Part shown: positions 1-64,000 of the stretch, in pieces
Layout of the letters: each line of letters starts with the position of its first letter
Position numbering within the stretch: the stretch's first letter is position 1
Assembly: GCA_045863395.1 (NCBI GenBank)
Contig: BTVJ01000002.1
Span: 192,001-256,000 of the forward strand
Direction: 5' to 3'
DNA: 64,000 bases
DNA from: Myxococcales bacterium
GTDB lineage: Bacteria; Myxococcota_A; UBA9042; JABWCM01; BTVJ01
Translations under genes and position numbers: made by a program
The notes under the pieces: generated by a model
Databases searched by the model: none
The model's input: the letters and a program-made list of their open reading frames with translations, nothing else
What the model was told of the DNA's origin: nothing

Positions 1-326
1 TGGCCCCCTTCGGCATGGAGGAGGGCACCGAGGCCGCCGTCGCCGAGCGGGAGTTCGGCCTGGTGGTGGGTGAGCCCGTGGAGTTCCGCTTCCTGGCGTC
101 GACCACGCGGGCCGATGACCGGGTGGGGGACATGGTCGACGCCAGGGAGCTGAGCGAGCTGACCCCGCTGGAGGTCACGCTGGACGAGGGGGCGGACGGC
201 CAGGTGGTGCCCGTGCGGATCCACGTCAGGGTGACGGAGGTGGGGACCCTGGAGGTGTGGTGCCAGTCGCGCGGTGGGGACCGATGGAAGGTGGAGCTGG
301 AGACCCGCGCCGAGGGGGCGCGATGA
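1..326 (+). CDS. Hsp70-family (DnaK-like) protein, C-terminal part (runs off window start)
   Basis: GMEEG..EFGLVVGEPVEFRF..VTEVGTLEVWC..RWK.E parallels the same segment of the downstream Hsp70-like paralog (GIEEG..VTEVGTLALFC..RWKLEF); ATGA overlap with the next gene. Confidence 0.75.
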   Translation, partial: APFGMEEGTEAAVAEREFGLVVGEPVEFRFLASTTRADDRVGDMVDARELSELTPLEVTLDEGADGQVVPVRIHVRVTEVGTLEVWCQSRGGDRWKVELETRAEGAR

Positions 327-3133
327 GCGAGGCCCCGGCCGTCATCGGAATCGACCTCGGCACCACCAACTCGGCGGTGGCGTGGGTGGACACCCGCCGG
401 CTGGTGGAGGGGGAGCAGCCTCCCGTGCGCCTGTTCGAGCCGCCGCAGCTCGTGCGGCCCGGGGCGGTGGAGACGCGGCCGCTGCTGCCGTCCTTCGTCT
501 ACGCGCCGGGTGAGCACGACCTGCCCGCCGGGAGCACGGCGCTGCCGTGGGACGCCGGGCGGGCGTTCGCGGTCGGTGAGCTGGCCCGGGACCATGGGGC
601 GCTGGTGCCGGGGAGGTTGGTGGCGTCCGCCAAGTCCTGGCTCTGCCACGACGAGGTGGACCGCCAGGCGGCCATCCTGCCGTGGGGAGGGGGCGACGAG
701 GTCAAGAAGCTCTCGCCGGTGGATGCCTCGGCGCGGGTGCTGGCGCACGTGCGTGAGGCCTGGGACCACGTCATGGCCAAGGGGGACCCGGACCTGCGCT
801 TCGAGCGGCAGGAGGTCATCGTCACGGTGCCGGCCTCCTTCGACGAGGTGGCCCGGGAGCTGACGCTGGAGGCGGCGCGCCGGGCGGGCCTGGAGCGTGT
901 GACGCTGCTGGAGGAGCCGCAGGCTGCCTTCTACTGCTGGATCCAGCAGCACCACGGCCAGTGGGGGGCGAGCTTTCCCGGCGGGCTGGTGCTGGTGTGC
1001 GACATCGGTGGGGGCACCACCGACCTCTCGCTGATCTCTGCGACGACGGCGACTGGAGGCGTGCCGGCCTTCGAGCGGGTGGCGGTGGGGGCCCACCTGC
1101 TGCTCGGTGGTGACAACCTCGACCTGGCGCTGGCGCGGGTGGTGGAGCAGACCGGTGGGGGCACGCTCGACGCACGGCAGTGGACGACGCTCAGCCATCG
1201 CTGTCGGGTCGCCAAGGAGCTGCTGCTGGCCGACGAGGGACCCGATGGTGTCGCCGTGACCGTGCCGGGCTCCGGGAGCCGGGTGATCGGGGGCGCCCGC
1301 AAGGTGGAGGTGACGCGGGAGCTTGCCGAGCGCGTGCTGCTCGACGGCTTCTTCCCGCTGACGGGGGCGCAGGAGCGGGTGGGGGGCAGGAGGCGAGGGG
1401 GGATCCAGGAGTTTGGCCTCCCGTATGTGCAGGACCCGGCCGTGTCGCGGCACGTGGCGGCCTTCCTGGCGCAGCACGCGGGGCAGGTGGACCCGGAGGC
1501 GCGGTGGGGGGACATGGCGCGCCCGGACGCCATCCTGTTCAACGGCGGCACGGTGAGCCCCCGGCGCATCCAGGAGCGGGTGGTGTCGGTGCTGCGGGGG
1601 TGGTTTCCGGTTGGGAGGGGCGGCGGTGCCTGGGAGCCGCGGGTGCTGGCGAATGGGAGGCCCGACCTCGCGGTCGCGTATGGGGCCGCCTACTACGGCC
1701 TCGTGCGGAGAGGGCACGGGCTGCGCATCGCGGGCGGGTCTCCGCGGGCGTACTACGTGGGGGTGGGGGCGTCGACGGCGGGGCCACCGCCGGTGCCCGG
1801 CAGCGTGCGGGTGGTGTGTCTGCTGCCCCACGGCATCGAGGAGGGCCGCCAGGTGGAGGTGGGGGCGGACCTCCACGCGCGGACCAACGCGGCCGTGAGG
1901 TTTCCCCTGTGGAGCAGCAACACGCGCATGGGCGACCAGCCTGGCGACGTCCTGATGCTGGCGGAGGACACGCTCGCACCGCTCCCGCCGCTCCACACCT
2001 TGCTGCGCTTCGGCAAGAAGGGGGTGGAGAGCAGCATCCCCGTCAAGCTCCAGGCGCAGGTGACGGAGGTGGGCACGCTGGCGCTGTTCTGCGCGTCGCT
2101 CCAGACCCACCACCGGTGGAAGCTGGAGTTCGACCTCAGAGCCGGGTGGGCCGCCGACGGGGACGCCGCGGCGGTGATCGAGACGGAGGCCATCGACGAG
2201 GCGCGTGTCGAGGCGGGACGAGCGCTGATCACGGCCTGCTTTGGGACGGGTGGGGACCCGGCGGGCCTGGTGAAGGAGCTGGAGAAGGCCCTGGATGCGC
2301 CTCGCGACGAGTGGCCATTGGGGGCGATCAGGGCGCTATGGCCCGCGCTGCGGGATGCGGCGGACGGGCGGCGGCGCTCTGCGGCTCACGAGGCGCGGTG
2401 GCTCAACCTCGCGGGCCACTGCCTGCGGCCGGGTACAGGCATGCCCGGCGACGAGATCCGCATCAAGGAGCTGTGGCGGCTGGCTTCGGAAGGCGTGACG
2501 CACCGGCGCGACTCCCAGCCACTCAGCGAGTGGTGGGTGCTGTGGCGGCGGGTGGCGGCGGGCCTGTCGGCGGGCCAGCAGGTCGAGATCACGGGGCGGG
2601 CGCTGCCGCTGGTCATGAGCAAGAAGGTGGACCCGTTCAAGTACGGGCGTGGGGCCCCGGACAAGAACGAGGAGCGGGAGATCTGGTACGCCCTGGCGAG
2701 CCTGGAGCGCATCGAGCGTGCCACCCGGCTCAATCTGGGCGAGACCATCGTCAAGCGGCTCGGCAACCGGGAGACGGCGCGCTACGGGTACTGGGTGCTG
2801 GCGCGGGTCGGCGCGCGGGTGCCGCTCTACGGGCCCGTGTCCGGCGTGCTGCCGCCGGATGTCGTAGGGCGCTGGGTGGACGCGGTGCTGGAGGCGAAGT
2901 GGCACGAGCCTGAGAAGGTGGCCTTCGAGGCGGTGCAGCTCGGGCGCCTGACCGGCGACCGGGCGCGGGATCTGCCGGCCCCGGTGCGCAAGAAGCTGGC
3001 GGCGGCCATCGAGAAGCAGGCGGACGCGTCGCGGCTCACGCAGCTCCTGATGGAGGTCGTCCCCCTGGAGCGGCGGGAGCAGGTGCGGGTCCTCGGCGAC
3101 TCCATCCCCCCCGGGCTCGTCCTGGCGCCGTGA
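323..3133 (+). CDS. Hsp70-family protein with C-terminal DUF3731-like helical domain
   Basis: Actin-like ATPase motifs IGIDLGTTNS, TVPASFD, LLEEPQAA, DIGGGTTD, LGGDNLD; C-terminal RWLNLAGHCLRPG..WW.LWRRVA.GL; ATG 323 overlaps the upstream stop. Confidence 0.85.
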   Translation: MSEAPAVIGIDLGTTNSAVAWVDTRRLVEGEQPPVRLFEPPQLVRPGAVETRPLLPSFVYAPGEHDLPAGSTALPWDAGRAFAVGELARDHGALVPGRLVASAKSWLCHDEVDRQAAILPWGGGDEVKKLSPVDASARVLAHVREAWDHVMAKGDPDLRFERQEVIVTVPASFDEVARELTLEAARRAGLERVTLLEEPQAAFYCWIQQHHGQWGASFPGGLVLVCDIGGGTTDLSLISATTATGGVPAFERVAVGAHLLLGGDNLDLALARVVEQTGGGTLDARQWTTLSHRCRVAKELLLADEGPDGVAVTVPGSGSRVIGGARKVEVTRELAERVLLDGFFPLTGAQERVGGRRRGGIQEFGLPYVQDPAVSRHVAAFLAQHAGQVDPEARWGDMARPDAILFNGGTVSPRRIQERVVSVLRGWFPVGRGGGAWEPRVLANGRPDLAVAYGAAYYGLVRRGHGLRIAGGSPRAYYVGVGASTAGPPPVPGSVRVVCLLPHGIEEGRQVEVGADLHARTNAAVRFPLWSSNTRMGDQPGDVLMLAEDTLAPLPPLHTLLRFGKKGVESSIPVKLQAQVTEVGTLALFCASLQTHHRWKLEFDLRAGWAADGDAAAVIETEAIDEARVEAGRALITACFGTGGDPAGLVKELEKALDAPRDEWPLGAIRALWPALRDAADGRRRSAAHEARWLNLAGHCLRPGTGMPGDEIRIKELWRLASEGVTHRRDSQPLSEWWVLWRRVAAGLSAGQQVEITGRALPLVMSKKVDPFKYGRGAPDKNEEREIWYALASLERIERATRLNLGETIVKRLGNRETARYGYWVLARVGARVPLYGPVSGVLPPDVVGRWVDAVLEAKWHEPEKVAFEAVQLGRLTGDRARDLPAPVRKKLAAAIEKQADASRLTQLLMEVVPLERREQVRVLGDSIPPGLVLAP

Positions 3134-4569
3134 GCCGCGCGGCGACCATGGTCGCGCTGCTGCTCGCCGGCGGGATGGCGAGCGCGGACCACGGCGCAGC
3201 GGGGGGGCGCTGGGGAGGGGCGAGGTGGGCCGAGGGGATCGCGGGAGGCGGGCCTGGGGAGGGAGCCGGCCCCCAGGCGCGGGAGGCGGACGCCGAGCCC
3301 CGTGATCGCGCGGGGGAGCACGTCGCGACCGACACCGCGGGCGCTTCTCGGACCGGCGCAGCTTCGGCAGGAACCTGGCTCGTGCTGTCTCCGGCGACCG
3401 GGATGGTCGAGCCCCCGTGCGCGGAGACGGGCGCCTGCCGCCCCATCCTCTTCGTGCGCCCTGCCGACTGCACCCCCAAGAGCCGCTGGTACTACGAGCG
3501 CCGCACCCAGCGCTGCGAGGCCGAGAGCCGGCTCGTGCTGTTCGTGGACCGGGTGGGGGAGATTCACGGCGCACAGCGCCTGGGAGACCAGCCGGCGGGG
3601 AAGGAGCCGGTCCCCGACGAGGTCCGCCACCTCTGGCGCCACTGCGGTGAGGACGCAGAACCCCGCTGGGACCCGCTGCCGGTGGCGTTCGTCCGTTACG
3701 TGGACCCGGATCTGGGGCGCTGTCTCGTCGCACACCCGGACGCGCAGGAGCTGTCGCCGGACCTGGCGAAGAAGGCCCGCGTGAAGGGCCTCGACACCCT
3801 CCACCCGTTCGTGCGGTACGCCGGCCGGGAGCTGGTCCGCCGGGCCTACGAAGAAGGCATCGAGATCAAGGTGATCAGCGGCCACCGCCACTACAAGGCG
3901 CGGGTGGGCTATGACCGGAACCTCAAGCGGCGGCGTGTGTTGGCGAGCTGGCACGCCTTCGGGGTGGCCCTCGACATCAACATGACGTGGGCGCGGGGCC
4001 TGGTGGAGGCGTCGAGGCGCCGCCGCGACGACCCCGCGGAGCACGCGCGGTGGGAGCGCCTCGGCGAGATCGGCCGCGAGTTGGGCCTCCGCTGGGGCGG
4101 CGACATGAAGAGCGACGACATCTTCCACTTCGAGTGGCACCCGGGCTACGGCGGGCGGCTCCAGCCCCGTGAGCTGGCGGCCTTCCTCAATGCCACGGCG
4201 GGAGGCAAGCACTACGAGAGGTCCTGGCACCTCTTCGGGCCCGGCGCGAAGAAGATCGTCGCCGCCACGAAGCTGCCGCCTCCGCCCAAGGTGACGAAGC
4301 CCCGCAAGGGAGCCCAGGGGGCGGGCAAGGCGGTGAAGGGGGGCAAGGATCCCCCTGGGAGAGCCCCCGGGGGAAAGGGCGCCCTCCGGTCCAAGGCGAA
4401 GGGCGGCCAGAGCGCGGTGGGAGGCTCTGGCGAGAGCCCCAAGAAGGGCGCCGCCAAGCGCGGAGGCAAGGCTGGGGTCAAGGGCGCAAAGGGGGCCGGA
4501 GGGCAGCGCAAGTCGGGCAAGGCTGCGTCCAAGGAGTCCCGCGGCGGCCGGAAGCGGGGCGCGCGGTGA
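3130..4569 (+). CDS. M15-family Zn metallopeptidase (peptidoglycan peptidase) with Lys/Gly-rich C-terminal tail
   Basis: SGHR, SWHAFGVALDI (SxHxxGxAxD), LRWGG and DIFHFE motifs; signal-like N-terminus; last ~100 aa are low-complexity K/G/A. Confidence 0.75.
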   Translation: MSRAATMVALLLAGGMASADHGAAGGRWGGARWAEGIAGGGPGEGAGPQAREADAEPRDRAGEHVATDTAGASRTGAASAGTWLVLSPATGMVEPPCAETGACRPILFVRPADCTPKSRWYYERRTQRCEAESRLVLFVDRVGEIHGAQRLGDQPAGKEPVPDEVRHLWRHCGEDAEPRWDPLPVAFVRYVDPDLGRCLVAHPDAQELSPDLAKKARVKGLDTLHPFVRYAGRELVRRAYEEGIEIKVISGHRHYKARVGYDRNLKRRRVLASWHAFGVALDINMTWARGLVEASRRRRDDPAEHARWERLGEIGRELGLRWGGDMKSDDIFHFEWHPGYGGRLQPRELAAFLNATAGGKHYERSWHLFGPGAKKIVAATKLPPPPKVTKPRKGAQGAGKAVKGGKDPPGRAPGGKGALRSKAKGGQSAVGGSGESPKKGAAKRGGKAGVKGAKGAGGQRKSGKAASKESRGGRKRGAR

Positions 4570-4635
4570 GGGGCAGAGGGGAGCTGCACCGGGCGCACCT
4601 TGCGGCCGCACCCGCCGGCGTCTAGGGTAGGGCCC

Positions 4636-6198
4636 ATGAAGCGCTTCAACACTGCCGGCCCCTGCATCGAGGGGATGCACTACATGCTGCCGCCCCTCGA
4701 CCGGATCCCCGAGGCGCGGGGGCTCGTCGAGCAGGGCGCGTACTTCGTGGTCCACGCGCCCCGGCAGACCGGAAAGACGACGGCGCTGCGGGCCCTGGCG
4801 CGCGCGCTGACGGAGGAGGGGCACTACGCGGCCCTGGCGTTCTCGTGCGAGGCGGCAGAGGCCTGCGGGGAGGACGTCGCGCGAGCACAGCGGGCGATCC
4901 TGGAGGAGATGGAGCTGGCCGCGGCCGTGGACCTGCCGCCCGATCTCGCCCCCCCCCCTCTCCCGGCATCCGACACGCGGGTCTCGCGCATCCGCGCGGC
5001 GCTGGCCGCCTGGGCCCATGCCTGTCCGCGGCCGCTCGTGCTGTTGTTCGACGAGATCGACGCGGTCCGGGGGGAGAGCCTCCGGTCCGTGTTGCGACAG
5101 CTCCGTGCGGGGTTCCAGTATCGCCCGCGGGCCTTCCCGTGGTCGGTGGCGCTGTGCGGACTCCGCGACGTGCGTGACTACCGGGTGGCGTCCGGTGGGG
5201 ACCCGGACCGGATTGGGACGTCGAGCCCCTTCAACGTGAAGACCGAGTCTCTGCGGCTCGGGTCGTTCAGTCACGAGGAGGTGCGCACGTTGTGGAGCCA
5301 GCACACGGCCGCGACGGGCCAGGTGTTCGCGGATGCCGCCACGGAGCGCGCCTTCCTGCTCACCGAGGGGCAGCCGTGGCTGGTCAACGCGCTGGCGCGA
5401 GAGGTGGTGGAGAAGCTGGCGCCGCCTCCCGTCGAGGTGACGGCAGGTCAAGTCGAGGCGGCGAAGGAGCGCTTGATCCTGGCGAGACAGACGCACCTGG
5501 ACTCTCTCGTGGCGCGGCTCCAGGAGCCTCGGGTCCGCCGAATCATGGCCCCGCTGCTCGCTGGCGAGGCAGTCGGAGGTGACGCCTACGACGACGACGT
5601 CTCATTTGCGCGGGACCTGGGGCTGGTGACGGGCAAGCCACTGCGCGTCGCGAACCCCATCTATCGCGAGATTGTCATCCGCGTGTTGGCGTCGGCAGCC
5701 GACGACGGGATTCAGCTCCCGGACCGCCGCTGGCAGACGGAGAGCGGTCGCCTCGACGTGGAGACGCTGCTCGACGCGTTTGCGGCGTGGTGGCGCGAGC
5801 AGGGGGAGGCACTGGCGCCGAAGATGCCCTACCACGAGGTGGCGGCGCAGCTCGTGCTGCTGGCGTGGCTCCAGCGCGTGGTCAACGGGGGCGGCTTCAT
5901 CGATCGAGAGTACGGCTTGGGCCGGCGCCGCATCGACGTTCTGATCCGCTGGCCGCTGCCGGACGGAGGCTGGCAGCGGGAGGCGCTGGAGCTGAAGGTC
6001 CGCCGGGACGGAGAGGCGGACCCGACGGCGGAGGGCCTCCGGCAGCTTGGGGGCTATCTCACCTCTCTGGGCCTTCCCCACGGCTGGCTCGTCGTGTTCG
6101 ACCGGCGCGCGGATGCCCCCCCGGTGGCAGACCGCACGCGCTTCGAGGCGGCGACGTTGCCGGAGCAGGGGCTGCGGGTGACGGTGCTGCACGCCTGA
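4636..6198 (+). CDS. AAA-like ATP-binding protein with probable C-terminal PD-(D/E)XK-like domain
   Basis: Family-typical start MKRFNTAGPC; Walker A APRQTGKTT; Walker B LLFDEID; C-terminal REY..GRRRIDVLI..ALELK..QL..Y. Confidence 0.8.
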   Translation: MKRFNTAGPCIEGMHYMLPPLDRIPEARGLVEQGAYFVVHAPRQTGKTTALRALARALTEEGHYAALAFSCEAAEACGEDVARAQRAILEEMELAAAVDLPPDLAPPPLPASDTRVSRIRAALAAWAHACPRPLVLLFDEIDAVRGESLRSVLRQLRAGFQYRPRAFPWSVALCGLRDVRDYRVASGGDPDRIGTSSPFNVKTESLRLGSFSHEEVRTLWSQHTAATGQVFADAATERAFLLTEGQPWLVNALAREVVEKLAPPPVEVTAGQVEAAKERLILARQTHLDSLVARLQEPRVRRIMAPLLAGEAVGGDAYDDDVSFARDLGLVTGKPLRVANPIYREIVIRVLASAADDGIQLPDRRWQTESGRLDVETLLDAFAAWWREQGEALAPKMPYHEVAAQLVLLAWLQRVVNGGGFIDREYGLGRRRIDVLIRWPLPDGGWQREALELKVRRDGEADPTAEGLRQLGGYLTSLGLPHGWLVVFDRRADAPPVADRTRFEAATLPEQGLRVTVLHA

Positions 6199-6401
6199 GC
6201 GGGGCCCGGGGGCCGGGGAGACCCTTGCGCCATGCGCGTGCCATGTGGACTCCACGCGGTGGTGGAGGAGGAGCGCGCCTGCCGCCGGGTGGCGACCCGC
6301 TTCCAGTCGCCGAATTGGAGTGACTCGGAATGGCGAGGCGCGCCACCCGGGGGGCGCGGTGCGTGTCGCTGTGGCTTTGAGGGGGGCCTCGGCTCCGGTC
6401 G

Positions 6402-7004
6402 TCAGGACGCGCGAGAGTCCTCGCCGCTCTCGGTGAGAATGTCGACGAGCGCCTCCTCCGCGGCGGCCAGTGTAGGCGCCTCCAGGGCGATGTCCAAGAC
6501 ACGGGCTGCGACGGTGGCGTCGTCGATGGCGCGGACTCTCTCTTCAAGCCGTGGCGGTACTTCACGGAAGCGGAAGGCGAGCACGCGGAGTGCTCCGCGC
6601 GCCTCGCCGCGCGCCTCTCCGCGTGCCTCGCCTTCGGCCAGGAACCTCTTGTGCCACTTCTCGGGTATGCTCTCTGTCTGCATGATGAAGTCCTCCTCGT
6701 CCGGGGTGAGCACTCCTCGTCGAATCAGCTCCTCCCGCCACCCGGCCACGACGGCTTGGAGGGTCCTCCCGGGGACGGACCCTGCCGGAGCTGCGTCGAG
6801 GTCTTCCAGCGCTTCTCGAAAGACGCGACCGCGGCCGAGCATGCAGAGCGCGAGGGTGGCAGGCTCCCTCGGCAGCGCGTGGGCCGCGACGACCACTGAA
6901 TCAAGGCCCGTGGCGAGGCGAAGGACGCCGGGGCTCAGGGGGGTGCCGCCGAAGGCGGCGATCAGGGGCTCCGAGGCGGTGGTGGCGCCGGTCAGGAGGG
7001 CCAC
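6402..7004 (-). CDS. Hypothetical protein with Rpn/DUF4351-like C-terminus, possibly 5'-truncated
   Basis: EGEARGEARGEARG repeat followed by LRVL..RF..VP..LEERVRAI.D; start uncertain. Confidence 0.5.
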   Translation of the reverse strand: MALLTGATTASEPLIAAFGGTPLSPGVLRLATGLDSVVVAAHALPREPATLALCMLGRGRVFREALEDLDAAPAGSVPGRTLQAVVAGWREELIRRGVLTPDEEDFIMQTESIPEKWHKRFLAEGEARGEARGEARGALRVLAFRFREVPPRLEERVRAIDDATVAARVLDIALEAPTLAAAEEALVDILTESGEDSRAS

Positions 7005-7464
7005 GGTGGCGCATGGTCGCGGGTCATCCGCCGCCCGCCGCAGGCGCCCTCGGCCTCCGCTGCTCAGGTCCCTGGTGCCCCAGGTCCTTTGGTCCCTCGG
7101 GTGGCAGACGACGGACGTTCGGAGCGCAGACCGAGCGCCCCGCCGTCCGCCGAGCGCCCCCGGTCAGACGGGGGAAGGCACCCGGCGAGACCGCGCGGCG
7201 CCGTGAGTTGGGAAGGGCACGAACCGTGAAGGTCCAGAAGGGGAGAGCCCCTCCGTCGCTCGCCTGGCCACGGTGGCTGACCATGGCATGCTGTGGACCG
7301 CCCTCGCAAGGACGCGCTCCACGAGCGGTGACACACGGACGCGTCCGCCTCCAGGAGCGCGGGTGCCTGCCAGCGCCACCCACGCGAGCGCCCACCCGCC
7401 TTGAACGGCCCCAACGGTTCCGCCACAATCCTGACGGGCTGCATCCATGGACAGAGGAGCGGGC

Positions 7465-8991
7465 GTGAGGCGGCGGGACTTTCTGCGACGGGTGGGGGCG
7501 GGGGCGGCGGGCGCCATCGCATCGGGGCTCCGCCTCCCCACGGCCCGCGCCTCCTGGGGCGCATGGCCCGCGGCCTCCCTGCCCGCCGCGCTCCCCCTCG
7601 CCGCGCGCCCCAAGCACGTCCTCGAGGTCTTCCTCTATGGCGGCCTCTGCCCCTGGGAGACCTTCTACGTGGTGCCGTCCTTCGGTGCCCCCGACGACCC
7701 CAACCCAGCCCTGCGCAACACCCAGTGGTGGACCTTCCAGGAGGGGCCCGCGAGCGTCGCCGAGGTCCACGAGAAGTGCAGCCCCGTCACCTCGACGCCG
7801 CTCCTCGTGCCCTTCCGGCAGGACTCCGCCGGCAACCTGGTGCACCTCGGGCCCTTCACCGAGCCGCTCAGGAGCCGGGCAGACATCGTCGACCGCCTGC
7901 GCCTGCACGTGGTCACCCACAGCCTGGAGCCGCACGAGGCCGCCATCCCGCTCGCCATGTCGGGGTTTCGCCTCGGGCAGCCCAAGCTGGCGGGGGTGGG
8001 GGCCTCCATCCAGCACCATGACCAGGCCGCCGGGCTCTTCGGCGAGCCGTCCTCCTACGTGCTCTACGCGCCAGGCGACTTCCCCACCGACAACCTGCGG
8101 GCCGCAAGCGCCGTCGGCCTGCACCCCGCCTCGTCGCGCCCGCTGGCCATAAACGTGAGCGCCGGCACGGCCTTCATCGACGCGCTCGGGCGCAAGAAGG
8201 TGGGGGCGAAGCGCGCCGAGTTCGACGCGCTCATCGACCACTACACCGCGCTCCATCGCGCGCGCCTGACACCGCCGTCTCTCCCGCCTGTCCGCTCACG
8301 GACCCTGAGCGACTGGCAGTTCACCCTGGACACGCTCCAGACCACCGACACGCTGATCGACATCCTGGAGCCCGGCCTCTTCGTGCCCATCGGCGACCAG
8401 GCGTGCTCTCAGGCGGCTTCTCCCTCCTACCCGCGCATGGGGCTGCGCCTCGCCGCCCACCTGCTGACGCGGCCGGGCAGCCAGGCGCGCTACGTGTGTG
8501 TCGTCGACGGCGGCCTCATCCCCGCGTCCGGCGGCGGGGGCTATGACACCCACAACGCGCACATCGCCGACTCCGCGCGCAACCTGCGCAACGTGTTCAC
8601 CAACCTCTGCGCGGTGATCAACGAGCCGGGCGAGGGGGACCCGGCCAAGCTGAACCTCGACGACACCCTCGTCGTGCTCAACACCGAGTTCGGGCGCACC
8701 CCCTGGGCGCAGAACGGCGACGGGCGCAACCACCACCCCTACGCCTACGTGACCGCCATGTTCGGGGGGCCCGTGGGGGCGGCGCAGCAGGGCATCGTCG
8801 GCGCCATCGGGCCCGACGGGTACGCGACGTCGGCGCTGGCCCCGGCCGAGACCCGCGCGGCCATCCTCACGGCCCTGGGAGTCTTCCCCTTCGCGCCGGA
8901 GTGCTACGCGGTCAGCGACGTGGGCGGCGCGGTCACCGAGCTGGACGCGGCCCTTTGGCTCCGCGACGTGGTGCTCGGGGTGACGTCGTGA
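7465..8991 (+). CDS. DUF1501-family Tat-exported protein
   Basis: Twin-arginine RRRDFL after a GAGGAG RBS; VFLYGG, GYDTH, LDDTLVVLNTEFGRTP, GRNHHP motifs. Confidence 0.85.
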   Translation: MRRRDFLRRVGAGAAGAIASGLRLPTARASWGAWPAASLPAALPLAARPKHVLEVFLYGGLCPWETFYVVPSFGAPDDPNPALRNTQWWTFQEGPASVAEVHEKCSPVTSTPLLVPFRQDSAGNLVHLGPFTEPLRSRADIVDRLRLHVVTHSLEPHEAAIPLAMSGFRLGQPKLAGVGASIQHHDQAAGLFGEPSSYVLYAPGDFPTDNLRAASAVGLHPASSRPLAINVSAGTAFIDALGRKKVGAKRAEFDALIDHYTALHRARLTPPSLPPVRSRTLSDWQFTLDTLQTTDTLIDILEPGLFVPIGDQACSQAASPSYPRMGLRLAAHLLTRPGSQARYVCVVDGGLIPASGGGGYDTHNAHIADSARNLRNVFTNLCAVINEPGEGDPAKLNLDDTLVVLNTEFGRTPWAQNGDGRNHHPYAYVTAMFGGPVGAAQQGIVGAIGPDGYATSALAPAETRAAILTALGVFPFAPECYAVSDVGGAVTELDAALWLRDVVLGVTS

Positions 8992-11330
8992 GGTGGGCGC
9001 CGCTCCTGCTGCTCGCGGGGTGCCTCAGCTCCACCGACGAGCTGCTCCAGCGGGAGCCGGTGCCGGGTCCGACCGCCGACGTGGCGCAGCCAGACGTGGT
9101 CCCCGCGCCGGACACCGCGAGCGACCCCGACTCTGGCGCCGATGGAGGGCTCACCGACGTCCTCTCGGACGCCGGTCCGCCCCAGGACGCCGGCGGGGCG
9201 GAGGCCGACACCGGGGATGTTGCCGCCGCGCCCGACGTCGCCGACGCCACGACCCAGGACGACGGGGGCACCGACATCGGCGCCGACGCCGACGCGGTGG
9301 ACCCTCCCTTCGACCCCATGGTGTGCGACGCGGGAGACGAAGCCTGGGTCAAGCGCACGGTGCAGGCCCTGCTGGGCAGGAAGCCCCACGGAATGCAGGA
9401 GGTGCGGGCCCTGGTCGCGCTCGTCGCCGCTACTGACCGCCCCAGTGTCGCCCGCGGCCTCATGCGCTCGCAGGACTTCGAGGACCGCTGGGCCGACTGG
9501 CTCATGGACGAGCTGCGCGTCAACCGCATCGGAGACAAGGCCCACGGCACCTGCTACGGACCGCCGAAGCGCCCCGAGGACGCCGGCGAGGTGGCCGCCT
9601 TCATCCGCGACAACCCACCGACCAAGAGCCAGACCGACCTCGCCTTCAACATGACCGACGTGCTGCGCTCCTCGCTGCGCCTCGACGACCTCTCGCCGCT
9701 CTACCGCGCCCACCTGTTCGCCATGCTCTCGAAGCCCATCCAGGGGGCCAACGTGGCGGACCTGGAGCTGGACATCACGCGCCGGCAGGACTTTGGCGAG
9801 GTCTTCGAGGCGACCTACCTGGATCGTGGCATCGTCTGCGCTGGATGCCACAACAGCGAGTGGTCGGTCACCGATCACCCGGACCCCGCGCAGGACCGCT
9901 TCTGGCCCATCCCGGGCCGCTTTGAGGCCGCGGTCTACGGCGCCTCCACCGGCGGCAAGGAGCTGGCCTTCTACTCGGCCTTCCGGCACCTGGGCGTGGT
10001 CATGAAGACGGGGGGCATCCGCCCCTGGCACATGGACGGGAGCTGCGGGCGCTTCAACACCAAGGCGTCCCTCGACGACGACCCGGCGGGCTGGGAGACG
10101 TTCTTCGTCTCCCCGCTCGCGAAGAAGGCCAGCGTGTGGGACGTGGAGGCAGCCCTGCGCACCGGCGCCGCCTCGATCGTCGACGGGCTCGTCGTGGATC
10201 CCGACACCCTCGCCGTCGCGGGCCCCGACGCGTTCGCCTGGCTCGTGGCCGTCCACGTGTCCAACCGCGCCTGGCGGGCCGTCCACGGCTCCCCCCTCGT
10301 GCTCGTCCACCACTTCCCGCGCAACGAGGCCCAGCGCTCGATCCTCTGGGAGCTGACCGACCGCTTCGTGTCGCACGGCTGGTCGCTCCGCGCCCTCCTC
10401 GAAGCCATCGTGACGCACCCGCTGGCCAACCAGCTCGCCCCGCTGGACGGCTGCGGCGAGAGCCCGTACCTGCTGCCTCCGGTCTTCGACCCGTGGGTCA
10501 TCGCCGAGGAGGACCCCGCGCTCTGGCTCAACGGTCCTGGCGACATGGTGCACCGCGCCGGCGCCCGCGTCCTGCTCCGCATGGCGTCCCAGGCCCTCGG
10601 CTGGCCGACCCCGCTCGCCTTCCCGAGCGGCGGCGACGAGCAGTTCCAGAAGGCGGTGGGGGTGTTCGTCAAGGACGGCGAGCCCGGCTTCGACGGGGTC
10701 GACTTCCAGGGGATGCTCACCTGGGAGAACCGCTACGGCGCCTGTGACCCGCCACCGCTGGCCGCCGGCGAGGCGGGCTCCTGCGTCGGGGCCTGCGGAG
10801 GGCAGGCCCTCGCGGGCTGCTGGTGCGACCCGCCCTGCGTGGGCTACGGTGACTGCTGCGCCGACTACAAGACCGTGTGCGTAGACGGCGTCGTCCCCCC
10901 GAAGGAGGTCCAGGCGGACTGGATAGACGCCCTCGCGGCGGCCGCCACCGCCCACGACGCCGCCCACCCGGCCGATCCCACGACGCTCCGTCGCGTCGCC
11001 GCGGCGCTCTCCGACCGCCTGCTGACCGCCCCCGACCTCGCGCCCGAGCAGGAGGCGCTGATCGCCGCCCTCTATGGCACCGCCACCCTCGACGCCGCCG
11101 CCCTGGGCGTCAAGGACTGGGTCGCCCGCACCCGCACGGTCTGCGGCGCGCTCCTCCAGACCCCCCAGTTCTGGCTGGCCGGCCTCGCCCAGCCGGACCA
11201 GCAGACGACCCCGGAGCTGGTCGTGGATGGCGCGACCTTCCAGGCCGCGTGCGAGCGCTGGGCGCCGCTCGTCCTGCCCGGCGCCACCTGCACCGCCACG
11301 GCGGCCCTTCCGCCCCCGGAGGCTCCGTGA
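8988..11330 (+). CDS. Lipoprotein, DUF1549/DUF1553-like partner of DUF1501, with one CxxCH and a somatomedin-B-like domain
   Basis: Lipobox LAGC; Asp/Ala-rich linker; CAGCH; SCVGACGGQALAGCWCDPPCVGYGDCCADYKTVC; GTGA overlap with the DUF1501 gene. Confidence 0.7.
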   Translation: MRWAPLLLLAGCLSSTDELLQREPVPGPTADVAQPDVVPAPDTASDPDSGADGGLTDVLSDAGPPQDAGGAEADTGDVAAAPDVADATTQDDGGTDIGADADAVDPPFDPMVCDAGDEAWVKRTVQALLGRKPHGMQEVRALVALVAATDRPSVARGLMRSQDFEDRWADWLMDELRVNRIGDKAHGTCYGPPKRPEDAGEVAAFIRDNPPTKSQTDLAFNMTDVLRSSLRLDDLSPLYRAHLFAMLSKPIQGANVADLELDITRRQDFGEVFEATYLDRGIVCAGCHNSEWSVTDHPDPAQDRFWPIPGRFEAAVYGASTGGKELAFYSAFRHLGVVMKTGGIRPWHMDGSCGRFNTKASLDDDPAGWETFFVSPLAKKASVWDVEAALRTGAASIVDGLVVDPDTLAVAGPDAFAWLVAVHVSNRAWRAVHGSPLVLVHHFPRNEAQRSILWELTDRFVSHGWSLRALLEAIVTHPLANQLAPLDGCGESPYLLPPVFDPWVIAEEDPALWLNGPGDMVHRAGARVLLRMASQALGWPTPLAFPSGGDEQFQKAVGVFVKDGEPGFDGVDFQGMLTWENRYGACDPPPLAAGEAGSCVGACGGQALAGCWCDPPCVGYGDCCADYKTVCVDGVVPPKEVQADWIDALAAAATAHDAAHPADPTTLRRVAAALSDRLLTAPDLAPEQEALIAALYGTATLDAAALGVKDWVARTRTVCGALLQTPQFWLAGLAQPDQQTTPELVVDGATFQAACERWAPLVLPGATCTATAALPPPEAP

Positions 11331-11800
11331 CCCGACTCTGCGCCGTCCTGCTCGCTCTCGCGGCCTGTGGGCGCCCGGAGGCACCCCAGCCCCCGCAGGC
11401 GCCCGCTCCGGCCCCCGCAGCCGCGCCCCGCCCCCAGCTCGTCCCCATGAACCCCGGCGCCCAGCCCGTGGACGCGGCCGTCCGCGCCGCCATGGGCGCC
11501 CCGGGCCGCGACGTCGTGGTCTACGTGGGCGCGTCCTGGTGCGAGCCCTGCACCCGCTTCCACGACGCGGTCGCGTCGGGCGCCCTGGACGCCACTTTCC
11601 CGACCCTGACCCTGCTGGAGTTCGACCTGGATCGGGACCGCGCCGGCCTGGAGGCCGCGGGCTACGGGAGCCGTATGATCCCGCTGTTCGCCATCCCCGG
11701 CCCCGATGGGCGTGGCACGGACCGCCGGATCCAGGGCGGCGTGAAGGGGGAGGGCGCCGTCGACAACATCGTGCCACGCCTGCGGGAGCTGCTCCGCTGA
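11327..11800 (+). CDS. Thioredoxin-family lipoprotein
   Basis: Lipobox LAAC; WCEPC active site; cis-Pro motif MIPLF; GTGA overlap. Confidence 0.8.
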   Translation: MTRLCAVLLALAACGRPEAPQPPQAPAPAPAAAPRPQLVPMNPGAQPVDAAVRAAMGAPGRDVVVYVGASWCEPCTRFHDAVASGALDATFPTLTLLEFDLDRDRAGLEAAGYGSRMIPLFAIPGPDGRGTDRRIQGGVKGEGAVDNIVPRLRELLR

Positions 11801-11809
11801 CCTGGCCGC

Positions 11810-13006
11810 CTATCCCCGCGGCGGCGTCCGCAGGAGCCCCCCGAGCACCCGCCGTCGCACCGTCTCCCGCTGCCGCGCCTTGTAGACGTCGTGGGCGGCG
11901 AGCCCCGAGCGCGAGAGCTGCCACGCCTCCTCGTCGAGCACCTGCACCTCGTAGGGGAAGAAGATCCGCAGGTCCTGCTCGCGGTCGAGCTGCGCGCGCA
12001 GCGTCCTGGCCACCGCCTGCGCCTCCGCCGTGTCGGGGAGGCCGGCGATGGTCTCCTCCAGGCTCTCCCGCAGCGGGTTCGGGATGCGGATCTGCTGCCT
12101 CGCCGTGAACTGGAGCGCCCGGTAGAACGTGGAGCTGTGGGGGTTCGAGTGCCCCTCGGGGGGCGGCGGGAACGGCAGGCTGCGCACCGACGCCCGTAGC
12201 GCGTCCAGCCGGTCACCGTCCCGCAGGTCGCCCGCCTCCACCCGCTCGTCCAGGTCCTCCATCTCTCGGCGGAGCCACTCCATGTCGATGAGCGTGTTGC
12301 GCGAGCGGCTCGGCTTGACGTTGCCGAACACCACCACGTTGTTCGTCCGCAGGTAGCGCACCACCAGCAGCGCGTCGAAGCGCTCTCGCGTCACGAAGCG
12401 AAGCCCCACCTGGTCGAAGATGTCGGCGGCGACGTTCTCGACCTTGTGGAGCAGCTTGAGGATGGTCGACCTCCGGGACTTGTTCGCCTTGATCTCGAAG
12501 CGGGACAGGGGGATGGCGTCCGGCCCCGCCCCCAGCGTCACCCCGGCGGGGCCCTCTACGACGTGCGGCTGGAACCGGGCGATGATCTGCTCGCGGATCT
12601 GCGCTCCGTACCGCTCCTCCAGGCTCGAGTGGGCGTGGCTGACCGTGTGCATGACCCGCAGGAGGGCGCAGGCCCACCGCTGCGTCTCGTCCCGTCGATC
12701 CGCCGAGGCGAGCAGGAGCAGCCGTGCGACGTCGCGCTCCTCACGCAGGGCGGGGGGCACGCGGAGCTCCCCCGGGTCGATGAGCTCGCCCTCGATGAAC
12801 TCGATGGCCTCTATCCGGTGCCGCTCCAGCGTCGCGCGCTCCGTCGGGTCGCCGGTGTCGTAGCCGTAGGCCGCCAGGTAGGCCCGGGCGTGCTCCTCGG
12901 TGCGGAGCCGCAGGGCGGGGATGTCCACCGCCGAGTGCCCGCCCACCATGGCGTTGAGGGTGTCCCAAGAGAAGCCGGCCGTGGACAGGGGGTGATGGAT
13001 GGTCAT
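11810..13006 (-). CDS. TIGR04552-type protein (RelA/SpoT-like nucleotidyltransferase fold)
   Basis: KSRRSTILKLLHK.ENVAADIFD.VGLRFVT, NPHSS..YRALQFT.RQ and FFPYEVQ..D segments. Confidence 0.75.
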   Translation of the reverse strand: MTIHHPLSTAGFSWDTLNAMVGGHSAVDIPALRLRTEEHARAYLAAYGYDTGDPTERATLERHRIEAIEFIEGELIDPGELRVPPALREERDVARLLLLASADRRDETQRWACALLRVMHTVSHAHSSLEERYGAQIREQIIARFQPHVVEGPAGVTLGAGPDAIPLSRFEIKANKSRRSTILKLLHKVENVAADIFDQVGLRFVTRERFDALLVVRYLRTNNVVVFGNVKPSRSRNTLIDMEWLRREMEDLDERVEAGDLRDGDRLDALRASVRSLPFPPPPEGHSNPHSSTFYRALQFTARQQIRIPNPLRESLEETIAGLPDTAEAQAVARTLRAQLDREQDLRIFFPYEVQVLDEEAWQLSRSGLAAHDVYKARQRETVRRRVLGGLLRTPPRG

Positions 13007-13134
13007 TGGCGCTCCGTGGTCGTCCCTCCCGGCGCCGGAGGGTACATCACTGCGGCGCCGGGAGGGAAGCGTGTCCGGCCCTTGATCGACTCCCCCACTG
13101 GTGCCATGGTGGCGCCGACCTCCGCAGGAGCCCC

Positions 13135-13635
13135 ATGACGTCGCCGACCCCGAGACGCAGCGCCTATGTCACCCCCGAAGGCTACCGGCGGCTCGCTGGA
13201 GAGCTCGAGCGCCTCTGGACCCGCGACCGCCCCGTGATCACCGCAGAGGTGGAGGCCGCGGCGGCCCACGGTGACCGCTCGGAGAACGCGGAGTACATCT
13301 ACGGCAAGAAGAAGCTGCGCGAGATCGACCGGCGTATCCGCTTCCTGCAGAAGCGGCTCGACGAGGTGAAGGTCGTGGAGCCGAGCTCCGCCCAGGAGGG
13401 CCGGGCCTTCTTCGGGGCGTGGGTGACGGTGGAGGACGAGGACGGCGCCGAGTCCACCTGGCGCCTGGTGGGGCCCGACGAGCTGGACGTGGAGCGGGGA
13501 TTGATCAGCGTGGACTCGCCCATGGCCAAGGCCCTCCTCGGGCGCCGGGAGGGAGACGAGGTGCTCCTGCGTCGACCCAAGGGCGACACGCGGCTGACGG
13601 TCGTGGAGATTCGCTACCAGCCACCGGAGCGTTGA
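13135..13635 (+). CDS. greB: Transcription elongation factor GreB
   Basis: YVTPEGY..L..EL..LW..RP, GDRSENAEYIYGKKKLREIDRRIRFL, FFGAWV, ISVDSPMAKALLG. Confidence 0.93.
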   Translation: MTSPTPRRSAYVTPEGYRRLAGELERLWTRDRPVITAEVEAAAAHGDRSENAEYIYGKKKLREIDRRIRFLQKRLDEVKVVEPSSAQEGRAFFGAWVTVEDEDGAESTWRLVGPDELDVERGLISVDSPMAKALLGRREGDEVLLRRPKGDTRLTVVEIRYQPPER

Positions 13636-13678
13636 TGAGTCGCATCAGGTAGTCTGGTTCAACCGTTCGAAAACATGG

Positions 13679-14995
13679 CTATCCCTTCGCCATGTCGCGC
13701 GGCCCGAGGTGCCCCCCGACGGGCAGCGTCAGTGCGAAGGTCGCACCCACCCCGGGCTGTCCGTCCGCCTCGATGACGCCCCCGTGGCGGCGGACGATGC
13801 GCTCCACGATGGCCAGCCCAACCCCCGTCCCGGGGAAGTCGGCCCCGTGCAACCGCGCGAAGGGCCGGAACAGGCGCTCCGCGTGGGCCGGGTCGAAGCC
13901 CACGCCGTTGTCGCGCACCGTCACACGGCAGCCCGTTGCCCAGGCGGCGCACTCGACGTCGATGCGGGCGTCGGGTCTGTGAGACGTGTACTTCCAGGCG
14001 TTTCCGAGGAGGTTCTCGAAGGCGACGCGCAGGAGGCCCGGGTCCCCGTGCACGACCATGTCGCTCTGGACCCGCGTCACCACGGACCTCCCCGCCTCCC
14101 GGGTGGCCAGCTCGTCGAGGATGCCCCTGCACAGGCTGGCCAGGTCGACCTGCACCCGCACCATCTCGGCCCGGGCCACCCGCGCCAGCTCGAGCTGGTC
14201 GTCGATCAGCTCGTTCATGCGGCGCCCGGCCTGGCGGATCTGTCCGACATACCCCACAGCCTCCGGCTCCAGCGTGGGCCCATGCCGGTCCAGGATGGCT
14301 CGCGCGAAGCCCTCGACGGCCCGCACCGGCGCCCGCAGATCATGCGACACGGAGTAGTTGAAGGCCTCGAGCTCCTGGTTGGCGCGGGCCAGATCCTCCT
14401 GAAGCCGCGCGTCGGACCACAGCAAGGCCTCCAAGCGGCGCCGGTCCCGCAGGCGCACCGCGAAGACGATGCAGGCGAGAACGGTGGCCTGGAACATGGC
14501 CAGGCTGAGGTCCACCCAGGGGGAGGCGTCGCCGGGCGGCGTCGGAGCCAGCCACGCGCTGAGCGCAAAGGCCGCCACGACGCCGATCTCCGCACCCACG
14601 AACCAGGCCGTCGAGAAGAAGAAGAATGACACGCCGAGGGCGATGAGCATGAAGCTCAGGGACTCCAGCGGCTTGTGAAGCATCACCATGTGCAGGACGC
14701 TGTCGGCTACCAGGGTCGCGGCGATCAGGCCCGCGAGCGGGTGAGCGAACCGCGGCGAGATGCTCCTGAGCCGCAGCCGGAGGCGCATGGCCGCGAACAT
14801 GGCGGCCATGACGATCTCGACGGCCACCAGCGCGGTGATCGCGTCGTGGGAGACCCCCGGTCGATCCATGCTGAAGGGCTTGACCGTGGCCAGCACGGAG
14901 TAGAGGAGGGCCAGGCCGAGGGTGATGGACTGGATGGCCCGCAGGAGGGTCTGGTCGAGCGCCCTGCCCAGATCCCGTTCGGAGATGGCCGACAT
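13679..14995 (-). CDS. Membrane-bound sensor histidine kinase
   Basis: About 6 hydrophobic N-terminal helices; H-box [13 protein letters not shown]-box [24 protein letters not shown]. Confidence 0.92.
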
Positions 14996-15147
14996 CCGTG
15001 GTCCTGCCGCCTTCCCCCCTGGCTCGCGCGCCCGCCGCGCTGCGACGAACGCGGGAGGCTAGCCCGTCCCGTGCGTTCTGTCGAGGGGTTGCATCGCAGA
15101 GGGTCGCCGATGATACTCACGCCCGTCAACGACTGGGAGCACAACCC

Positions 15148-16545
<1,398 letters not shown>

Positions 16546-16558
16546 GGGCTCGGGAGGC

Positions 16559-16885
16559 TCACTCGGCGGCGGGGGCGCACCGCACGCAGGTCGTGGCCCA
16601 CGGCAGCGCGTCCAGCTCGGTCACGCTCAGGTCCTCCCCACATCCGTCGCAGCGCCCGAAGCTCTCGCCATCCACGCCGCGGGCCGTCTTCATCAGGTGG
16701 TCGAGGAAGCGCCGGAGCCGCTCCTTGGGGCGCTCCCTGGGCTCGCCGCCGTAGAGCAGATCCAGGTCGGCCAGCTCTACGTCCTCGCTTCCGAGCAGCC
16801 GCGCGAGCTTGTCTGCCACCTCCTGGCCCTTGGCGAGCGCGGCCCTCCGCCATCGCTCTCTGTCCGCTGCCGTGTACTCGCTCAT
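16559..16885 (-). CDS. TraR/DksA-family C4 zinc-finger protein
   Basis: Helical N-terminus then FGRCDGCGEDL...LDALPWATTCVRC. Confidence 0.75.
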   Translation of the reverse strand: MSEYTAADRERWRRAALAKGQEVADKLARLLGSEDVELADLDLLYGGEPRERPKERLRRFLDHLMKTARGVDGESFGRCDGCGEDLSVTELDALPWATTCVRCAPAAE

Positions 16886-17042
16886 GGGGGACACCTCCGA
16901 GGGCATCCATGCGCCACGGACCCGCTCCCCGTCAAGCGTCACCGCATGGCCGCAGCCCGAGCGATTCCCGTTGCGCGCAGGAGGGAACGGCGTTAGAAGC
17001 CGCGGTGACGCCGGGGGACGCGGTCCCCCTCGGAGGTGCCCC

Positions 17043-19403
17043 ATGTCACGTCTCCTGCGCGCTCCCCTGCTGCCACTCGTCGCGCTCGCCCTCGTCGGCT
17101 GTGAGCCCCCCGACGAGGGCCCCGAGGCGCCCTCGCTCGGCACGTTGACCAGCGATGGTGCCCCCATCACGCTCGACCACACGGCGGTCATCGCCTTCCA
17201 GGCCGACTGGAGCGAGGTTGTCACGGTCGGCCCCGTCATGGCGGGCGGCAGGCTGCGGGTCGAGTACGACCCCGCGCGCCTGCCGTCGTGCCGCGCCACC
17301 AAGTACGGACTGCCCGCGTGGAACATCCTCCTGAACTGGGACTTCGGCGCCGGGAGCAAGTCCGTGGCGCTCTCGCAGAAGGGCGCCGTCATGGAGGCGA
17401 CCGTCGACGTCCCCGAGGACGCCAAGTCCATCTCCCTGTGGTTCCTCAACAGCGACTACTACGGGTGCAAGCAGTGGGACTCGAACCTGGGCGTCAACTA
17501 CGTCTGGGACGTGCAGCCCCCGGCTCAGGTGGCGGTCCTCGCGTTCACCGCGGACTGGCAGGAGGTCGCGTCGAGCCCCGTGCAGCAGGGGGCGCTCCTG
17601 CGCATCGACTATGCGGCGGAGCGTCTCACCGCGTGTCGCCATGCCCCGAACGGCCAGCGAGCCTGGAGCATCTACGCGTCGTGGCGATTCCTGCCTGGCG
17701 GGCAGAGCGCGTCCCTGGAGCTGACCGAGGGAGCGGCCGGCGCCCTGACCAAGCCCCAGGTGTCGGTGCCCCAGGGGGCGACCTCGGTCGAGCTGTGGTT
17801 CTCCAACTCGGACACCACGGGCTGCGTCGCCTGGGACAGCAACTTCGGCGCCAATTACTCCTTCCCCGTGGCGCCCGCGGGCAACACACCCCAGGTGGGC
17901 TGGGCCGGAGACTGGGACTTCGTCAAGGTGGGCAAGCAGCCCCAGCACCTGGGCAAGGTGGACCCGGCCTATTACTTCGACTCCTGGCAGGGCATGCCCC
18001 TGTCGAGCCAGGTGGAGGTGCAGGTGTGGATCCCCGGTGTCACGGACAAGGCCTATCCGAGCGCCGACGCGGCCCGGGCGGCGGCGGAGTCCCTGATCGT
18101 GGCGCAGGCGGTGACCGACGGCCTCTCGGGGCCCGTGGGAGGCTGGGGCACGCGGCCGATGCCCTTCGAGCGGCAGCAGGGCAACAACTTCGTCTTCGCG
18201 TTCCGCCTGGGCGAGCTGCGGTGGCAGACGGCGGGGCTCAACGTCCCTGATGGGCTGTGGCGCTGGTACGCGCGCTTCTCCACCGATGGTGGCGCCTCGT
18301 GGTTCGAGGCCGGCAAGGACCCGGGCCCCCGTCGCTACGTGCTCGCCAAGACGCAAGACTGCTCACTGTTTCCTGATCAGGCGCCCCCCGAGTGCCCCCA
18401 GGGCAAGGCGGTCGGCTGGGCAGGCGACTGGGGGCGTTACGCCAGCCACGCGTGCTGGTTCACCCAGGATCTGCCGGACCCGCTGGTCCTGACCAAGTCC
18501 GCGGTGGGCCACGACTGCATGACCGTCACGGCGGACGTGTGGGTGCCTGGCCTCACCGACGCGGGCGGCTCCCCCGGGTCGATCCTCGCGCAGGTGGAGA
18601 CGAACGTCGCATATGGGGGTGGGCCCCTGGCCACGCCGGTGACCTACCCGCTGACGTTCGACCAGAAGGTGGGCAACAACTACCGCTACGCCTGGACGCT
18701 GGGCCAGCTCGTCGGCATGGCGGACCGGGACGACTACACGTTCCGGTTCCGCTTCTCGGCCGATGGCGGCAAGACCTGGAAGATCCTCGGCAAGGGAGAT
18801 GGGCCTGCGGCGCCTTGGAGGTCCCTGCACGTCCGCAACGACTCGCAGGACGTGGAGGTCACTCAGCTCTGCGAGGGCATCTGGTCCTGGAGCGCAGCGT
18901 CGGCCAGCTTCCCCTCCTGCATCGAGTGGCAGCCCACCGTGAACCAGGACGCTGCCTGCGAGCTGTGGCTCAACGCGCTGGGCAGGGGCCAGTGGTCGCA
19001 CAACGGCGTGTCCCTGGGGTGGCTGGAGGCGTGGATCCGCGTGCAGGCGCCCGGCCAGGTGCTCGGCGTGGGGATGTGGGTGAAGTCCAAGAGCAAGCAG
19101 GGAGTGGTCAGCGAGGCATTCAGCTTCGGCGCGGAAGTGGAGCCGGGGTACTGGCTCACTGGCTTCACCACGAAGAAGAGCGCCGATGGAACGGACCAGA
19201 CGCCGCTGGCCTTTGCCTTCTTCGCCGACGTCGCCGCGGGGGGGACCGTGAAGCGGCTGTGGCAGAGCGCGGGCGGCGCCAACTACACCGTCGAGGGCGC
19301 GTTTGCCGTGCCCGGCTACGTGAAGGGCATCGGGTCGGGCTCCATCGAGTACGCCGACGAGTCAGTCGGGCTCTTCGCCCCCAAGCACGCGTGTGTCCCG
19401 TGA
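17043..19403 (+). CDS. Lipoprotein with two DUF6209 (CBM-like) domains and two further repeated beta domains
   Basis: Lipobox LVGC; two copies of F.ADW...G..LR..Y...RL..CR...AW.I...LWF.NSD..GC..WDSN.G.NY; repeated VGWAGDW...GNN...RFS.DGG..W. Confidence 0.7.
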   Translation: MSRLLRAPLLPLVALALVGCEPPDEGPEAPSLGTLTSDGAPITLDHTAVIAFQADWSEVVTVGPVMAGGRLRVEYDPARLPSCRATKYGLPAWNILLNWDFGAGSKSVALSQKGAVMEATVDVPEDAKSISLWFLNSDYYGCKQWDSNLGVNYVWDVQPPAQVAVLAFTADWQEVASSPVQQGALLRIDYAAERLTACRHAPNGQRAWSIYASWRFLPGGQSASLELTEGAAGALTKPQVSVPQGATSVELWFSNSDTTGCVAWDSNFGANYSFPVAPAGNTPQVGWAGDWDFVKVGKQPQHLGKVDPAYYFDSWQGMPLSSQVEVQVWIPGVTDKAYPSADAARAAAESLIVAQAVTDGLSGPVGGWGTRPMPFERQQGNNFVFAFRLGELRWQTAGLNVPDGLWRWYARFSTDGGASWFEAGKDPGPRRYVLAKTQDCSLFPDQAPPECPQGKAVGWAGDWGRYASHACWFTQDLPDPLVLTKSAVGHDCMTVTADVWVPGLTDAGGSPGSILAQVETNVAYGGGPLATPVTYPLTFDQKVGNNYRYAWTLGQLVGMADRDDYTFRFRFSADGGKTWKILGKGDGPAAPWRSLHVRNDSQDVEVTQLCEGIWSWSAASASFPSCIEWQPTVNQDAACELWLNALGRGQWSHNGVSLGWLEAWIRVQAPGQVLGVGMWVKSKSKQGVVSEAFSFGAEVEPGYWLTGFTTKKSADGTDQTPLAFAFFADVAAGGTVKRLWQSAGGANYTVEGAFAVPGYVKGIGSGSIEYADESVGLFAPKHACVP

Positions 19404-20698
19404 GGGCCTGCCTGGTGGTGCTCCTCGTGGCCGGCTGCGCGAGCGGCGGCGGGGAGGCCGGAGGAGGGCCCGGGAGTGACTCTGCCGCGGACGTGGCCGC
19501 GTCGCCGGACTCCGTGGGAGACGCGCCGGTGCCCGGCACGGCGGGAGACACGGCGGTGCCTCAGGACACGTCGGGCACCGGGGACGATGGCGGCGAGACT
19601 GGGGTCGACACCCACACCGCAGACGGCGCCGACACCCACGCGACGGACGCCACCGGCTCCCCCGACGGGGGCGGCGCGCTCGGGGCTGGCGCGTTCTGCG
19701 TGGCCTACGGCGAGGCCTGGTGCGAGCTCCTGGACCGCTGCCCGCCCCCCTGGCGCGCGGCGTGGCCGGGGGGCTGCGCCTCGGCCATGACGGTGGGCTG
19801 CCAGGCTGCGTGGTTGGACGCCGCGGCGGCCGATGGGACCCTCGCCTTCGACGGGGCCGCCGCCGCCTCGTGCATCGAGGCGCTCGACTCCATGACGTGC
19901 GCGGCCTCCGACGCCTTGTGGCTCTCCCAGGCGGACAACGTCCCCGCCGACTGCAAGGCGGCGCTCGCGGGGAGCGTCCCCCCCGGCGGCGACTGCTCCG
20001 TCGGGCCGGAGTGCGCCGAGGGGGCCGTGTGCGTGTTCGGGGACTCGTGCCCGGGCGTCTGCACGGCGCAGGGAGCCCCTGGCGACCCCTGCGCCAAGGG
20101 CGAGCTGTGCGCCTGGCCCGAGTCCCTGTGTGTCGAGGGCACCTGCACGGCCCTCCCCGGCGAGGGCGCTCCCTGCCTCACGGGCCTGTGCCGCGCACCA
20201 TTGGTGTGCGAGGGCGGCCTCTGTATGGCGCCCGGCCTGGCGGGAGCTTCCTGTGAGGACGGCGCGCCCTGTTACGCGGGGCTCATCTGCTTCCGGCCGA
20301 GCGACCAGCAGCCGGGCACCTGCACGCTCCCGCGAGCGCTCGGTGAGACCTGCTTCGCGTCCTGGCAGTGCGATCCCACGTCCAGCGTCGGGCGCCTGGT
20401 CTGCGCGGGCGGTAGCTGCCAGGTGGCGCCGGGCCCCGGCCAGCCCTGCTGGGAGTTCCTCTGCGACGGCGCGGCCTGTGACGCCGCGCAGATCCCCCCC
20501 ACCTGCGTCCCGTTGCCTGGCCCTGGCGCGCCCTGCTGGCAGGGGGGCGCCTGCGCCACGGGCGCCTTCTGTGACGGTAGCAGCTGCGCTGCGCTCGGGA
20601 CCCCCGGGGACCCCTGCGGAGGCCACAGCCAGTGCGCCTCCTTCCGGTGCTACGGTGGCGTCTGCGTCGCCCCCGACGCACCCGCCTGCTCGCCCTGA
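19400..20698 (+). CDS. Cys-rich lipoprotein (Dickkopf-N-like repeats)
   Basis: Lipobox VAGC; Asp/Thr linker; FD..AA..C..AL; many G..C....C...L.C repeats; GTGA overlap. Confidence 0.7.
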   Translation: MRACLVVLLVAGCASGGGEAGGGPGSDSAADVAASPDSVGDAPVPGTAGDTAVPQDTSGTGDDGGETGVDTHTADGADTHATDATGSPDGGGALGAGAFCVAYGEAWCELLDRCPPPWRAAWPGGCASAMTVGCQAAWLDAAAADGTLAFDGAAAASCIEALDSMTCAASDALWLSQADNVPADCKAALAGSVPPGGDCSVGPECAEGAVCVFGDSCPGVCTAQGAPGDPCAKGELCAWPESLCVEGTCTALPGEGAPCLTGLCRAPLVCEGGLCMAPGLAGASCEDGAPCYAGLICFRPSDQQPGTCTLPRALGETCFASWQCDPTSSVGRLVCAGGSCQVAPGPGQPCWEFLCDGAACDAAQIPPTCVPLPGPGAPCWQGGACATGAFCDGSSCAALGTPGDPCGGHSQCASFRCYGGVCVAPDAPACSP

Positions 20699-20973
20699 GG
20701 GACCGTGCAGTGATGACCTGATCCACCGAGGGCGCTGATGCGCCCCGCTGGGGGCTCGACGAGACCGCAGGCAGGGCCTTGTCCTTCCAAGGTCTCGGCG
20801 GGCCGCCAGCGGGGATGCAGCGGCGGCCGAATGGACAGGTTGTTGCTGCACGGGCCCCAAGGTGACGGGAGCGCCTGCACGGCACCCGGGACGCACGTGC
20901 CCCGTGTTCCCCGCCTGGATTTGTGGCATGCTCTGCCTGCTCGGCGCTGGCCGACCACACCCGGAGGGCACGG

Positions 20974-22206
20974 ATGAGGCGCGCGTGGATGGTGGCAGCA
21001 CTGCTCGTCGTGGGCTGCGGGGATGAGGCGGGGCCCGGCGGGACGGGTGTGGCGGGCTCGGCCTTCGAGCCGGTCCAAGGCATCGGGGAGCCCGACGTGG
21101 CGGCCGATGCCCTTCCCGACGAGCCCCTGCCCGACGTGGTCGTGGCTCCCTTCGACGTGGCGGACCAGGACGCCGGGCCTGCGACCACGCTCGACACCGG
21201 GGCCGGCGGCGCGGATACCCCGATGGTCGACGCTCTGACCGAGGACGCGTCGTCCCCCGACACGGTCACACCGATAGATACGGCGCAGCCGGAGGACGTC
21301 TGGACGCCCCCGCAGGACGTCGCCGCACCTGCGGACGTCGCCACTCCCCCCGTGGGATCCCCAGGCGACCCGGGGCCCTATGGCGCGAAGGTCCAGGACA
21401 AGGTGGTCATCGACACCTTCGACGGCCGCAAGGTGGAGGCGACGCTGTGCCTGCCCTCGCTGGACGGCGGCGCAACGGTCGCCCAGGGCCCGCTCTCCCT
21501 CGTCATCCTGTCCCCTGGCTTCCAGGTCGACCGCGCCCAGTATGGCTGGGGCTGCAAGCACCTGGCGACGTGGGGCTTCCTCGTCGTGCTCCAGTCCTAC
21601 GCCGGGTCGGGGCTCTTCCCGGACCACTCCGCCATCGCGCAGGACATCAGCAAGATCATCGACTGGGTGGGCTCCCCGAAGAGTGGCCTCGCCGAGCGCT
21701 GGGACGGCTCGGTCGGTACGGCGGGGCACAGCCTCGGCGGCAAGCTCAGCCTCCTGGCTGCCGCCATCGACCCGCGCGTCGGCGCCGTGGCCGGGTGGGA
21801 CCCCGTCGACGCCAACGCCCCCTCCGTGACGCCGGAGATGATGGGCGATGTCCAGGCTCCGCTGCTGCTGCTGGGTGAGACGCTGGACGGTAGCGGCTGG
21901 ACTGCGTGCGCTCCGACGGACCAGAACTACCACCAGTACTTCGAGGCGGCGAAGCCCCCGGCGCTGGAGATCACGGTCCTCGGCGCCGACCACATGGACT
22001 GGGTGGACGATCAGAACTGCCTCCCATGCCTCGCCTGCAAGAAGGGCACAGCCGACCACGTGGAGGTCAAGGCCCTGACGCGGCGGACGACGGCGGCCTT
22101 CTTCCTGGCCCACCTCCGGGGGAGCCCGTGGATGGAGCCGTGGCTCACGGGCAGCGTCATGCAGGCAGACGTGGCGGCGGGGCGGGTCACCCTCCAGCAG
22201 AAGTGA
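20974..22206 (+). CDS. Alpha/beta-hydrolase lipoprotein (chlorophyllase/cutinase-like)
   Basis: Lipobox VVGC; PGF oxyanion loop; HLATWGF; nucleophile elbow GHSLGG; WDPVD; ADHMDW. Confidence 0.8.
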   Translation: MRRAWMVAALLVVGCGDEAGPGGTGVAGSAFEPVQGIGEPDVAADALPDEPLPDVVVAPFDVADQDAGPATTLDTGAGGADTPMVDALTEDASSPDTVTPIDTAQPEDVWTPPQDVAAPADVATPPVGSPGDPGPYGAKVQDKVVIDTFDGRKVEATLCLPSLDGGATVAQGPLSLVILSPGFQVDRAQYGWGCKHLATWGFLVVLQSYAGSGLFPDHSAIAQDISKIIDWVGSPKSGLAERWDGSVGTAGHSLGGKLSLLAAAIDPRVGAVAGWDPVDANAPSVTPEMMGDVQAPLLLLGETLDGSGWTACAPTDQNYHQYFEAAKPPALEITVLGADHMDWVDDQNCLPCLACKKGTADHVEVKALTRRTTAAFFLAHLRGSPWMEPWLTGSVMQADVAAGRVTLQQK

Positions 22207-22225
22207 CGCCGCCGCACGAATCCTC

Positions 22226-22254
22226 TTGACCGTTCAGGGGCCCGATGCTACAAA
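22226..22254 (+). promoter_or_regulatory. Sigma70-type promoter of tRNA-Ala
   Basis: TTGACC-N17-TACAAA with extended TG, 18 nt before the tRNA. Confidence 0.6.
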
Positions 22255-22272
22255 CCGCTCCGCATCACGGCT

Positions 22273-22345
22273 GGGGCTGTAGCTCAGCTGGGAGAGCGCC
22301 AGAATCGCACTCTGGAGGCCGTCGGTTCGATCCCGATCAGCTCCA
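22273..22345 (+). tRNA. tRNA-Ala(CGC), CCA not encoded; prophage integration site
   Basis: Cloverleaf: acceptor GGGGCTG/CAGCTCC with G3:U70, D arm GCTC/GAGC, anticodon stem CCAGA/TCTGG with loop AT-CGC-AC, T loop TTCGATC. Confidence 0.96.
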
Positions 22346-22349
22346 CTGA
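22298..22349 (+). repeat. attL core (52 bp)
   Basis: GCCAGAATCGCACTCTGGAGGCCGTCGGTTCGATCCCGATCAGCTCCACTGA, identical to 55909-55960. Confidence 0.95.
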
Positions 22350-22414
22350 AATCCAGCGGTTACGTGATGCTCGGCGGCGGCCGGTGGGATCGTCCACCGG
22401 TTCGCCACCGATAC

Positions 22415-23605
22415 TCAGAAGCCCTCGGAGGGTCCATCTCCGGGGGCTTCGTCGTTTCCGACCACCTGCAGCATCGGAGCCCCTTCCCACAGCCGGTCCG
22501 CGATCCCGCCGAGTGCCGCTGCAGCTCGCCGCCGGTCCCCCGGCAGCACGTGCCTGTAGCTCGCCTTCGTGGTCCGCTCGTCGCGGTGCCCGGCCAGGTC
22601 CCGCAGGTCCTCCGCCGGTACCTCCTGGCCAGCCAGAGTCAGCGCTGTGTGGCGCAGGCCGTAGGGGCTGACGTAGGGGACGCCGGCAAGGGCTGCCGTG
22701 GCCTGGATGCGCCGCCGCAGCGGCTTCTCGTCGCGGGCCCGGCAGCCCCGCCGGCCGAGGGGCCAGACCAGCGCCGTCCCGGTGGCGCCGGACGCGAGCC
22801 TGGAGGTGATCCACGCACGCAGGAGCTCGAGGGCCCGCGTGCTCTTGATCGGCACGGCGCGCTCGGCCTCCTCGCTCTTGCCCTCCGCGATCCGCACGAC
22901 CCCATAGAGGAGGTCCACGTCGCGGATCGTCAGACGCGTAAGCTCTCCTGGGCGCAGCGCTGACGACAGCGCGACCCCCACCAGCGAGGGCCACTCGGGC
23001 CACCTGTCGCCGAGCTTCACGGCGGCCCGCAGGAAGGGCCCCACCTCCGCCGTGCGCAACCACTCCCGCCCACGCTTGCCCTTCGGCCGCTTCAGGTCGG
23101 CCCACGTTGCCTCCTTCGCCCAGCCCTTCGAGACGAGCCAGCGCTGCCACTCGGTGATGGCGGCCAGCTCGGCCCGGACCGTGGCGGGGCTGATGGTCTC
23201 CCCGTCCCGAGCTCCCGGCATGGCGAGGCGCCTGGTGCGGTAGTCCTCCCCCTGGGCCGCGGTCAGCTCCCACGGGTCGGGGCGCCCAAGGACTCGCCCC
23301 ACGGCCTCGATGCGCTGCCTGTAGACGGCGATGCCCGTCTCCTTGTCCCCCTCGGCTCGCCGGTGCGCCAGGAAGAGGTCCCGCGCATCGTCCCAGCTCT
23401 GTGGCGCGATCAGGCCCCGGGTGCTGAGCTGCTCGACGAAGGCCGATGCGGCCGCCTCCGCTGCTCTCTCCGTTGTGCCAGCAGGAAGGCGGATCTCCCG
23501 AGTGCGCGGCCTGCCTCGTACTCGATCCCAGGTCGTGTAGGCGATGACCCACTGCCCGTGGTGCTGTCGGGCCCATGCTCTGTCTCCCGTGTACTTCCGT
23601 CCCAT
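22415..23605 (-). CDS. int: Tyrosine recombinase / phage integrase
   Basis: Catalytic R (ALRPGEL), K (GKS), YGLRH, LAGH and Y (TTKASY); adjacent to attL. Confidence 0.93.
   Translation of the reverse strand: MGRKYTGDRAWARQHHGQWVIAYTTWDRVRGRPRTREIRLPAGTTERAAEAAASAFVEQLSTRGLIAPQSWDDARDLFLAHRRAEGDKETGIAVYRQRIEAVGRVLGRPDPWELTAAQGEDYRTRRLAMPGARDGETISPATVRAELAAITEWQRWLVSKGWAKEATWADLKRPKGKRGREWLRTAEVGPFLRAAVKLGDRWPEWPSLVGVALSSALRPGELTRLTIRDVDLLYGVVRIAEGKSEEAERAVPIKSTRALELLRAWITSRLASGATGTALVWPLGRRGCRARDEKPLRRRIQATAALAGVPYVSPYGLRHTALTLAGQEVPAEDLRDLAGHRDERTTKASYRHVLPGDRRRAAAALGGIADRLWEGAPMLQVVGNDEAPGDGPSEGF
22418..22456 (+). terminator. Probable tRNA terminator hairpin inside attL, overlapping the integrase 3' end
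   Basis: GAAGCCCTCGGAG-N7-CTCCGGGGGCTTC followed by GTCGTTT. Confidence 0.55.
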
Positions 23606-23759
23606 GGTGACTCCTCAGTCGGTATGGGGCGGCGAAGCGATGGTGCCGCCGAGGATGCGCCCTCTCCCCGCCAGCGCGCAAGCTGCGCCTCCAGCACGCC
23701 CAGCTCCGCTCGCAGCCCGACGACGCGGGCCTCCAGCGCGGTGATGGTGGCGGGGTCGG

Positions 23760-24326
23760 TCACGGGGCCACTCGCCGGCGCGGTTCTGGCATGGCGAGCC
23801 CCAGCGCCGCGAAGAAGTACGCCTCCTCCTCGCACATGGACACGCTGCCCGGCCCCGCCCTCCGCAGAGCCCCGTCCTGGACGTAGAGCCCCCGGGTCCT
23901 CGCCCGCGTGACCAGCCACTGTGAGTAGTCGGCAGGGCCTGTCCGGATGGCTGCGATGACGCCCCACTGCGCCGGCGGACGCACGATGAACAGATCGAGC
24001 TGCGCACCATCGAGCGCGGCGATGGAGTACTGCCGCATGCGCGGGCCCATGCGTGGGCCCGGCACCAGATCGCCGGCTGTGATCTGGCGGTCGAGCTCGT
24101 GGAGGAGGTGGTCTCGCTCGACAATGAGCGGCCCGAGAAGGTCCCCGGGCTCCTCTGCGGGGCCCACGTGAGGGACGCACACGACCTCGATGTCACCGAC
24201 TGTTGGCTTGCAGCGTCTGACGCTGCCTGCCACCAGGACGCGGAGGACGGCGCCGCACAGCAACAGCCGCTCGGTCCAGGGGTAGGCCCACGCTTCGGCG
24301 CGGGCTAGAGGCAGTCTGGTCTTCAT
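23760..24326 (-). CDS. Minimal X-family DNA polymerase-like nucleotidyltransferase (188 aa, palm+thumb only)
   Basis: AGSVRRCKPTVGDIEVV, QLDLFIV, RTGPADY, RG..V.DGAL, EEE.FF.ALGL...P..R; ATGA overlap with the upstream ORF. Confidence 0.8.
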   Translation of the reverse strand: MKTRLPLARAEAWAYPWTERLLLCGAVLRVLVAGSVRRCKPTVGDIEVVCVPHVGPAEEPGDLLGPLIVERDHLLHELDRQITAGDLVPGPRMGPRMRQYSIAALDGAQLDLFIVRPPAQWGVIAAIRTGPADYSQWLVTRARTRGLYVQDGALRRAGPGSVSMCEEEAYFFAALGLAMPEPRRRVAP

Positions 24327-24568
24327 GGGGTCTCCGTGGTGCAGGGGGCGCCGTCGTGGCAGGCAGCGTCCCCGGCATACAGCGCCTCCACCCACTCCCC
24401 GGCGGCCTGGGCATTAGACATGCTCGGGCATTGGATTCCCTGGGCTGCGAGCCTGAGCGCTCGCGCGGGGACATAGCCGAGCATCTCCATCCGTCCGCAG
24501 TGGACGCAGGTTGCCGTGATGCCGCCGTCCCTGACGATGCACCAGGCGTGGGGCCGGGGACTGTCCAT
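24323..24568 (-). CDS. Small phage protein with CxxC
   Basis: AGGAGG RBS; CVHC; translationally coupled to the PolX gene. Confidence 0.55.
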   Translation of the reverse strand: MDSPRPHAWCIVRDGGITATCVHCGRMEMLGYVPARALRLAAQGIQCPSMSNAQAAGEWVEALYAGDAACHDGAPCTTETP

Positions 24569-24652
24569 CCGATCCTCCTGTCGTAGCTGCCCGCCCGCCC
24601 CGAGCGCGCGAGCAATGGGGCGGGCGGGCCTACCCCACCGTGGGGCAGGCTG

Positions 24653-25417
24653 TCATGGGGTCGCCGGGCCGCGGGTCTTGACCCTGGCCTCGTAGGCCGC
24701 GGCCTCGCTGCGCCTTGCGATGGCCGTGTGCTCTCGGGCCTCGGTCAGGTCGGCGCGGGCTTCGTCGCGCTCCGCGCGCGCCGCGGCGAGCTGCTCTCGG
24801 AGCCGAGCGCACTCGGACTCGGCCTCGTCGCGCTCCCCTCTGGTGAGCGTGAGCAGAGCGGCCATCGTCTCCGCATGTGCGGTCGCCGCGTCCCGCTCCT
24901 TGGTGATGCAGAGGATGCAGACTCGCTCGCCACCGCTCTGGCGGTAGTCGCAGCACATCTCGCCGCACCTGCTGCACGGAACCTCCTCGTTGCAGAGGAG
25001 GTCTCCGTCGCAGTGCCGGCCACTGGTGCCGACTGGGAGGCGCTCTGGCTCTGCCTCGGGCCTCGGCGCCTGCGCCTGCCCCAGCGCGCTCAGCATGTCT
25101 CGCGCCCAGGCGGACACGCCCCCGGCCCGGGCCTCCGCGACGAGTGCCTCGGCCACCGCCGCGAGCTGCGAGGCTCCCCGGTCATCACCCTGGCGGGGCG
25201 CGTCAAGGAATGCCGCCTGCTCGTCATGGTGGGACGGACACGCGACGTACCAACCCAGCGCCTGGTAGTCGGGCGTGAGGGCGTCCTCGTCGAGGGCCGT
25301 GTTGAGAGCGGCGATGGCCGCTTCGATGTCCCCGTCGTCCTCGAGGGCGGCGAGCACCGTGCGGCAGAGACTGCGGAGCTCCTCAGCCTCGCCGCTCGGG
25401 TGCGCCGCGCACCGCAA
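24653..25417 (-). CDS. Phage protein with Cys cluster and C-terminal coiled coil (5' end probably lost)
   Basis: CSRCGEMCC..CILC followed by ERDEA heptad repeats; no convincing start; overlaps the ParB fragment. Confidence 0.5.
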   Translation of the reverse strand: MRCAAHPSGEAEELRSLCRTVLAALEDDGDIEAAIAALNTALDEDALTPDYQALGWYVACPSHHDEQAAFLDAPRQGDDRGASQLAAVAEALVAEARAGGVSAWARDMLSALGQAQAPRPEAEPERLPVGTSGRHCDGDLLCNEEVPCSRCGEMCCDYRQSGGERVCILCITKERDAATAHAETMAALLTLTRGERDEAESECARLREQLAAARAERDEARADLTEAREHTAIARRSEAAAYEARVKTRGPATP

Positions 25418-25680
25418 ACCAGCTCGAAGCGGTCGCCTGTCGTGCGCAGCAGAACCGGCGCCAGCACGCCCACCTCGCGAATGCTGGCGGCGAGCTCCGC
25501 CACACGCTCCGAGCAGAAGCGCCGGCGGGGGTTGTGCGGAGACTCGTCGATCCGCGCGAGCGGGATGATCGCCGCGTAGCCGTCGGGCGCCCGGGTTGAC
25601 GGCGGAGGTGCATCCACGGGCTTGGTGTCCGGCTTCTTCTTGGTCGGTCGCTGCGGCTTGGCTGTCTTCGTCTCGGTCAT
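25385..25680 (-). pseudogene. ParB/Srx N-terminal domain fragment, interrupted after box II
   Basis: IPLARIDESPHNPRRRF..VAELAASIREVGVLAPVLLR..FELVCGARRTRAA, then S/R/P-rich non-ParB sequence to a stop at 25090. Confidence 0.65.
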
Positions 25681-25892
25681 CCTCGTCTCCCTGCCTCCTC
25701 GGCCTGTTCCTGTCGGGTCATCTGCTGCAGGGGCAGGGCCATCTGCCCGGCCTTCGTCTGAGCCTCGGCACCGCACGGGGTCGTGCGGATGTGCTGCTGC
25801 TGGGTGTCCTGGACGGTACGGGCGCCGCAGCGGTAGACCAGCTCCACCACCGCCGCGCTGCACGATGGACAGACTCGGGGTGAGATCGGCAT
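25677..25892 (-). CDS. Small phage protein (CxxC..C..C, possible Zn ribbon)
   Basis: CPSC..C..C; ATGA overlap with the ParB start. Confidence 0.5.
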   Translation of the reverse strand: MPISPRVCPSCSAAVVELVYRCGARTVQDTQQQHIRTTPCGAEAQTKAGQMALPLQQMTRQEQAEEAGRRG

Positions 25893-25893
25893 C

Positions 25894-26850
25894 TCAGTAC
25901 TCCTCCGTGGTGACGATCGGGTCCCTCACCGTGCCTCTGTGGGGCATCGTCGGAATGGGGCACAGGCGCATCGCCTCTAGGGCGGCGCGCTCCTTCGGTG
26001 TCGGTGCTCGCCGGCCCATGGCCACCTGGTCGCACTGCCCCCGCGTCAGACCGGTCCCTGCCAGGATCTCCGACACCGACCACCCGGCGTCCAGGAGCTG
26101 CCGGACCAGGGCCTGGCCTTTTGCGTGCTTCGCAGCCCAGCCACAGCGGATCAGGTGCGCGCGGTGCTGGCCGGTGCAGGGGCGCCCGCACTTCGGGCAA
26201 GGGAAGGTCTCTGGCGCTCGCTCTGCGTCTGCATCGAGGAGCTGCCCGATGTGGGGCGCCGGACCCACGCCCTTCGGCTGGTCCGCGTACCGGGGGCGGG
26301 CCCCGTAGTGGCGGAGCATCTGTTCCACCGCGCTCCGCGTGACCCCTCGGGCCTCCACGATCTCGTCGATACAGGCGCCTCGCTCGACCAGCGCAGCCAC
26401 CGCGGCCCTGCTGGCCGGGTCAGTTCCTGGCTTCGGGGTGGCGGCCCGACGGCCAGGTTCTGGAGGCGACGTCACCGCAACTGGAAGGCCCCGCCGGCCC
26501 TGCTGCGGCACCGGGGGAAGAGGCGGCGGCAGGGGTTCCGCCGCCTCCTCTCCCCGGGCCGCGACGGTGACGACGGAGGCGGGTGGTCCCCCGTCCATCA
26601 GCGCCTGCAGGGCTTTCGCTCCTGCCTCGAGGCGCTCGGCCTCCAGCAGAAGCTGCTCGCGCTCCTTGCCCACGTTGGCCAGCACGGTGACCAGGTCTTG
26701 GGCCCGTCGCCGGCGATAGCTGGCCTCGCCGCGCAGCCACTCCACCGTCGGGAGGTCGCGAACCGTCGGCAAGGTCCCGAAGCGCACGCCCGCCCGTCGC
26801 GCCTCCTCCGCCTCCAGGTCGCTGTCCCGCATGGACGTGCAGTCGCTCAT
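25894..26850 (-). CDS. Phage DNA-binding protein with coiled coil, two HTH-like motifs and a C2HC finger
   Basis: GACIDEIVEARGVTRSAVEQML; CPKC..H..C; GWSVSEILAGTGLTRGQCDQV; ATGA overlap. Confidence 0.6.
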   Translation of the reverse strand: MSDCTSMRDSDLEAEEARRAGVRFGTLPTVRDLPTVEWLRGEASYRRRRAQDLVTVLANVGKEREQLLLEAERLEAGAKALQALMDGGPPASVVTVAARGEEAAEPLPPPLPPVPQQGRRGLPVAVTSPPEPGRRAATPKPGTDPASRAAVAALVERGACIDEIVEARGVTRSAVEQMLRHYGARPRYADQPKGVGPAPHIGQLLDADAERAPETFPCPKCGRPCTGQHRAHLIRCGWAAKHAKGQALVRQLLDAGWSVSEILAGTGLTRGQCDQVAMGRRAPTPKERAALEAMRLCPIPTMPHRGTVRDPIVTTEEY

Positions 26851-27341
26851 GCCTCTCCTCGTGCGGCTCGCCGCCGCGTGATGACGAGCTCCCGCAGCTC
26901 GCCGTGGATGTGCTCGGGGACCTCCCACAGGCCCTCCTTGCCTCGCGCGAGACGGGGCACCGGAAGCGCGTAGCGCTCTGCCACGTGCCACCACATGGTC
27001 ATGTGGGGGTTGGCCCACGGGCTGCGGAAGCCGTAGGGCACCCGGTCGTGCTTGCAGATCCAGTCGATGCGCACCACTCCGAGGACCACGCCCAGCGCGA
27101 GCACCCCCGCCCTGGGGGCCTCGGGCCAGAGCTCCTCGACGGCCGCCCAGGACTCAGGGTCCGGCTGCGTCTTGCTCGCGTGGATCGCCAGCCACAGGCC
27201 ACCGCGCGGGACGTGCCGGCCCCAGGAGCGGTTCTCGACGTCCTTCGGGCCGTGCACCAGGGCGGTGGCCCAGGGCTGGATCACCGACAGGCCGCGGAGC
27301 AGGGGTTGCTCTTCCGCGTGGCTGTAGTGGGGCTTGCTCAC
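26847..27341 (-). CDS. ASCH-domain protein
   Basis: LSVIQPWATALVHGPKDVENRSW..LAIHASK..G.VLGVV..P..RGKEGLW. Confidence 0.85.
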   Translation of the reverse strand: MSKPHYSHAEEQPLLRGLSVIQPWATALVHGPKDVENRSWGRHVPRGGLWLAIHASKTQPDPESWAAVEELWPEAPRAGVLALGVVLGVVRIDWICKHDRVPYGFRSPWANPHMTMWWHVAERYALPVPRLARGKEGLWEVPEHIHGELRELVITRRRAARGEA

Positions 27342-27760
27342 GCCGCGCCCCAGTGCAGGCTCTTAGCCAGCGCTTCGTGCTCCCGCTGCGTCAGGAACTG
27401 ATGGAGGTCCGACCACCCCTCGCCGGTCCACGCGCCGCCGCCGTAGCCGATGAGGCCGACGTGCTTTCGCCAGACGGGCCCGGTGGGCTCGACCTCGGCC
27501 TTGGTCAGCTCGACAGCGCCGTCGGGGAGTGCGACGTAGCCGCAGTCCAGCGGGAGCCGCCCCGCCGCGTGGGAGTAGACGCGGCCGGCGCGGTTCACGC
27601 TGTAGAGGTCGTTGCCGACGCGGTACCAGTGGCAGGGCCACCGGCGCGCGCGCTTCCACAGAGGGCTGTCCAGCCAGGCGTAGAGGTCGAACGGGCGCGG
27701 CGCGGCGGGATTGTGCTGCGGAGCCTCATAATTGAGGGCCAATTGTTCGGATCTTTGCAT
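27338..27760 (-). CDS. First long gene of the leftward early operon, unknown function
   Basis: ATG 27760 lies 5 nt from a LexA-type box; coupled to the ASCH gene by a GTGA overlap. Confidence 0.55.
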   Translation of the reverse strand: MQRSEQLALNYEAPQHNPAAPRPFDLYAWLDSPLWKRARRWPCHWYRVGNDLYSVNRAGRVYSHAAGRLPLDCGYVALPDGAVELTKAEVEPTGPVWRKHVGLIGYGGGAWTGEGWSDLHQFLTQREHEALAKSLHWGAA

Positions 27761-27764
27761 TATG

Positions 27765-27781
27765 CTACTCGCGCGTTCAGT
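27765..27781 (+). promoter_or_regulatory. Myxococcus-type LexA box 1 inside a predicted rightward promoter TTGCAT-N17-CAGTAT (27755-27783)
   Basis: CTACTCGCGCGTTCAGT, 15/17 match to CTRHAMRYBYGTTCAGS. Confidence 0.55.
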
Positions 27782-27831
27782 ATTAGGCTTCTTCTGCCTC
27801 GGACCGCGACCGTCACAAGCATCATGCACCG

Positions 27832-27883
27832 AAGGTGCCGAATGGGCACAATCAAGTCAAGCGGAAACGTGCCTATACGGCAC
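27832..27883 (-). promoter_or_regulatory. Leftward early promoter PL with two repressor operators (OL)
   Basis: Minus-strand TTGACT-N17-CACCTT (27860-27832); GTGCC-N5-GGCAC at 27835-27849 and 27869-27883. Confidence 0.7.
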
Positions 27884-28159
27884 AAACGGGTGAGATGGAC
27901 TCCCGCCTGTCGTTTTGGCCAGGTCGGACGCCTGCAGGTTGACGATCTGGAAGTGGATAGAGAGGCCTGCCCGCAGGCGGGCGATGTGTGCCTAGTGCTA
28001 GCTCAGGACGGGGCGCAGGCACTCACGACGCTGCAGGACGATGGTTCGCACTTGCCGATGTCGGAAGGATTTCGGCCATTGACGCCGTCAGATGTCCACG
28101 TTCAAGGCGTGGTCATCTCTTTTCGCGCGTTCTCTCCCCGACGCTTCTCAGCCCGATGA
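27842..28159 (+). CDS. Degenerate LexA/UmuD (S24)-like C-terminal domain protein lacking the catalytic Ser/Lys
   Basis: LEVDREACPQAGDVCLVLAQDGAQALTTLQDDGSHLPMSEGFRPLTPSDVHVQGVVISF follows the S24 pattern; start could be 27824, 27842 or 27890. Confidence 0.55.
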   Translation: MGTIKSSGNVPIRHKRVRWTPACRFGQVGRLQVDDLEVDREACPQAGDVCLVLAQDGAQALTTLQDDGSHLPMSEGFRPLTPSDVHVQGVVISFRAFSPRRFSAR

Positions 28160-28470
28160 CTCTCACCACCCGGGGGGGCTTTTCCGCGCCCGACGAGCGA
28201 CGCTTCGCCAATGCAGGCCGCAACCATTGGCGCGACTTCCTCGTTGTAGTAGATCCAGCAATCCTCTCCCTGGCTCCGGCCCGCGCTCGGCACCTTCATC
28301 AGCGGAACTCCGCATTGAGCTTCGAGTTCGACGACCGTGAGCCCGAGCGTCACATCACAGTGGCGGAGTTTGCCATCGTCTTGTTGGTACACGAGCATTG
28401 TGGTTGGTGCGTACCCGCACGCAGCGACAAGAAGCACCGCGACAATCGCTGTCCGACGGAGCTTGTTCAT
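28102..28470 (-). CDS. Lipoprotein co-transcribed with the repressor (superinfection-exclusion candidate)
   Basis: MNKLRR + hydrophobic core + lipobox VAAC; ATGA overlap with the repressor stop. Confidence 0.65.
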   Translation of the reverse strand: MNKLRRTAIVAVLLVAACGYAPTTMLVYQQDDGKLRHCDVTLGLTVVELEAQCGVPLMKVPSAGRSQGEDCWIYYNEEVAPMVAACIGEASLVGRGKAPPGGESHRAEKRRGENARKEMTTP

Positions 28471-28808
28471 GTCAGCATCCCCTCTTTTGCCAGTGCTTCT
28501 GCCTGAATCCGCAACAGTCGAATAGCCTGAGCATCGAGCTGGACCAGCAAAGAAATCAACTGCGCAGCCATCGGGTCCATGTCACCCGACGGAGGGGTGG
28601 TGTAACCAAATAGTTCGTGCTCCGCAACCCCCAGGCCCCGCGCCAGGATAGGGATGTGTTCCGCAGTCCAGTTCGCCCGCTCTCGCTCGATCTTGGAGAT
28701 CCATGTGCGGTCCAGGCCGCATGCCTCTCCAAGCTGCTCCTGGCTCATTCCTTTGGCCTTGCGAAGCTCCCGCAGATGTCGGGCAAGTAGGTAAGTCATT
28801 TGCGCCAT
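28467..28808 (-). CDS. Prophage repressor, XRE HTH, no peptidase domain
   Basis: LRELRKAKGMSQEQLGEACGLDRTWISKIER..I..LARGLGV; only ~113 aa; divergent from the Cro-like gene. Confidence 0.85.
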   Translation of the reverse strand: MAQMTYLLARHLRELRKAKGMSQEQLGEACGLDRTWISKIERERANWTAEHIPILARGLGVAEHELFGYTTPPSGDMDPMAAQLISLLVQLDAQAIRLLRIQAEALAKEGMLT

Positions 28809-28846
28809 GACCTGCGATGTTGCCTTTTGCCAAGCCCGATGGACCA

Positions 28847-28899
28847 CGGCCTGAAGGGCACAAATCGTCTTGACATCATTCGTGCCTAATGGGCACTAT
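28847..28899 (+). promoter_or_regulatory. Rightward early promoter PR with operators (OR)
   Basis: TTGACA-N18-CACTAT (28870-28899); GTGCC-TAATG-GGCAC at 28882-28896 and degenerate CGGCC-TGAAG-GGCAC at 28847-28861. Confidence 0.75.
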
Positions 28900-28905
28900 G
28901 CCCCC

Positions 28906-29208
28906 ATGGACCTGCGAACCTATTGCGCGCATCGCCGCATCACAGACGAACATCTGGCCGGCATTCTCGGGGTGTCGCGTCCCTACATCACAAAGCTCCG
29001 CAACGGACGCTCGGTGACCCTCGCGCAATTGGCTGTGGACATCTCAATTGCGACTGGCGGGCTGGTGAGCATCCAGGAAGCCCTCTTCCCTGACGGGGTC
29101 CCGGCCGGAGCCACCATGACCCCAGCGGACGTACCCGCCGATCCTGCCTTCCCGCACTCCGCATCGCACGCAACACCCGAGGAGGGATCTTGCGCACCCA
29201 CCCCCTGA
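28906..29208 (+). CDS. Cro/YdaS-like HTH regulator
   Basis: MDLRTY..ITDEHLAGILGVSRPYITKLRNG..LAVDISIATGGLVS..E.LFP; ATG 7 nt after the -10, no RBS. Confidence 0.8.
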   Translation: MDLRTYCAHRRITDEHLAGILGVSRPYITKLRNGRSVTLAQLAVDISIATGGLVSIQEALFPDGVPAGATMTPADVPADPAFPHSASHATPEEGSCAPTP

Positions 29209-29681
29209 CGGCCGCAGAGCGCGCCATCCACCGACTGCTCCAGGACCGCCGCCTGCTCCAGGAGGAGCTCGCCGCGCTGGTCGGCTACGACCCAGGCCAC
29301 ATGAGCCGCTGCCTGTCCGGGCAGCACGCGCTCCCGCTTCGGGTCCTGGCCCCGCTGGCCGCCGCTGGCTTCCGCGAGCCGCTCGAGGCGGAGGTCCTCG
29401 CGGCGGGTGGGCGCATCGAGTGGGACGAGACGCCGGTCAACGTCGTCGAGCTGCACCGCACCGCCACGGAGCGTGGCGTGTCCGCGGTGGGGACGGCCAC
29501 CGACTACGCCTCGACGGCATGTGCTGCCGAGGCCCCCTCTTCGCCCGGTGGCCGCAACGTCACCCGGGCGGAGCTCTCCGAGCTGGCCCAGCAAGCCCGC
29601 CGGAACGCCACCCGCTGGCACCAGGAGCTGGCCATCCTCGAGCGCCAGCTCCGCACCTACGACCTGAGGAGGCGCCCATGA
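29190..29681 (+). CDS. CII-like HTH regulatory protein
   Basis: QEELAALVGYDPGHMSRCLSG HTH; C-terminal GG..VT..E helix; follows Cro; GAGGAGG RBS. Confidence 0.65.
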   Translation: MRTHPLTAAERAIHRLLQDRRLLQEELAALVGYDPGHMSRCLSGQHALPLRVLAPLAAAGFREPLEAEVLAAGGRIEWDETPVNVVELHRTATERGVSAVGTATDYASTACAAEAPSSPGGRNVTRAELSELAQQARRNATRWHQELAILERQLRTYDLRRRP

Positions 29682-29757
29682 AGGCGTTCACCATGGCGGC
29701 GGTGAACACGTCTGGCCGCTTCGCACGGGTCCCAAGGTGCTACAGGAGCGGGGGCTC

Positions 29758-29988
29758 ATGAGTGCCCAACTCCACGGGCCTTGGGCCCTCTTCCTCGTGC
29801 GCGCCGACGGCACCTTCGAGGCGGCGCCCATCGTCTGGTGCCGCAACCGGGCGCTTCTCGCTGAGGTCTGTGGGCACCTGGTGGGGCGACCCGGCGTTGA
29901 TGTGGTGATGGCGCCTGCTGACATGGCCGGTCGCCCCCGCTCTGACCTGGCGAAGGTGCTGGCGGCCATGAAGGCGCACGAGAACTGA
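29758..29988 (+). CDS. Small phage hypothetical protein
   Basis: Chained ATGA overlaps via a 27-aa ORF at 29678-29761. Confidence 0.45.
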   Translation: MSAQLHGPWALFLVRADGTFEAAPIVWCRNRALLAEVCGHLVGRPGVDVVMAPADMAGRPRSDLAKVLAAMKAHEN

Positions 29989-30054
29989 CGCACGTACCAG
30001 AGGGGGACGAGGTGCCCCCCCCGCAGCAGCGGCGACACGCCGCGAAGGGCCTCC

Positions 30055-32736
30055 ATGGCCGGCAAGTACTCCGAGCAGCTCCTGGACGCCATCCGCCGCG
30101 CCACTGACCTGCACGACCTGTGCAGGGAGCTGGGCATCCCGGGCCACCGGGAGGGGCGGGGCGTCAAGTACCAGTGCCCGCTCCACGGGGACAGCTCCGA
30201 CGGCAAGTGGAACTTCGACGTGCGGGACAAACGGTCCCGCGAGAACGGCAAGTGCTACTCCTGCGGCAAGAGCGCCGACGCCTTTGGGGTGTGGCAGGCC
30301 GTGCGGGGAGGGACGTTCCCCGACGCGGTGCAGGCCCTGGCCTCTCGGGCGGGGATCCGCCTCGATGACGCTGCGGGGCCCCCTCCTGCTTCGACGCCTG
30401 CGGCCGGGGCTTCGCGCCAGGGGGCGGGGGCTCAGGCCAAGGGCCCGTCGCTGTGCTCCGCGGACTGGATCCCACCCAAGAAGGGGGAGGTGGTCGCGCA
30501 GTACCCCTACGTGGACGAGGCGGGCCGCGTCCTCTTCGAGGTCCTGCGGTTCAGCCCCAAGAGCTTCGCCCAGCGCCGGCCCGGTCCTCACCCTCACTCG
30601 TCGCTGTGGCTCTGGACCCTGGAGCCTGTGCAGACCGCCCGGCTCAAGGGCCGGGAGGTGGACGTGCACCTCGGGCCGGTGCGGCGCGTGCCTTACCTCC
30701 TGCCCGCAGTCCTCGCCGCGGGGAAGCGGGGCGAGCGGGTCTGGTTCGTGGAGGGGGAGAAGGACGTCCGGACGCTGCAGGCCCTGGGGCTTACTGCCAC
30801 CACGTCCCCACAGGGGGCGAAGAGCTGGGCGGAGTCCAAGGAGGAGGTGGCCAAGGCCATCGCCGGTGCTCACGTGGTGGTGCTCTGCGACAACGACGGC
30901 CCGGGCCGCGCCTTCGCCGCGGAGGTGGTCTCGACGCTGGCGGCGAGCGCAGCCGCGTCGGTGCGCCTGCTTGACCCCCTGCCCGCTCTGCCAGGGTACC
31001 AGCCGGCGGAGCACGACGACGTCACGGTGTGGGTGCGGGCCGGGGGCACTCGGCCGCTGCTCGAGACGGCGGCCGCGTCGGCGCCGCCGGCTGAGCCGCC
31101 CTCGACGGACCCTGCCGCGTTCCGGGTCGCCAACTTCCTGGCTCGGATGGAGGCCGACGCGGACGGCAACGAGTCGATGCGCCGGTACTCCGTGCCCCTC
31201 AACGAGATCCTCCGGACGCTGCACCAGGCGACCGGGGGGTGGCCACGCACGATCAACGGGCTCCTCTTCGCGCACGAGCCCCCGGCCTCCGGGACCCTGC
31301 CCGCGCCGGACGCCATCCGTCCGCTGAACAACGATGCGGAGCTGTTCGCGTGGCTGAAGACGAAGGGCACGGAGGTGAGCTGGACGGGGCGCGAGGTGGT
31401 GCAGCCGTCGCAGCTCGGGACGTGCGCCCCTGTCTCGCGTAACGAGCTGCTCGCCGGCGCACGCATGGCCAGCCCCGCCAGGTACGTCGCTGCCGAGCTG
31501 CTGCCCCACCATCCCCCCCGGCCTCTCACGTTCTACTCGTGCGGGCACATCCCCAGCGGCAACGGTAAGGCCCTTGACGAGTTCGTGGGGATGCTCAACC
31601 CGGCGAGCGACCATGACCGAGACCTGCTACGAGCGCTGATCGTGACGCTCCTCTGGGGGGGAGAGCCCGGCGCTCGGCCAGGGTGGGTGATCACCTCGGA
31701 GCACGGGGTCGGCACAGGGAAGACGACCACCGCCATCGCCATCGCCGCCATCGTGGGCGGGTGCGTCGGCATCCGGCCTAACGACGACTGGGCCAAGACC
31801 TCGGAGCGCCTGCTGTCGGACAACGCACTGAGCAAGCGCGTGGTGCTCATCGACAACCTCAAGGGTCGGCTCAACAGCTCGGAGTTCGAGTCGGCCATCA
31901 CCGACGGCACCATCAACGGCAAGCGCATGTACCACGGCGACTACGAACGACCCAACACGCTCACGTGGGTCTTCACCGTCAACATCGCCGAGCTGTCCCG
32001 CGACCTGGCCGACAGGTGCGTGGTCGTCAACATTGGTCGGGCGCGACACGGCGTCGACTTCCGGGGAGCCGCCCAGGCGTTCCTCGAGTCCAGGCGGTAC
32101 GAGCTGGTCGCAGACATCCTCGCCCACCTGAGGGCCGCTCCGCTCGACCCGATCACGACGGACAACGCTGACCGCTTCCAGTCGTGGCAGCAGGCCGTCC
32201 TGTCGCGGTTCCCGAACGGCAACGAGCTGGCCGCCCTGGCGAAGGAGCGGCGCCCCACCGTGGACTCAGACGCCAGCGACGCGCGGGAGGTGGCCGCTTC
32301 CATCGCGGACCTGATCCGCGAGCGGGGGTACTGCCCGGTGCACGAACACATCTTCATCCCGACCCGGGAGCTCGCCACGCGCTTGCACCCGCTGTTCGGC
32401 ACGCGGACCGACGTGGGGCTCAAGGCGAAGCTCAAGAGCCTCGCGCACGACAAGTCCTTGCACCCCGCGAACTTCGAGGGCAGGCTGGCAGGGATAGGGA
32501 CCCGAGGCGCAGACTGGTTCCCGCTCACCGCCATCGACACCACCCAGCGACTGCTTGGTCCTGCGCTGGCAGGTGTGACGGCTGTGACGGGTAAAATACA
32601 TTGTTCCCACTGTACACGCGGAACGACTATCACTACCCCTCCCACGTGCAGTGAGAACAATGTATTTTACCCGTCACACTCGTCACACCTGACAGATCCC
32701 CCCCCTTCTCCCGGCTACGAGGAGGGCACCCTGTGA
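30055..32736 (+). CDS. Primase-helicase (CHC2 Zn finger + TOPRIM + P-loop ATPase)
   Basis: CPLHGD..CYSCG; VEGEKD; LCDNDGPG; Walker A GVGTGKTT; Walker B VVLIDN. Confidence 0.88.
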   Translation: MAGKYSEQLLDAIRRATDLHDLCRELGIPGHREGRGVKYQCPLHGDSSDGKWNFDVRDKRSRENGKCYSCGKSADAFGVWQAVRGGTFPDAVQALASRAGIRLDDAAGPPPASTPAAGASRQGAGAQAKGPSLCSADWIPPKKGEVVAQYPYVDEAGRVLFEVLRFSPKSFAQRRPGPHPHSSLWLWTLEPVQTARLKGREVDVHLGPVRRVPYLLPAVLAAGKRGERVWFVEGEKDVRTLQALGLTATTSPQGAKSWAESKEEVAKAIAGAHVVVLCDNDGPGRAFAAEVVSTLAASAAASVRLLDPLPALPGYQPAEHDDVTVWVRAGGTRPLLETAAASAPPAEPPSTDPAAFRVANFLARMEADADGNESMRRYSVPLNEILRTLHQATGGWPRTINGLLFAHEPPASGTLPAPDAIRPLNNDAELFAWLKTKGTEVSWTGREVVQPSQLGTCAPVSRNELLAGARMASPARYVAAELLPHHPPRPLTFYSCGHIPSGNGKALDEFVGMLNPASDHDRDLLRALIVTLLWGGEPGARPGWVITSEHGVGTGKTTTAIAIAAIVGGCVGIRPNDDWAKTSERLLSDNALSKRVVLIDNLKGRLNSSEFESAITDGTINGKRMYHGDYERPNTLTWVFTVNIAELSRDLADRCVVVNIGRARHGVDFRGAAQAFLESRRYELVADILAHLRAAPLDPITTDNADRFQSWQQAVLSRFPNGNELAALAKERRPTVDSDASDAREVAASIADLIRERGYCPVHEHIFIPTRELATRLHPLFGTRTDVGLKAKLKSLAHDKSLHPANFEGRLAGIGTRGADWFPLTAIDTTQRLLGPALAGVTAVTGKIHCSHCTRGTTITTPPTCSENNVFYPSHSSHLTDPPPSPGYEEGTL
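32570..32691. repeat. 43-bp inverted repeat, candidate phage replication origin
   Basis: Arms 32570-32612 and 32649-32691 match at 40/43; each has two TGTGACG units and an AT-rich TAAAATACATTGTT. Confidence 0.75.
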
Positions 32737-33209
32737 CCTCGCCTTCCCCCGCAGTGTTGGTGGCCGAGCTGCTCCAGCAGGGGGTGGAGCTGCGGGTCAA
32801 CGCCCTCGGCGAGCTGGGCTTCCGGGCCACGCCCGGCGCCATGACGCCGGAGGTCAAGGCGCGCGTGGGAGCGCAGAAGGGCGAGGTCATCGCCTACCTG
32901 CGGGCCCTGCGGCTGCCAGGGACCGCCGAGCTGACGCGCATCGAGGCCGTGGCCATCGCCCAGGGGTGGACCCACGCGGAGCTGTGGGAGACCGCCGGGC
33001 CGATGCGAGCGCGCGGCCTCGTGTGCTTCCTCCGCCTCGGAGACCGGATCGTGGCGGTCTCCAGGGCGCGCATCACCTACGAGCGCCGGGCTCCCACGCC
33101 TGCGCGCCTGAGCTGGTACGGACACGCGGGGGTGCGCCCCGTGTGGCAAGGCAGTTTGCACGCACGTCTGGAGCGCGAGGCGCCACCCATCGACGTGCGA
33201 GAGGAGTAG
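32733..33209 (+). CDS. TubC N-terminal docking-domain-like protein
   Basis: LVAELLQQGVELRV..GELGFRA.PGAMTPE...V...KGEVIAYL; GTGA overlap with the primase gene. Confidence 0.6.
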   Translation: MTSPSPAVLVAELLQQGVELRVNALGELGFRATPGAMTPEVKARVGAQKGEVIAYLRALRLPGTAELTRIEAVAIAQGWTHAELWETAGPMRARGLVCFLRLGDRIVAVSRARITYERRAPTPARLSWYGHAGVRPVWQGSLHARLEREAPPIDVREE

Positions 33210-33216
33210 TACGGGC

Positions 33217-33444
33217 ATGGACGAGGCGGAGAGGGACAGGATGCTCGCGGCCATTGCGCTGGCATCGGTGGTGTGCGGCGACAGGATGGACCGGCACGTG
33301 TGGGCTGTAGCGGTGCAGCAGCTCGCCCTGGTCAGGGACCCGCGCGGCGAGGTGCTGCAGCGCCTCGATGAGGCGCGTGATGCGCTGAGCGCGCCGGTCC
33401 TGGTGACGCTCAGCGGGCTGACGGTGGAAGGGGGTAGCCTGTGA
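33217..33444 (+). CDS. Small phage hypothetical protein
   Basis: GAGGAG RBS; coupled to the next gene. Confidence 0.5.
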   Translation: MDEAERDRMLAAIALASVVCGDRMDRHVWAVAVQQLALVRDPRGEVLQRLDEARDALSAPVLVTLSGLTVEGGSL

Positions 33445-34013
33445 CGGTGTGCGTGGCGGTGATGGACGCGACGCACGTCGCGATTGCAGCGGACGGCCGG
33501 TCCGTGAACCAGGGCGGGACCATCGTCGCCGAGGAGACACGCAAGGTGCTCCGCTTCGGGCAGATGATCGTCGCCGCCGCGGGCGAGCAGGGACTGATCA
33601 ACGAGTGGCACCACGCGCTGGACCAGGTGGCGACCGATGAGCTCACGCCGCGCGTGCCCGCGCGCCTCGCCCGTGAGCTGTGCCGGCAGGAGTGCACGAC
33701 ACCGTTCGACGGCGCCGGCATGCCCACCGCGTGGGACCTGACCGCGGTCATCGCCACGGCGCAGGGGATCTGGCGGTTCTCGTATGGGGGCATGCTGTGT
33801 CCCGTGGTCGGCTCGTGCTACGCCATCGGCTCAGGCGCGGAGGCGGCCCGCGGAGCCGTCGAGGCGATGAAGGTGCTCGAGGCGTCGTGGCCGGCCGGCA
33901 AGTGGCCCCTTCCGAGCGCGGCGCTGCTGGCGACGCTGGCGGCGATGGCGGCCTGCCGTGTGGACAGCGCGTGCGGCGGCAGTGTCCACGCGGTCAGTCT
34001 GGCCAGGGGTTGA
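33441..34013 (+). CDS. Proteasome beta-subunit/HslV-like Ntn threonine protease
   Basis: After Met removal: Thr1, Asp17 (AADGR), Lys34 (Lys33 equivalent), Gly47, AIGSG, DSACGG. Confidence 0.82.
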   Translation: MTVCVAVMDATHVAIAADGRSVNQGGTIVAEETRKVLRFGQMIVAAAGEQGLINEWHHALDQVATDELTPRVPARLARELCRQECTTPFDGAGMPTAWDLTAVIATAQGIWRFSYGGMLCPVVGSCYAIGSGAEAARGAVEAMKVLEASWPAGKWPLPSAALLATLAAMAACRVDSACGGSVHAVSLARG

Positions 34014-34032
34014 CACTGAACATTCATTCAGG
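34010..34032 (+). promoter_or_regulatory. Candidate late promoter 1: TTGACA immediately followed by LexA-type box 2
   Basis: TTGACA 34010-34015 then CTGAACATTCATTCAGG 34016-34032 (16/17 to consensus); -10 weak or unclear. Confidence 0.65.
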
Positions 34033-34058
34033 CATCGAATCACTCATGAGGTGGACCC

Positions 34059-34199
34059 ATGCGATCTCTGTTCGGTGGAGCGAAGGCAGCGACGGCCGTC
34101 CTGCGACGGCTGGAGTGGAGCGTCTGGCTGACCATCCGGTGGCACGGCAAGCCCCTACTCGACCTGGAGGCGGGGGCAGGGGTCGGCGGCGAGGAATGA
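34059..34199 (+). CDS. 46-aa small protein, first ORF after LexA box 2
   Basis: GAGGTGG RBS; MRSLFGGAKAATAVLRRLEWSVWLTIRWHGKPLLDLEAGAGVGGEE; below the ORF-track cut-off. Confidence 0.5.
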   Translation: MRSLFGGAKAATAVLRRLEWSVWLTIRWHGKPLLDLEAGAGVGGEE

Positions 34200-34330
34200 C
34201 AAGCCGCCCGACCCCCCTGGGGGAGGTCCCAGGGGCCGAGCGAAGCGGAACATCCTCCCCCCGAAAAACGCCCCGGTTTCAGGGAAAAAATCAAATGTGT
34301 GAAGTGAATTCGGAGGCTTGAACGCGACCC

Positions 34331-34963
34331 ATGGCCAACCCGGAGCGACCAGCAGCGAGCCGCAAAGCGCGGGACATCGCTCCCGCGCGGTACGTCCAGG
34401 CCGCGGAGGAGCGGGCTGCAGCGGAGCTTGCCGGGGTGGACGTCGATGCGGTGGCCCGCGAGAAGCAGGCCGAGCACGACCAGGCCCGGCGCGAGCTGGA
34501 CGCCACGCTGCTCCGCGGCCGCTCGCCCTTCGCGCGCAAGATGTTCCGGCTGTTCGCGGTGGCGGACCTGGACACCTGCGCCGGGCTGGTCGGCTTGTGC
34601 TTCGCCGAGCAGCACGAGGAGCGGCAGGCTGCCGTGGCTGCTGCGGCCGCTGCCCAGGCGGATGCCGAGCGCCTCGAGGACGAGGCCGCCAAGTCGCGCC
34701 CCGTCAACCCCATGCTGCAGCTCGACGGCGTGGCCCCTCCCGCTGCTCGCAAGAAGGCCCCGCGGATCGTCGCCGTGGCAGGGCCGGTCATCGACCATCG
34801 CAGCCGTCGCGGGTACGTCGAGCTGACCACCCTCCTGAAGCAGGTGGTTGAGGCCAAGCTCTCGCGCCACGACGATGGCCTCGACGAGGGCCCGCGCGCT
34901 GCGACGGTGGTCTTCGAGGGCCCCCCCGCCGCCAACGCGTCGAACCTCCCCCCTGAGGGCTGA
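34331..34963 (+). CDS. Probable terminase small subunit
   Basis: GGAGG RBS; helical 210-aa protein directly before TerL (positional inference). Confidence 0.55.
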   Translation: MANPERPAASRKARDIAPARYVQAAEERAAAELAGVDVDAVAREKQAEHDQARRELDATLLRGRSPFARKMFRLFAVADLDTCAGLVGLCFAEQHEERQAAVAAAAAAQADAERLEDEAAKSRPVNPMLQLDGVAPPAARKKAPRIVAVAGPVIDHRSRRGYVELTTLLKQVVEAKLSRHDDGLDEGPRAATVVFEGPPAANASNLPPEG

Positions 34964-34966
34964 GCC

Positions 34967-36316
34967 ATGGGCATCGGACAGGCGCCGATCCACGTGTCCG
35001 TGTCAGCGGAGCGGGCGTTCGGGGTGCCATGGCACGACGGCCAGACCCGAGGGATCCTGTCCACGACTCCACTGCTCATGATCGTGGCCGGTCGCGGCTT
35101 CGGGAAGACGACGCTGATGTGCGCCAAGGCCATCCGCGAGAGCCAGGAGCCGGAGAATGCGGGGCTGCCCGGCGCCCTGCTGTGCCCCACGTACCGGCAG
35201 CTCACCCGCGTGCACCAAGTCACGCTCGAGAAGCAGTTCCGCACCTTCCAGGAGACCACCGGGGTCAAGCTCCTGCGCAAGTTCCACAAGAGCGCCAAGG
35301 TCTTCGAGCTGATGAACGGAGCGGAGATCTGGCTCCTGAGCTACGAGCGCTACGAGAACCTCCGCAGCTTCACCCTCGCCTGGGTGGGGGTCGACGAGAT
35401 CACCGCGGTCAGCAACGAGGAGGCGGTCCTCGACGTGGTGCTCCCGGCGGTGCGCGGCGAGGGTACCGGGCGGATCTGGTTCTGCAACACGCCGCGTGGG
35501 CTGAAGGGCATCGTCAAGACGTTCGTCGATGAGGTGCGCGCTGGCAACCCGGACTATCAGGTCATCCACGGCACCAGCTACGACAACTCCGGCCTCGACC
35601 GCGAGCGCATCGACCGCATGCGCAAGACGATGGGCCGCGCGCAGGCCCGTCAGGAGATTGACGCCGTGCTCCTGCGCCCAGCGAACCTGGTCTACTCCGA
35701 GTTCAGCCGGTCCGTGCACCTGAAGCCCTGGCGGTACAGCTCGAGGTACCCCTACAGCTTCTGGGTGGACTGGGGCGACTCGCACCCGTCGTACCTCCAG
35801 GTGCAGCACAACGTGCCCATTGATGGGGTGCCGTCCGACGTCGTTGTCTGGCAGTTTTGCGATGACGACGTGCCGTGGGCCCGCGGTCAGTCGGTGCTCA
35901 AGGCCCGCGCTGCCGAGTGCGACCGCGAGCCCGAGGAGTTCGTGGGGGACCGGGCCGTGCGCTCGCAGATGCAGTGGGCGGCCCAGGCGTTCCCGCAGAC
36001 GCGGACGCGCAAGATGGAGACTCGAGAGGACCAGGAGATCTGGCGCGGCGTTCAGATCGTCAAGTGGCGGCTCGAGCCGGAAGAGGGCCCCCCCCGGCTG
36101 TACTTCGCCTCCAACCTGGCAGAGGACCTGCGCCAGCGAGGGATCATCTCGGCCCTCGAGCAGTACAAGCGCTGCCTGGACCCCGTGTCACAGTCGCCCA
36201 TCGACAAGCCCTACAAGGACAACGTCACCGACCACGCCAACGACGCGCTTCGGATGGGCGTTGTCGCGCGCTACGGCGGCGCCGTCCGTCGCGATCCCAT
36301 TCGTGCACCACTCTGA
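34967..36316 (+). CDS. terL: Terminase large subunit
   Basis: Walker A AGRGFGKT; Walker B VGVDE; NTPRG; SYDN; nuclease VDWG and DHANDALR. Confidence 0.93.
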   Translation: MGIGQAPIHVSVSAERAFGVPWHDGQTRGILSTTPLLMIVAGRGFGKTTLMCAKAIRESQEPENAGLPGALLCPTYRQLTRVHQVTLEKQFRTFQETTGVKLLRKFHKSAKVFELMNGAEIWLLSYERYENLRSFTLAWVGVDEITAVSNEEAVLDVVLPAVRGEGTGRIWFCNTPRGLKGIVKTFVDEVRAGNPDYQVIHGTSYDNSGLDRERIDRMRKTMGRAQARQEIDAVLLRPANLVYSEFSRSVHLKPWRYSSRYPYSFWVDWGDSHPSYLQVQHNVPIDGVPSDVVVWQFCDDDVPWARGQSVLKARAAECDREPEEFVGDRAVRSQMQWAAQAFPQTRTRKMETREDQEIWRGVQIVKWRLEPEEGPPRLYFASNLAEDLRQRGIISALEQYKRCLDPVSQSPIDKPYKDNVTDHANDALRMGVVARYGGAVRRDPIRAPL

Positions 36317-36326
36317 GAGGCCCTCG

Positions 36327-37658
36327 ATGCTCGCCCCGCAGCACACCAAGGAGATCAACACCGACGCGCAGCGCGAGCTTAGCGAGCGCCTCGATGCCTA
36401 CCACCGGCAGGACTTCCGCCCTGCCGACGCCGCGCTCCGGAAGCTCTACCCGCGCAGCCAGTCACGCATGGTCCGCAAGCCTCTGGCGCTGGTCTACCGG
36501 TACGTGATGGAGACGGCGGACGCCTACGCGCGAGCGCCGGAGCGGACCTTCTTGACGGGGGACGGGCAACCAATGGAGGCCACGCGCGCCCAGGAGCTGC
36601 TGCGCTGGTATGGTCGCCTCAACATGGAGGAGGCCTTCCAGCTCGGCAACGAACTGCTCGCCGTGCAGCGGACCTACATCGGCGCCATCCTGCCACGACC
36701 GATGGGAGGCTATCGTCACCAGGTGTGGAGACCGTACCAGTACGAGGTCACACCGCACCCGGACGATCCCGGATCGCTGTCCAGCGCCAAGGAAGTGCGC
36801 TTGGCCGTGCCTGTGGAGACGGACCGCAATCGGGTCCGGTTCGGGCTTCTGGTGATGAACCAGGAGCGGATCTACATCAAGGACGGCAGAGAGGAACGCC
36901 CCGTGTTCTTTGGGTCGACGCAGAACCCCTTCGCGGGCCGCCTGCCCCTCTGGTACGGGCGCGAGGGCTCGCCCTTGGACGGGGAGTTCAACGCCGCCGT
37001 CCCTGACGATCTGGACGCGGCCCAGACGGCGATGTGCCTGGAGCCCAGCGAGTCGAACCTGATCGGGCGATCGCAGAGCTTCGGACAGCGGACGCTGTCT
37101 GGCGGGAGCCGCGTGAAGCCGCAGGAGATGGAGCTCGGGCCAGAACTCATCCTGCCCCTCGAGGATGGCGAGATCCTGGCCAACGTGCAACCGAGCCCGA
37201 CGCTGGGACAGTACCTCGACGCCGGCGACCGGTACCTGCGCCTGTTCTTCCAGCTCCGGGGCATCAACGCCGACAGCGTGTTGAAGGGCGCCATGACCTG
37301 GTTGGCCAAGCAGATGGACCTGGCCGACCGGGAGCGGTTCAAGGTGCGGATGCGCCGCGCGCTGGAGGCGGCCGAAGCCCGCTTCCTGCAGGCCCTGGTG
37401 ACGGTCCTCAACAAGGGCGCCGTGCGCATGTGGCCCACCGATCTGCACGTCACGGTGGGCTGGCGGGAGCAGGCATGGCCGGCGGACCCGCAGAACGAAG
37501 CGGCCGCCGCAGAGACACTGCAGCGCATCGGCGTGGAGTCCGGGCCGGAGCAGATCGCGAGGCGTCGACAGATCACCATCGAGGAGGCGACGAGGGTCTA
37601 CCAGGCAAACATGACCCTCGCCCGGGCGGCCAGGGCTGCGGCTCCGAGCAGTCCATAG
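36327..37658 (+). CDS. Portal protein
   Basis: 443 aa directly after TerL; early Y, C-terminal helix then V.VGW...P.D..E pattern of SPP1-like portals. Confidence 0.75.
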   Translation: MLAPQHTKEINTDAQRELSERLDAYHRQDFRPADAALRKLYPRSQSRMVRKPLALVYRYVMETADAYARAPERTFLTGDGQPMEATRAQELLRWYGRLNMEEAFQLGNELLAVQRTYIGAILPRPMGGYRHQVWRPYQYEVTPHPDDPGSLSSAKEVRLAVPVETDRNRVRFGLLVMNQERIYIKDGREERPVFFGSTQNPFAGRLPLWYGREGSPLDGEFNAAVPDDLDAAQTAMCLEPSESNLIGRSQSFGQRTLSGGSRVKPQEMELGPELILPLEDGEILANVQPSPTLGQYLDAGDRYLRLFFQLRGINADSVLKGAMTWLAKQMDLADRERFKVRMRRALEAAEARFLQALVTVLNKGAVRMWPTDLHVTVGWREQAWPADPQNEAAAAETLQRIGVESGPEQIARRRQITIEEATRVYQANMTLARAARAAAPSSP

Positions 37659-37681
37659 GTGGAGTACTCGCAAGAACGTGC

Positions 37682-37732
37682 TTGCGTTCTTGCGCGACGT
37701 TCGTAAAGTCCATGACTAAACGTGTGTTCAGC
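37682..37732 (+). promoter_or_regulatory. Candidate late promoter 2 with LexA-type box 3 at the start site
   Basis: TTGCGT-N16-TAAAGT (37682-37709) then CTAAACGTGTGTTCAGC 37716-37732, 17/17 match to CTRHAMRYBYGTTCAGS. Confidence 0.75.
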
Positions 37733-37749
37733 AGGCATAAGAGGACAGG

Positions 37750-38286
37750 ATGAAGGTCCGGAGATGGAATGGCGACGGCGACGGGTGCTCCGCCTACGGT
37801 GACGCGGAGGGGTCGTGCGACGACGGCGACGCTGAGGCCGCGAAGAAGAAGGCCGACGAGGAGGCCGCGAAGAAGAAGGCCGACGAGGAGGCCGCGAAAA
37901 AGAAGGCCGACGAGGAGGCCGCCGCCAAGAAGGACGTTGCGACGCAGCTCGTCGACCTCCGCGCCCAGCTCGAGGCCGCAAAGAAGGAAGCCGAGGCCGC
38001 CGTGGCGGGCCTCGGCACCGTGAAGGCCCAGGCGAAGCGCGACGCGCTGAAGCGCGCCGGGCTGGTCAACGACGAGTACGGCAAGCTGGCGCCGGACGTG
38101 GACGTCACCACGGATGCCGGCGCAGCGGAACTCCAGAAGTGGATCGACGCGAACCCACCGCTGTTCCGGCCGCGGGTGTCTCCGCCGCCTCCGGCCAAGG
38201 ATCCGGCGGAGCCGACGAACGCCATCGGCAAGGCGTTTCACCACTGGGTCGCTCCGGTGGTCCAGGCACTGACAAAGAGGGCATGA
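37750..38286 (+). CDS. Probable capsid scaffolding protein
   Basis: Charged coiled coil with three 27-bp EAAKKKADE repeats (37834-37914); W...NP.LF motif; between portal and capsid genes. Confidence 0.7.
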   Translation: MKVRRWNGDGDGCSAYGDAEGSCDDGDAEAAKKKADEEAAKKKADEEAAKKKADEEAAAKKDVATQLVDLRAQLEAAKKEAEAAVAGLGTVKAQAKRDALKRAGLVNDEYGKLAPDVDVTTDAGAAELQKWIDANPPLFRPRVSPPPPAKDPAEPTNAIGKAFHHWVAPVVQALTKRA

Positions 38287-38789
38287 TGGCACGGAGACCC
38301 CTGGGCGCAGTGGACAGCTACGACGACGAGGCGGCGCAGGAGAGCACCAGGCCGACATTCACGGTTGAAGTCGAGTCCGAAGCGGACTTCTTCGCGCAGA
38401 CCGACTCCGAAGACGAGTACCAACGGGACGTGGAGGCGGCCCGCACTCGCCGCCGCGCCGCGGCAGCTCGCGGCGCGGTCGACCCGGAGACGCCCATCGG
38501 CGGAGACCCTCGGTACGTCTACACGTCCGTGGACCCGCGCTTGCCGGGGTACGAGGCCACGACGATGGGGCTGGAGGCCAAGGGCTGGTGCCGCGACACG
38601 CGTGACGTGCAGCGGGCGGGCTTCTCCGGCGCGGAGACCTGGCGGAAGCCGAAGGAGCTGGTGGACGAGGACCGCCGGGACCGGGACCAGCGCTTCGCCC
38701 GCGCGCTCGCCAAGGCGGGCGTCGGCGCCGGCGGACAGCGGGCCCTGCGCCAGCGGCGCGGCGGACGACGTCTGCACGAGGAGATCTGA
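38283..38789 (+). CDS. Head-module hypothetical protein
   Basis: ATGA overlap, GAGG RBS, acidic N-terminus and basic C-terminus. Confidence 0.55.
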   Translation: MMARRPLGAVDSYDDEAAQESTRPTFTVEVESEADFFAQTDSEDEYQRDVEAARTRRRAAAARGAVDPETPIGGDPRYVYTSVDPRLPGYEATTMGLEAKGWCRDTRDVQRAGFSGAETWRKPKELVDEDRRDRDQRFARALAKAGVGAGGQRALRQRRGGRRLHEEI

Positions 38790-38840
38790 CCGCCGCTCCG
38801 CGGCACGACCCACAGAGCTGACCACAAGGAGGATCGGATC

Positions 38841-39866
38841 ATGCCACTTGCTTTCACCACCTCGGACGCGCTGCAGACCGGCATCAGGGCCTACCAGGGC
38901 GCCGTGGCCGAGGAGGCTCCCCAGCAGGACTACACCAACTTCGTGAACGTGCTCCTGGACCCCGCCGCGGCCCTGCGGTTCGTCGCCGTGCGCCCCGTGG
39001 GCCTGCCGATCTCCTGGGACGGCGAGGCGGACATCTTCGCGGACGGGGACAATGAGACCATTCAGGTGAGCCACGTCAACAACCTGGTGTTGGCGCGGTT
39101 CATCCTCGGGACCAAGATCGCGGAGCCCGACGCGGAAGCGCAGGGCCTGGATGCGGTGGCATCGGTGGCTCGCCAGCACGCTCGCCGCGGTCAGCAGCTC
39201 ATCAACCGCCTGGCCTGGATGGCGGCCTTCGGCGGCTTCTGGCTCACGGTCGACGACGGCAATGGGGGCACGTGCGCGGCCTACAGCGCGGGCCACACCT
39301 ACCCGGGCGGGACGCAGAGCAACCTGCTCACGTCGGTTCTGAGTCCTGCCGGCGTGGTCGCTGCGCTGCTGCGCCGACGCAACTGGCGCGACGGCGCCGG
39401 CGTGCCGCTCCAGCTCGCCGAGAAGGACCTGGTGCTGCTGCACGACACGAAGAACACGGAGGTGGCCAACATGGTCTGCCGCGCGCGGACCATGGACGTC
39501 GGCTACTCCGGCGCGCATCCCAGCGCCATCGGCGGCACGAGCGGCGAGAACCGAAACCAGCCCAACCGCGTGGCCGAGCTGGGCATCACGCCGCTCAGCT
39601 ACCCCATCGCCTCGCTGACGATCAACGAGGCGGCGGGAGACGACGACGACTGGATCCTGACGCGCAGGGGCGGCATCAACCTGGATCCGGACCGGTCCGG
39701 GCAGATCGTGGCGAACATCAGCAAGCCCCCGACCGTGGTCTTCAACGGCATCGAGGACAGCTCCAAGAACGATGACCTGTCGATCCACGTGATCAGCCGG
39801 CTGGACATCGCCATCGGTCTGATCTCGCCCACGAACGAGGTCACCATCGGCTCCAACGTCCCCTGA
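38841..39866 (+). CDS. Major capsid protein (Mu gpT-like HK97 fold)
   Basis: Strong AAGGAGG RBS; DG...YSAGH..SNL...LS...AAL...D.AG.PL....LV..N..N...W.L pattern; 341 aa. Confidence 0.75.
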   Translation: MPLAFTTSDALQTGIRAYQGAVAEEAPQQDYTNFVNVLLDPAAALRFVAVRPVGLPISWDGEADIFADGDNETIQVSHVNNLVLARFILGTKIAEPDAEAQGLDAVASVARQHARRGQQLINRLAWMAAFGGFWLTVDDGNGGTCAAYSAGHTYPGGTQSNLLTSVLSPAGVVAALLRRRNWRDGAGVPLQLAEKDLVLLHDTKNTEVANMVCRARTMDVGYSGAHPSAIGGTSGENRNQPNRVAELGITPLSYPIASLTINEAAGDDDDWILTRRGGINLDPDRSGQIVANISKPPTVVFNGIEDSSKNDDLSIHVISRLDIAIGLISPTNEVTIGSNVP

Positions 39867-39890
39867 GCTACCCCAGAGAGCGAGGCGAGC

Positions 39891-40790
39891 GTGGCGGTCC
39901 AAGTACCCCAGAGTCAGGCATTCACCTTCGAGCTGTACCCGGCTCGCCCGGCAGCCTCCGCCTCGGCGGTGGTCCGGAACGCCGCCGGTAAGCAGCTCGC
40001 CGGGGGGGCCGCCACGCTCGACTCAGTCTCCACCACCCTGGGCGCCGTCGACTCTCGCCAGGCCGTGACCGTCGCAGTCCGGGCGGGTATCGTCCCGGGC
40101 CGACGGTACTGGGTCGTCTCCAAAGACTCCGAGGAGCTGTACGACCTGGTCACCGTGGAGGGCGTGACACCCGCCGTGGTAGGTGCGGGCGGACTGCTGG
40201 ACCTTGGGCCGGGCGGCCATCGCCTGCCCGGCACAGGAGATCGCCTCCTCGGCGCCCGCTTGACTCTCGCGGTGAGCAGCTCGGTCACGGCGACGCGGGG
40301 CATGAACGGCCACGTCATGTGGAGTGTCACCGACCGGGTGGCCAGCGTGTACGCGGTGCAGCGAATGTTTGACGTCGTGCGCTGCCTCTTTGACCTGGGC
40401 GTGACCCCGGCAGACGTTCGGCGCTACCTCTCAGTGCGGGCAGGGTCGTTCGCGCTGACGGCCGACCAGGACCCATCGCGATACGAAGATGTGGCCGAGC
40501 GCGCCACGGCCATGGTGCAGGACCGGATCCGCGCCGTCGAGAACTACCCCTCCCTGGTGGGGGACCCCACAGCCTTTCGCGAGGCCAACCGCTGCGCGAT
40601 GAAGATCGCGCTCACCGACGAGGGAATCATCGAGGACGTGGCAGACCGCCGGAGCTACGTCGACGGTCTGTATGAGCGTCTCGACGCGGACATTGCGCAG
40701 GCGCTGCGCGTCTGCTGGTACGACAAGAACGACGACGCCGTCGTGCAGCCCTCGGAGGTCCGGCGACGCTCCATCGTGGGGGTGCGATGA
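39891..40790 (+). CDS. Probable head-tail adaptor with N-terminal beta domains
   Basis: Follows the capsid gene; beta-rich N-terminal half and helical C-terminal half (T..DVR.YL). Confidence 0.5.
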   Translation: MAVQVPQSQAFTFELYPARPAASASAVVRNAAGKQLAGGAATLDSVSTTLGAVDSRQAVTVAVRAGIVPGRRYWVVSKDSEELYDLVTVEGVTPAVVGAGGLLDLGPGGHRLPGTGDRLLGARLTLAVSSSVTATRGMNGHVMWSVTDRVASVYAVQRMFDVVRCLFDLGVTPADVRRYLSVRAGSFALTADQDPSRYEDVAERATAMVQDRIRAVENYPSLVGDPTAFREANRCAMKIALTDEGIIEDVADRRSYVDGLYERLDADIAQALRVCWYDKNDDAVVQPSEVRRRSIVGVR

Positions 40791-41458
40791 GGCTGGAGAT
40801 CAAGGTCTTTCCGGCGAAGTTCGCACGGTCAGAGGGGTTTGCGGCGGTCGCGGATCTGGCCGACGAGGTCCGCACGCTGGGCAACGAGATTCGCGACCGC
40901 GTCCAGGGACGCGGGCTCAACAAGCACGGCCAGGCATTCGGACAGCATGCGGACCCGATGCGCCGCTACCCGGTCAAGAAGTCGGGCCGGCTGAAGCGAG
41001 GGGAGACGGAGGCGCAGCGGCCCATCGTGGGCTACCGCGAGAAGCCGGCGAAGACCTGGATCCGTCCCGACCAGGGGTATCCGCGCCCAAAGCGCTTCTA
41101 TCGCAAGACGCAGGACAACGCCTACCTGGTGAGCTTCGCCGAGTACATGGAGGACGTGCACGGGGACCGTAACTACCGGTTCTCAGTGTCAGGCGCAGCC
41201 TGGGCGTCTCTGCGAATGAGTTTCAACCGGGGTCGCAAGACGTCCAGCAGCGTCAAGCTGTACTTCGGCGGGTCCGGGCCAGCGCTCCGCGGCCACATGG
41301 GAGAGACCTTTCCGAACCGCGACAAGATGCGCCTTGCCCAAGAGCGCGTGAACCAGGCGATCCTCGACCCTTCTCCCGAGGAGGAGACGCGCTTCCTGGC
41401 ACGCACCCGGCCGCATGTGGAGCGGTGGCTTGCCGGTCTGCTCCCACGGAAGAGCTGA
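40787..41458 (+). CDS. Probable neck/tail-completion protein
   Basis: Basic protein with SG....SL motif; position; ATGA overlap. Confidence 0.5.
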   Translation: MRLEIKVFPAKFARSEGFAAVADLADEVRTLGNEIRDRVQGRGLNKHGQAFGQHADPMRRYPVKKSGRLKRGETEAQRPIVGYREKPAKTWIRPDQGYPRPKRFYRKTQDNAYLVSFAEYMEDVHGDRNYRFSVSGAAWASLRMSFNRGRKTSSSVKLYFGGSGPALRGHMGETFPNRDKMRLAQERVNQAILDPSPEEETRFLARTRPHVERWLAGLLPRKS

Positions 41459-41889
41459 TGTACGCCGACGAAGTCTACGAGGCCGTAGCCGCCGCCATCG
41501 AGGGAATCCAGCTCCCGGTGACCGCCAAGGCCCACACCGGCGACCGCTTCGTGCGGCTCCCGCCCGGCAGCCTGAGCTTTCCTGGGGAGCGGGCGTTCGT
41601 GCTGGAGGGCGGCGTCCCGTCCGAGCACGCCGACATGGTGCTCCTCGACCAGGACAACATGGTCGTCGGCCTGCAGCTCGGGGTCGGCTACCTGTCGGGC
41701 TCCGAGGCCAGCACCAAGCGGGCGCTGCGCGATACGCACCTGATCCTCGGGGCGCTGCTGGCGCTGGAGGCGGTAGACGGCAGCCAGATCGCCCACGTCC
41801 AGGTGCAGGGCCAGGCGTTTCTGTACCAGGCCAAGATCCTGGAGGTGTCCTACCTCATCTCCGTTCGATACGACCCTCGCACCCCGTAG
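41458..41889 (+). CDS. Probable tail terminator protein
   Basis: 143 aa directly before the tail tube gene; TGATG overlap. Confidence 0.5.
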   Translation: MYADEVYEAVAAAIEGIQLPVTAKAHTGDRFVRLPPGSLSFPGERAFVLEGGVPSEHADMVLLDQDNMVVGLQLGVGYLSGSEASTKRALRDTHLILGALLALEAVDGSQIAHVQVQGQAFLYQAKILEVSYLISVRYDPRTP

Positions 41890-41898
41890 GAGCCCGAC

Positions 41899-43119
41899 AT
41901 GGCCAACGAGGCACTGACCCGCCGCCAGAACATCCTGTGGAAGTCTCACACGGGCGGCTACAACGACACGCTGGTGACCAGCTCCGGCATGGCCGCCGCC
42001 CGCGTGTCCCCGCCGGCCTACACTCCAGGTCTGGCGCTCTTCGGAGACGAGGCGGTTCGAAGCGGGCCGTTCGCGTTGCCGCCCAAAGAGGGATCGCTGC
42101 ACGGCGGCACGCTGACCTTCCGGGGCGACCTCCTCGGGCTCCTGGCGACGGCGCCCACCGGCAACCCGACCGGCGATCTGCTCAGCGCCGCGCTCAAGCA
42201 GCTCCTCGGCGGCCAGGTCATCGCCGGGTATGCCGAGGCCGCGCTGACGGCGTGGGCGGCGTCGGCCGTCGGCATCGACAACGGGGTCTCCTCCGCGCTC
42301 TACAAGGCGGGCGGCGCGGTCATCGGTCGGAACTTCGGCACCGGCAAGTACGAGATGGCCATCGTGAAGCAGGTCACAGACGGCGGCGGCAGCGACCATA
42401 CGCTCGCGACCCTGTTTCCGCTCGTAGGGACCGCTCCGCACGCCACGGCCACCACGTGGGGGACCGTCGGCAGCTACCTGACCGACGCAGCCCCCACCGC
42501 CATCACGTTCTGGGCGCAGAGCAAGAACACCACGGGCCTGGTCATCTACGGCGGGTGCGTCTGCACCGCCATCAAGCTCGACGGGAGCTCCCGCGCCAAC
42601 CCCATGGTGGACTTCACGTTCAGCGTCAACGACGTCCGCACGGACACGGAAGGCGCGGCACTGGTGGCGTCTGCTTACACCCAGCCCCAGATGAAGCCGC
42701 CCACCGCCAACAACGGCGGTCGCCTGGTCGTCGGCACGGCCAATGCCAGGTGGCACTCGCTGAGCATCGAGCTGGGCGCGACCGTGGTGCCGCTCGAGGA
42801 CCACAACGCGCTGCACGGGGTCGGGGACGTACTGCTCACGGATCAGAAGTGCGTCTTGAAGTTCAAGACGGTGGTGACGGGAGCGTTCTCGGGCCTGACC
42901 ACGCTCCCGGCGCAGTCGCCCATGGGGTTGCACCTGGGCACGGCGCCCGGGCAGATGCACGCCATCGTGATGCCCGCCCCCACCCTGACGGCCGCCGCCT
43001 CCATCGGCGACGAGCAGGGGACCATGGTGCAGGAGTGGACGGCCGAGGCCGGCCAGTGCGCCACGGACACGGGCGCCGACGGCATCACCAATTCGCCCTT
43101 CCGCTGGTACCAGGGGTGA
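41899..43119 (+). CDS. Probable major tail tube protein with inserted domain
   Basis: AGGAG RBS; T/G/A-rich; Y.GC.....KL and P......GD..G...E motifs; precedes the chaperone pair and TMP. Confidence 0.65.
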   Translation: MANEALTRRQNILWKSHTGGYNDTLVTSSGMAAARVSPPAYTPGLALFGDEAVRSGPFALPPKEGSLHGGTLTFRGDLLGLLATAPTGNPTGDLLSAALKQLLGGQVIAGYAEAALTAWAASAVGIDNGVSSALYKAGGAVIGRNFGTGKYEMAIVKQVTDGGGSDHTLATLFPLVGTAPHATATTWGTVGSYLTDAAPTAITFWAQSKNTTGLVIYGGCVCTAIKLDGSSRANPMVDFTFSVNDVRTDTEGAALVASAYTQPQMKPPTANNGGRLVVGTANARWHSLSIELGATVVPLEDHNALHGVGDVLLTDQKCVLKFKTVVTGAFSGLTTLPAQSPMGLHLGTAPGQMHAIVMPAPTLTAAASIGDEQGTMVQEWTAEAGQCATDTGADGITNSPFRWYQG

Positions 43120-43123
43120 TGGC

Positions 43124-43552
43124 ATGAAGCTCTTCGCGACTCTCGACGGAGTGTGGTCTCTCGACGAGGACCTCGACTGGCCGGACGATGATCGGCACCA
43201 GGCGGCTCCAGGGGCGGACGGTCAGACCGTGGACGCTGGCAGGATCTTGCCACTGTCCGAGGCCGCCCCCCACCTGAGGCCCGGCGCGATCATCTGGACG
43301 GTGCGACGAATGACGGCCACGGAGTGGGAGCACATGCTCTCCGAGCGGCCGAGCAACGCAACCCTGAGCAAGGCCCACGTGATCAGAGCGCGGGCCCATG
43401 GATCGGACGAGGTGCTCGCCGGTGAGGCGCTGCTGACGGTGCTGGAGGGCCAGGGTCTGGCGCTCCTCGGCGACCTCGCGGCGTTCATCTGTCGAGCGAC
43501 CCTCGACCGTGGTTTTCGTTGCCGAGGTGGCCAGGGCCCTGGCCTGGGCTGA
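43124..43552 (+). CDS. Tail assembly chaperone (gpG-like)
   Basis: Lies between tail tube and TMP; WTVRRMT..EW motif. Confidence 0.6.
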   Translation: MKLFATLDGVWSLDEDLDWPDDDRHQAAPGADGQTVDAGRILPLSEAAPHLRPGAIIWTVRRMTATEWEHMLSERPSNATLSKAHVIRARAHGSDEVLAGEALLTVLEGQGLALLGDLAAFICRATLDRGFRCRGGQGPGLG

Positions 43553-43817
43553 CGTCGTCGGGTGCCGCTGCGTCGACGGAGAGCCGTGCCAGTGGCTGGA
43601 GCCGGACGGCACCCTCTGCGCCCCCGGCGGCGAGTGGTCCGCGTGCCCCGGGCGCCTGCTGGCGAGCGCCCTGGCCTGTCACCTGCGATGGGTGTGGGAC
43701 GCGGCGCAAGTAGCCCCGCTGGCCGACTGGCCGCGCGGCTACAGCGTTGAGGTGATCCAGGGCATGCGCGACTTGACCGGCATCGTGCACGAGCGCGCCC
43801 GGTCGGAGGGCAAGTAG
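43509..43817 (+). CDS. Tail assembly chaperone second ORF (gpT-like), overlapping in the +1 frame
   Basis: 44-nt overlap with the upstream ORF, no clear RBS, ends directly before the TMP start. Confidence 0.55.
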   Translation: MVFVAEVARALAWADVVGCRCVDGEPCQWLEPDGTLCAPGGEWSACPGRLLASALACHLRWVWDAAQVAPLADWPRGYSVEVIQGMRDLTGIVHERARSEGK

Positions 43818-45992
43818 ATGGCAGCTCGCGGCGACGTATCACTGACCGTGCGCCTCACGGGGGAGGATCAGGCTTCATCTGCGATCAGAGATGTGGAGGT
43901 CACTCTGTCCGGCCTGGGGCGCACTGCAATGCAGTCTGCCCGTGACTGGGCAGACGCGTACAACGAGATCAACGGAGCGGTCAGCAACGTGCTTGGCAAG
44001 CTCCGGGCTGTAGGTGATGTGGTCCGCCAGGGGCAAGAAGCCGCCAACGCCAACACGGTTTTCGCGCGCACGTGGCAGAACTCGGCAAACGCCCTGGAGA
44101 TGTTTCGCGAGGCGACGCAGGGCACGATCGACGACACCACGATGCAGCAGCGCTCCCGGAGCATGGCCATGCTCGGCCTCAGTGCCGAGGAGACCGCCAG
44201 TGCACTGGCGAGCTCGTTCAAGATCGCGGCGGCCACGGGAAAGCAAACCGACCAGGTACTGGAACAGGTCCTCGGGGGCATTCGCGGCCGTGCGATGGGG
44301 CTGAAGGCCCTGGGAGTCGAGCTCGACTTCGGCGGCGTGTACCGCGCGACCGCCGAGGCAGCGGGCAAAGCCACGACGGAGCTGACCGCGCTGGAGAAGC
44401 GCGTCGCGAGAACCAGCGCCGTGCTGCAGGAGATGGACGCCGTGGCGGGGAAGGTCGCGCTGGACGGGCTGAGCTTCAGCGTCGAACGCGCCGATACCGC
44501 CTGGACCAACCTGAAGAGCAATCTCCAAGTGATGACCTTCACGGCTTTGGCTCCCGCGATTGAAGCCACTGCTGTAGCAACGGGAGCATTGGCAGACGAG
44601 GTCGGGTCGCTCACAGGAAAGGCTGACGACTTTGTCAGCATGACCAAAGCACTCAGGCGTCAGAAGGACGCAGCAGAAGCACTCCAAGATCCCATGATCC
44701 AGATCGGCGTGCACGTAGCCGAGATTGTCAAGAGCGGCGCGGAGCTTCACGTCATCGACACAGCTATCCGCGCAATGGGCAACGCGGCGATGCTGTCGTG
44801 GGAGGACATTCAGGCGCTGAAGCTGGGGTTGCGTGGCAGCATCGAAGCGGGCCGAGAGCTGGGCGTCGTGTTCGACGACTTGGCCGAGCGTGCCCGGGAC
44901 CGGTCGCTGGCGAAGCTGCTGGGTTTTGGGTCAGAGGCCGCCCAGATCGGCTCCACTGTGGCGCGGGCCATCGGGGACACCGCGGAGTCAGTGGGGGACA
45001 TGATCGCCAAGCGCATGCATTCCCAGAAGAGGAAGAAAGGGGCGAAGGGTGGCGAAGGCTCACTGTTGGACGAGTCAGACCTACTGGTCGCAGGACTCTA
45101 CGGCACGGTCGAAGGAAACATGGCCGCCTTTCGCGAGCTGACCGAAGCGGTGGAGGAAGCGGCGGACGAAGCCTATGCCACGGCCACGGCTGAAACAGCC
45201 CGGCAGCGGGGGCTGTGGGAGATTCGCCACCAGATCGAATTGGAAGGTCGGCGAGCGCTGCTCGACGAGGACGATGCCCTCGGCCAGATTGCACTTGAGC
45301 ACGAGCTTCGGCTGCAGGAGATCCGCCGGACGTCCATCGACCACGAGCAGGCGGATCTGCTCACCCAGCTCGAGAACCAGCGCTTCGCAGCGGAGGAGCG
45401 GGAGGCTCTTCGTGACCGCGAGCTGGACTCGTTGAAGGAGGCCGGCAGTGCCATTGCGGACGCAGCGGAGCAACTGCGGGCCATTGACCAAAGTGGCGTG
45501 GGCGCCGGCCTCGGAAAGGCCGCAGGGTTCGTGGCGCAGAACTGGGAGAAGCTGTCCAAGGGCCAACCCGCGGCAATCGCCGCGTTGGGCAACGTGTCCG
45601 CCGCGGGGATCAAGAGTGAGGCGGCCCTGGCAGCGATCCGGGTGATCATGGAGCTCGCCGCGGGCACGTCTGCGGCGGTCACCCCGGGCATGCAGTGGGC
45701 TGCCGCCGGCCACTTTAGCTCGGCCGCTCTCTACGCTGTTGCCGAAGGCATGGGCGGCGGAGGCGGCGGAGGCTCCAGGTCCACCCCCGCCACTCTCGGA
45801 GGGGGCGCCCGCACAGCGCGAGTAGCAGGAGGCCAGGGCACCGGCGGCACCGGCGGCGGGGACGCCCAGCCGACGATCATCAACTACGGCGTCATCGGCA
45901 TGGGCGGCAACGAGGCCAGCAAGAGCCTCAACGAGATCATCGCCCGCGGCGTCCCCGCCGGCCTCACCGACCCTGGGGCGGGCAGGTACTGA
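43818..45992 (+). CDS. Tail tape measure protein
   Basis: 724 aa, Ala-rich and helical; N-terminal V.L.GED.AS..I; Gly-rich C-terminus with TIINY. Confidence 0.85.
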   Translation: MAARGDVSLTVRLTGEDQASSAIRDVEVTLSGLGRTAMQSARDWADAYNEINGAVSNVLGKLRAVGDVVRQGQEAANANTVFARTWQNSANALEMFREATQGTIDDTTMQQRSRSMAMLGLSAEETASALASSFKIAAATGKQTDQVLEQVLGGIRGRAMGLKALGVELDFGGVYRATAEAAGKATTELTALEKRVARTSAVLQEMDAVAGKVALDGLSFSVERADTAWTNLKSNLQVMTFTALAPAIEATAVATGALADEVGSLTGKADDFVSMTKALRRQKDAAEALQDPMIQIGVHVAEIVKSGAELHVIDTAIRAMGNAAMLSWEDIQALKLGLRGSIEAGRELGVVFDDLAERARDRSLAKLLGFGSEAAQIGSTVARAIGDTAESVGDMIAKRMHSQKRKKGAKGGEGSLLDESDLLVAGLYGTVEGNMAAFRELTEAVEEAADEAYATATAETARQRGLWEIRHQIELEGRRALLDEDDALGQIALEHELRLQEIRRTSIDHEQADLLTQLENQRFAAEEREALRDRELDSLKEAGSAIADAAEQLRAIDQSGVGAGLGKAAGFVAQNWEKLSKGQPAAIAALGNVSAAGIKSEAALAAIRVIMELAAGTSAAVTPGMQWAAAGHFSSAALYAVAEGMGGGGGGGSRSTPATLGGGARTARVAGGQGTGGTGGGDAQPTIINYGVIGMGGNEASKSLNEIIARGVPAGLTDPGAGRY

Positions 45993-46618
45993 TGCCCGCG
46001 AACGCCCGCGCGCTGGCACTCACCCGCCACGACTGGACAGGCACGGCCACGCTGTCCGACGGCACGAACACCGCCGGCGTGGCCCCCATCACTCCGGCCT
46101 CAGCCTTCCAGGCATGGAAGACGCTCCTCGATGCTGCCGCGGCGCACTGGACCATCACCTGGTCGGTGTCTGCCGACTCCACCCTCAGCTACACGTCCAC
46201 CACCGCGCTGACCCTGGTCTTCACGGGCGGCCTGCACACGCTGCTCGGCTTTGCCACCGACACATTCTCCGCCTCCACGACACGCACAGGCACGGGCGTG
46301 CCCCTGGGCGTCGTGCCCGGCCCGCTTCGGTGGACCGGGCTCGACCGGCTCCCCGAGGACCAGGGAACTCCGGGCCACGCCCGCGCCTCCTGGCTGCGAG
46401 TCCCCGCGCTGACCCTGCGGCAGCCGGAGGCGTCCTGCCACCTGACGACGGCTCAGGCGGAGTCAGCAGTCCGGAGCTGGGGAGCGCTCAGCGCCCCAGG
46501 CACCATCCACGTTTACACGGACGGCCCCGCGCTGGCGACGCTCTACCCCACGCGCTTCGAGCTGCGACGAGCGGGCATCGGGATGCACAAGCTGCAAGTC
46601 ACGGGGGTGCTGCCGTGA
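45992..46618 (+). CDS. Tail tip structural protein
   Basis: TGATG overlap after TMP; shares LLGF..T..P.G pattern with the N-terminus of the next gene. Confidence 0.55.
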   Translation: MPANARALALTRHDWTGTATLSDGTNTAGVAPITPASAFQAWKTLLDAAAAHWTITWSVSADSTLSYTSTTALTLVFTGGLHTLLGFATDTFSASTTRTGTGVPLGVVPGPLRWTGLDRLPEDQGTPGHARASWLRVPALTLRQPEASCHLTTAQAESAVRSWGALSAPGTIHVYTDGPALATLYPTRFELRRAGIGMHKLQVTGVLP

Positions 46619-49600
46619 CGGTGCAGCTCGCCGGCGGCGCGTCCTCGCTGGCTCACCTCGAGTGGTGGGTCCCGGTGCTGGACGGCGGCCCCTTCTCCAC
46701 AGTGGACGTCTCCGTGGGCGCGGGCTACACCGGCGTGGACCTGGCGCCAGGCTGGTACCTGTTCCCGGCCTTCCTCGACGCGTTGCTCGTCGCCATCAAC
46801 GCCGCCCACGCCACCGCATACACATGGAGCTGGTACACAACGGGCGGCACGCGTCTGCTCCAGATCGACGCTGGCGAGGGAGACCCGGCCATCGCCATCA
46901 CCTGGTCGGCGTCCATGGCGGACCTTCTGGGCTTCAATTCGGGGAGCACCCCGCTCGGCGAGGCGCACCGAGCCGACACGGCCCCCGATGGCCTGGTGGA
47001 CGTGCGCACCGCCCGCTGGTGCGACCCGATGCCGCTTCGAGAGACCCACGTCACCCGCTACCGCTACGGCCGGCTGCACGCCTACCCGTGGGGGTCGGGC
47101 ACGGTTTACCGTCTGACGTGCATCTGCGACCGCGACGGCCTGACGCGCCTTCTGGAAGGTCCGATGCTCACGGGCCGGACCCGGGTGCACCAGGGCGACC
47201 TGGTGCACGCGATGACAGCCACCTGGCCCGGCGGCTACCTGGACGGGTACGTGACCCGGATCTCCAGCGACGACATGGACGGCCGCGAGCGCTGGTACCA
47301 GGTGGCGGTGGATCTGCTCGTGCCTCCTGACGCGGAGCGGACGACAGGTCTTCAGACGAACCCGCTCATCGAGGACACGTCCTTCTGGGGCTGGACGCGC
47401 TACGGGTTCAGCGTGGCGCACTACGCGAGGCTCCAGGGGATCCCCGTCGCGTGGAGTGAGCTGGACTTCGGGTGGTCCGAGTCGCACTGGACATGGACCG
47501 CCGGCCTCGTGCTCGACGGCGCGGGGCGCATCGGCTACGAGATCGACCGGCGGACTGGCGTGGGGCGCAGCGCATCGCTCAACTTCGGTCTGCTCGACCC
47601 GGACAACGCCTGGGGGCTGTTCCGTCGGCCCACCATTCGGCTCTACCTGGCCGAGGCGCTGGAGCACGACGACGCGGACGTGGTGCTCCAGGAAGACGCC
47701 ACAGCCCTGCCTTCGTCGGGGCGGGTCTTCCTCGGGTTCGAGGTCCTGGAGTACGCCAGCATCGGGGGTTTGCTCAACAACGTGCTCGAGGACGTCGACG
47801 TCAAGCGGGGCATGTGGGGCCCCGCCTACACCTACGCGGCGGGGGCCGTGCCGACATTCGCGTCAGTGACAGACGCCCCGGTGGCGTGGATGGGGCGGCA
47901 AGCCCGGGTCACCGCCACCCTGGTGGACCCGTACGGCCGACCGGTGGACGCGGCGCCCGACGGCGACCACAGCCGCGACGTGTTCCTGGGGGAGCTCGAC
48001 GGGGACCCCCAGTGGAGTGGCGAGGGCCGCTGGGACTTCACCGCCCACTCGCTGGAGCGGCGACTGACGCGGCCCATAGGCGCCGAGGTCTCCGGACGGA
48101 CCGTCGGCCTGAGCCCCGGTGAGGCACTCCGGAAGCGTCTGGTCTACGTGGAGGGCCTGCCCCTCGCCGTGGACATCAAGCTCTGGAACACCGGCGGGGC
48201 GTCGCCCGCGGTGGGCATTGGGGACGGCTACGGCGGCGCTATCGGGGAGGTGATCGTCGACGCGGACAGCCTCCGGTCCGTGGGCCAGATCGTCGACGCG
48301 ATCTGCCAGAGGGCCACGCACTACATCGGTGTGGAGTACGGGTACGCGACGTCAGTGTGGGCCGATCCCGAGGGGTGGGAGGAGCCGAGCCCGGGAGTCA
48401 TCACGGCGCGGATCGTGTCGCAGGGCGACGGCGCTGGATTCGCCGTGTTCTGCTGGCCCGCAGCGTCAGCCAGCGCCATTCTCAAGAGCACCCTGCTCAC
48501 CTGCCACAACTGGCCCTACGCGCCTTCGGATCAGCTCGGGGAGTCTGGGCGTATCACCATCGACACGAACGCCACGACCACTCCGGGCTACTACAGCGTG
48601 TTCGTGCGCGAGGCCGCGCCCGAGCTGGGGTCCGATCCGTTTCCGGCGAGCGGCTACGCCGTGGTCGAGGGGTCCGACGGCGACGAGCTCGTGCGCTACG
48701 ACCAGAAGACCGCGGTGAGTGGCGTCGCTGGCGGCCACGTCTACCGGCTCCGCGTGGTGGAGCGCCAGGTCGACGGAACGCCGGCGGTCGCGCTCAGCAA
48801 GCCAGACCAACAGGTACGAGCGGCGCAGAGGATCGCGGGCGCGGCCGGCGAGGTGATGCTGCAGGTCCTGCAGTCCTCGGGGTGGGGCATTCGAGGCACC
48901 TACGACGTGCTCCCCATCCAGGGCCAGGGCTACGGACTGAGCGACGACGTCATTGACGAGGCGTCGATCCTCGACCTGGCGCAGCCGCTCGGCCTCACCG
49001 GGCAGATCGCGCTGGTGCTGGGCAAGGAGTACTCCGCCAACAAGCTCTTCGGGGGCCTCCTCGCGTCGCGCTGGTTGTCATTCTCGCCGGTGTGCGGGAC
49101 TGACGGGCGGCTGCGCATCGGGCTGGTCCGCACGGACCCGGTGGTGACGCCCTCCGCCAAGGTGCTCACGGACGCCCATCTCATGGGCCGTCGGCCAGTG
49201 ACGCCGAAGGGCACGCACGTGGGCCCGACGACGGTGGAGATCTCGCTGGCCGAAGCGACCGTCGGCGAGAGCAAGGCGGGCAAGCTGGTCTTCCGCTCCC
49301 GGGAGGCCATCGCGGCCCGGACCGTCGTGAAGTGGGACTTTGAGTGGCACGGCGTCGGGATCATGTTCGTGAACGTGCTCGCCGTGCAGGTCGCGAAAGC
49401 GCTCCTCGACCGCGCCGAGCAGTTCATCGTTGTGGAGGTGACAGTCGGTCCCTGGCACGCCTGGCAAGCAGGCGACGCGGTGGTGGTCACATCGGACCAC
49501 CCGGGAATGTACGACTACGGGGCCGGGTCCGTGGGCGTGGCGGCGGTGTACGGGCGAGTCCTGGCAGCGCGGCGGGCCACGGACACAGCACAGGTGACGC

Positions 49601-49932
49601 TGGCCCTGCTCCTCGATGGTGCGCAGCTCCGGGGCGTCCTCTGTCCCGGCGTCCAGCTCACGGGGCGCCTCGACAACGTGATTGGGGTGCCGCCGACGCT
49701 GGCGCACCTGTACCGCGCGGGGGAGTCGGTCACAGTCTACACGCCCGGCAACACGGGCGCGCAGCGCGAGACCCTGACCATCACCGATAAGACCGGCGGA
49801 TCGCTGACAGTCTCTCCAACTCCGGCAGGGTGGGTGGGGTCGAGCAGCGTGCTCACCTACCAGGACGAGGACGCGGCCAACGGCCGGCAGGCCGCCTACA
49901 TCCACATCGACGACGGGTCGAGGCTGAGCTGA
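46615..49932 (+). CDS. Large tail tip/hub protein (~1105 aa)
   Basis: GTGA overlap; beta-rich; E...Y....V.RG-type modules; position in the tail module. Confidence 0.65.
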   Translation: MTVQLAGGASSLAHLEWWVPVLDGGPFSTVDVSVGAGYTGVDLAPGWYLFPAFLDALLVAINAAHATAYTWSWYTTGGTRLLQIDAGEGDPAIAITWSASMADLLGFNSGSTPLGEAHRADTAPDGLVDVRTARWCDPMPLRETHVTRYRYGRLHAYPWGSGTVYRLTCICDRDGLTRLLEGPMLTGRTRVHQGDLVHAMTATWPGGYLDGYVTRISSDDMDGRERWYQVAVDLLVPPDAERTTGLQTNPLIEDTSFWGWTRYGFSVAHYARLQGIPVAWSELDFGWSESHWTWTAGLVLDGAGRIGYEIDRRTGVGRSASLNFGLLDPDNAWGLFRRPTIRLYLAEALEHDDADVVLQEDATALPSSGRVFLGFEVLEYASIGGLLNNVLEDVDVKRGMWGPAYTYAAGAVPTFASVTDAPVAWMGRQARVTATLVDPYGRPVDAAPDGDHSRDVFLGELDGDPQWSGEGRWDFTAHSLERRLTRPIGAEVSGRTVGLSPGEALRKRLVYVEGLPLAVDIKLWNTGGASPAVGIGDGYGGAIGEVIVDADSLRSVGQIVDAICQRATHYIGVEYGYATSVWADPEGWEEPSPGVITARIVSQGDGAGFAVFCWPAASASAILKSTLLTCHNWPYAPSDQLGESGRITIDTNATTTPGYYSVFVREAAPELGSDPFPASGYAVVEGSDGDELVRYDQKTAVSGVAGGHVYRLRVVERQVDGTPAVALSKPDQQVRAAQRIAGAAGEVMLQVLQSSGWGIRGTYDVLPIQGQGYGLSDDVIDEASILDLAQPLGLTGQIALVLGKEYSANKLFGGLLASRWLSFSPVCGTDGRLRIGLVRTDPVVTPSAKVLTDAHLMGRRPVTPKGTHVGPTTVEISLAEATVGESKAGKLVFRSREAIAARTVVKWDFEWHGVGIMFVNVLAVQVAKALLDRAEQFIVVEVTVGPWHAWQAGDAVVVTSDHPGMYDYGAGSVGVAAVYGRVLAARRATDTAQVTLALLLDGAQLRGVLCPGVQLTGRLDNVIGVPPTLAHLYRAGESVTVYTPGNTGAQRETLTITDKTGGSLTVSPTPAGWVGSSSVLTYQDEDAANGRQAAYIHIDDGSRLS

Positions 49933-50933
49933 TGGCGAGCATCGAGACCACCTGGCAAACGGTCACGGGCCTGCAGCTCGCGGCTGGCGCGCCGTGGAGC
50001 CCGGAGCTGCTCGAGGCGCTGGGCGGCAACAACAACCTCCTGATCCGGCGGTACACCGCCTCCCTGGGGGCCGCGCACTTCCCGGCGCCGCTCACCCCGG
50101 CCTCGTCGGTGGACGCCTACGTCGACTTCCTGCGGTTCCTGGTGCCCGCATCCGCCGATGCCCGAGGGGTCACGGCTCAGATCCGGTGGAGGCCAGGGGC
50201 CGCGACGGACGGCCGGGTACGCATCTACTCCAGCGCGGATAGCGGCAAAAGCTCCGCCGATCTGGGGGTCGCAGGATCGGGCATGCAGTTCACCACGCTG
50301 CGCATCGACCCCACCGACGGCACGGATGACACCATCGTCTTCGCTGCCTCAGGTCTCGACACGGTGGTCTACTCGGTCGCGCTGAGCTGGGCGCAACAGA
50401 CGGGAGACACGGTGTCGTCACTCGTCCCACTCGCCAGCGGGGCATGCTACGTGAACACGACGGCGACCGGGGAGGCCGATCCGGAGACCGAGGCGGACAA
50501 GCCCGTCACCGACGAGCTGCTCAACCGGATGGCGCGGACTCCACGGATCCTCTACGCGGACCGGCGCGGCGTTGTGATGAGCGCCCACGACGATATGACT
50601 GCCACCCGTCGCTGGAAGGCCACGGGCGCGGCAGCACGGACCCTCGTGATGGGCGCGTTTCTCCCGACGCGCTACCCCGTGCGGGTGCGCTGGTACGTGC
50701 AGCCGGAGGACACGACCACGACGTGGAGTGTGCGGATCACCGACAGCCTATCTCCGTCGGTCTACGCGGAGATTACCCAGGCCAGCTCATCGGAGTCCTG
50801 GGGCGGCGTCACGTGGTACAAGGCGGCGAGCCCCGTGCTGCTGTCCCGCGGGGATCACGTCATCGACTGCGAGCTGGCGGCGTTCCCGGGCACCCTGAGC
50901 CTCAACGCACTGGTCGGGCTGGTGGAGGTCTGA
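49932..50933 (+). CDS. Tail-associated structural protein
   Basis: TGATG overlap; two A..P.(S/T).ELL...N repeats each followed by a beta domain. Confidence 0.55.
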   Translation: MASIETTWQTVTGLQLAAGAPWSPELLEALGGNNNLLIRRYTASLGAAHFPAPLTPASSVDAYVDFLRFLVPASADARGVTAQIRWRPGAATDGRVRIYSSADSGKSSADLGVAGSGMQFTTLRIDPTDGTDDTIVFAASGLDTVVYSVALSWAQQTGDTVSSLVPLASGACYVNTTATGEADPETEADKPVTDELLNRMARTPRILYADRRGVVMSAHDDMTATRRWKATGAAARTLVMGAFLPTRYPVRVRWYVQPEDTTTTWSVRITDSLSPSVYAEITQASSSESWGGVTWYKAASPVLLSRGDHVIDCELAAFPGTLSLNALVGLVEV

Positions 50934-50934
50934 C

Positions 50935-51489
50935 GTGGAGCACATCTACCAGCCGGACGCAGCGCACTGGTCGACCGACGACGCACCCGGCCCCACATCA
51001 CAGATCGTGCCGCACGAGGCTGAGGGCCTCACGCTATGGCCGCTGCTCGTCGACCTGTGGCAGTGTGCGGCGCTCTACGGCGCCATGGTGAGCCCGGTGC
51101 TGATCGGGGATCTCGGCGGGTCCATGAGCAAGGTGCGCGTCCGACTTGTCGTGCCAGGTCTGGCCACGCATGCCCAGATCTACGTGCGCGCAGTGGGTCA
51201 GGGCTCCGTCTATATCGAGGAGCAGACGTCCGGCTTTGCCCCCGGCTGGGCGGCGCAGGTGCCTTGCCAGGGCAACGGATCGAGCACATCGCTCGACGAG
51301 GCAGGCACGTTCATCGGGTCAGGCAGCTACGAGACTCCGACATCTCTTTTACAGCGACTGGCCCTCGTACCGGACGGGGACTCCCCGTTCTACTTCTTGG
51401 ACCTCGACATTTGGAAGGACGAGTCTCCACAGCTCACCGTGCTCAGCGTAGCACTCAGGCTTACCCGCATTGACCCCATCGTCGCTTGA
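50935..51489 (+). CDS. Tail-associated hypothetical protein
   Basis: GGAGG RBS; last gene before an intergenic promoter. Confidence 0.5.
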   Translation: MEHIYQPDAAHWSTDDAPGPTSQIVPHEAEGLTLWPLLVDLWQCAALYGAMVSPVLIGDLGGSMSKVRVRLVVPGLATHAQIYVRAVGQGSVYIEEQTSGFAPGWAAQVPCQGNGSSTSLDEAGTFIGSGSYETPTSLLQRLALVPDGDSPFYFLDLDIWKDESPQLTVLSVALRLTRIDPIVA

Positions 51490-51532
51490 CCTCCCCCGCC
51501 CTGCTTGCCCGGAAGGGATCGCGGATCGCGGC

Positions 51533-51582
51533 TTGACCATCTCGCAGACCTGCGCTAGCGTACAGCCTGAACAGACGTTCAC
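51533..51582 (+). promoter_or_regulatory. Candidate late promoter 3 with LexA-type box 4 at the start site
   Basis: TTGACC-N17-TAGCGT (51533-51561); 51566-51582 reads GTGAACGTCTGTTCAGG on the minus strand (16/17). Confidence 0.7.
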
Positions 51583-51596
51583 CTAACGGAGACACC

Positions 51597-51920
51597 ATGG
51601 CCACCACCCGGACGCACGAGCTCAGGACAGCCTACGCGGACGAGGAGACCTGGACCTCGGACGAGGCGTCCGGGTCCCTGACCTTTGATCTGGCGGATCA
51701 CCGCAAGATCGGGGTGGACGTCAAGCCGGCGACGGGTACGGTCGACGTGGCCGTGACCGCCGTGCGAACCAGGGCGCCAGGCGCAACGACCATCTCGCTC
51801 GCCACTGTGAGCGGCAGCAGCGGGTACGACGCCGTGTTCGAGGGACCGTGGGCCCTTGTCACGCTGGCGTGGTCCAACGCTTCCGCCGCACTGACCATCA
51901 ACCGCCGAGCATCCAGTTAG
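51597..51920 (+). CDS. Small all-beta virion accessory protein
   Basis: GGAG RBS; alternating beta-strand pattern; GPW..V.L motif. Confidence 0.55.
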   Translation: MATTRTHELRTAYADEETWTSDEASGSLTFDLADHRKIGVDVKPATGTVDVAVTAVRTRAPGATTISLATVSGSSGYDAVFEGPWALVTLAWSNASAALTINRRASS

Positions 51921-51929
51921 GAGGGTTCC

Positions 51930-52280
51930 ATGAGCACGTTTGCGGCGGACATCGCCATCGTCACAGACACGTCGGCGCGCAAGGAGCGGGTGCTCGTCAC
52001 GACGGCCGAGACGGACACCCACACTCAGGACATGCGGGGGTTCAGCGAGCTGTTGGCCAGCGTCGTGATCTCCAGCGCCGCGACGGTAACGTTCAAGGCC
52101 AAGGCGACAAACAGCGGAGCGGAGACCTCGCAGATCGTGGGCCCTCCCGCCGGACTCACAGCGACCGGCCAGGTCCGCATCCTGGGCTCGTGGAGGTCTT
52201 TGGAGATCATCGTGGCCGGCAACAATGGAACCGTGACCGTGGCCTTCGCATGCGCGGGGAAGGGCGGGGTGAGGGCATGA
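51930..52280 (+). CDS. Small all-beta virion accessory protein (possible paralog of the previous gene)
   Basis: AGGAGG RBS; D..G...L..V and GSW..L.I in a similar layout to 51597-51920. Confidence 0.55.
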   Translation: MSTFAADIAIVTDTSARKERVLVTTAETDTHTQDMRGFSELLASVVISSAATVTFKAKATNSGAETSQIVGPPAGLTATGQVRILGSWRSLEIIVAGNNGTVTVAFACAGKGGVRA

Positions 52281-53467
52281 AAGCGCTCCGGCTGATGGTT
52301 TTCGTGGTCGCGGCGACCGCGCTCCTGGCGGCGCCGGTGGCGGCACAGTGGACGACCTACTCGGGCGGGCCCCTCACGCTCCCGTCCGACGGCCTGCGTC
52401 TGCCCCCGAAGAGCGGCCTTGCGTCGGGGTGTGAGATCAGCGGCAGCTACCCCGCCGGCGTGCTGATCTTCGCGGCCGACGGGACGCTCTGCTACAGCAC
52501 GGTGGCAGGATCCCCGGCGACGTGGGTGGAGGTCGGCGGGGGCCCGGGGTCCACGTGCGGCGAGCTGGGCGCGCTGTGCCTTGAGGACGTGGCAGCGAAC
52601 CAGCTCTTCGTGGGGTCTGGAGATGGCGCGGGGGCCTGGACGGAGCTCGAGGCGGGCCGCGTCCTGTGCCGCAGCGCCATCGGAGACGTCACTGGCTGCG
52701 ATGCGAGCGCACTGAGGGCGATCACGGAGTACGGCAGCACCGACACCGGCAAGGGCGCCAGCCTGATCGGCACGGAGGACATGGCCGGCCACTACGGCAA
52801 CAACGACGTGGAGACCGGCCTGGCTGGCGCTTACATCGCCGCGGCGGCCAAGGTCGCCAAGGCCGACTACGGCGGGGCCGGCTGCGTTCTGGTCGGGACC
52901 GGTGCCGAGATGTACTCGTGCACCACGCTCACGAGCGGCCGGGTACTCGGAGACTTCGGCGCGGGGGTGACCGCGGGGACAGCCGCGGACGTGAAGACGT
53001 TCGTGGGCGTCGACACGTCCAACGACCTGGTGCTGGCTACGGGGATGCCGCTGGCCAGCGCCACCAACGTCAGCAACAGCGCCGCGATCTGGGACGGCAC
53101 CAACCGACTCCCCTACACCCGACTCACGGGCGAAGAAAACGGGGGCACCGCGACACTGCCATTCGTCTTCTACGTGCCGCCCGGCGTCAGTGCCCTGTCT
53201 GCGCTGCGAATCGCCACCGTCTGGAGCGACGCAGGGGCCGGAGCCAACTCGGGGGTCCTGGACTGCGTGGACACGACGGGCAGCCCGATCCTGACGAGCC
53301 ACGGCCTGACTGAGTCGGCCTCCTGGGCCTGGGAGAGCATTCCTGGCGCCGGACTCGGTGTGGGCACCTATACGGCGGGCGGGATCCTATCCTGCGTCCT
53401 CTCCGTAACAACTGACTCGGGGGACACCGTGGACGTCTACGCCATGAGCGTCACCTATCAGCGCTGA
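52277..53467 (+). CDS. Fibre/spike-like protein with N-terminal Sec signal peptide
   Basis: MKALRLMVFVVAATALLAAPVAA/QW; two VG.G.....L..GRVL repeats; GKGASLIG.ED..G.Y...DVE motif; C-terminal beta domain. Confidence 0.6.
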   Translation: MKALRLMVFVVAATALLAAPVAAQWTTYSGGPLTLPSDGLRLPPKSGLASGCEISGSYPAGVLIFAADGTLCYSTVAGSPATWVEVGGGPGSTCGELGALCLEDVAANQLFVGSGDGAGAWTELEAGRVLCRSAIGDVTGCDASALRAITEYGSTDTGKGASLIGTEDMAGHYGNNDVETGLAGAYIAAAAKVAKADYGGAGCVLVGTGAEMYSCTTLTSGRVLGDFGAGVTAGTAADVKTFVGVDTSNDLVLATGMPLASATNVSNSAAIWDGTNRLPYTRLTGEENGGTATLPFVFYVPPGVSALSALRIATVWSDAGAGANSGVLDCVDTTGSPILTSHGLTESASWAWESIPGAGLGVGTYTAGGILSCVLSVTTDSGDTVDVYAMSVTYQR

Positions 53468-53477
53468 AGGCGGCGCC

Positions 53478-54602
53478 ATGGGCATGCACCGCATTCTCCG
53501 CCTCGGCTCCCTCGGTCCCGACGTTCGCGCGCTCCAAGAGGCGCTGGCGCTCCGCAGCCACCCTCCGGGGCCCCTCGACGGCGTCTATGGCGAGCTGACC
53601 AAGGCCGCGGTCAGTGCCTTCCAGGCGGCCGGGAAGATCAAGGTCGACGGCGTCGTGGGCAGTGAGACCCGCGGCGCCCTCGCGGCGCGCCCGGCGCCCG
53701 CACCTGCGACACCATGCCCCCCCGCGCTGGACGACGGCGTGCTGCCCGAGGGGATCGAGGGGGTGTGGATCCATCGGCTCCAGGCCGCGATTGACCTGGC
53801 CGGGGACGTGGCGCACCTGGTGGCCGATCTCCTGGCCAGGCGGATCGGCGTCGTTCAGATCAAGGCGGCGGACGGCCGCTCCTTGATGAACCAGGCCCGG
53901 CTTGGCGAGGTGGTCACGGCCCTGCACGCGGCGGGGATCCGCGTCGTCCTGTGGTCCTGGGTGTGGGCCGTCTACTACGGCAAGGACGGCAGGCCCGAGT
54001 CACCCTACCACGCCAGTGTCGAGTACCTCGTCGACCAGGCGCGGGTCCTGGCCGACCAGTGCCGGCGCCACGGCTGCACCGGCGCCGTTTACGCCAACAT
54101 CGAGGGCGAGGGCACCTGGTCGACCAGCAGCGCCGGCACGTGGGGCCAGCGCAACATCGCGACGTTCGGTAGCCAGGCCAAGGCGGACCGGGCCATCGCC
54201 CAGAGGGCGGACGCCTACCTCCAGGCCCTGCGCGCGGAGCTGCCCGGCGCGCTCCTCGTCGTCTCCACCCACGGCCTGGCGTCGTCGCAGCGTCTCCCCT
54301 GGCGCGAGCTGTGCGAGGGGTCGGACGTCCTCGCGCCGCAGTGGTACTACCCCGGCGCCAAAGGTTTCGCGGAGCGTGTTCCGACGTCGGCCTCGGCCTG
54401 GCGCAAGCTCGGCGCCCGGCGCCTGCGGGCAAGCGGCGGGGCCTGGAAGGCGACGTCCAGCAGCAGGCCCGCGAGCGAGATGCCCAAGCTCCGCGCCGCC
54501 GTCCGCAGCATCGGCGCGGGCCCTGGTGTCGACCGGGGCGTCGACTGGTGGGTCTACGAGCTGATGACCGCGGAGCACCTCGCCGCCCTGGCCGGGGCGT
54601 GA
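53478..54602 (+). CDS. Endolysin: PG_binding_1 domain + GH25-like TIM-barrel glycosidase
   Basis: LRLGS.G.DVRALQ.AL..G.LDGVYG..T..AV..FQ..VDGVVG.ET; IKAADG, AAGI.V..W, ANIE, PQWY. Confidence 0.8.
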   Translation: MGMHRILRLGSLGPDVRALQEALALRSHPPGPLDGVYGELTKAAVSAFQAAGKIKVDGVVGSETRGALAARPAPAPATPCPPALDDGVLPEGIEGVWIHRLQAAIDLAGDVAHLVADLLARRIGVVQIKAADGRSLMNQARLGEVVTALHAAGIRVVLWSWVWAVYYGKDGRPESPYHASVEYLVDQARVLADQCRRHGCTGAVYANIEGEGTWSTSSAGTWGQRNIATFGSQAKADRAIAQRADAYLQALRAELPGALLVVSTHGLASSQRLPWRELCEGSDVLAPQWYYPGAKGFAERVPTSASAWRKLGARRLRASGGAWKATSSSRPASEMPKLRAAVRSIGAGPGVDRGVDWWVYELMTAEHLAALAGA

Positions 54603-54782
54603 AGAGGATGGCTCGGAGGTCCTGTTCCAGGTCGGACTGCGCAGGGCGAGCGACTGGGTACACGACGCGACAGTACCGGAGCATCCGGCAGGAACGGGGG
54701 GCGGGTGACCAAGGGCGCGAGGCCGTGATCCTCGCGGGGTGACAGGAGGGGCTGTGCGCCCCAAGGAGGACGGAGGTCATGG

Positions 54783-55001
54783 ATGGACGGCGGCACGGAG
54801 GCATGGGTCGGCGCGGCGGCGTTGTCCGCGGTGGCGGGGATGCTGGGGCTCGGCAGGATGTGGCTGCGCAATCGCCGCCAGGCATCCCGCGAGCGCGCCA
54901 CCATCGACCTGGTCAAGGCGGGGGTGCCGACGGGGGAAGTGCGGCGACTGCTGCGCGACACGGGACAGACGCCGGAGGCGGACGACTCGACGAGCGAGTG
55001 A
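54783..55001 (+). CDS. Holin candidate
   Basis: GGAGG RBS; single N-terminal hydrophobic helix followed by a basic patch; follows the endolysin. Confidence 0.45.
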   Translation: MDGGTEAWVGAAALSAVAGMLGLGRMWLRNRRQASRERATIDLVKAGVPTGEVRRLLRDTGQTPEADDSTSE

Positions 55002-55309
55002 TGGGCTGGAGCGCGTTCGTCGCTCTGCTCGCTGCGGTCGCCCTCGCTCTGCTCGGGAGTGCCTCCGGAGGCTGCGCCGCCACCGGCTCCGCCAGCCTTG
55101 GCACCGCCTGCACCCTGAGCTGGGAGAGCGTTCCCGGCGAGGCCCGGGTGACCGGGACCGGCGCCTGCAAGCTCCCACCTGGCCTCGCGGCCGTCGCGCC
55201 ACATGGCGCGGAGCCCCTGCTTGAGCTGACGTGCACGGCGCGCTCGCCCTGGGCGTCGAGCTGGATGCGCGGGGCGAGGCGGGCGGGACCGGAGGCGCCC
55301 GGCGACTGA
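55001..55309 (+). CDS. Lipoprotein, spanin candidate
   Basis: Hydrophobic N-terminus, SGGC lipobox-like motif, three further Cys; last gene of the lysis module. Confidence 0.45.
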   Translation: MGWSAFVALLAAVALALLGSASGGCAATGSASLGTACTLSWESVPGEARVTGTGACKLPPGLAAVAPHGAEPLLELTCTARSPWASSWMRGARRAGPEAPGD

Positions 55310-55310
55310 C

Positions 55311-55709
55311 CTACGACCGACGGCGCGGCGGTGCTCCCTGGAGCGCAGCCGCGCTAGACTTCCTGTGCAGCAGTTCACCATCTCGCCCCAGCGCCCATCT
55401 CTCCGCCAGCCTCTTGAGCCTCCTGACGGTGGTGTCCAGGTGCTCGGCGACCTCCGCCCAGGTCGCGCCAGCCCGGTGAGCGACGAGCGCTGAGACCGTC
55501 AGCTCGTAGTCCGCCGGCGGCCTCGCGGCGCGCACCGCGCGCCCGTCCGACGCGAGGCGCCATCCGCGGATCTGCTGGCCGACGCGGGAGAGGCTCACGC
55601 CCCAGTCCCGCGCCACGTCGGAGAGAGGCTCGCCGGCGTCCCGGCGCGTGAGAGCCTCACGCACCCGACCCGTGTCAGTGCGCGGGCCCTGGGTCACTCG
55701 TCCGTGCAT
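55311..55709 (-). CDS. Double-HTH DNA-binding protein
   Basis: GGAGGTGA RBS; AGEPLSDVARDWGVSLSRV and AGATWAEVAEHLDTTVRRL. Confidence 0.65.
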   Translation of the reverse strand: MHGRVTQGPRTDTGRVREALTRRDAGEPLSDVARDWGVSLSRVGQQIRGWRLASDGRAVRAARPPADYELTVSALVAHRAGATWAEVAEHLDTTVRRLKRLAERWALGRDGELLHRKSSAAALQGAPPRRRS

Positions 55710-55908
55710 CTCACCTCCACATGACGCTGGCGGCGAGCAACGCTAGCAGATAGGGCAGCCCCTGGCCAGAACCTGCCCCCACCCGCGCCGCTCACCAGCA
55801 CCAGGTCACAACACCGCACTACGGCTGGACGCCATCGCAAAATCCGGTGATCCATCGCTTCGCCACCGGTCAATCATTGACATTCTGGGATGTTACGACT
55901 TCAGAATG

Positions 55909-55960
55909 GCCAGAATCGCACTCTGGAGGCCGTCGGTTCGATCCCGATCAGCTCCACTGA
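55909..55960 (+). repeat. attR core (52 bp, 3' part of tRNA-Ala)
   Basis: Identical to 22298-22349. Confidence 0.95.
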
Positions 55961-55997
55961 TTCAGCGTGATGCAGGTGGTCACACCACCAGGAACTG

Positions 55998-56037
55998 CGA
56001 GGCCCCCGAAGCCGCTGGCTCCGGGGGCTTCGTCGTT
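55998..56037 (+). terminator. Hairpin terminator after attR (probable original tRNA terminator, possibly bidirectional)
   Basis: CGAGGCCCCCG..CGGGGGCTTCG followed by TCGTT; convergent gene ends at 56061. Confidence 0.55.
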
Positions 56038-56060
56038 CTGGGCCCCAGGCAGCGCCTCCA

Positions 56061-56501
56061 TCAGGCTCGCGTCGGGAGCGTGACCACCGTGAACCAGAAC
56101 TCCTCCAGCGATCGGACGATCTTCATGAAGGCGTCCACGTCCACGGGCTTCGTGATGAAGCAGTTGGCGTGGGAGCGGTAGGCGCCGAGCACGTCCTCGT
56201 CGGCGCGGGACGTGGTCAGCACCACGACGGGCAGGTGCGCCAGGCGCGGGTCCTTGCGGATCTCGCACAGCACCTGCCAGCCGTCCATCCTGGGGAGGTT
56301 GAGGTCGAGCAGCACCAGATCGGGGTGGAGGGCCGCGTCGAAGGGTGGCTCGTGGCGCAGGAAGGCCATGGCCTCCTCACCGTCGAGCACGTGGTGGAGG
56401 TCTACCCGGATCTTCGAGTCGCGGAGCGAGATCCGCGTGAGCTCCGCGTCCGCCGGGTTGTCCTCGACGAGCAGCACCGTGGCCATGCGCGCTTGGGTCA
56501 T
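56061..56501 (-). CDS. Single-domain response regulator (Rcp1-like)
   Basis: LLVEDN..D, PDLVLLDLNLPRMDG, LTTS, ITKP, FWF tail; ATGA overlap with the kinase. Confidence 0.92.
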   Translation of the reverse strand: MTQARMATVLLVEDNPADAELTRISLRDSKIRVDLHHVLDGEEAMAFLRHEPPFDAALHPDLVLLDLNLPRMDGWQVLCEIRKDPRLAHLPVVVLTTSRADEDVLGAYRSHANCFITKPVDVDAFMKIVRSLEEFWFTVVTLPTRA

Positions 56502-58126
56502 CGCTGTGCCTCCCTCGGCAGCGTGAAGCTGAACGTCGCGCCCTCCCCGGGCGCGGAGCGCGCCCAGATCCTGCCGCCATGCTCCTCCACGATGCGGCGG
56601 CACACCGCGAGGCCGATGCCGCACCCCGGGTAGGCGCCCACATGGTGGAGCCGCTTGAAGATCCCGAAGATCTGTTCGGCGTAGCGCTGGTGGAAGCCGA
56701 CGCCGTTGTCGGCGACGTCGACCTGCCACGAGTCACCGACCAGGCGGGCAGACACGCGGATCACCGGCGGGTGCTCCGGGCGGCGGAACTTGACGGCGTT
56801 GGACACCAGGTTCTGGAGGAGCTGGCGCAGCAGGCTGTGATCGCCCTCCACCGTGGGGAGCGCGTCTGCTTCCAGCCGCGCTCCGGCCTGGTGGATCGCT
56901 CCCCGGAGGCTCTCCTGCACGTCGCGGAGCACCTCGGAGAGGTCCACGGGGGCACGCTGCCCCTGGGAGGCGCCGACGCGCGAGAGCTCCAGCAAGCCGT
57001 CTATGAGCTCGCGCATCCGGGCGACACCACCCAGGACGAAGCTGGCATAGCTCCGACCACTCTCGGAGAGCGACCCCTCGACGTCGGCGAGGAGGAGCTG
57101 GACGAAGCTGGCGATTGTGCGCAGGGGCTCGTGCAGGTCGTGGGACGCCACGTAGGCGAACTGCTCCAGGTCACGGTTGCTGCGCTCGAGCTCCTTGGTG
57201 CGCCGCTCCAGGCTCTGGCGAGCGTCCCGGAGCGCGGTGATGTCCTCCGAGATCCCGAGCAGGTACGAAGGCGTGCCGTCCTCCCCGCGGAGGGGGACCT
57301 TCTTCGTGTGCAGCCACCGCACGCCGCTCCCCACCGTGTGGATGGGCTCCTCGGGGATGACCAGGACCTCCCCCGACTCCAGCACGCTGCGGTCCTTGGA
57401 CGTGAAGAACTCGGCCTCCGCGGGAGGGAAGAAGTCGAAGTCGTTGCGACCGTACATGGCGGCCCGGGGGATGCCCAGCAGCGCCTCCCCGGCGCGGTTG
57501 AAGCGCACGAAGCGCAGGTCCTTGGCCTCCTTCACGAACACCATGTCCGGGATGTTCTCGACGATGGCGTCCAGGAAGGCGGACGTCCGGCGGAGCTCCC
57601 GCTCGATCTTCTCCCGCTCGGTCGCGTCGGCGATGGCGGTGATCACTCGGGCATCTGGCGTGACGGCGCACGTGCAGGTCAGGTGTCGCTCCGGTCCCCG
57701 AACCGCTGCCGTGGGGCCTGTCCAGGTGGTCGCCTCGGCCGCCACGGCGGCCAGCAGGGGGACCCACGCTGCGCGCAGGCCCTCGGAGGGATTGCGGCAC
57801 CGGGACGTCCACAGATCGTCCTGCGACTCGACACCGAACAGGCGCAGCGCGACCTCGTTGGCTGCCTCCAGGCGGATTCTTTGGAGGATGCCATCGACCT
57901 CGGCAGGGTTGGTCTGGAGCCAGTCGGGCAGCGCGTCGCCGTGTGCCATGCGCAGCGCGCCGAGCTGGGGAAGGATCTGGGAGAAGTCCTCGACGAGCAG
58001 CCCCGCAGGGGCTGCGAGGAACCCCTGGATGGCGGGAGGCGGGCGCTCCCCCACCACGGATCCTAGGGGGGCGCCAAGAGCCGCGCCGCCGCCAGCCCCT
58101 GCGACATCGTGGTTATCCTGGGCCAT
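56498..58126 (-). CDS. Cytoplasmic PAS sensor histidine kinase
   Basis: PAS (ENIPDMVFVK..FNRAGE..G.ND.DFFP); FAYVASHDL.EP; NLVSNAVKF; DNGVG; G.GIGLA. Confidence 0.92.
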   Translation of the reverse strand: MAQDNHDVAGAGGGAALGAPLGSVVGERPPPAIQGFLAAPAGLLVEDFSQILPQLGALRMAHGDALPDWLQTNPAEVDGILQRIRLEAANEVALRLFGVESQDDLWTSRCRNPSEGLRAAWVPLLAAVAAEATTWTGPTAAVRGPERHLTCTCAVTPDARVITAIADATEREKIERELRRTSAFLDAIVENIPDMVFVKEAKDLRFVRFNRAGEALLGIPRAAMYGRNDFDFFPPAEAEFFTSKDRSVLESGEVLVIPEEPIHTVGSGVRWLHTKKVPLRGEDGTPSYLLGISEDITALRDARQSLERRTKELERSNRDLEQFAYVASHDLHEPLRTIASFVQLLLADVEGSLSESGRSYASFVLGGVARMRELIDGLLELSRVGASQGQRAPVDLSEVLRDVQESLRGAIHQAGARLEADALPTVEGDHSLLRQLLQNLVSNAVKFRRPEHPPVIRVSARLVGDSWQVDVADNGVGFHQRYAEQIFGIFKRLHHVGAYPGCGIGLAVCRRIVEEHGGRIWARSAPGEGATFSFTLPREAQR

Positions 58127-58213
58127 GGACCTCCTGACGAGCACGCCACCGCACAACGGTAGCACGACTCTGCAAGCGGTGTCACCGCCACACTGTGGCG
58201 CGACCGTCTGCCG

Positions 58214-59251
58214 TCACGGGAGCGAGGGCGCCGAACCGGCAGGGCCGGACACCCGCGCGTGTCCCACGTGGTCGGCGAGGTGTGTGAGGATGTTCCCCCC
58301 GACCGCCCACACACCGCCGGACTCGTCCGCGCGGATCGCGTGGAGGGCGTGGCGCGGCAGGAGGTCACTCCCGATGGTCCACTGGGTGCCGTCGAGCCGC
58401 GCAGTGAACCCGTCGAGGCCGGAGATCCACACCGGGAGCCCGGGAGCCGTGAAGACCCCCTGCAGGAGCGATGGGGCCTCCGCCGGGAGCGGGACCTCGG
58501 TCCAGGTGGCGCCATCCCAATGGACCAGGGCCGCAGCGCCGAGCCCTCCGACCACCCAGACGTCGTCGGGACCCCGCCCGGTCACCGTGAAGTAGATGGT
58601 GCTCCCCAGGCCGGCGTCGTGGGCCTCCCAGGTCGCGCCGTCCCACCGCAGGATGGTCCCCGCCGCGCCGACCACCCAGACGTCCGTGGGGCCGCTCCCC
58701 CAGACCTTGAAGAGGTTCTTCTGGGCGGACGCGGGCTTGCCCGCGAGGGGCGGGACGTCGACCCGCGTCCAGGCGGCCCCGTCCCACCGCATCACCACGT
58801 CGCCCTCCTGCTCCGCCGCTGGCGCGTCCATCGAGACGCCCCCCACGGCCCACACGTCGTCCGGCGTGCTCCCCCAGACACCGTACAGTGTGGTCCCGGA
58901 CGCGCCCGTGTCGTCCACGGTCCACGAGGTGCCACCCCACCGGGCCACCACCCCCCGGTCGCCGCACACGAAGACCTCACCCCCGGAGAACCCGTGGACC
59001 CACCAGAGCTGCACGTCGACCCCAGGCGGGTCGAGCCGCTCCCAGGTCGCCCCGTCGCTGCGCAGCACGACCCCGCGTCCGGACTCACCGCCGACGATCC
59101 ACACGGTGTCGCCGCCCGTCCAGATGCTGAGCAGCGCGCCGTCGGCGTAGTCGTCGGACAGAGAGCGCCAGTCGAGGGCGCTGTCGGGTGGAGCCTCAGC
59201 CCCGGAGCTGCACGCGGACAGCACCACCACCAGGAAGAGCGCACGGGTCAT
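58214..59251 (-). CDS. Beta-propeller repeat lipoprotein
   Basis: Lipobox LSAC; about 7 repeats of VWG.GP.DVW.VG..G..LRWDG..W. Confidence 0.75.
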   Translation of the reverse strand: MTRALFLVVVLSACSSGAEAPPDSALDWRSLSDDYADGALLSIWTGGDTVWIVGGESGRGVVLRSDGATWERLDPPGVDVQLWWVHGFSGGEVFVCGDRGVVARWGGTSWTVDDTGASGTTLYGVWGSTPDDVWAVGGVSMDAPAAEQEGDVVMRWDGAAWTRVDVPPLAGKPASAQKNLFKVWGSGPTDVWVVGAAGTILRWDGATWEAHDAGLGSTIYFTVTGRGPDDVWVVGGLGAAALVHWDGATWTEVPLPAEAPSLLQGVFTAPGLPVWISGLDGFTARLDGTQWTIGSDLLPRHALHAIRADESGGVWAVGGNILTHLADHVGHARVSGPAGSAPSLP

Positions 59252-59265
59252 GAGTTGCCTCGGGG

Positions 59266-59721
59266 TCAGGGATGCGCACACACGCCATCGTGGCCCCCGT
59301 CACAGGAGGCGTGACAGGACGCACACGCGGAGAGTGTACCGGACTGGAGCACGTCCAGTGAGGGGGAGAGCTCCTGCCACTCCCAGGTGGGTGCCGTGGT
59401 GGGTCGCCTCATGGCCGTGAGGCGGACGAGGCTCTTGCACTGTTCGTCCGCGTACTCGGGCTTCACCAGGACGGCGCCTTCGGGGAAGGGCTCCTTGCGC
59501 TCCTGGTACGCGGTCTTCGCTCCGGGGCTGGCGAGGACGCGGATGTAGCTCAGATCGTGCTCGATGCTGTGGCGACAGTCCCGGACCTCGGGCCACCCAT
59601 CGAGGTCTCCCGTGCTGACGAAGGCCGCTGCCTGCTCGCCGCTCGGGGATCCCTCGTGCGACCCCTCTGCCTCGCACGCTGCCAGGGTGAGCGCCCCCAG
59701 GACCCAACGCGTCCACCTCAT
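59266..59721 (-). CDS. Cytochrome P460-family lipoprotein
   Basis: Lipobox LAAC; PFPEGAVLVK.EY; TAMR; WEW; C-terminal CASCH. Confidence 0.75.
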   Translation of the reverse strand: MRWTRWVLGALTLAACEAEGSHEGSPSGEQAAAFVSTGDLDGWPEVRDCRHSIEHDLSYIRVLASPGAKTAYQERKEPFPEGAVLVKPEYADEQCKSLVRLTAMRRPTTAPTWEWQELSPSLDVLQSGTLSACASCHASCDGGHDGVCAHP

Positions 59722-61028
59722 CAGGGAGCCCTGAGCACCCGGATGCGGTGGTTGTGGGTATCGGCGATGTAGAGGTTCCCCTTGGAGTCCAGGGTGACCC
59801 CATAGGGGCGGTCGAGGAGCGCCTCCGTAGCGGGTCCCCCGTCGCCCTGGAAGCCACGCTTCCCGCACTGGCCTGCGACGGTGGTGATGCCCCCCGCCGC
59901 GTCCACCTTGCGCACGCAGTTGTTGTCCGTGTCCGCGATGTAGAACGAGCCGTCGGAGGCGAGCGCCACGTCCGTCGGTCGCTTGAGCTTGGCCTTCGTC
60001 GCGGGGCCGCCGTCTCCGCCGTAGCCGCCCGTGTAGGCCGGATCGTAGGAGTCGGGGCCGCTGCCCGCCACCGTCCGCACCGCTCCCTGGGCGTCCACGA
60101 TCCGGACCCGGTGGTTGCCCGTGTCGCAGAAGTACAGCGTATCGTCCGCGCCCATCTCCATGCGCCCAGTGGGCGGCGCGGACTGGCTGAAGGGCAGGTA
60201 CATCATGGACCCGAGGGCCGGCCCCCCGTCGCCGCTGTAGCCCTGGGGCTTGGGGGGCTTCTGGGGCTCGCAGGCGGGGTTGTCGGCGGCATCCGCCTTG
60301 CAGACCTTGCAGGTCTCGACTCCGGCCTCGGTGGCGCAGACCTTCACGTGGGTCGGCGGGAGCCAGTCCTTGTCCGGCCCCACGATGGTCACCAGCGTCC
60401 CATCCTGCTCGACGCGCCTGACCCGCTGGTTTGCCTGATCCATGATCAGGAGCCGCCCCGCCGAGTCGAAGGCCGTGGCAACGGGGAGATCCAGCACGGC
60501 GTCTTTGGCTGGGCCTCCGTCGCCGGCGAAGTCGCGGCCGCCGGTCCCGCAGACGCCCTCGATGGTGCCGGTCGCCGGGTCGAAGCGCATGACCTTCGAG
60601 TTGTGCCAGGCGGAGATGAAGACCTTGCCTGCGCTGTCGAAGGACACATGGGTCGGGTGGTTGAGCGAGGTCTCCGCGGCGGGGCCGTCCGGGGCGTCCC
60701 CCAGATAGCCAGTCCCGATGACGGTCTCGACGACGCCATCGCGCACGACGCGGATGCGGTGGTTGTTCCAGTCGACCACGTAGGGCGTGCCGTCCGGACC
60801 GAAGGTCAGGTCCTGCGGCAGGTACAGGAGCACCTCGAAGGGCTCCACGCCGTCATGCCCGAGCCCGGCCTTGCCGCGCCCCATGAACGTGCAGATCACG
60901 CCCGGCGACTGACACTCCGCCGCGGTCGACGGGACGCCCCCGAGCTCGTCGGCGGGCGCCGCGTCATCCCCCTCGCAGCCTGCCAGCACCGCGGGAAACA
61001 CCAATGCACCCATCAGGAGTCGTCTCAT
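59721..61028 (-). CDS. NHL-repeat lipoprotein
   Basis: Lipobox LAGC; repeated GDGGPA..A.L..P....D..G.LYIAD..NHRIR. Confidence 0.85.
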   Translation of the reverse strand: MRRLLMGALVFPAVLAGCEGDDAAPADELGGVPSTAAECQSPGVICTFMGRGKAGLGHDGVEPFEVLLYLPQDLTFGPDGTPYVVDWNNHRIRVVRDGVVETVIGTGYLGDAPDGPAAETSLNHPTHVSFDSAGKVFISAWHNSKVMRFDPATGTIEGVCGTGGRDFAGDGGPAKDAVLDLPVATAFDSAGRLLIMDQANQRVRRVEQDGTLVTIVGPDKDWLPPTHVKVCATEAGVETCKVCKADAADNPACEPQKPPKPQGYSGDGGPALGSMMYLPFSQSAPPTGRMEMGADDTLYFCDTGNHRVRIVDAQGAVRTVAGSGPDSYDPAYTGGYGGDGGPATKAKLKRPTDVALASDGSFYIADTDNNCVRKVDAAGGITTVAGQCGKRGFQGDGGPATEALLDRPYGVTLDSKGNLYIADTHNHRIRVLRAP

Positions 61029-61035
61029 GGTTCAC

Positions 61036-62184
61036 CTACAGCCTTACGCGGCGAATGCGGTGGTTCTCGGAGTCTGCGATGTAGAGGAAGCCGTCGTGGA
61101 AGGCGAAGCCCGTCGGCCGGTTGAGGGCGGCGGCCGTCGCTGGCCCGCCGTCCCCGGAGAACGCCGCCGTACCGTTGCCCGCCACCGTGTCGATGAGCCC
61201 CGACTTCAGGTCGAGGGCACGCACCCGGTGGTTGCGCTCGTCGGCGATGTAGAGGCGCCCGTCGGGCCCGAACGCGAGCTTGCGCGGGTTGTTCAGCTTG
61301 GCCTCGGTCGCCTTGCCGCCGTCGCCGCCATAGCCCGCGTCTCCGGTCCCCGCGACCGTCTCGATGAGGTCCTTGTCCAGGTCGACGCGCCGCACGCGGT
61401 GGTTCAGGACGTCGGCGAAGTAGATGCGCCCCTCGCCGTCGATGGCCAGGCCCCCGCCGGGCTGCGGGTTGGTCCCGAAGGGCTGCTGCATCTTGGCCTG
61501 CAGGGGCGGCCCGTCGTCTCCCTCGTAGCCCTTCTGTTTGGGCGTGCCGGCCACCGTCGAGACCACGTCGTCCGTGCCGATACGCCGGATGATCTGGTTG
61601 CGCTGGTCCAGGATGAACAGGGCGCCGTCCTTCGCCAGGGCCGCCTGGATGGGCTGGTCGAGCAGGGCCTTGGTCGCGGGCCCACCGTCCCCCGCGAAGC
61701 CCGCCGGACCGCCGCAGGTCACGCGCACCTTGCCCGTCGCCGGATCGTAGCGGCGCAGCTTGTGGTTGTGCCAGGACACGAGCAGCATGCTGCCGTCCGG
61801 CAGGGGGAGGAGCTGCGTCGGGTGGTTGAGCGTGACCGCCGTCCCGTCGGCTCCGGCGGGGGTCAGGTCCGACTTGTCCTCGGGGCCGTCGCCCACGAAG
61901 TCCGTACCGATGACGGTCTCCAGGGTCCCCGCCGCCGTGACCCGCCTCACGCGGTGGTTGTTCCAGTCGAGGATGTAGGCATCGCCGGCCTCCGTGAAGG
62001 TCAGGTCGATGGGCCAGTAGAAGTCGGAGGCGAGCAGCGCGTGGCCGTCGCCGTCGTAGGCCGCCTCTCCCGTGCCGGCCCACGTGCAGATGGTCCCGGA
62101 GGTGTCCGGGCACGTCGCGTCTTCGTCGGCGCCGCAGGCAGCGAGCATCGCGGCGAGCGCCACGGCGGTCAGGGTTCGTTTCAC
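61036..62184 (-). CDS. NHL-repeat lipoprotein (paralog of 59721-61028)
   Basis: AAGGAGAGG RBS; lipobox LAAC; same NHL repeats; shared DWNNHR and WHN motifs. Confidence 0.85.
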   Translation of the reverse strand: MKRTLTAVALAAMLAACGADEDATCPDTSGTICTWAGTGEAAYDGDGHALLASDFYWPIDLTFTEAGDAYILDWNNHRVRRVTAAGTLETVIGTDFVGDGPEDKSDLTPAGADGTAVTLNHPTQLLPLPDGSMLLVSWHNHKLRRYDPATGKVRVTCGGPAGFAGDGGPATKALLDQPIQAALAKDGALFILDQRNQIIRRIGTDDVVSTVAGTPKQKGYEGDDGPPLQAKMQQPFGTNPQPGGGLAIDGEGRIYFADVLNHRVRRVDLDKDLIETVAGTGDAGYGGDGGKATEAKLNNPRKLAFGPDGRLYIADERNHRVRALDLKSGLIDTVAGNGTAAFSGDGGPATAAALNRPTGFAFHDGFLYIADSENHRIRRVRL

Positions 62185-62208
62185 GCTCCTACCTCTCCTT
62201 GGAGCCGT

Positions 62209-62745
62209 TCACAGCTCCTCCGCGCACGTCAGGTCGTATCCAAGGGCGGTCACGGCGCCCGCTGGAGCGCAGTGATGCTCGTGACAATGGATGCAGGTCT
62301 GAGGGGAACCATCCTCGAGGACCTTCAGGGTCGTGTCCAGCTTCTGCCACCGCCAGTCGCCGCTGTCGGGTGCGTACCCCGCCGGCTCCTTGCGCATCGC
62401 GGTGTAGCCGACAAGCATCGTGCACGCGTCGTCGTCGTACTCCGCCTTGACCAGGATCGCTCCGACGGGGTAGGGCACCTCTGCTGACAGGCGCGCATAG
62501 GGCTCCTTCGCGAGGTCGTTGACGAGGACGCGGATGTGGTTCAGCTCGTGCTCGTGGCTGTGCCGGCAGTCGCGCAGCTCGGTGTACTGCGTGGCGAAGG
62601 CCGCCGGGAACACCGCGCTGGTCTCTGCGGCAGAGACCGCGGTTGGCTCGTCGCAGCTCGTCACCAGCATGAGCGCCACCAGGGCAGACCTTGACGGCAA
62701 AGACAGCCTCTGCACCGCCGGGCGGCGCTCCGATAGGGGACGCAT
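62209..62745 (-). CDS. Cytochrome P460-family lipoprotein (second copy)
   Basis: Lipobox VTSC; PYPVGAILVK.EY; TAMRK..GY.P..GDWRW; CIHCH; start uncertain. Confidence 0.75.
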   Translation of the reverse strand: MRPLSERRPAVQRLSLPSRSALVALMLVTSCDEPTAVSAAETSAVFPAAFATQYTELRDCRHSHEHELNHIRVLVNDLAKEPYARLSAEVPYPVGAILVKAEYDDDACTMLVGYTAMRKEPAGYAPDSGDWRWQKLDTTLKVLEDGSPQTCIHCHEHHCAPAGAVTALGYDLTCAEEL

Positions 62746-62829
62746 TTGGTCCGCGATAGACCCAATCATACCCGTTCGAACGTCGCGGTCAATAGGGTGG
62801 AACGGAGCCTCGCCGGTGGCCCCGTGCTC

Positions 62830-63219
62830 CTACGGGATGACCTGCTGCAGGCAGAGCTTCTGGGTGCCGCCCTTGAGGGCGCACAGCACGCAGTAGGGAC
62901 CCTTGGGGTCGTCGGGCGTCGGGACCTTGAAGCAGGTGTCGCCGCTCTTCAGCAAGGAGTCCGTGAGCTTCGCGGCGCAGAAGTCATGGAGGGACTGAGG
63001 GATGGTCTTCGAGTCCGCCAGCCCCACGCAGCTCGACGCGGGGAGGGGCTGGAGCGCGTCTTTGGGCGGGAGGTCGCCCGGCCCGATGACCTGTCCCGTG
63101 TCCGCCGGCGCAGGCCCGGTGTCGGCGACGACGGCGGTGTCCGTCCCCCCTGAGTCGCCGGCGCTGTCACAGGATCCGGATGACACCAGGAGCGCAAGCC
63201 CCCACAGAATACCCCTCAT
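62830..63219 (-). CDS. Small secreted/lipoprotein, unknown function
   Basis: Signal with SGSC; Asp/Thr linker; six-Cys domain. Confidence 0.55.
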   Translation of the reverse strand: MRGILWGLALLVSSGSCDSAGDSGGTDTAVVADTGPAPADTGQVIGPGDLPPKDALQPLPASSCVGLADSKTIPQSLHDFCAAKLTDSLLKSGDTCFKVPTPDDPKGPYCVLCALKGGTQKLCLQQVIP

Positions 63220-63237
63220 GGTCCCTCTTGGCGGAGA

Positions 63238-63999
63238 TCAGTTGCAGCTTGTGCCGCACGCCTGGCAGTAGAGGACGCACAGGTCGTCCCACATGGTGGT
63301 GCAGCACGCCCCGTCCCAGTCGTTGCAGACGCAGCTCTGGCACGAGCAGCCGCCGCACCCTGGAGTCACCTTGGGCGTGCAGCCAGCACTTCCGCCGCCG
63401 CAGCTGGTCCCGCAGTCCTTGCACGCCTGGACGCACTGGCTGTCCCAGAGCACCCCGCAGCACTCGGGGAAGACGCTGCACACGCAGGGCTCGCAGGCGC
63501 ATCCGCAGCAGCTCGCGCCGCTGTCCGGCAGGCCGCTCTTGATGCCGACGGAGCAGCCGTCGGGGCTGCACCCGGGGCAGTTGCCGCAGTCCTGCTTGCA
63601 GTTGCCGCACATCTCGCCGAGCGCGCTGTCGCACACCCCGTTGCCGCAGCAGACGCCGCAGTCCTGCGGGCAGTTCTGGCAGTTGTCCGTGGGGGCGTCG
63701 CACACCCCGTTGCCGCAGCAGACGCCGCAGTCCTGCGGGCAGGAGCCGCAGGACTCGTCCCCGAGGCACGTGCCGTCGCCGCAGCACTCCCCGCAGTCGG
63801 CGTAGCAGTTGGTGCAGTTCTCGCCGGTGCTGCACACCCCATCTCCGCACGCCGCCGCGACGCCCTCGCAGCCGAACTGGCAGACCACCTGGCAGGCCTG
63901 GCTGCACTGGGAGTCCCACTCGTTGTTGCAGCAGTAGGGGTCGTGGGCGCAGACGCAGTCCTCGCAGGAGCAGTCGGCGCACCCGGCCCCCTTGAGGTT
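63238..63999 (-). CDS. Extremely Cys-rich repeat protein, C-terminal part (runs off window end)
   Basis: CG(D/N)G.C...E.C..CP.DC repeats and three C.C..CVC....CC...WD..C modules; frame open to the window edge. Confidence 0.75.
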   Translation of the reverse strand, partial: NLKGAGCADCSCEDCVCAHDPYCCNNEWDSQCSQACQVVCQFGCEGVAAACGDGVCSTGENCTNCYADCGECCGDGTCLGDESCGSCPQDCGVCCGNGVCDAPTDNCQNCPQDCGVCCGNGVCDSALGEMCGNCKQDCGNCPGCSPDGCSVGIKSGLPDSGASCCGCACEPCVCSVFPECCGVLWDSQCVQACKDCGTSCGGGSAGCTPKVTPGCGGCSCQSCVCNDWDGACCTTMWDDLCVLYCQACGTSCN

Positions 64000-64000
64000 C

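Follow-up and report, generated by a model that had tools for sequence, protein, structure and literature searches.

LexA-type boxes at three predicted late promoters of a tailed, integrated Myxococcales prophage

Introduction

In tailed temperate phages, late transcription is usually described as driven by a phage activator or antiterminator, such as Q, Ogr, Mor/C, or RinA/Ltr. A prophage in a 64,000-nucleotide stretch of a Myxococcales genome (the whole stretch analyzed, here termed the window) raises the question as to whether host LexA could be the late switch instead, as an earlier note on this DNA proposed after noticing one palindromic motif in four of its control gaps. Here, we ask whether this motif is the SOS box of the host, whether its placement fits direct repression, and what role an activator might retain.

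An intact prophage with its own CI/Cro switch

Judged by its gene content (att pair, integrase, CI, terminase, HK97-fold capsid, tail, and endolysin; Table 1), this 33.6-kb element is both a complete prophage and an intact temperate tailed phage; its 52-bp att cores are identical and its late reading frames all appear intact. The fibre genes previously placed after site D find no support in family matches, and that site heads three genes of unknown function together with the lysis genes. Contigs are interrupted at the att repeat; the strain in other samples is the same one, and the prophage was seen in that strain only. Contig depths, although a poor measure, are similar for prophage and host (19.8 versus 18.8 in one run, and 8.9 versus 7.7 in another), and thus give no sign of replication.

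Table 1. Features of the prophage (positions within the window)
Feature	Position	Strand	Basis or remarks
tRNA-Ala(CGC), integration target	22273..22346	+	ARAGORN
attL core, 52 bp	22298..22349	+	exact direct repeat with 55909-55960
Tyrosine integrase	22415..23605	-	phrog_1 E 3e-40, PF00589 E 4e-17
First gene of left early operon, 134-140 aa, orphan	27338..27760	-	candidate antirepressor by position only
Site A, weak LexA-type box	27765..27780	.	-10-like flanks both ways: CATAAT leftward, TATTAG rightward
Predicted left CI operators	27835..27883	.	two GTGCC-N5-GGCAC palindromes, at 27835 and 27869
88-aa ORF like C-terminal part of S24 domain, without catalytic residues	27893..28159	+	weakly supported
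CI-like repressor, 126 aa, HTH only	28467..28847	-	phrog_3 E 5.5e-13, PF01381
Predicted PR, TTGACA-18-CACTAT	28870..28899	+	third operator at 28882-28896
Cro-like HTH protein	28906..29208	+	weak PF13443/PF01381; 34% to Cro of host's second prophage
Primase-helicase	30055..32736	+	phrog_6088, PF01807
HslV/proteasome-beta-like protease	33441..34013	+	phrog_1040 E 6e-16, PF00227 above cut-off
Site B	34010..34038	+	LexA box 34016-34031 fills spacer of predicted TTGACA-17-CATCGA; ahead of packaging genes
Terminase large subunit	34967..36316	+	phrog_2 E 1e-27, PF03237
Putative portal	36327..37658	+	place after terL and synteny in relatives; without family match
Site C	37682..37731	+	predicted TTGCGT-16-TAAAGT; box 37716-37731 over predicted start; ahead of scaffold, capsid, and tail genes
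Major capsid protein, HK97 fold	38841..39866	+	model and fold search; homologues match major-head PHROGs
Tail protein (putative tail tube)	41899..43119	+	phrog_290 E 3e-4
Site D	51533..51582	+	predicted TTGACC-17-TAGCGT; box 51567-51582 over predicted start; weak tandem box over -10
Endolysin with peptidoglycan-binding domain	53478..54602	+	PF01471 E 8e-15, endolysin PHROGs
Orphan double-HTH protein, candidate late regulator	55311..55709	-	just inside attR; PF13384, weak PF04545
attR core, 52 bp	55909..55960	+	exact direct repeat with 22298-22349

The repressor lacks an S24 domain, as had been stated, and matches HTH families only. We infer that CI binds three operators that are distinct from the LexA-type box and had been overlooked; the two left operators, both GTGCC-N5-GGCAC palindromes, lie over a predicted PL (TTGACT-17-CACCTT, minus strand), and the third is within the predicted PR. 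With site A ~55 nt downstream from these operators, CI and LexA may both act on the left operon. Searches with the product of its first gene, including against 5.8 billion proteins, gave no homologue or family; the corresponding gene position in the host's second prophage is preceded by a strong LexA box. The positional counterpart of the S24-like ORF in that second prophage matches a LexA profile, but the ORF at 27893-28159 alone does not; Pfam, BLAST against LexA, and a fold search (with a 111-aa version) were negative, and a single-sequence model reached a pLDDT of 42. Class-wide matches to this ORF were discarded, being off-frame noise in both of the two checked.

The motif is the SOS box of the host

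All four palindromic motifs are present as reported, at 27765, 34016, 37716, and 51566 (sites A to D). The Myxococcus xanthus LexA consensus, which the earlier note gave as CTRHAMRYBYGTTCAGS, is printed in that form (PMC9705874), and sites A, B, C, and D match 15, 16, 17, and 16 of its 17 positions (two, one, zero, and one mismatches). The position-5 change of site A is also present in the M. xanthus recN box, which is not bound, and in the pafBC box, which is weakly bound (PMC9705874); in site B, a G is altered in one GTTCAG half. Counts of loose matches across the window do not exceed chance, with 7 versus 3.9 expected at two mismatches, and 22 versus 17.5 at three. Stringent matches do exceed it: sites with at most one mismatch number just 16 in the whole 8.77-Mb genome, three of them being B, C, and D, and the only two perfect sites are C and one preceding dnaE2.

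The earlier note raised the possibility that host SOS genes lack this motif, which is contradicted by finding the same box before the host's own lexA, recA, imuA, dnaE2, and uvrA. A matrix built from the lexA, recA, and imuA boxes recovers those before dnaE2 and uvrA, together with boxes preceding ftsK and the genes of a type II topoisomerase B subunit, a PA0069 radical SAM protein, and a DEAH helicase. The host encodes a full LexA (TIGR00498 E 6e-65) with a box in its own promoter spacer, and the LexA DNA-binding domain (PF01726) was found at two host loci only and nowhere within the prophage. The second host lexA was rejected as the binder, as it has its own unique and different palindrome. 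The prophage motif is thus, at the level of sequence, the host's SOS box.

The matrix scan of prophage and genome that had been suggested places the three late sites among the strongest in the genome. With a ten-site host matrix and 8.77 million positions, C, D, and B rank 2, 3, and 8 (scores 22.1, 21.4, and 18.9); they rank 2nd, 4th, and 12th with the lexA/recA/imuA matrix, and a matrix from the recA and lexA boxes of other genomes puts the late sites 3rd, 4th, and 9th. Four nontraining sites score at least 18.8, and three of these are in the prophage, which makes up 0.4% of the genome (0.004 expected); none of 300 simulated prophages had more than one such site. The late regions of the host's other prophages have no such boxes, so base composition does not account for those found here. 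Site A is far weaker, ranking 174, 391, and 2409 by the three matrices, and its score of 9.5 (rank 391, ten-site host matrix) is within the range of common chance matches (408 nontraining sites score at least 9.4); it is intergenic and beside -10-like hexamers. Contigs from other runs span B, C, and D with zero differences; A is in none of the listed pieces. A weak second box at 51550-51565 (score 10.4), also missed previously, is in tandem with D. Tandem boxes are likewise present in colicin promoters.

The boxes overlap predicted late promoters

Box B directly abuts TTGACA (34010-34015), whose TGA also terminates the HslV-like reading frame upstream, and is 27 nt before a 46-aa ORF and ~300 nt before a putative terS, which has no family match. 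Boxes C and D begin 6 and 5 nt past the predicted -10 hexamers TAAAGT (37704-37709) and TAGCGT (51556-51561), in agreement with the spacing of 5 to 7 nt first noted. Both geometries recur in the host: the box is in the spacer at lexA and the radical SAM gene, and 3 to 9 nt past the -10 at the topoisomerase and helicase genes. The late -35 hexamers (TTGACA, TTGCGT, and TTGACC) are near consensus, and the predicted late -10 hexamers are weak, as is that of the host lexA promoter (TAATCT). A strict sigma-70 scan found none of these promoters, and the overlap of boxes with promoters rests on predicted hexamers. No word of seven or more letters is common to the 90-nt stretches preceding B, C, and D, which is expected if no common activator site exists; a 10-bp inverted repeat (37669-37694) overlaps the -35 of C. 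We note that the M. xanthus LexA box is the same as the box at these three short promoters. The earlier claim of boxes on every late promoter holds for three of the six late gaps of at least 45 nt; "every" cannot be stated. Considering match, rank, and placement together, direct binding of host LexA at B, C, and D is likely.

Related prophages

The suggested check of conservation in related prophages found late boxes in none of 11 distant relatives (TerL identity, 25 to 39%), and three of the genomes with boxless late regions have a strong box at recA. These 11 late regions are all distant and some are partial, and the relatives are too distant to test conservation of the layout. The two nearest TerL proteins (47 to 48% identity) are outside this set, and alignment scans for relatives yielded few loci. 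No close relatives were found by TerL or capsid in IMG/VR, by the capsid and attR HTH proteins among 5.8 billion proteins, or among annotated phages. In one related prophage, a box precedes a gene for a LexA-type DNA-binding domain. Tandem strong boxes in a relative (G096) were set aside because they fall within coding sequence, where they form part of a repeated peptide.

Scanning IMG/VR for the perfect box gave at least 121 stretches; 14 of 121 among the matches listed have two or more intergenic boxes, mostly as dense repeats in low-GC contigs. The three-promoter layout is in none of the eight that were inspected, and these matches are not counted as support. A further search gave two loci, neither at late genes.

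Derepression and the place of an activator

The earlier note recognized no Q, RinA, or sigma-type late activator, and there is indeed no such family match, but most of the phage proteins match no family and HTH orphans remain. The absence of a late activator is therefore not established, and of the proposal that late genes are held off by LexA rather than activator driven, it is the LexA boxes at predicted late promoters that stand. Three extra HTH proteins are encoded at 55311-55709, 29190-29681, and 25894-26850, and there is no HTH gene at the usual position before terS. The first of these has a strong ribosome site, a sigma-70 region 4 match below threshold (E 0.0012), and, as a lead only, feature look-alikes among viral Mor-domain clusters (0.88). 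After excision, this gene would follow int in the same orientation. The HslV-like protease is also a candidate late regulator; its gene is the last of the early-right genes, directly 5′ of late promoter B, which we take to be where lambdoid phages keep Q.

The two locks envisaged earlier, a phage repressor on early genes and LexA on late genes, make a reasonable model because the host SOS box is strong at the predicted late promoters and because CI lacks S24 and has its own operators. In the lysogen, host LexA at B, C, and D would hold the packaging, head-tail, and lysis operons off, and CI would do so for the early genes. As LexA is lost upon DNA damage, the weak early site A would be vacated first, and an antirepressor would then probably inactivate the noncleavable CI. 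Release of the strong late boxes would come afterward, once LexA has become very scarce and is spread still thinner over the replicating phage genomes. We regard it as an evenly balanced question whether such staged derepression, with LexA on late operons and CI on early genes, is the main late switch in place of a dedicated activator. A stricter version, with no late activator at all, three graded LexA operators, and a phage that, on infecting an undamaged cell, itself removes LexA through titration by its replicated genomes or through the HslV-like protease, seems unlikely. Under LexA control alone, every strong SOS episode would put the lysis genes at risk of expression, and lytic growth after infection would depend on titration. 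In Caulobacter, according to the available part of one study, box score does not predict induction order (PMC12700426), which weakens the idea of a ladder of release. If staged derepression does operate, a CI/Cro phage would read the SOS level twice and lyse only under deep LexA depletion; induction could then be reversible, which is open to testing, and the lack of a recognizable late activator in many prophages would have an explanation.

An arrangement in which LexA represses the late promoters and a phage activator is also required is possible, although we lean against it. Such wiring is known from the betatectivirus GIL01, the one studied phage of this kind, in which late promoter P3 requires both LexA loss and the activator gp6 (PMC6182141, in the part available), and the weak -10 hexamers, the three HTH proteins described above (particularly that at 55311-55709), and the inverted repeat over the -35 of C would all suit it. 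The near-consensus -35 hexamers, the lack of an upstream word common to B, C, and D or of an activator family match, and the missing HTH gene before terS argue against it.

It is quite unlikely that the boxes are a recent, lineage-specific addition with no part in lytic timing, either as a safety catch silencing leaky late promoters in the lysogen, or as a domestication step that makes the late module an SOS-fired particle and lysis cassette, similar to a colicin or tailocin. In its favor, none of the 11 related late regions has the boxes, the prophage was seen in a single strain, and its contig depth is close to that of the host. Against it, the relatives are too distant to test conservation, contig depth is a poor measure, and the identical att cores, integrase, CI/Cro, operators, primase, and late frames all appear intact. 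Least probable of all, in our judgment, is that an HTH protein of the phage uses the palindromes as its operators, or that they have no function: the three extra HTH genes, the chance-range score of site A, and the related prophage encoding a LexA-type domain behind a box point that way, yet the motif is that of the host SOS box, B, C, and D are too strong to be chance matches, the prophage lacks a LexA-type domain, and CI appears to use other operators.

Relation to known LexA-controlled elements

A literature search over titles and abstract openings, with subscription journals mostly outside its reach, gave no tailed prophage whose late promoters carry LexA boxes, and no such case is in the available parts of PMC4756842, PMC12288472, or bioRxiv 10.64898/2026.09.14.751636. 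Direct LexA repression of virion or lysis operons is so far known experimentally only in the tailless Bacillus phage GIL01 and in satellites (SaPIs); what is new here is the presence of late-promoter LexA boxes, as predicted from sequence, in a tailed, integrating CI/Cro phage and at three separate late promoters. The earlier note listed GIL01 as a partial precedent; it is instead a direct one, in which LexA binds and represses the late capsid/lysis promoter P3. As in our prophage, where binding is predicted, host LexA boxes are at a capsid and lysis promoter of a temperate phage, those of GIL01 being bound with high affinity (PMC6182141, available part), but GIL01 is tailless and nonintegrating, with one late promoter, a LexA-gp7 complex in place of CI, and a LexA-like activator, gp6. 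The prophage is tailed and integrated, has its own CI/Cro with three operators and three late boxes, and lacks a gp6-like truncated LexA homologue (no PF01726 match within it). SaPI operon I is similar to the arrangement predicted here in placing a packaging module that includes terS under LexA control, although SaPIs are satellites without capsid, tail, or lysis genes of their own (PMC5052747, available part).

The antirepressor type of LexA box may have its counterpart here in site A, and more clearly in the host's second prophage. The rstA promoter of CTX-phi, under both LexA and a phage repressor, is of this early or antirepressor type. So is phi11 gp07, whose promoter is also under LexA and the phage repressor, as may be the left operon at site A, and which is not a virion operon (PMC13492144, available part). 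Gifsy-1/-2/-3, 186 Tum, and N15 AntC similarly combine a noncleavable repressor with a LexA box in front of a small early gene; LexA acts there on the antirepressor unit, and late-promoter boxes are not described in the available part of the source (PMC3121763). Colicins E8 and K offer a parallel to the repression predicted for the prophage, as LexA tightly represses their lethal lysis function, although these are plasmid toxin operons that form no virion and are delayed by a second host repressor (PMC6182141, available part).

A complete prophage with LexA-type boxes in its late gaps

The prophage is complete, spans 33.6 kb between identical 52-bp repeats, and encodes an integrase, a divergent Cro-like gene, a primase-helicase, an HslV/proteasome-beta-like protease, TerL, and an endolysin. 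As the earlier note had stated, its repressor, a 126-aa HTH protein, lacks an S24 domain. The putative capsid gene gives an HK97-type fold (model pLDDT 55) with 159 PDB matches at E 0.001 or better, the best being encapsulins and phage capsids, and three of the eight members of its alignment match head PHROGs. Perfect GTGCC-N5-GGCAC palindromes lie over the predicted PL and PR; one-mismatch versions occur at chance level, and because every perfect copy in the window falls within the control region, we infer that these are CI operators.

Each of the four LexA-type palindromes reported earlier (A in the early control region; B, C, and D before the packaging, scaffold/capsid/tail, and lysis genes, respectively) was found, with the reported number of matches to the M. 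xanthus LexA consensus, which PMC9705874 confirms. Under loose mismatch limits, the window has about as many matches as expected by chance; when no more than one mismatch is allowed, the 8,772,155-base host genome has 16 sites, B, C, and D among them. Contigs from other public runs (of the same strain, and from two of which this DNA may derive) show no differences in B, C, and D, which are thus not assembly errors.

Coordinates of the prophage features and of related loci (unprefixed, window positions)
Feature	Position	Remarks
Left 52-bp repeat	22298	within 3′ end of tRNA-Ala
DNA polymerase X thumb-domain protein	23760-24326	small; adjoins int
Box A	27765	2 mismatches
GTGCC-N5-GGCAC palindromes	27835, 27869, 28882	
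86-88-aa ORF, window	27893-28159 (+)	just past left operators, opposite PL
Lipoprotein-like gene	28102-28470	downstream of cI; homologue in genome G043; likely superinfection exclusion
HslV-like protease	33441-34013	last early gene before B
Box B	34016	1 mismatch
Non-coding stretch	34200-34330	C/G and A runs, before putative terS; similar stretch in G043; packaging may start here
Perfect inverted repeat	37669-37694	10 bp, 6-nt centre, over predicted -35 of promoter C; could be a terminator or bind a protein
Box C	37716	0 mismatches
Putative capsid gene	38841	
Box D	51567	1 mismatch
Terminal lysis-region genes	54783-55309	compared with G000:C60:43398-43927
Double-HTH gene	55311-55709	orphan; 200 bp inside attR
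Box-like site	55363	moderate, score 13.2; in 3′ part of double-HTH gene
Right 52-bp repeat	55909	
C113 box	G000:C113:10511 (L013, L309)	score 19.6
86-88-aa ORF, C113	G000:C113:10871-11131 (L309:972-1232)	just past left operators, opposite PL
Second host lexA	G000:C24:63436-64084 (L002, L014)	full gene, on mobile island
Related prophage in G043	G043:C103 (L042:4545-4903, 12057-13205)	protein with LexA-type DNA-binding domain behind a weak box; further weak boxes

The late boxes match the host SOS box

The same motif stands upstream of host lexA, the main recA, and imuA, as the proposal of LexA control supposes. The host RecA shares 71-74% identity with the RecA proteins of four MAGs, of which one is labelled Myxococcales, one Desulfuromonadales, and two Deltaproteobacteria; this is consistent with a Myxococcota host without proving it. 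With a matrix built from these three sites alone (lexA, recA, and imuA), the ranks among 8,769,365 positions are 2 for C, 4 for D, 12 for B, and 174 for A. Other top intergenic matches of this matrix precede dnaE2 (an error-prone DNA polymerase), a type II topoisomerase B subunit, uvrA, a PA0069 radical SAM gene, a DEAH helicase, and ftsK; of nine proteins encoded behind such matches and put to a family search, one proved to be an acetyltransferase and another had no family match. A second host matrix, trained on ten sites chosen among these matches and including no phage site, gives ranks of 2 (C), 3 (D), 8 (B), and 391 (A). At a threshold of 18.8, chosen just below the score of B, three of the four non-training sites lie in the prophage (0.004 expected); at 14, the prophage has 3 sites versus 0.096 expected (P 1.4e-4). 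Among 300 simulated prophages, none has more than one site. A foreign matrix of ten recA/lexA sites from other genomes, selected as best matches of the host matrix, ranks the late boxes 3, 4, and 9, and A 2409. Among the 4030 host genes whose upstream stretch is free, 4 are preceded by a site of this strength, compared with 3 of 6 late gaps. The late-box feature is real and statistically strong, in one genome.

The second host lexA has a palindrome that differs from the LexA box and is unique in the genome. Its neighbours appear by inspection to be ArdC-like, nucleotidyltransferase/SAVED-like, and type I restriction-like.

B occupies the spacer after TTGACA, an arrangement also seen for host lexA, for the radical SAM gene, and in the M. 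xanthus lexA probe of PMC9705874. Predicted -10 hexamers precede C by 6 nt and D by 5 nt, similar to the host topoisomerase and helicase boxes (3 and 9 nt), and a second, weak box covers the predicted -10 at D. A strict promoter scan of the prophage found no promoter, and those at B, C, and D are predictions. The left operators lie ∼55 nt upstream of A, which is flanked in both directions by -10-like hexamers; A is the doubtful box, because M. xanthus boxes sharing its position-5 change are unbound or weakly bound (PMC9705874).

Control of late transcription

Binding of host LexA to the predicted boxes B, C, and D is highly probable, and is common to the first three of the readings weighed here. 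In the likeliest of them, which we consider evenly balanced between right and wrong, there would be two locks, with phage CI holding off the early genes and host LexA the late operons; removal of LexA would be the main late switch, and release would be ordered by box strength, with titration of LexA during replication adding to the order. The ordering is the weakest step, since box properties in Caulobacter do not predict induction order, according to PMC12700426. Near-consensus -35 hexamers at B, C, and D, whose upstream regions share no 7-letter word, favor simple de-repression, and count against the rather unlikely alternative that a phage activator acts in addition to both locks, as in GIL01. 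Three extra HTH proteins in the prophage speak for an activator, including the double-HTH gene, which has a good ribosome site and look-alikes among viral Mor-domain clusters (0.88, short of the tool's threshold); in the excised form, int would lie upstream of it in the same orientation. The claim that no late activator is recognizable stands insofar as Pfam, PHROG, and NCBIfam name none, but is weak evidence of absence because these collections fail to recognize the portal and capsid, too. In lambdoid phages, the late regulator sits where the HslV-like protease sits here; this single case is a lead only. The sequence of the protease opens with Met-Thr, giving an N-terminal Thr, and contains a GSG motif; the protein was not found in the 15 related regions searched.

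The conservation proposed as a check was not seen. Of the 107 genomes of the class, 9 others carry related prophages, which share the late gene order. Eleven late regions were scanned: nine belong to seven genomes (two of these nine are partial) and two are IMG/VR contigs, with short contigs of G095 and G102 excluded. None has an intergenic site scoring at least 14, at TerL identities of only 25-39%. The best scores are 12.9, probably within an uncalled gene, and 10.1. The comparison is fair for three genomes, as their recA genes have strong boxes (21.5-24.0). Within the host, no site above 11.5 was found in C60 (a 44-kb piece reading as a late region) or the smaller C136 and C154, which argues that the late boxes are specific to this prophage. 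The late boxes could also be a lineage-specific safety catch or a mark of domestication, which we consider improbable. That a phage protein binds the boxes, or that they have no function, is slightly less probable still.

Relation to known systems and other prophages

LexA binds two high-affinity boxes at GIL01 late promoter P3, with gp6 also required (PMC6182141), SaPI operon I is LexA-controlled (PMC5052747), and Gifsy, 186, and N15 have LexA-controlled antirepressors (PMC3121763). By analogy, the late boxes here may work like those at P3; however, the prophage relies on a CI switch and lacks a gp6-like domain, and is therefore not a member of the GIL01 circuit. A literature search covering few subscription papers found no tailed prophage with LexA boxes on late promoters. 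What appears new is LexA-type boxes at predicted late promoters of a tailed prophage, the kind of mechanism being known from GIL01; the late switch might operate without an activator.

G043 is a partial parallel, with weak boxes before the gene preceding terS and before hicAB-like genes, and a phage protein with a LexA-type DNA-binding domain behind a weak LexA-type box; this suggests a layout nearer the GIL01 gp6 design. Among the IMG/VR matches listed, L121, L148, and L156 have perfect boxes that lie ahead of terminase/head operons or inside them. In genome G055, one 16-letter LexA-like word recurs exactly ∼16 times across many contigs, probably within a repeat element.

The host's second prophage, C113 (CI 36% and Cro 34% identical), has a strong box just after a predicted -10, heading the left early operon, at the classic antirepressor position that A also occupies; C113 is likely of the classic antirepressor design. 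It also carries hicAB-like genes. Its 86-88-aa ORF has an 11-bit match to the S24 (C-terminal) part of a LexA profile (∼400 shuffles, ≤4.9) and lacks the catalytic Ser/Lys; the window counterpart is not significant alone (pairwise p ∼0.015), and both products are possible partners of RecA, LexA, or CI. The last two small genes of the lysis region share 70% and 86% identity with the genes at the end of the otherwise unrelated C60 late region of the same host, and reflect recent exchange.
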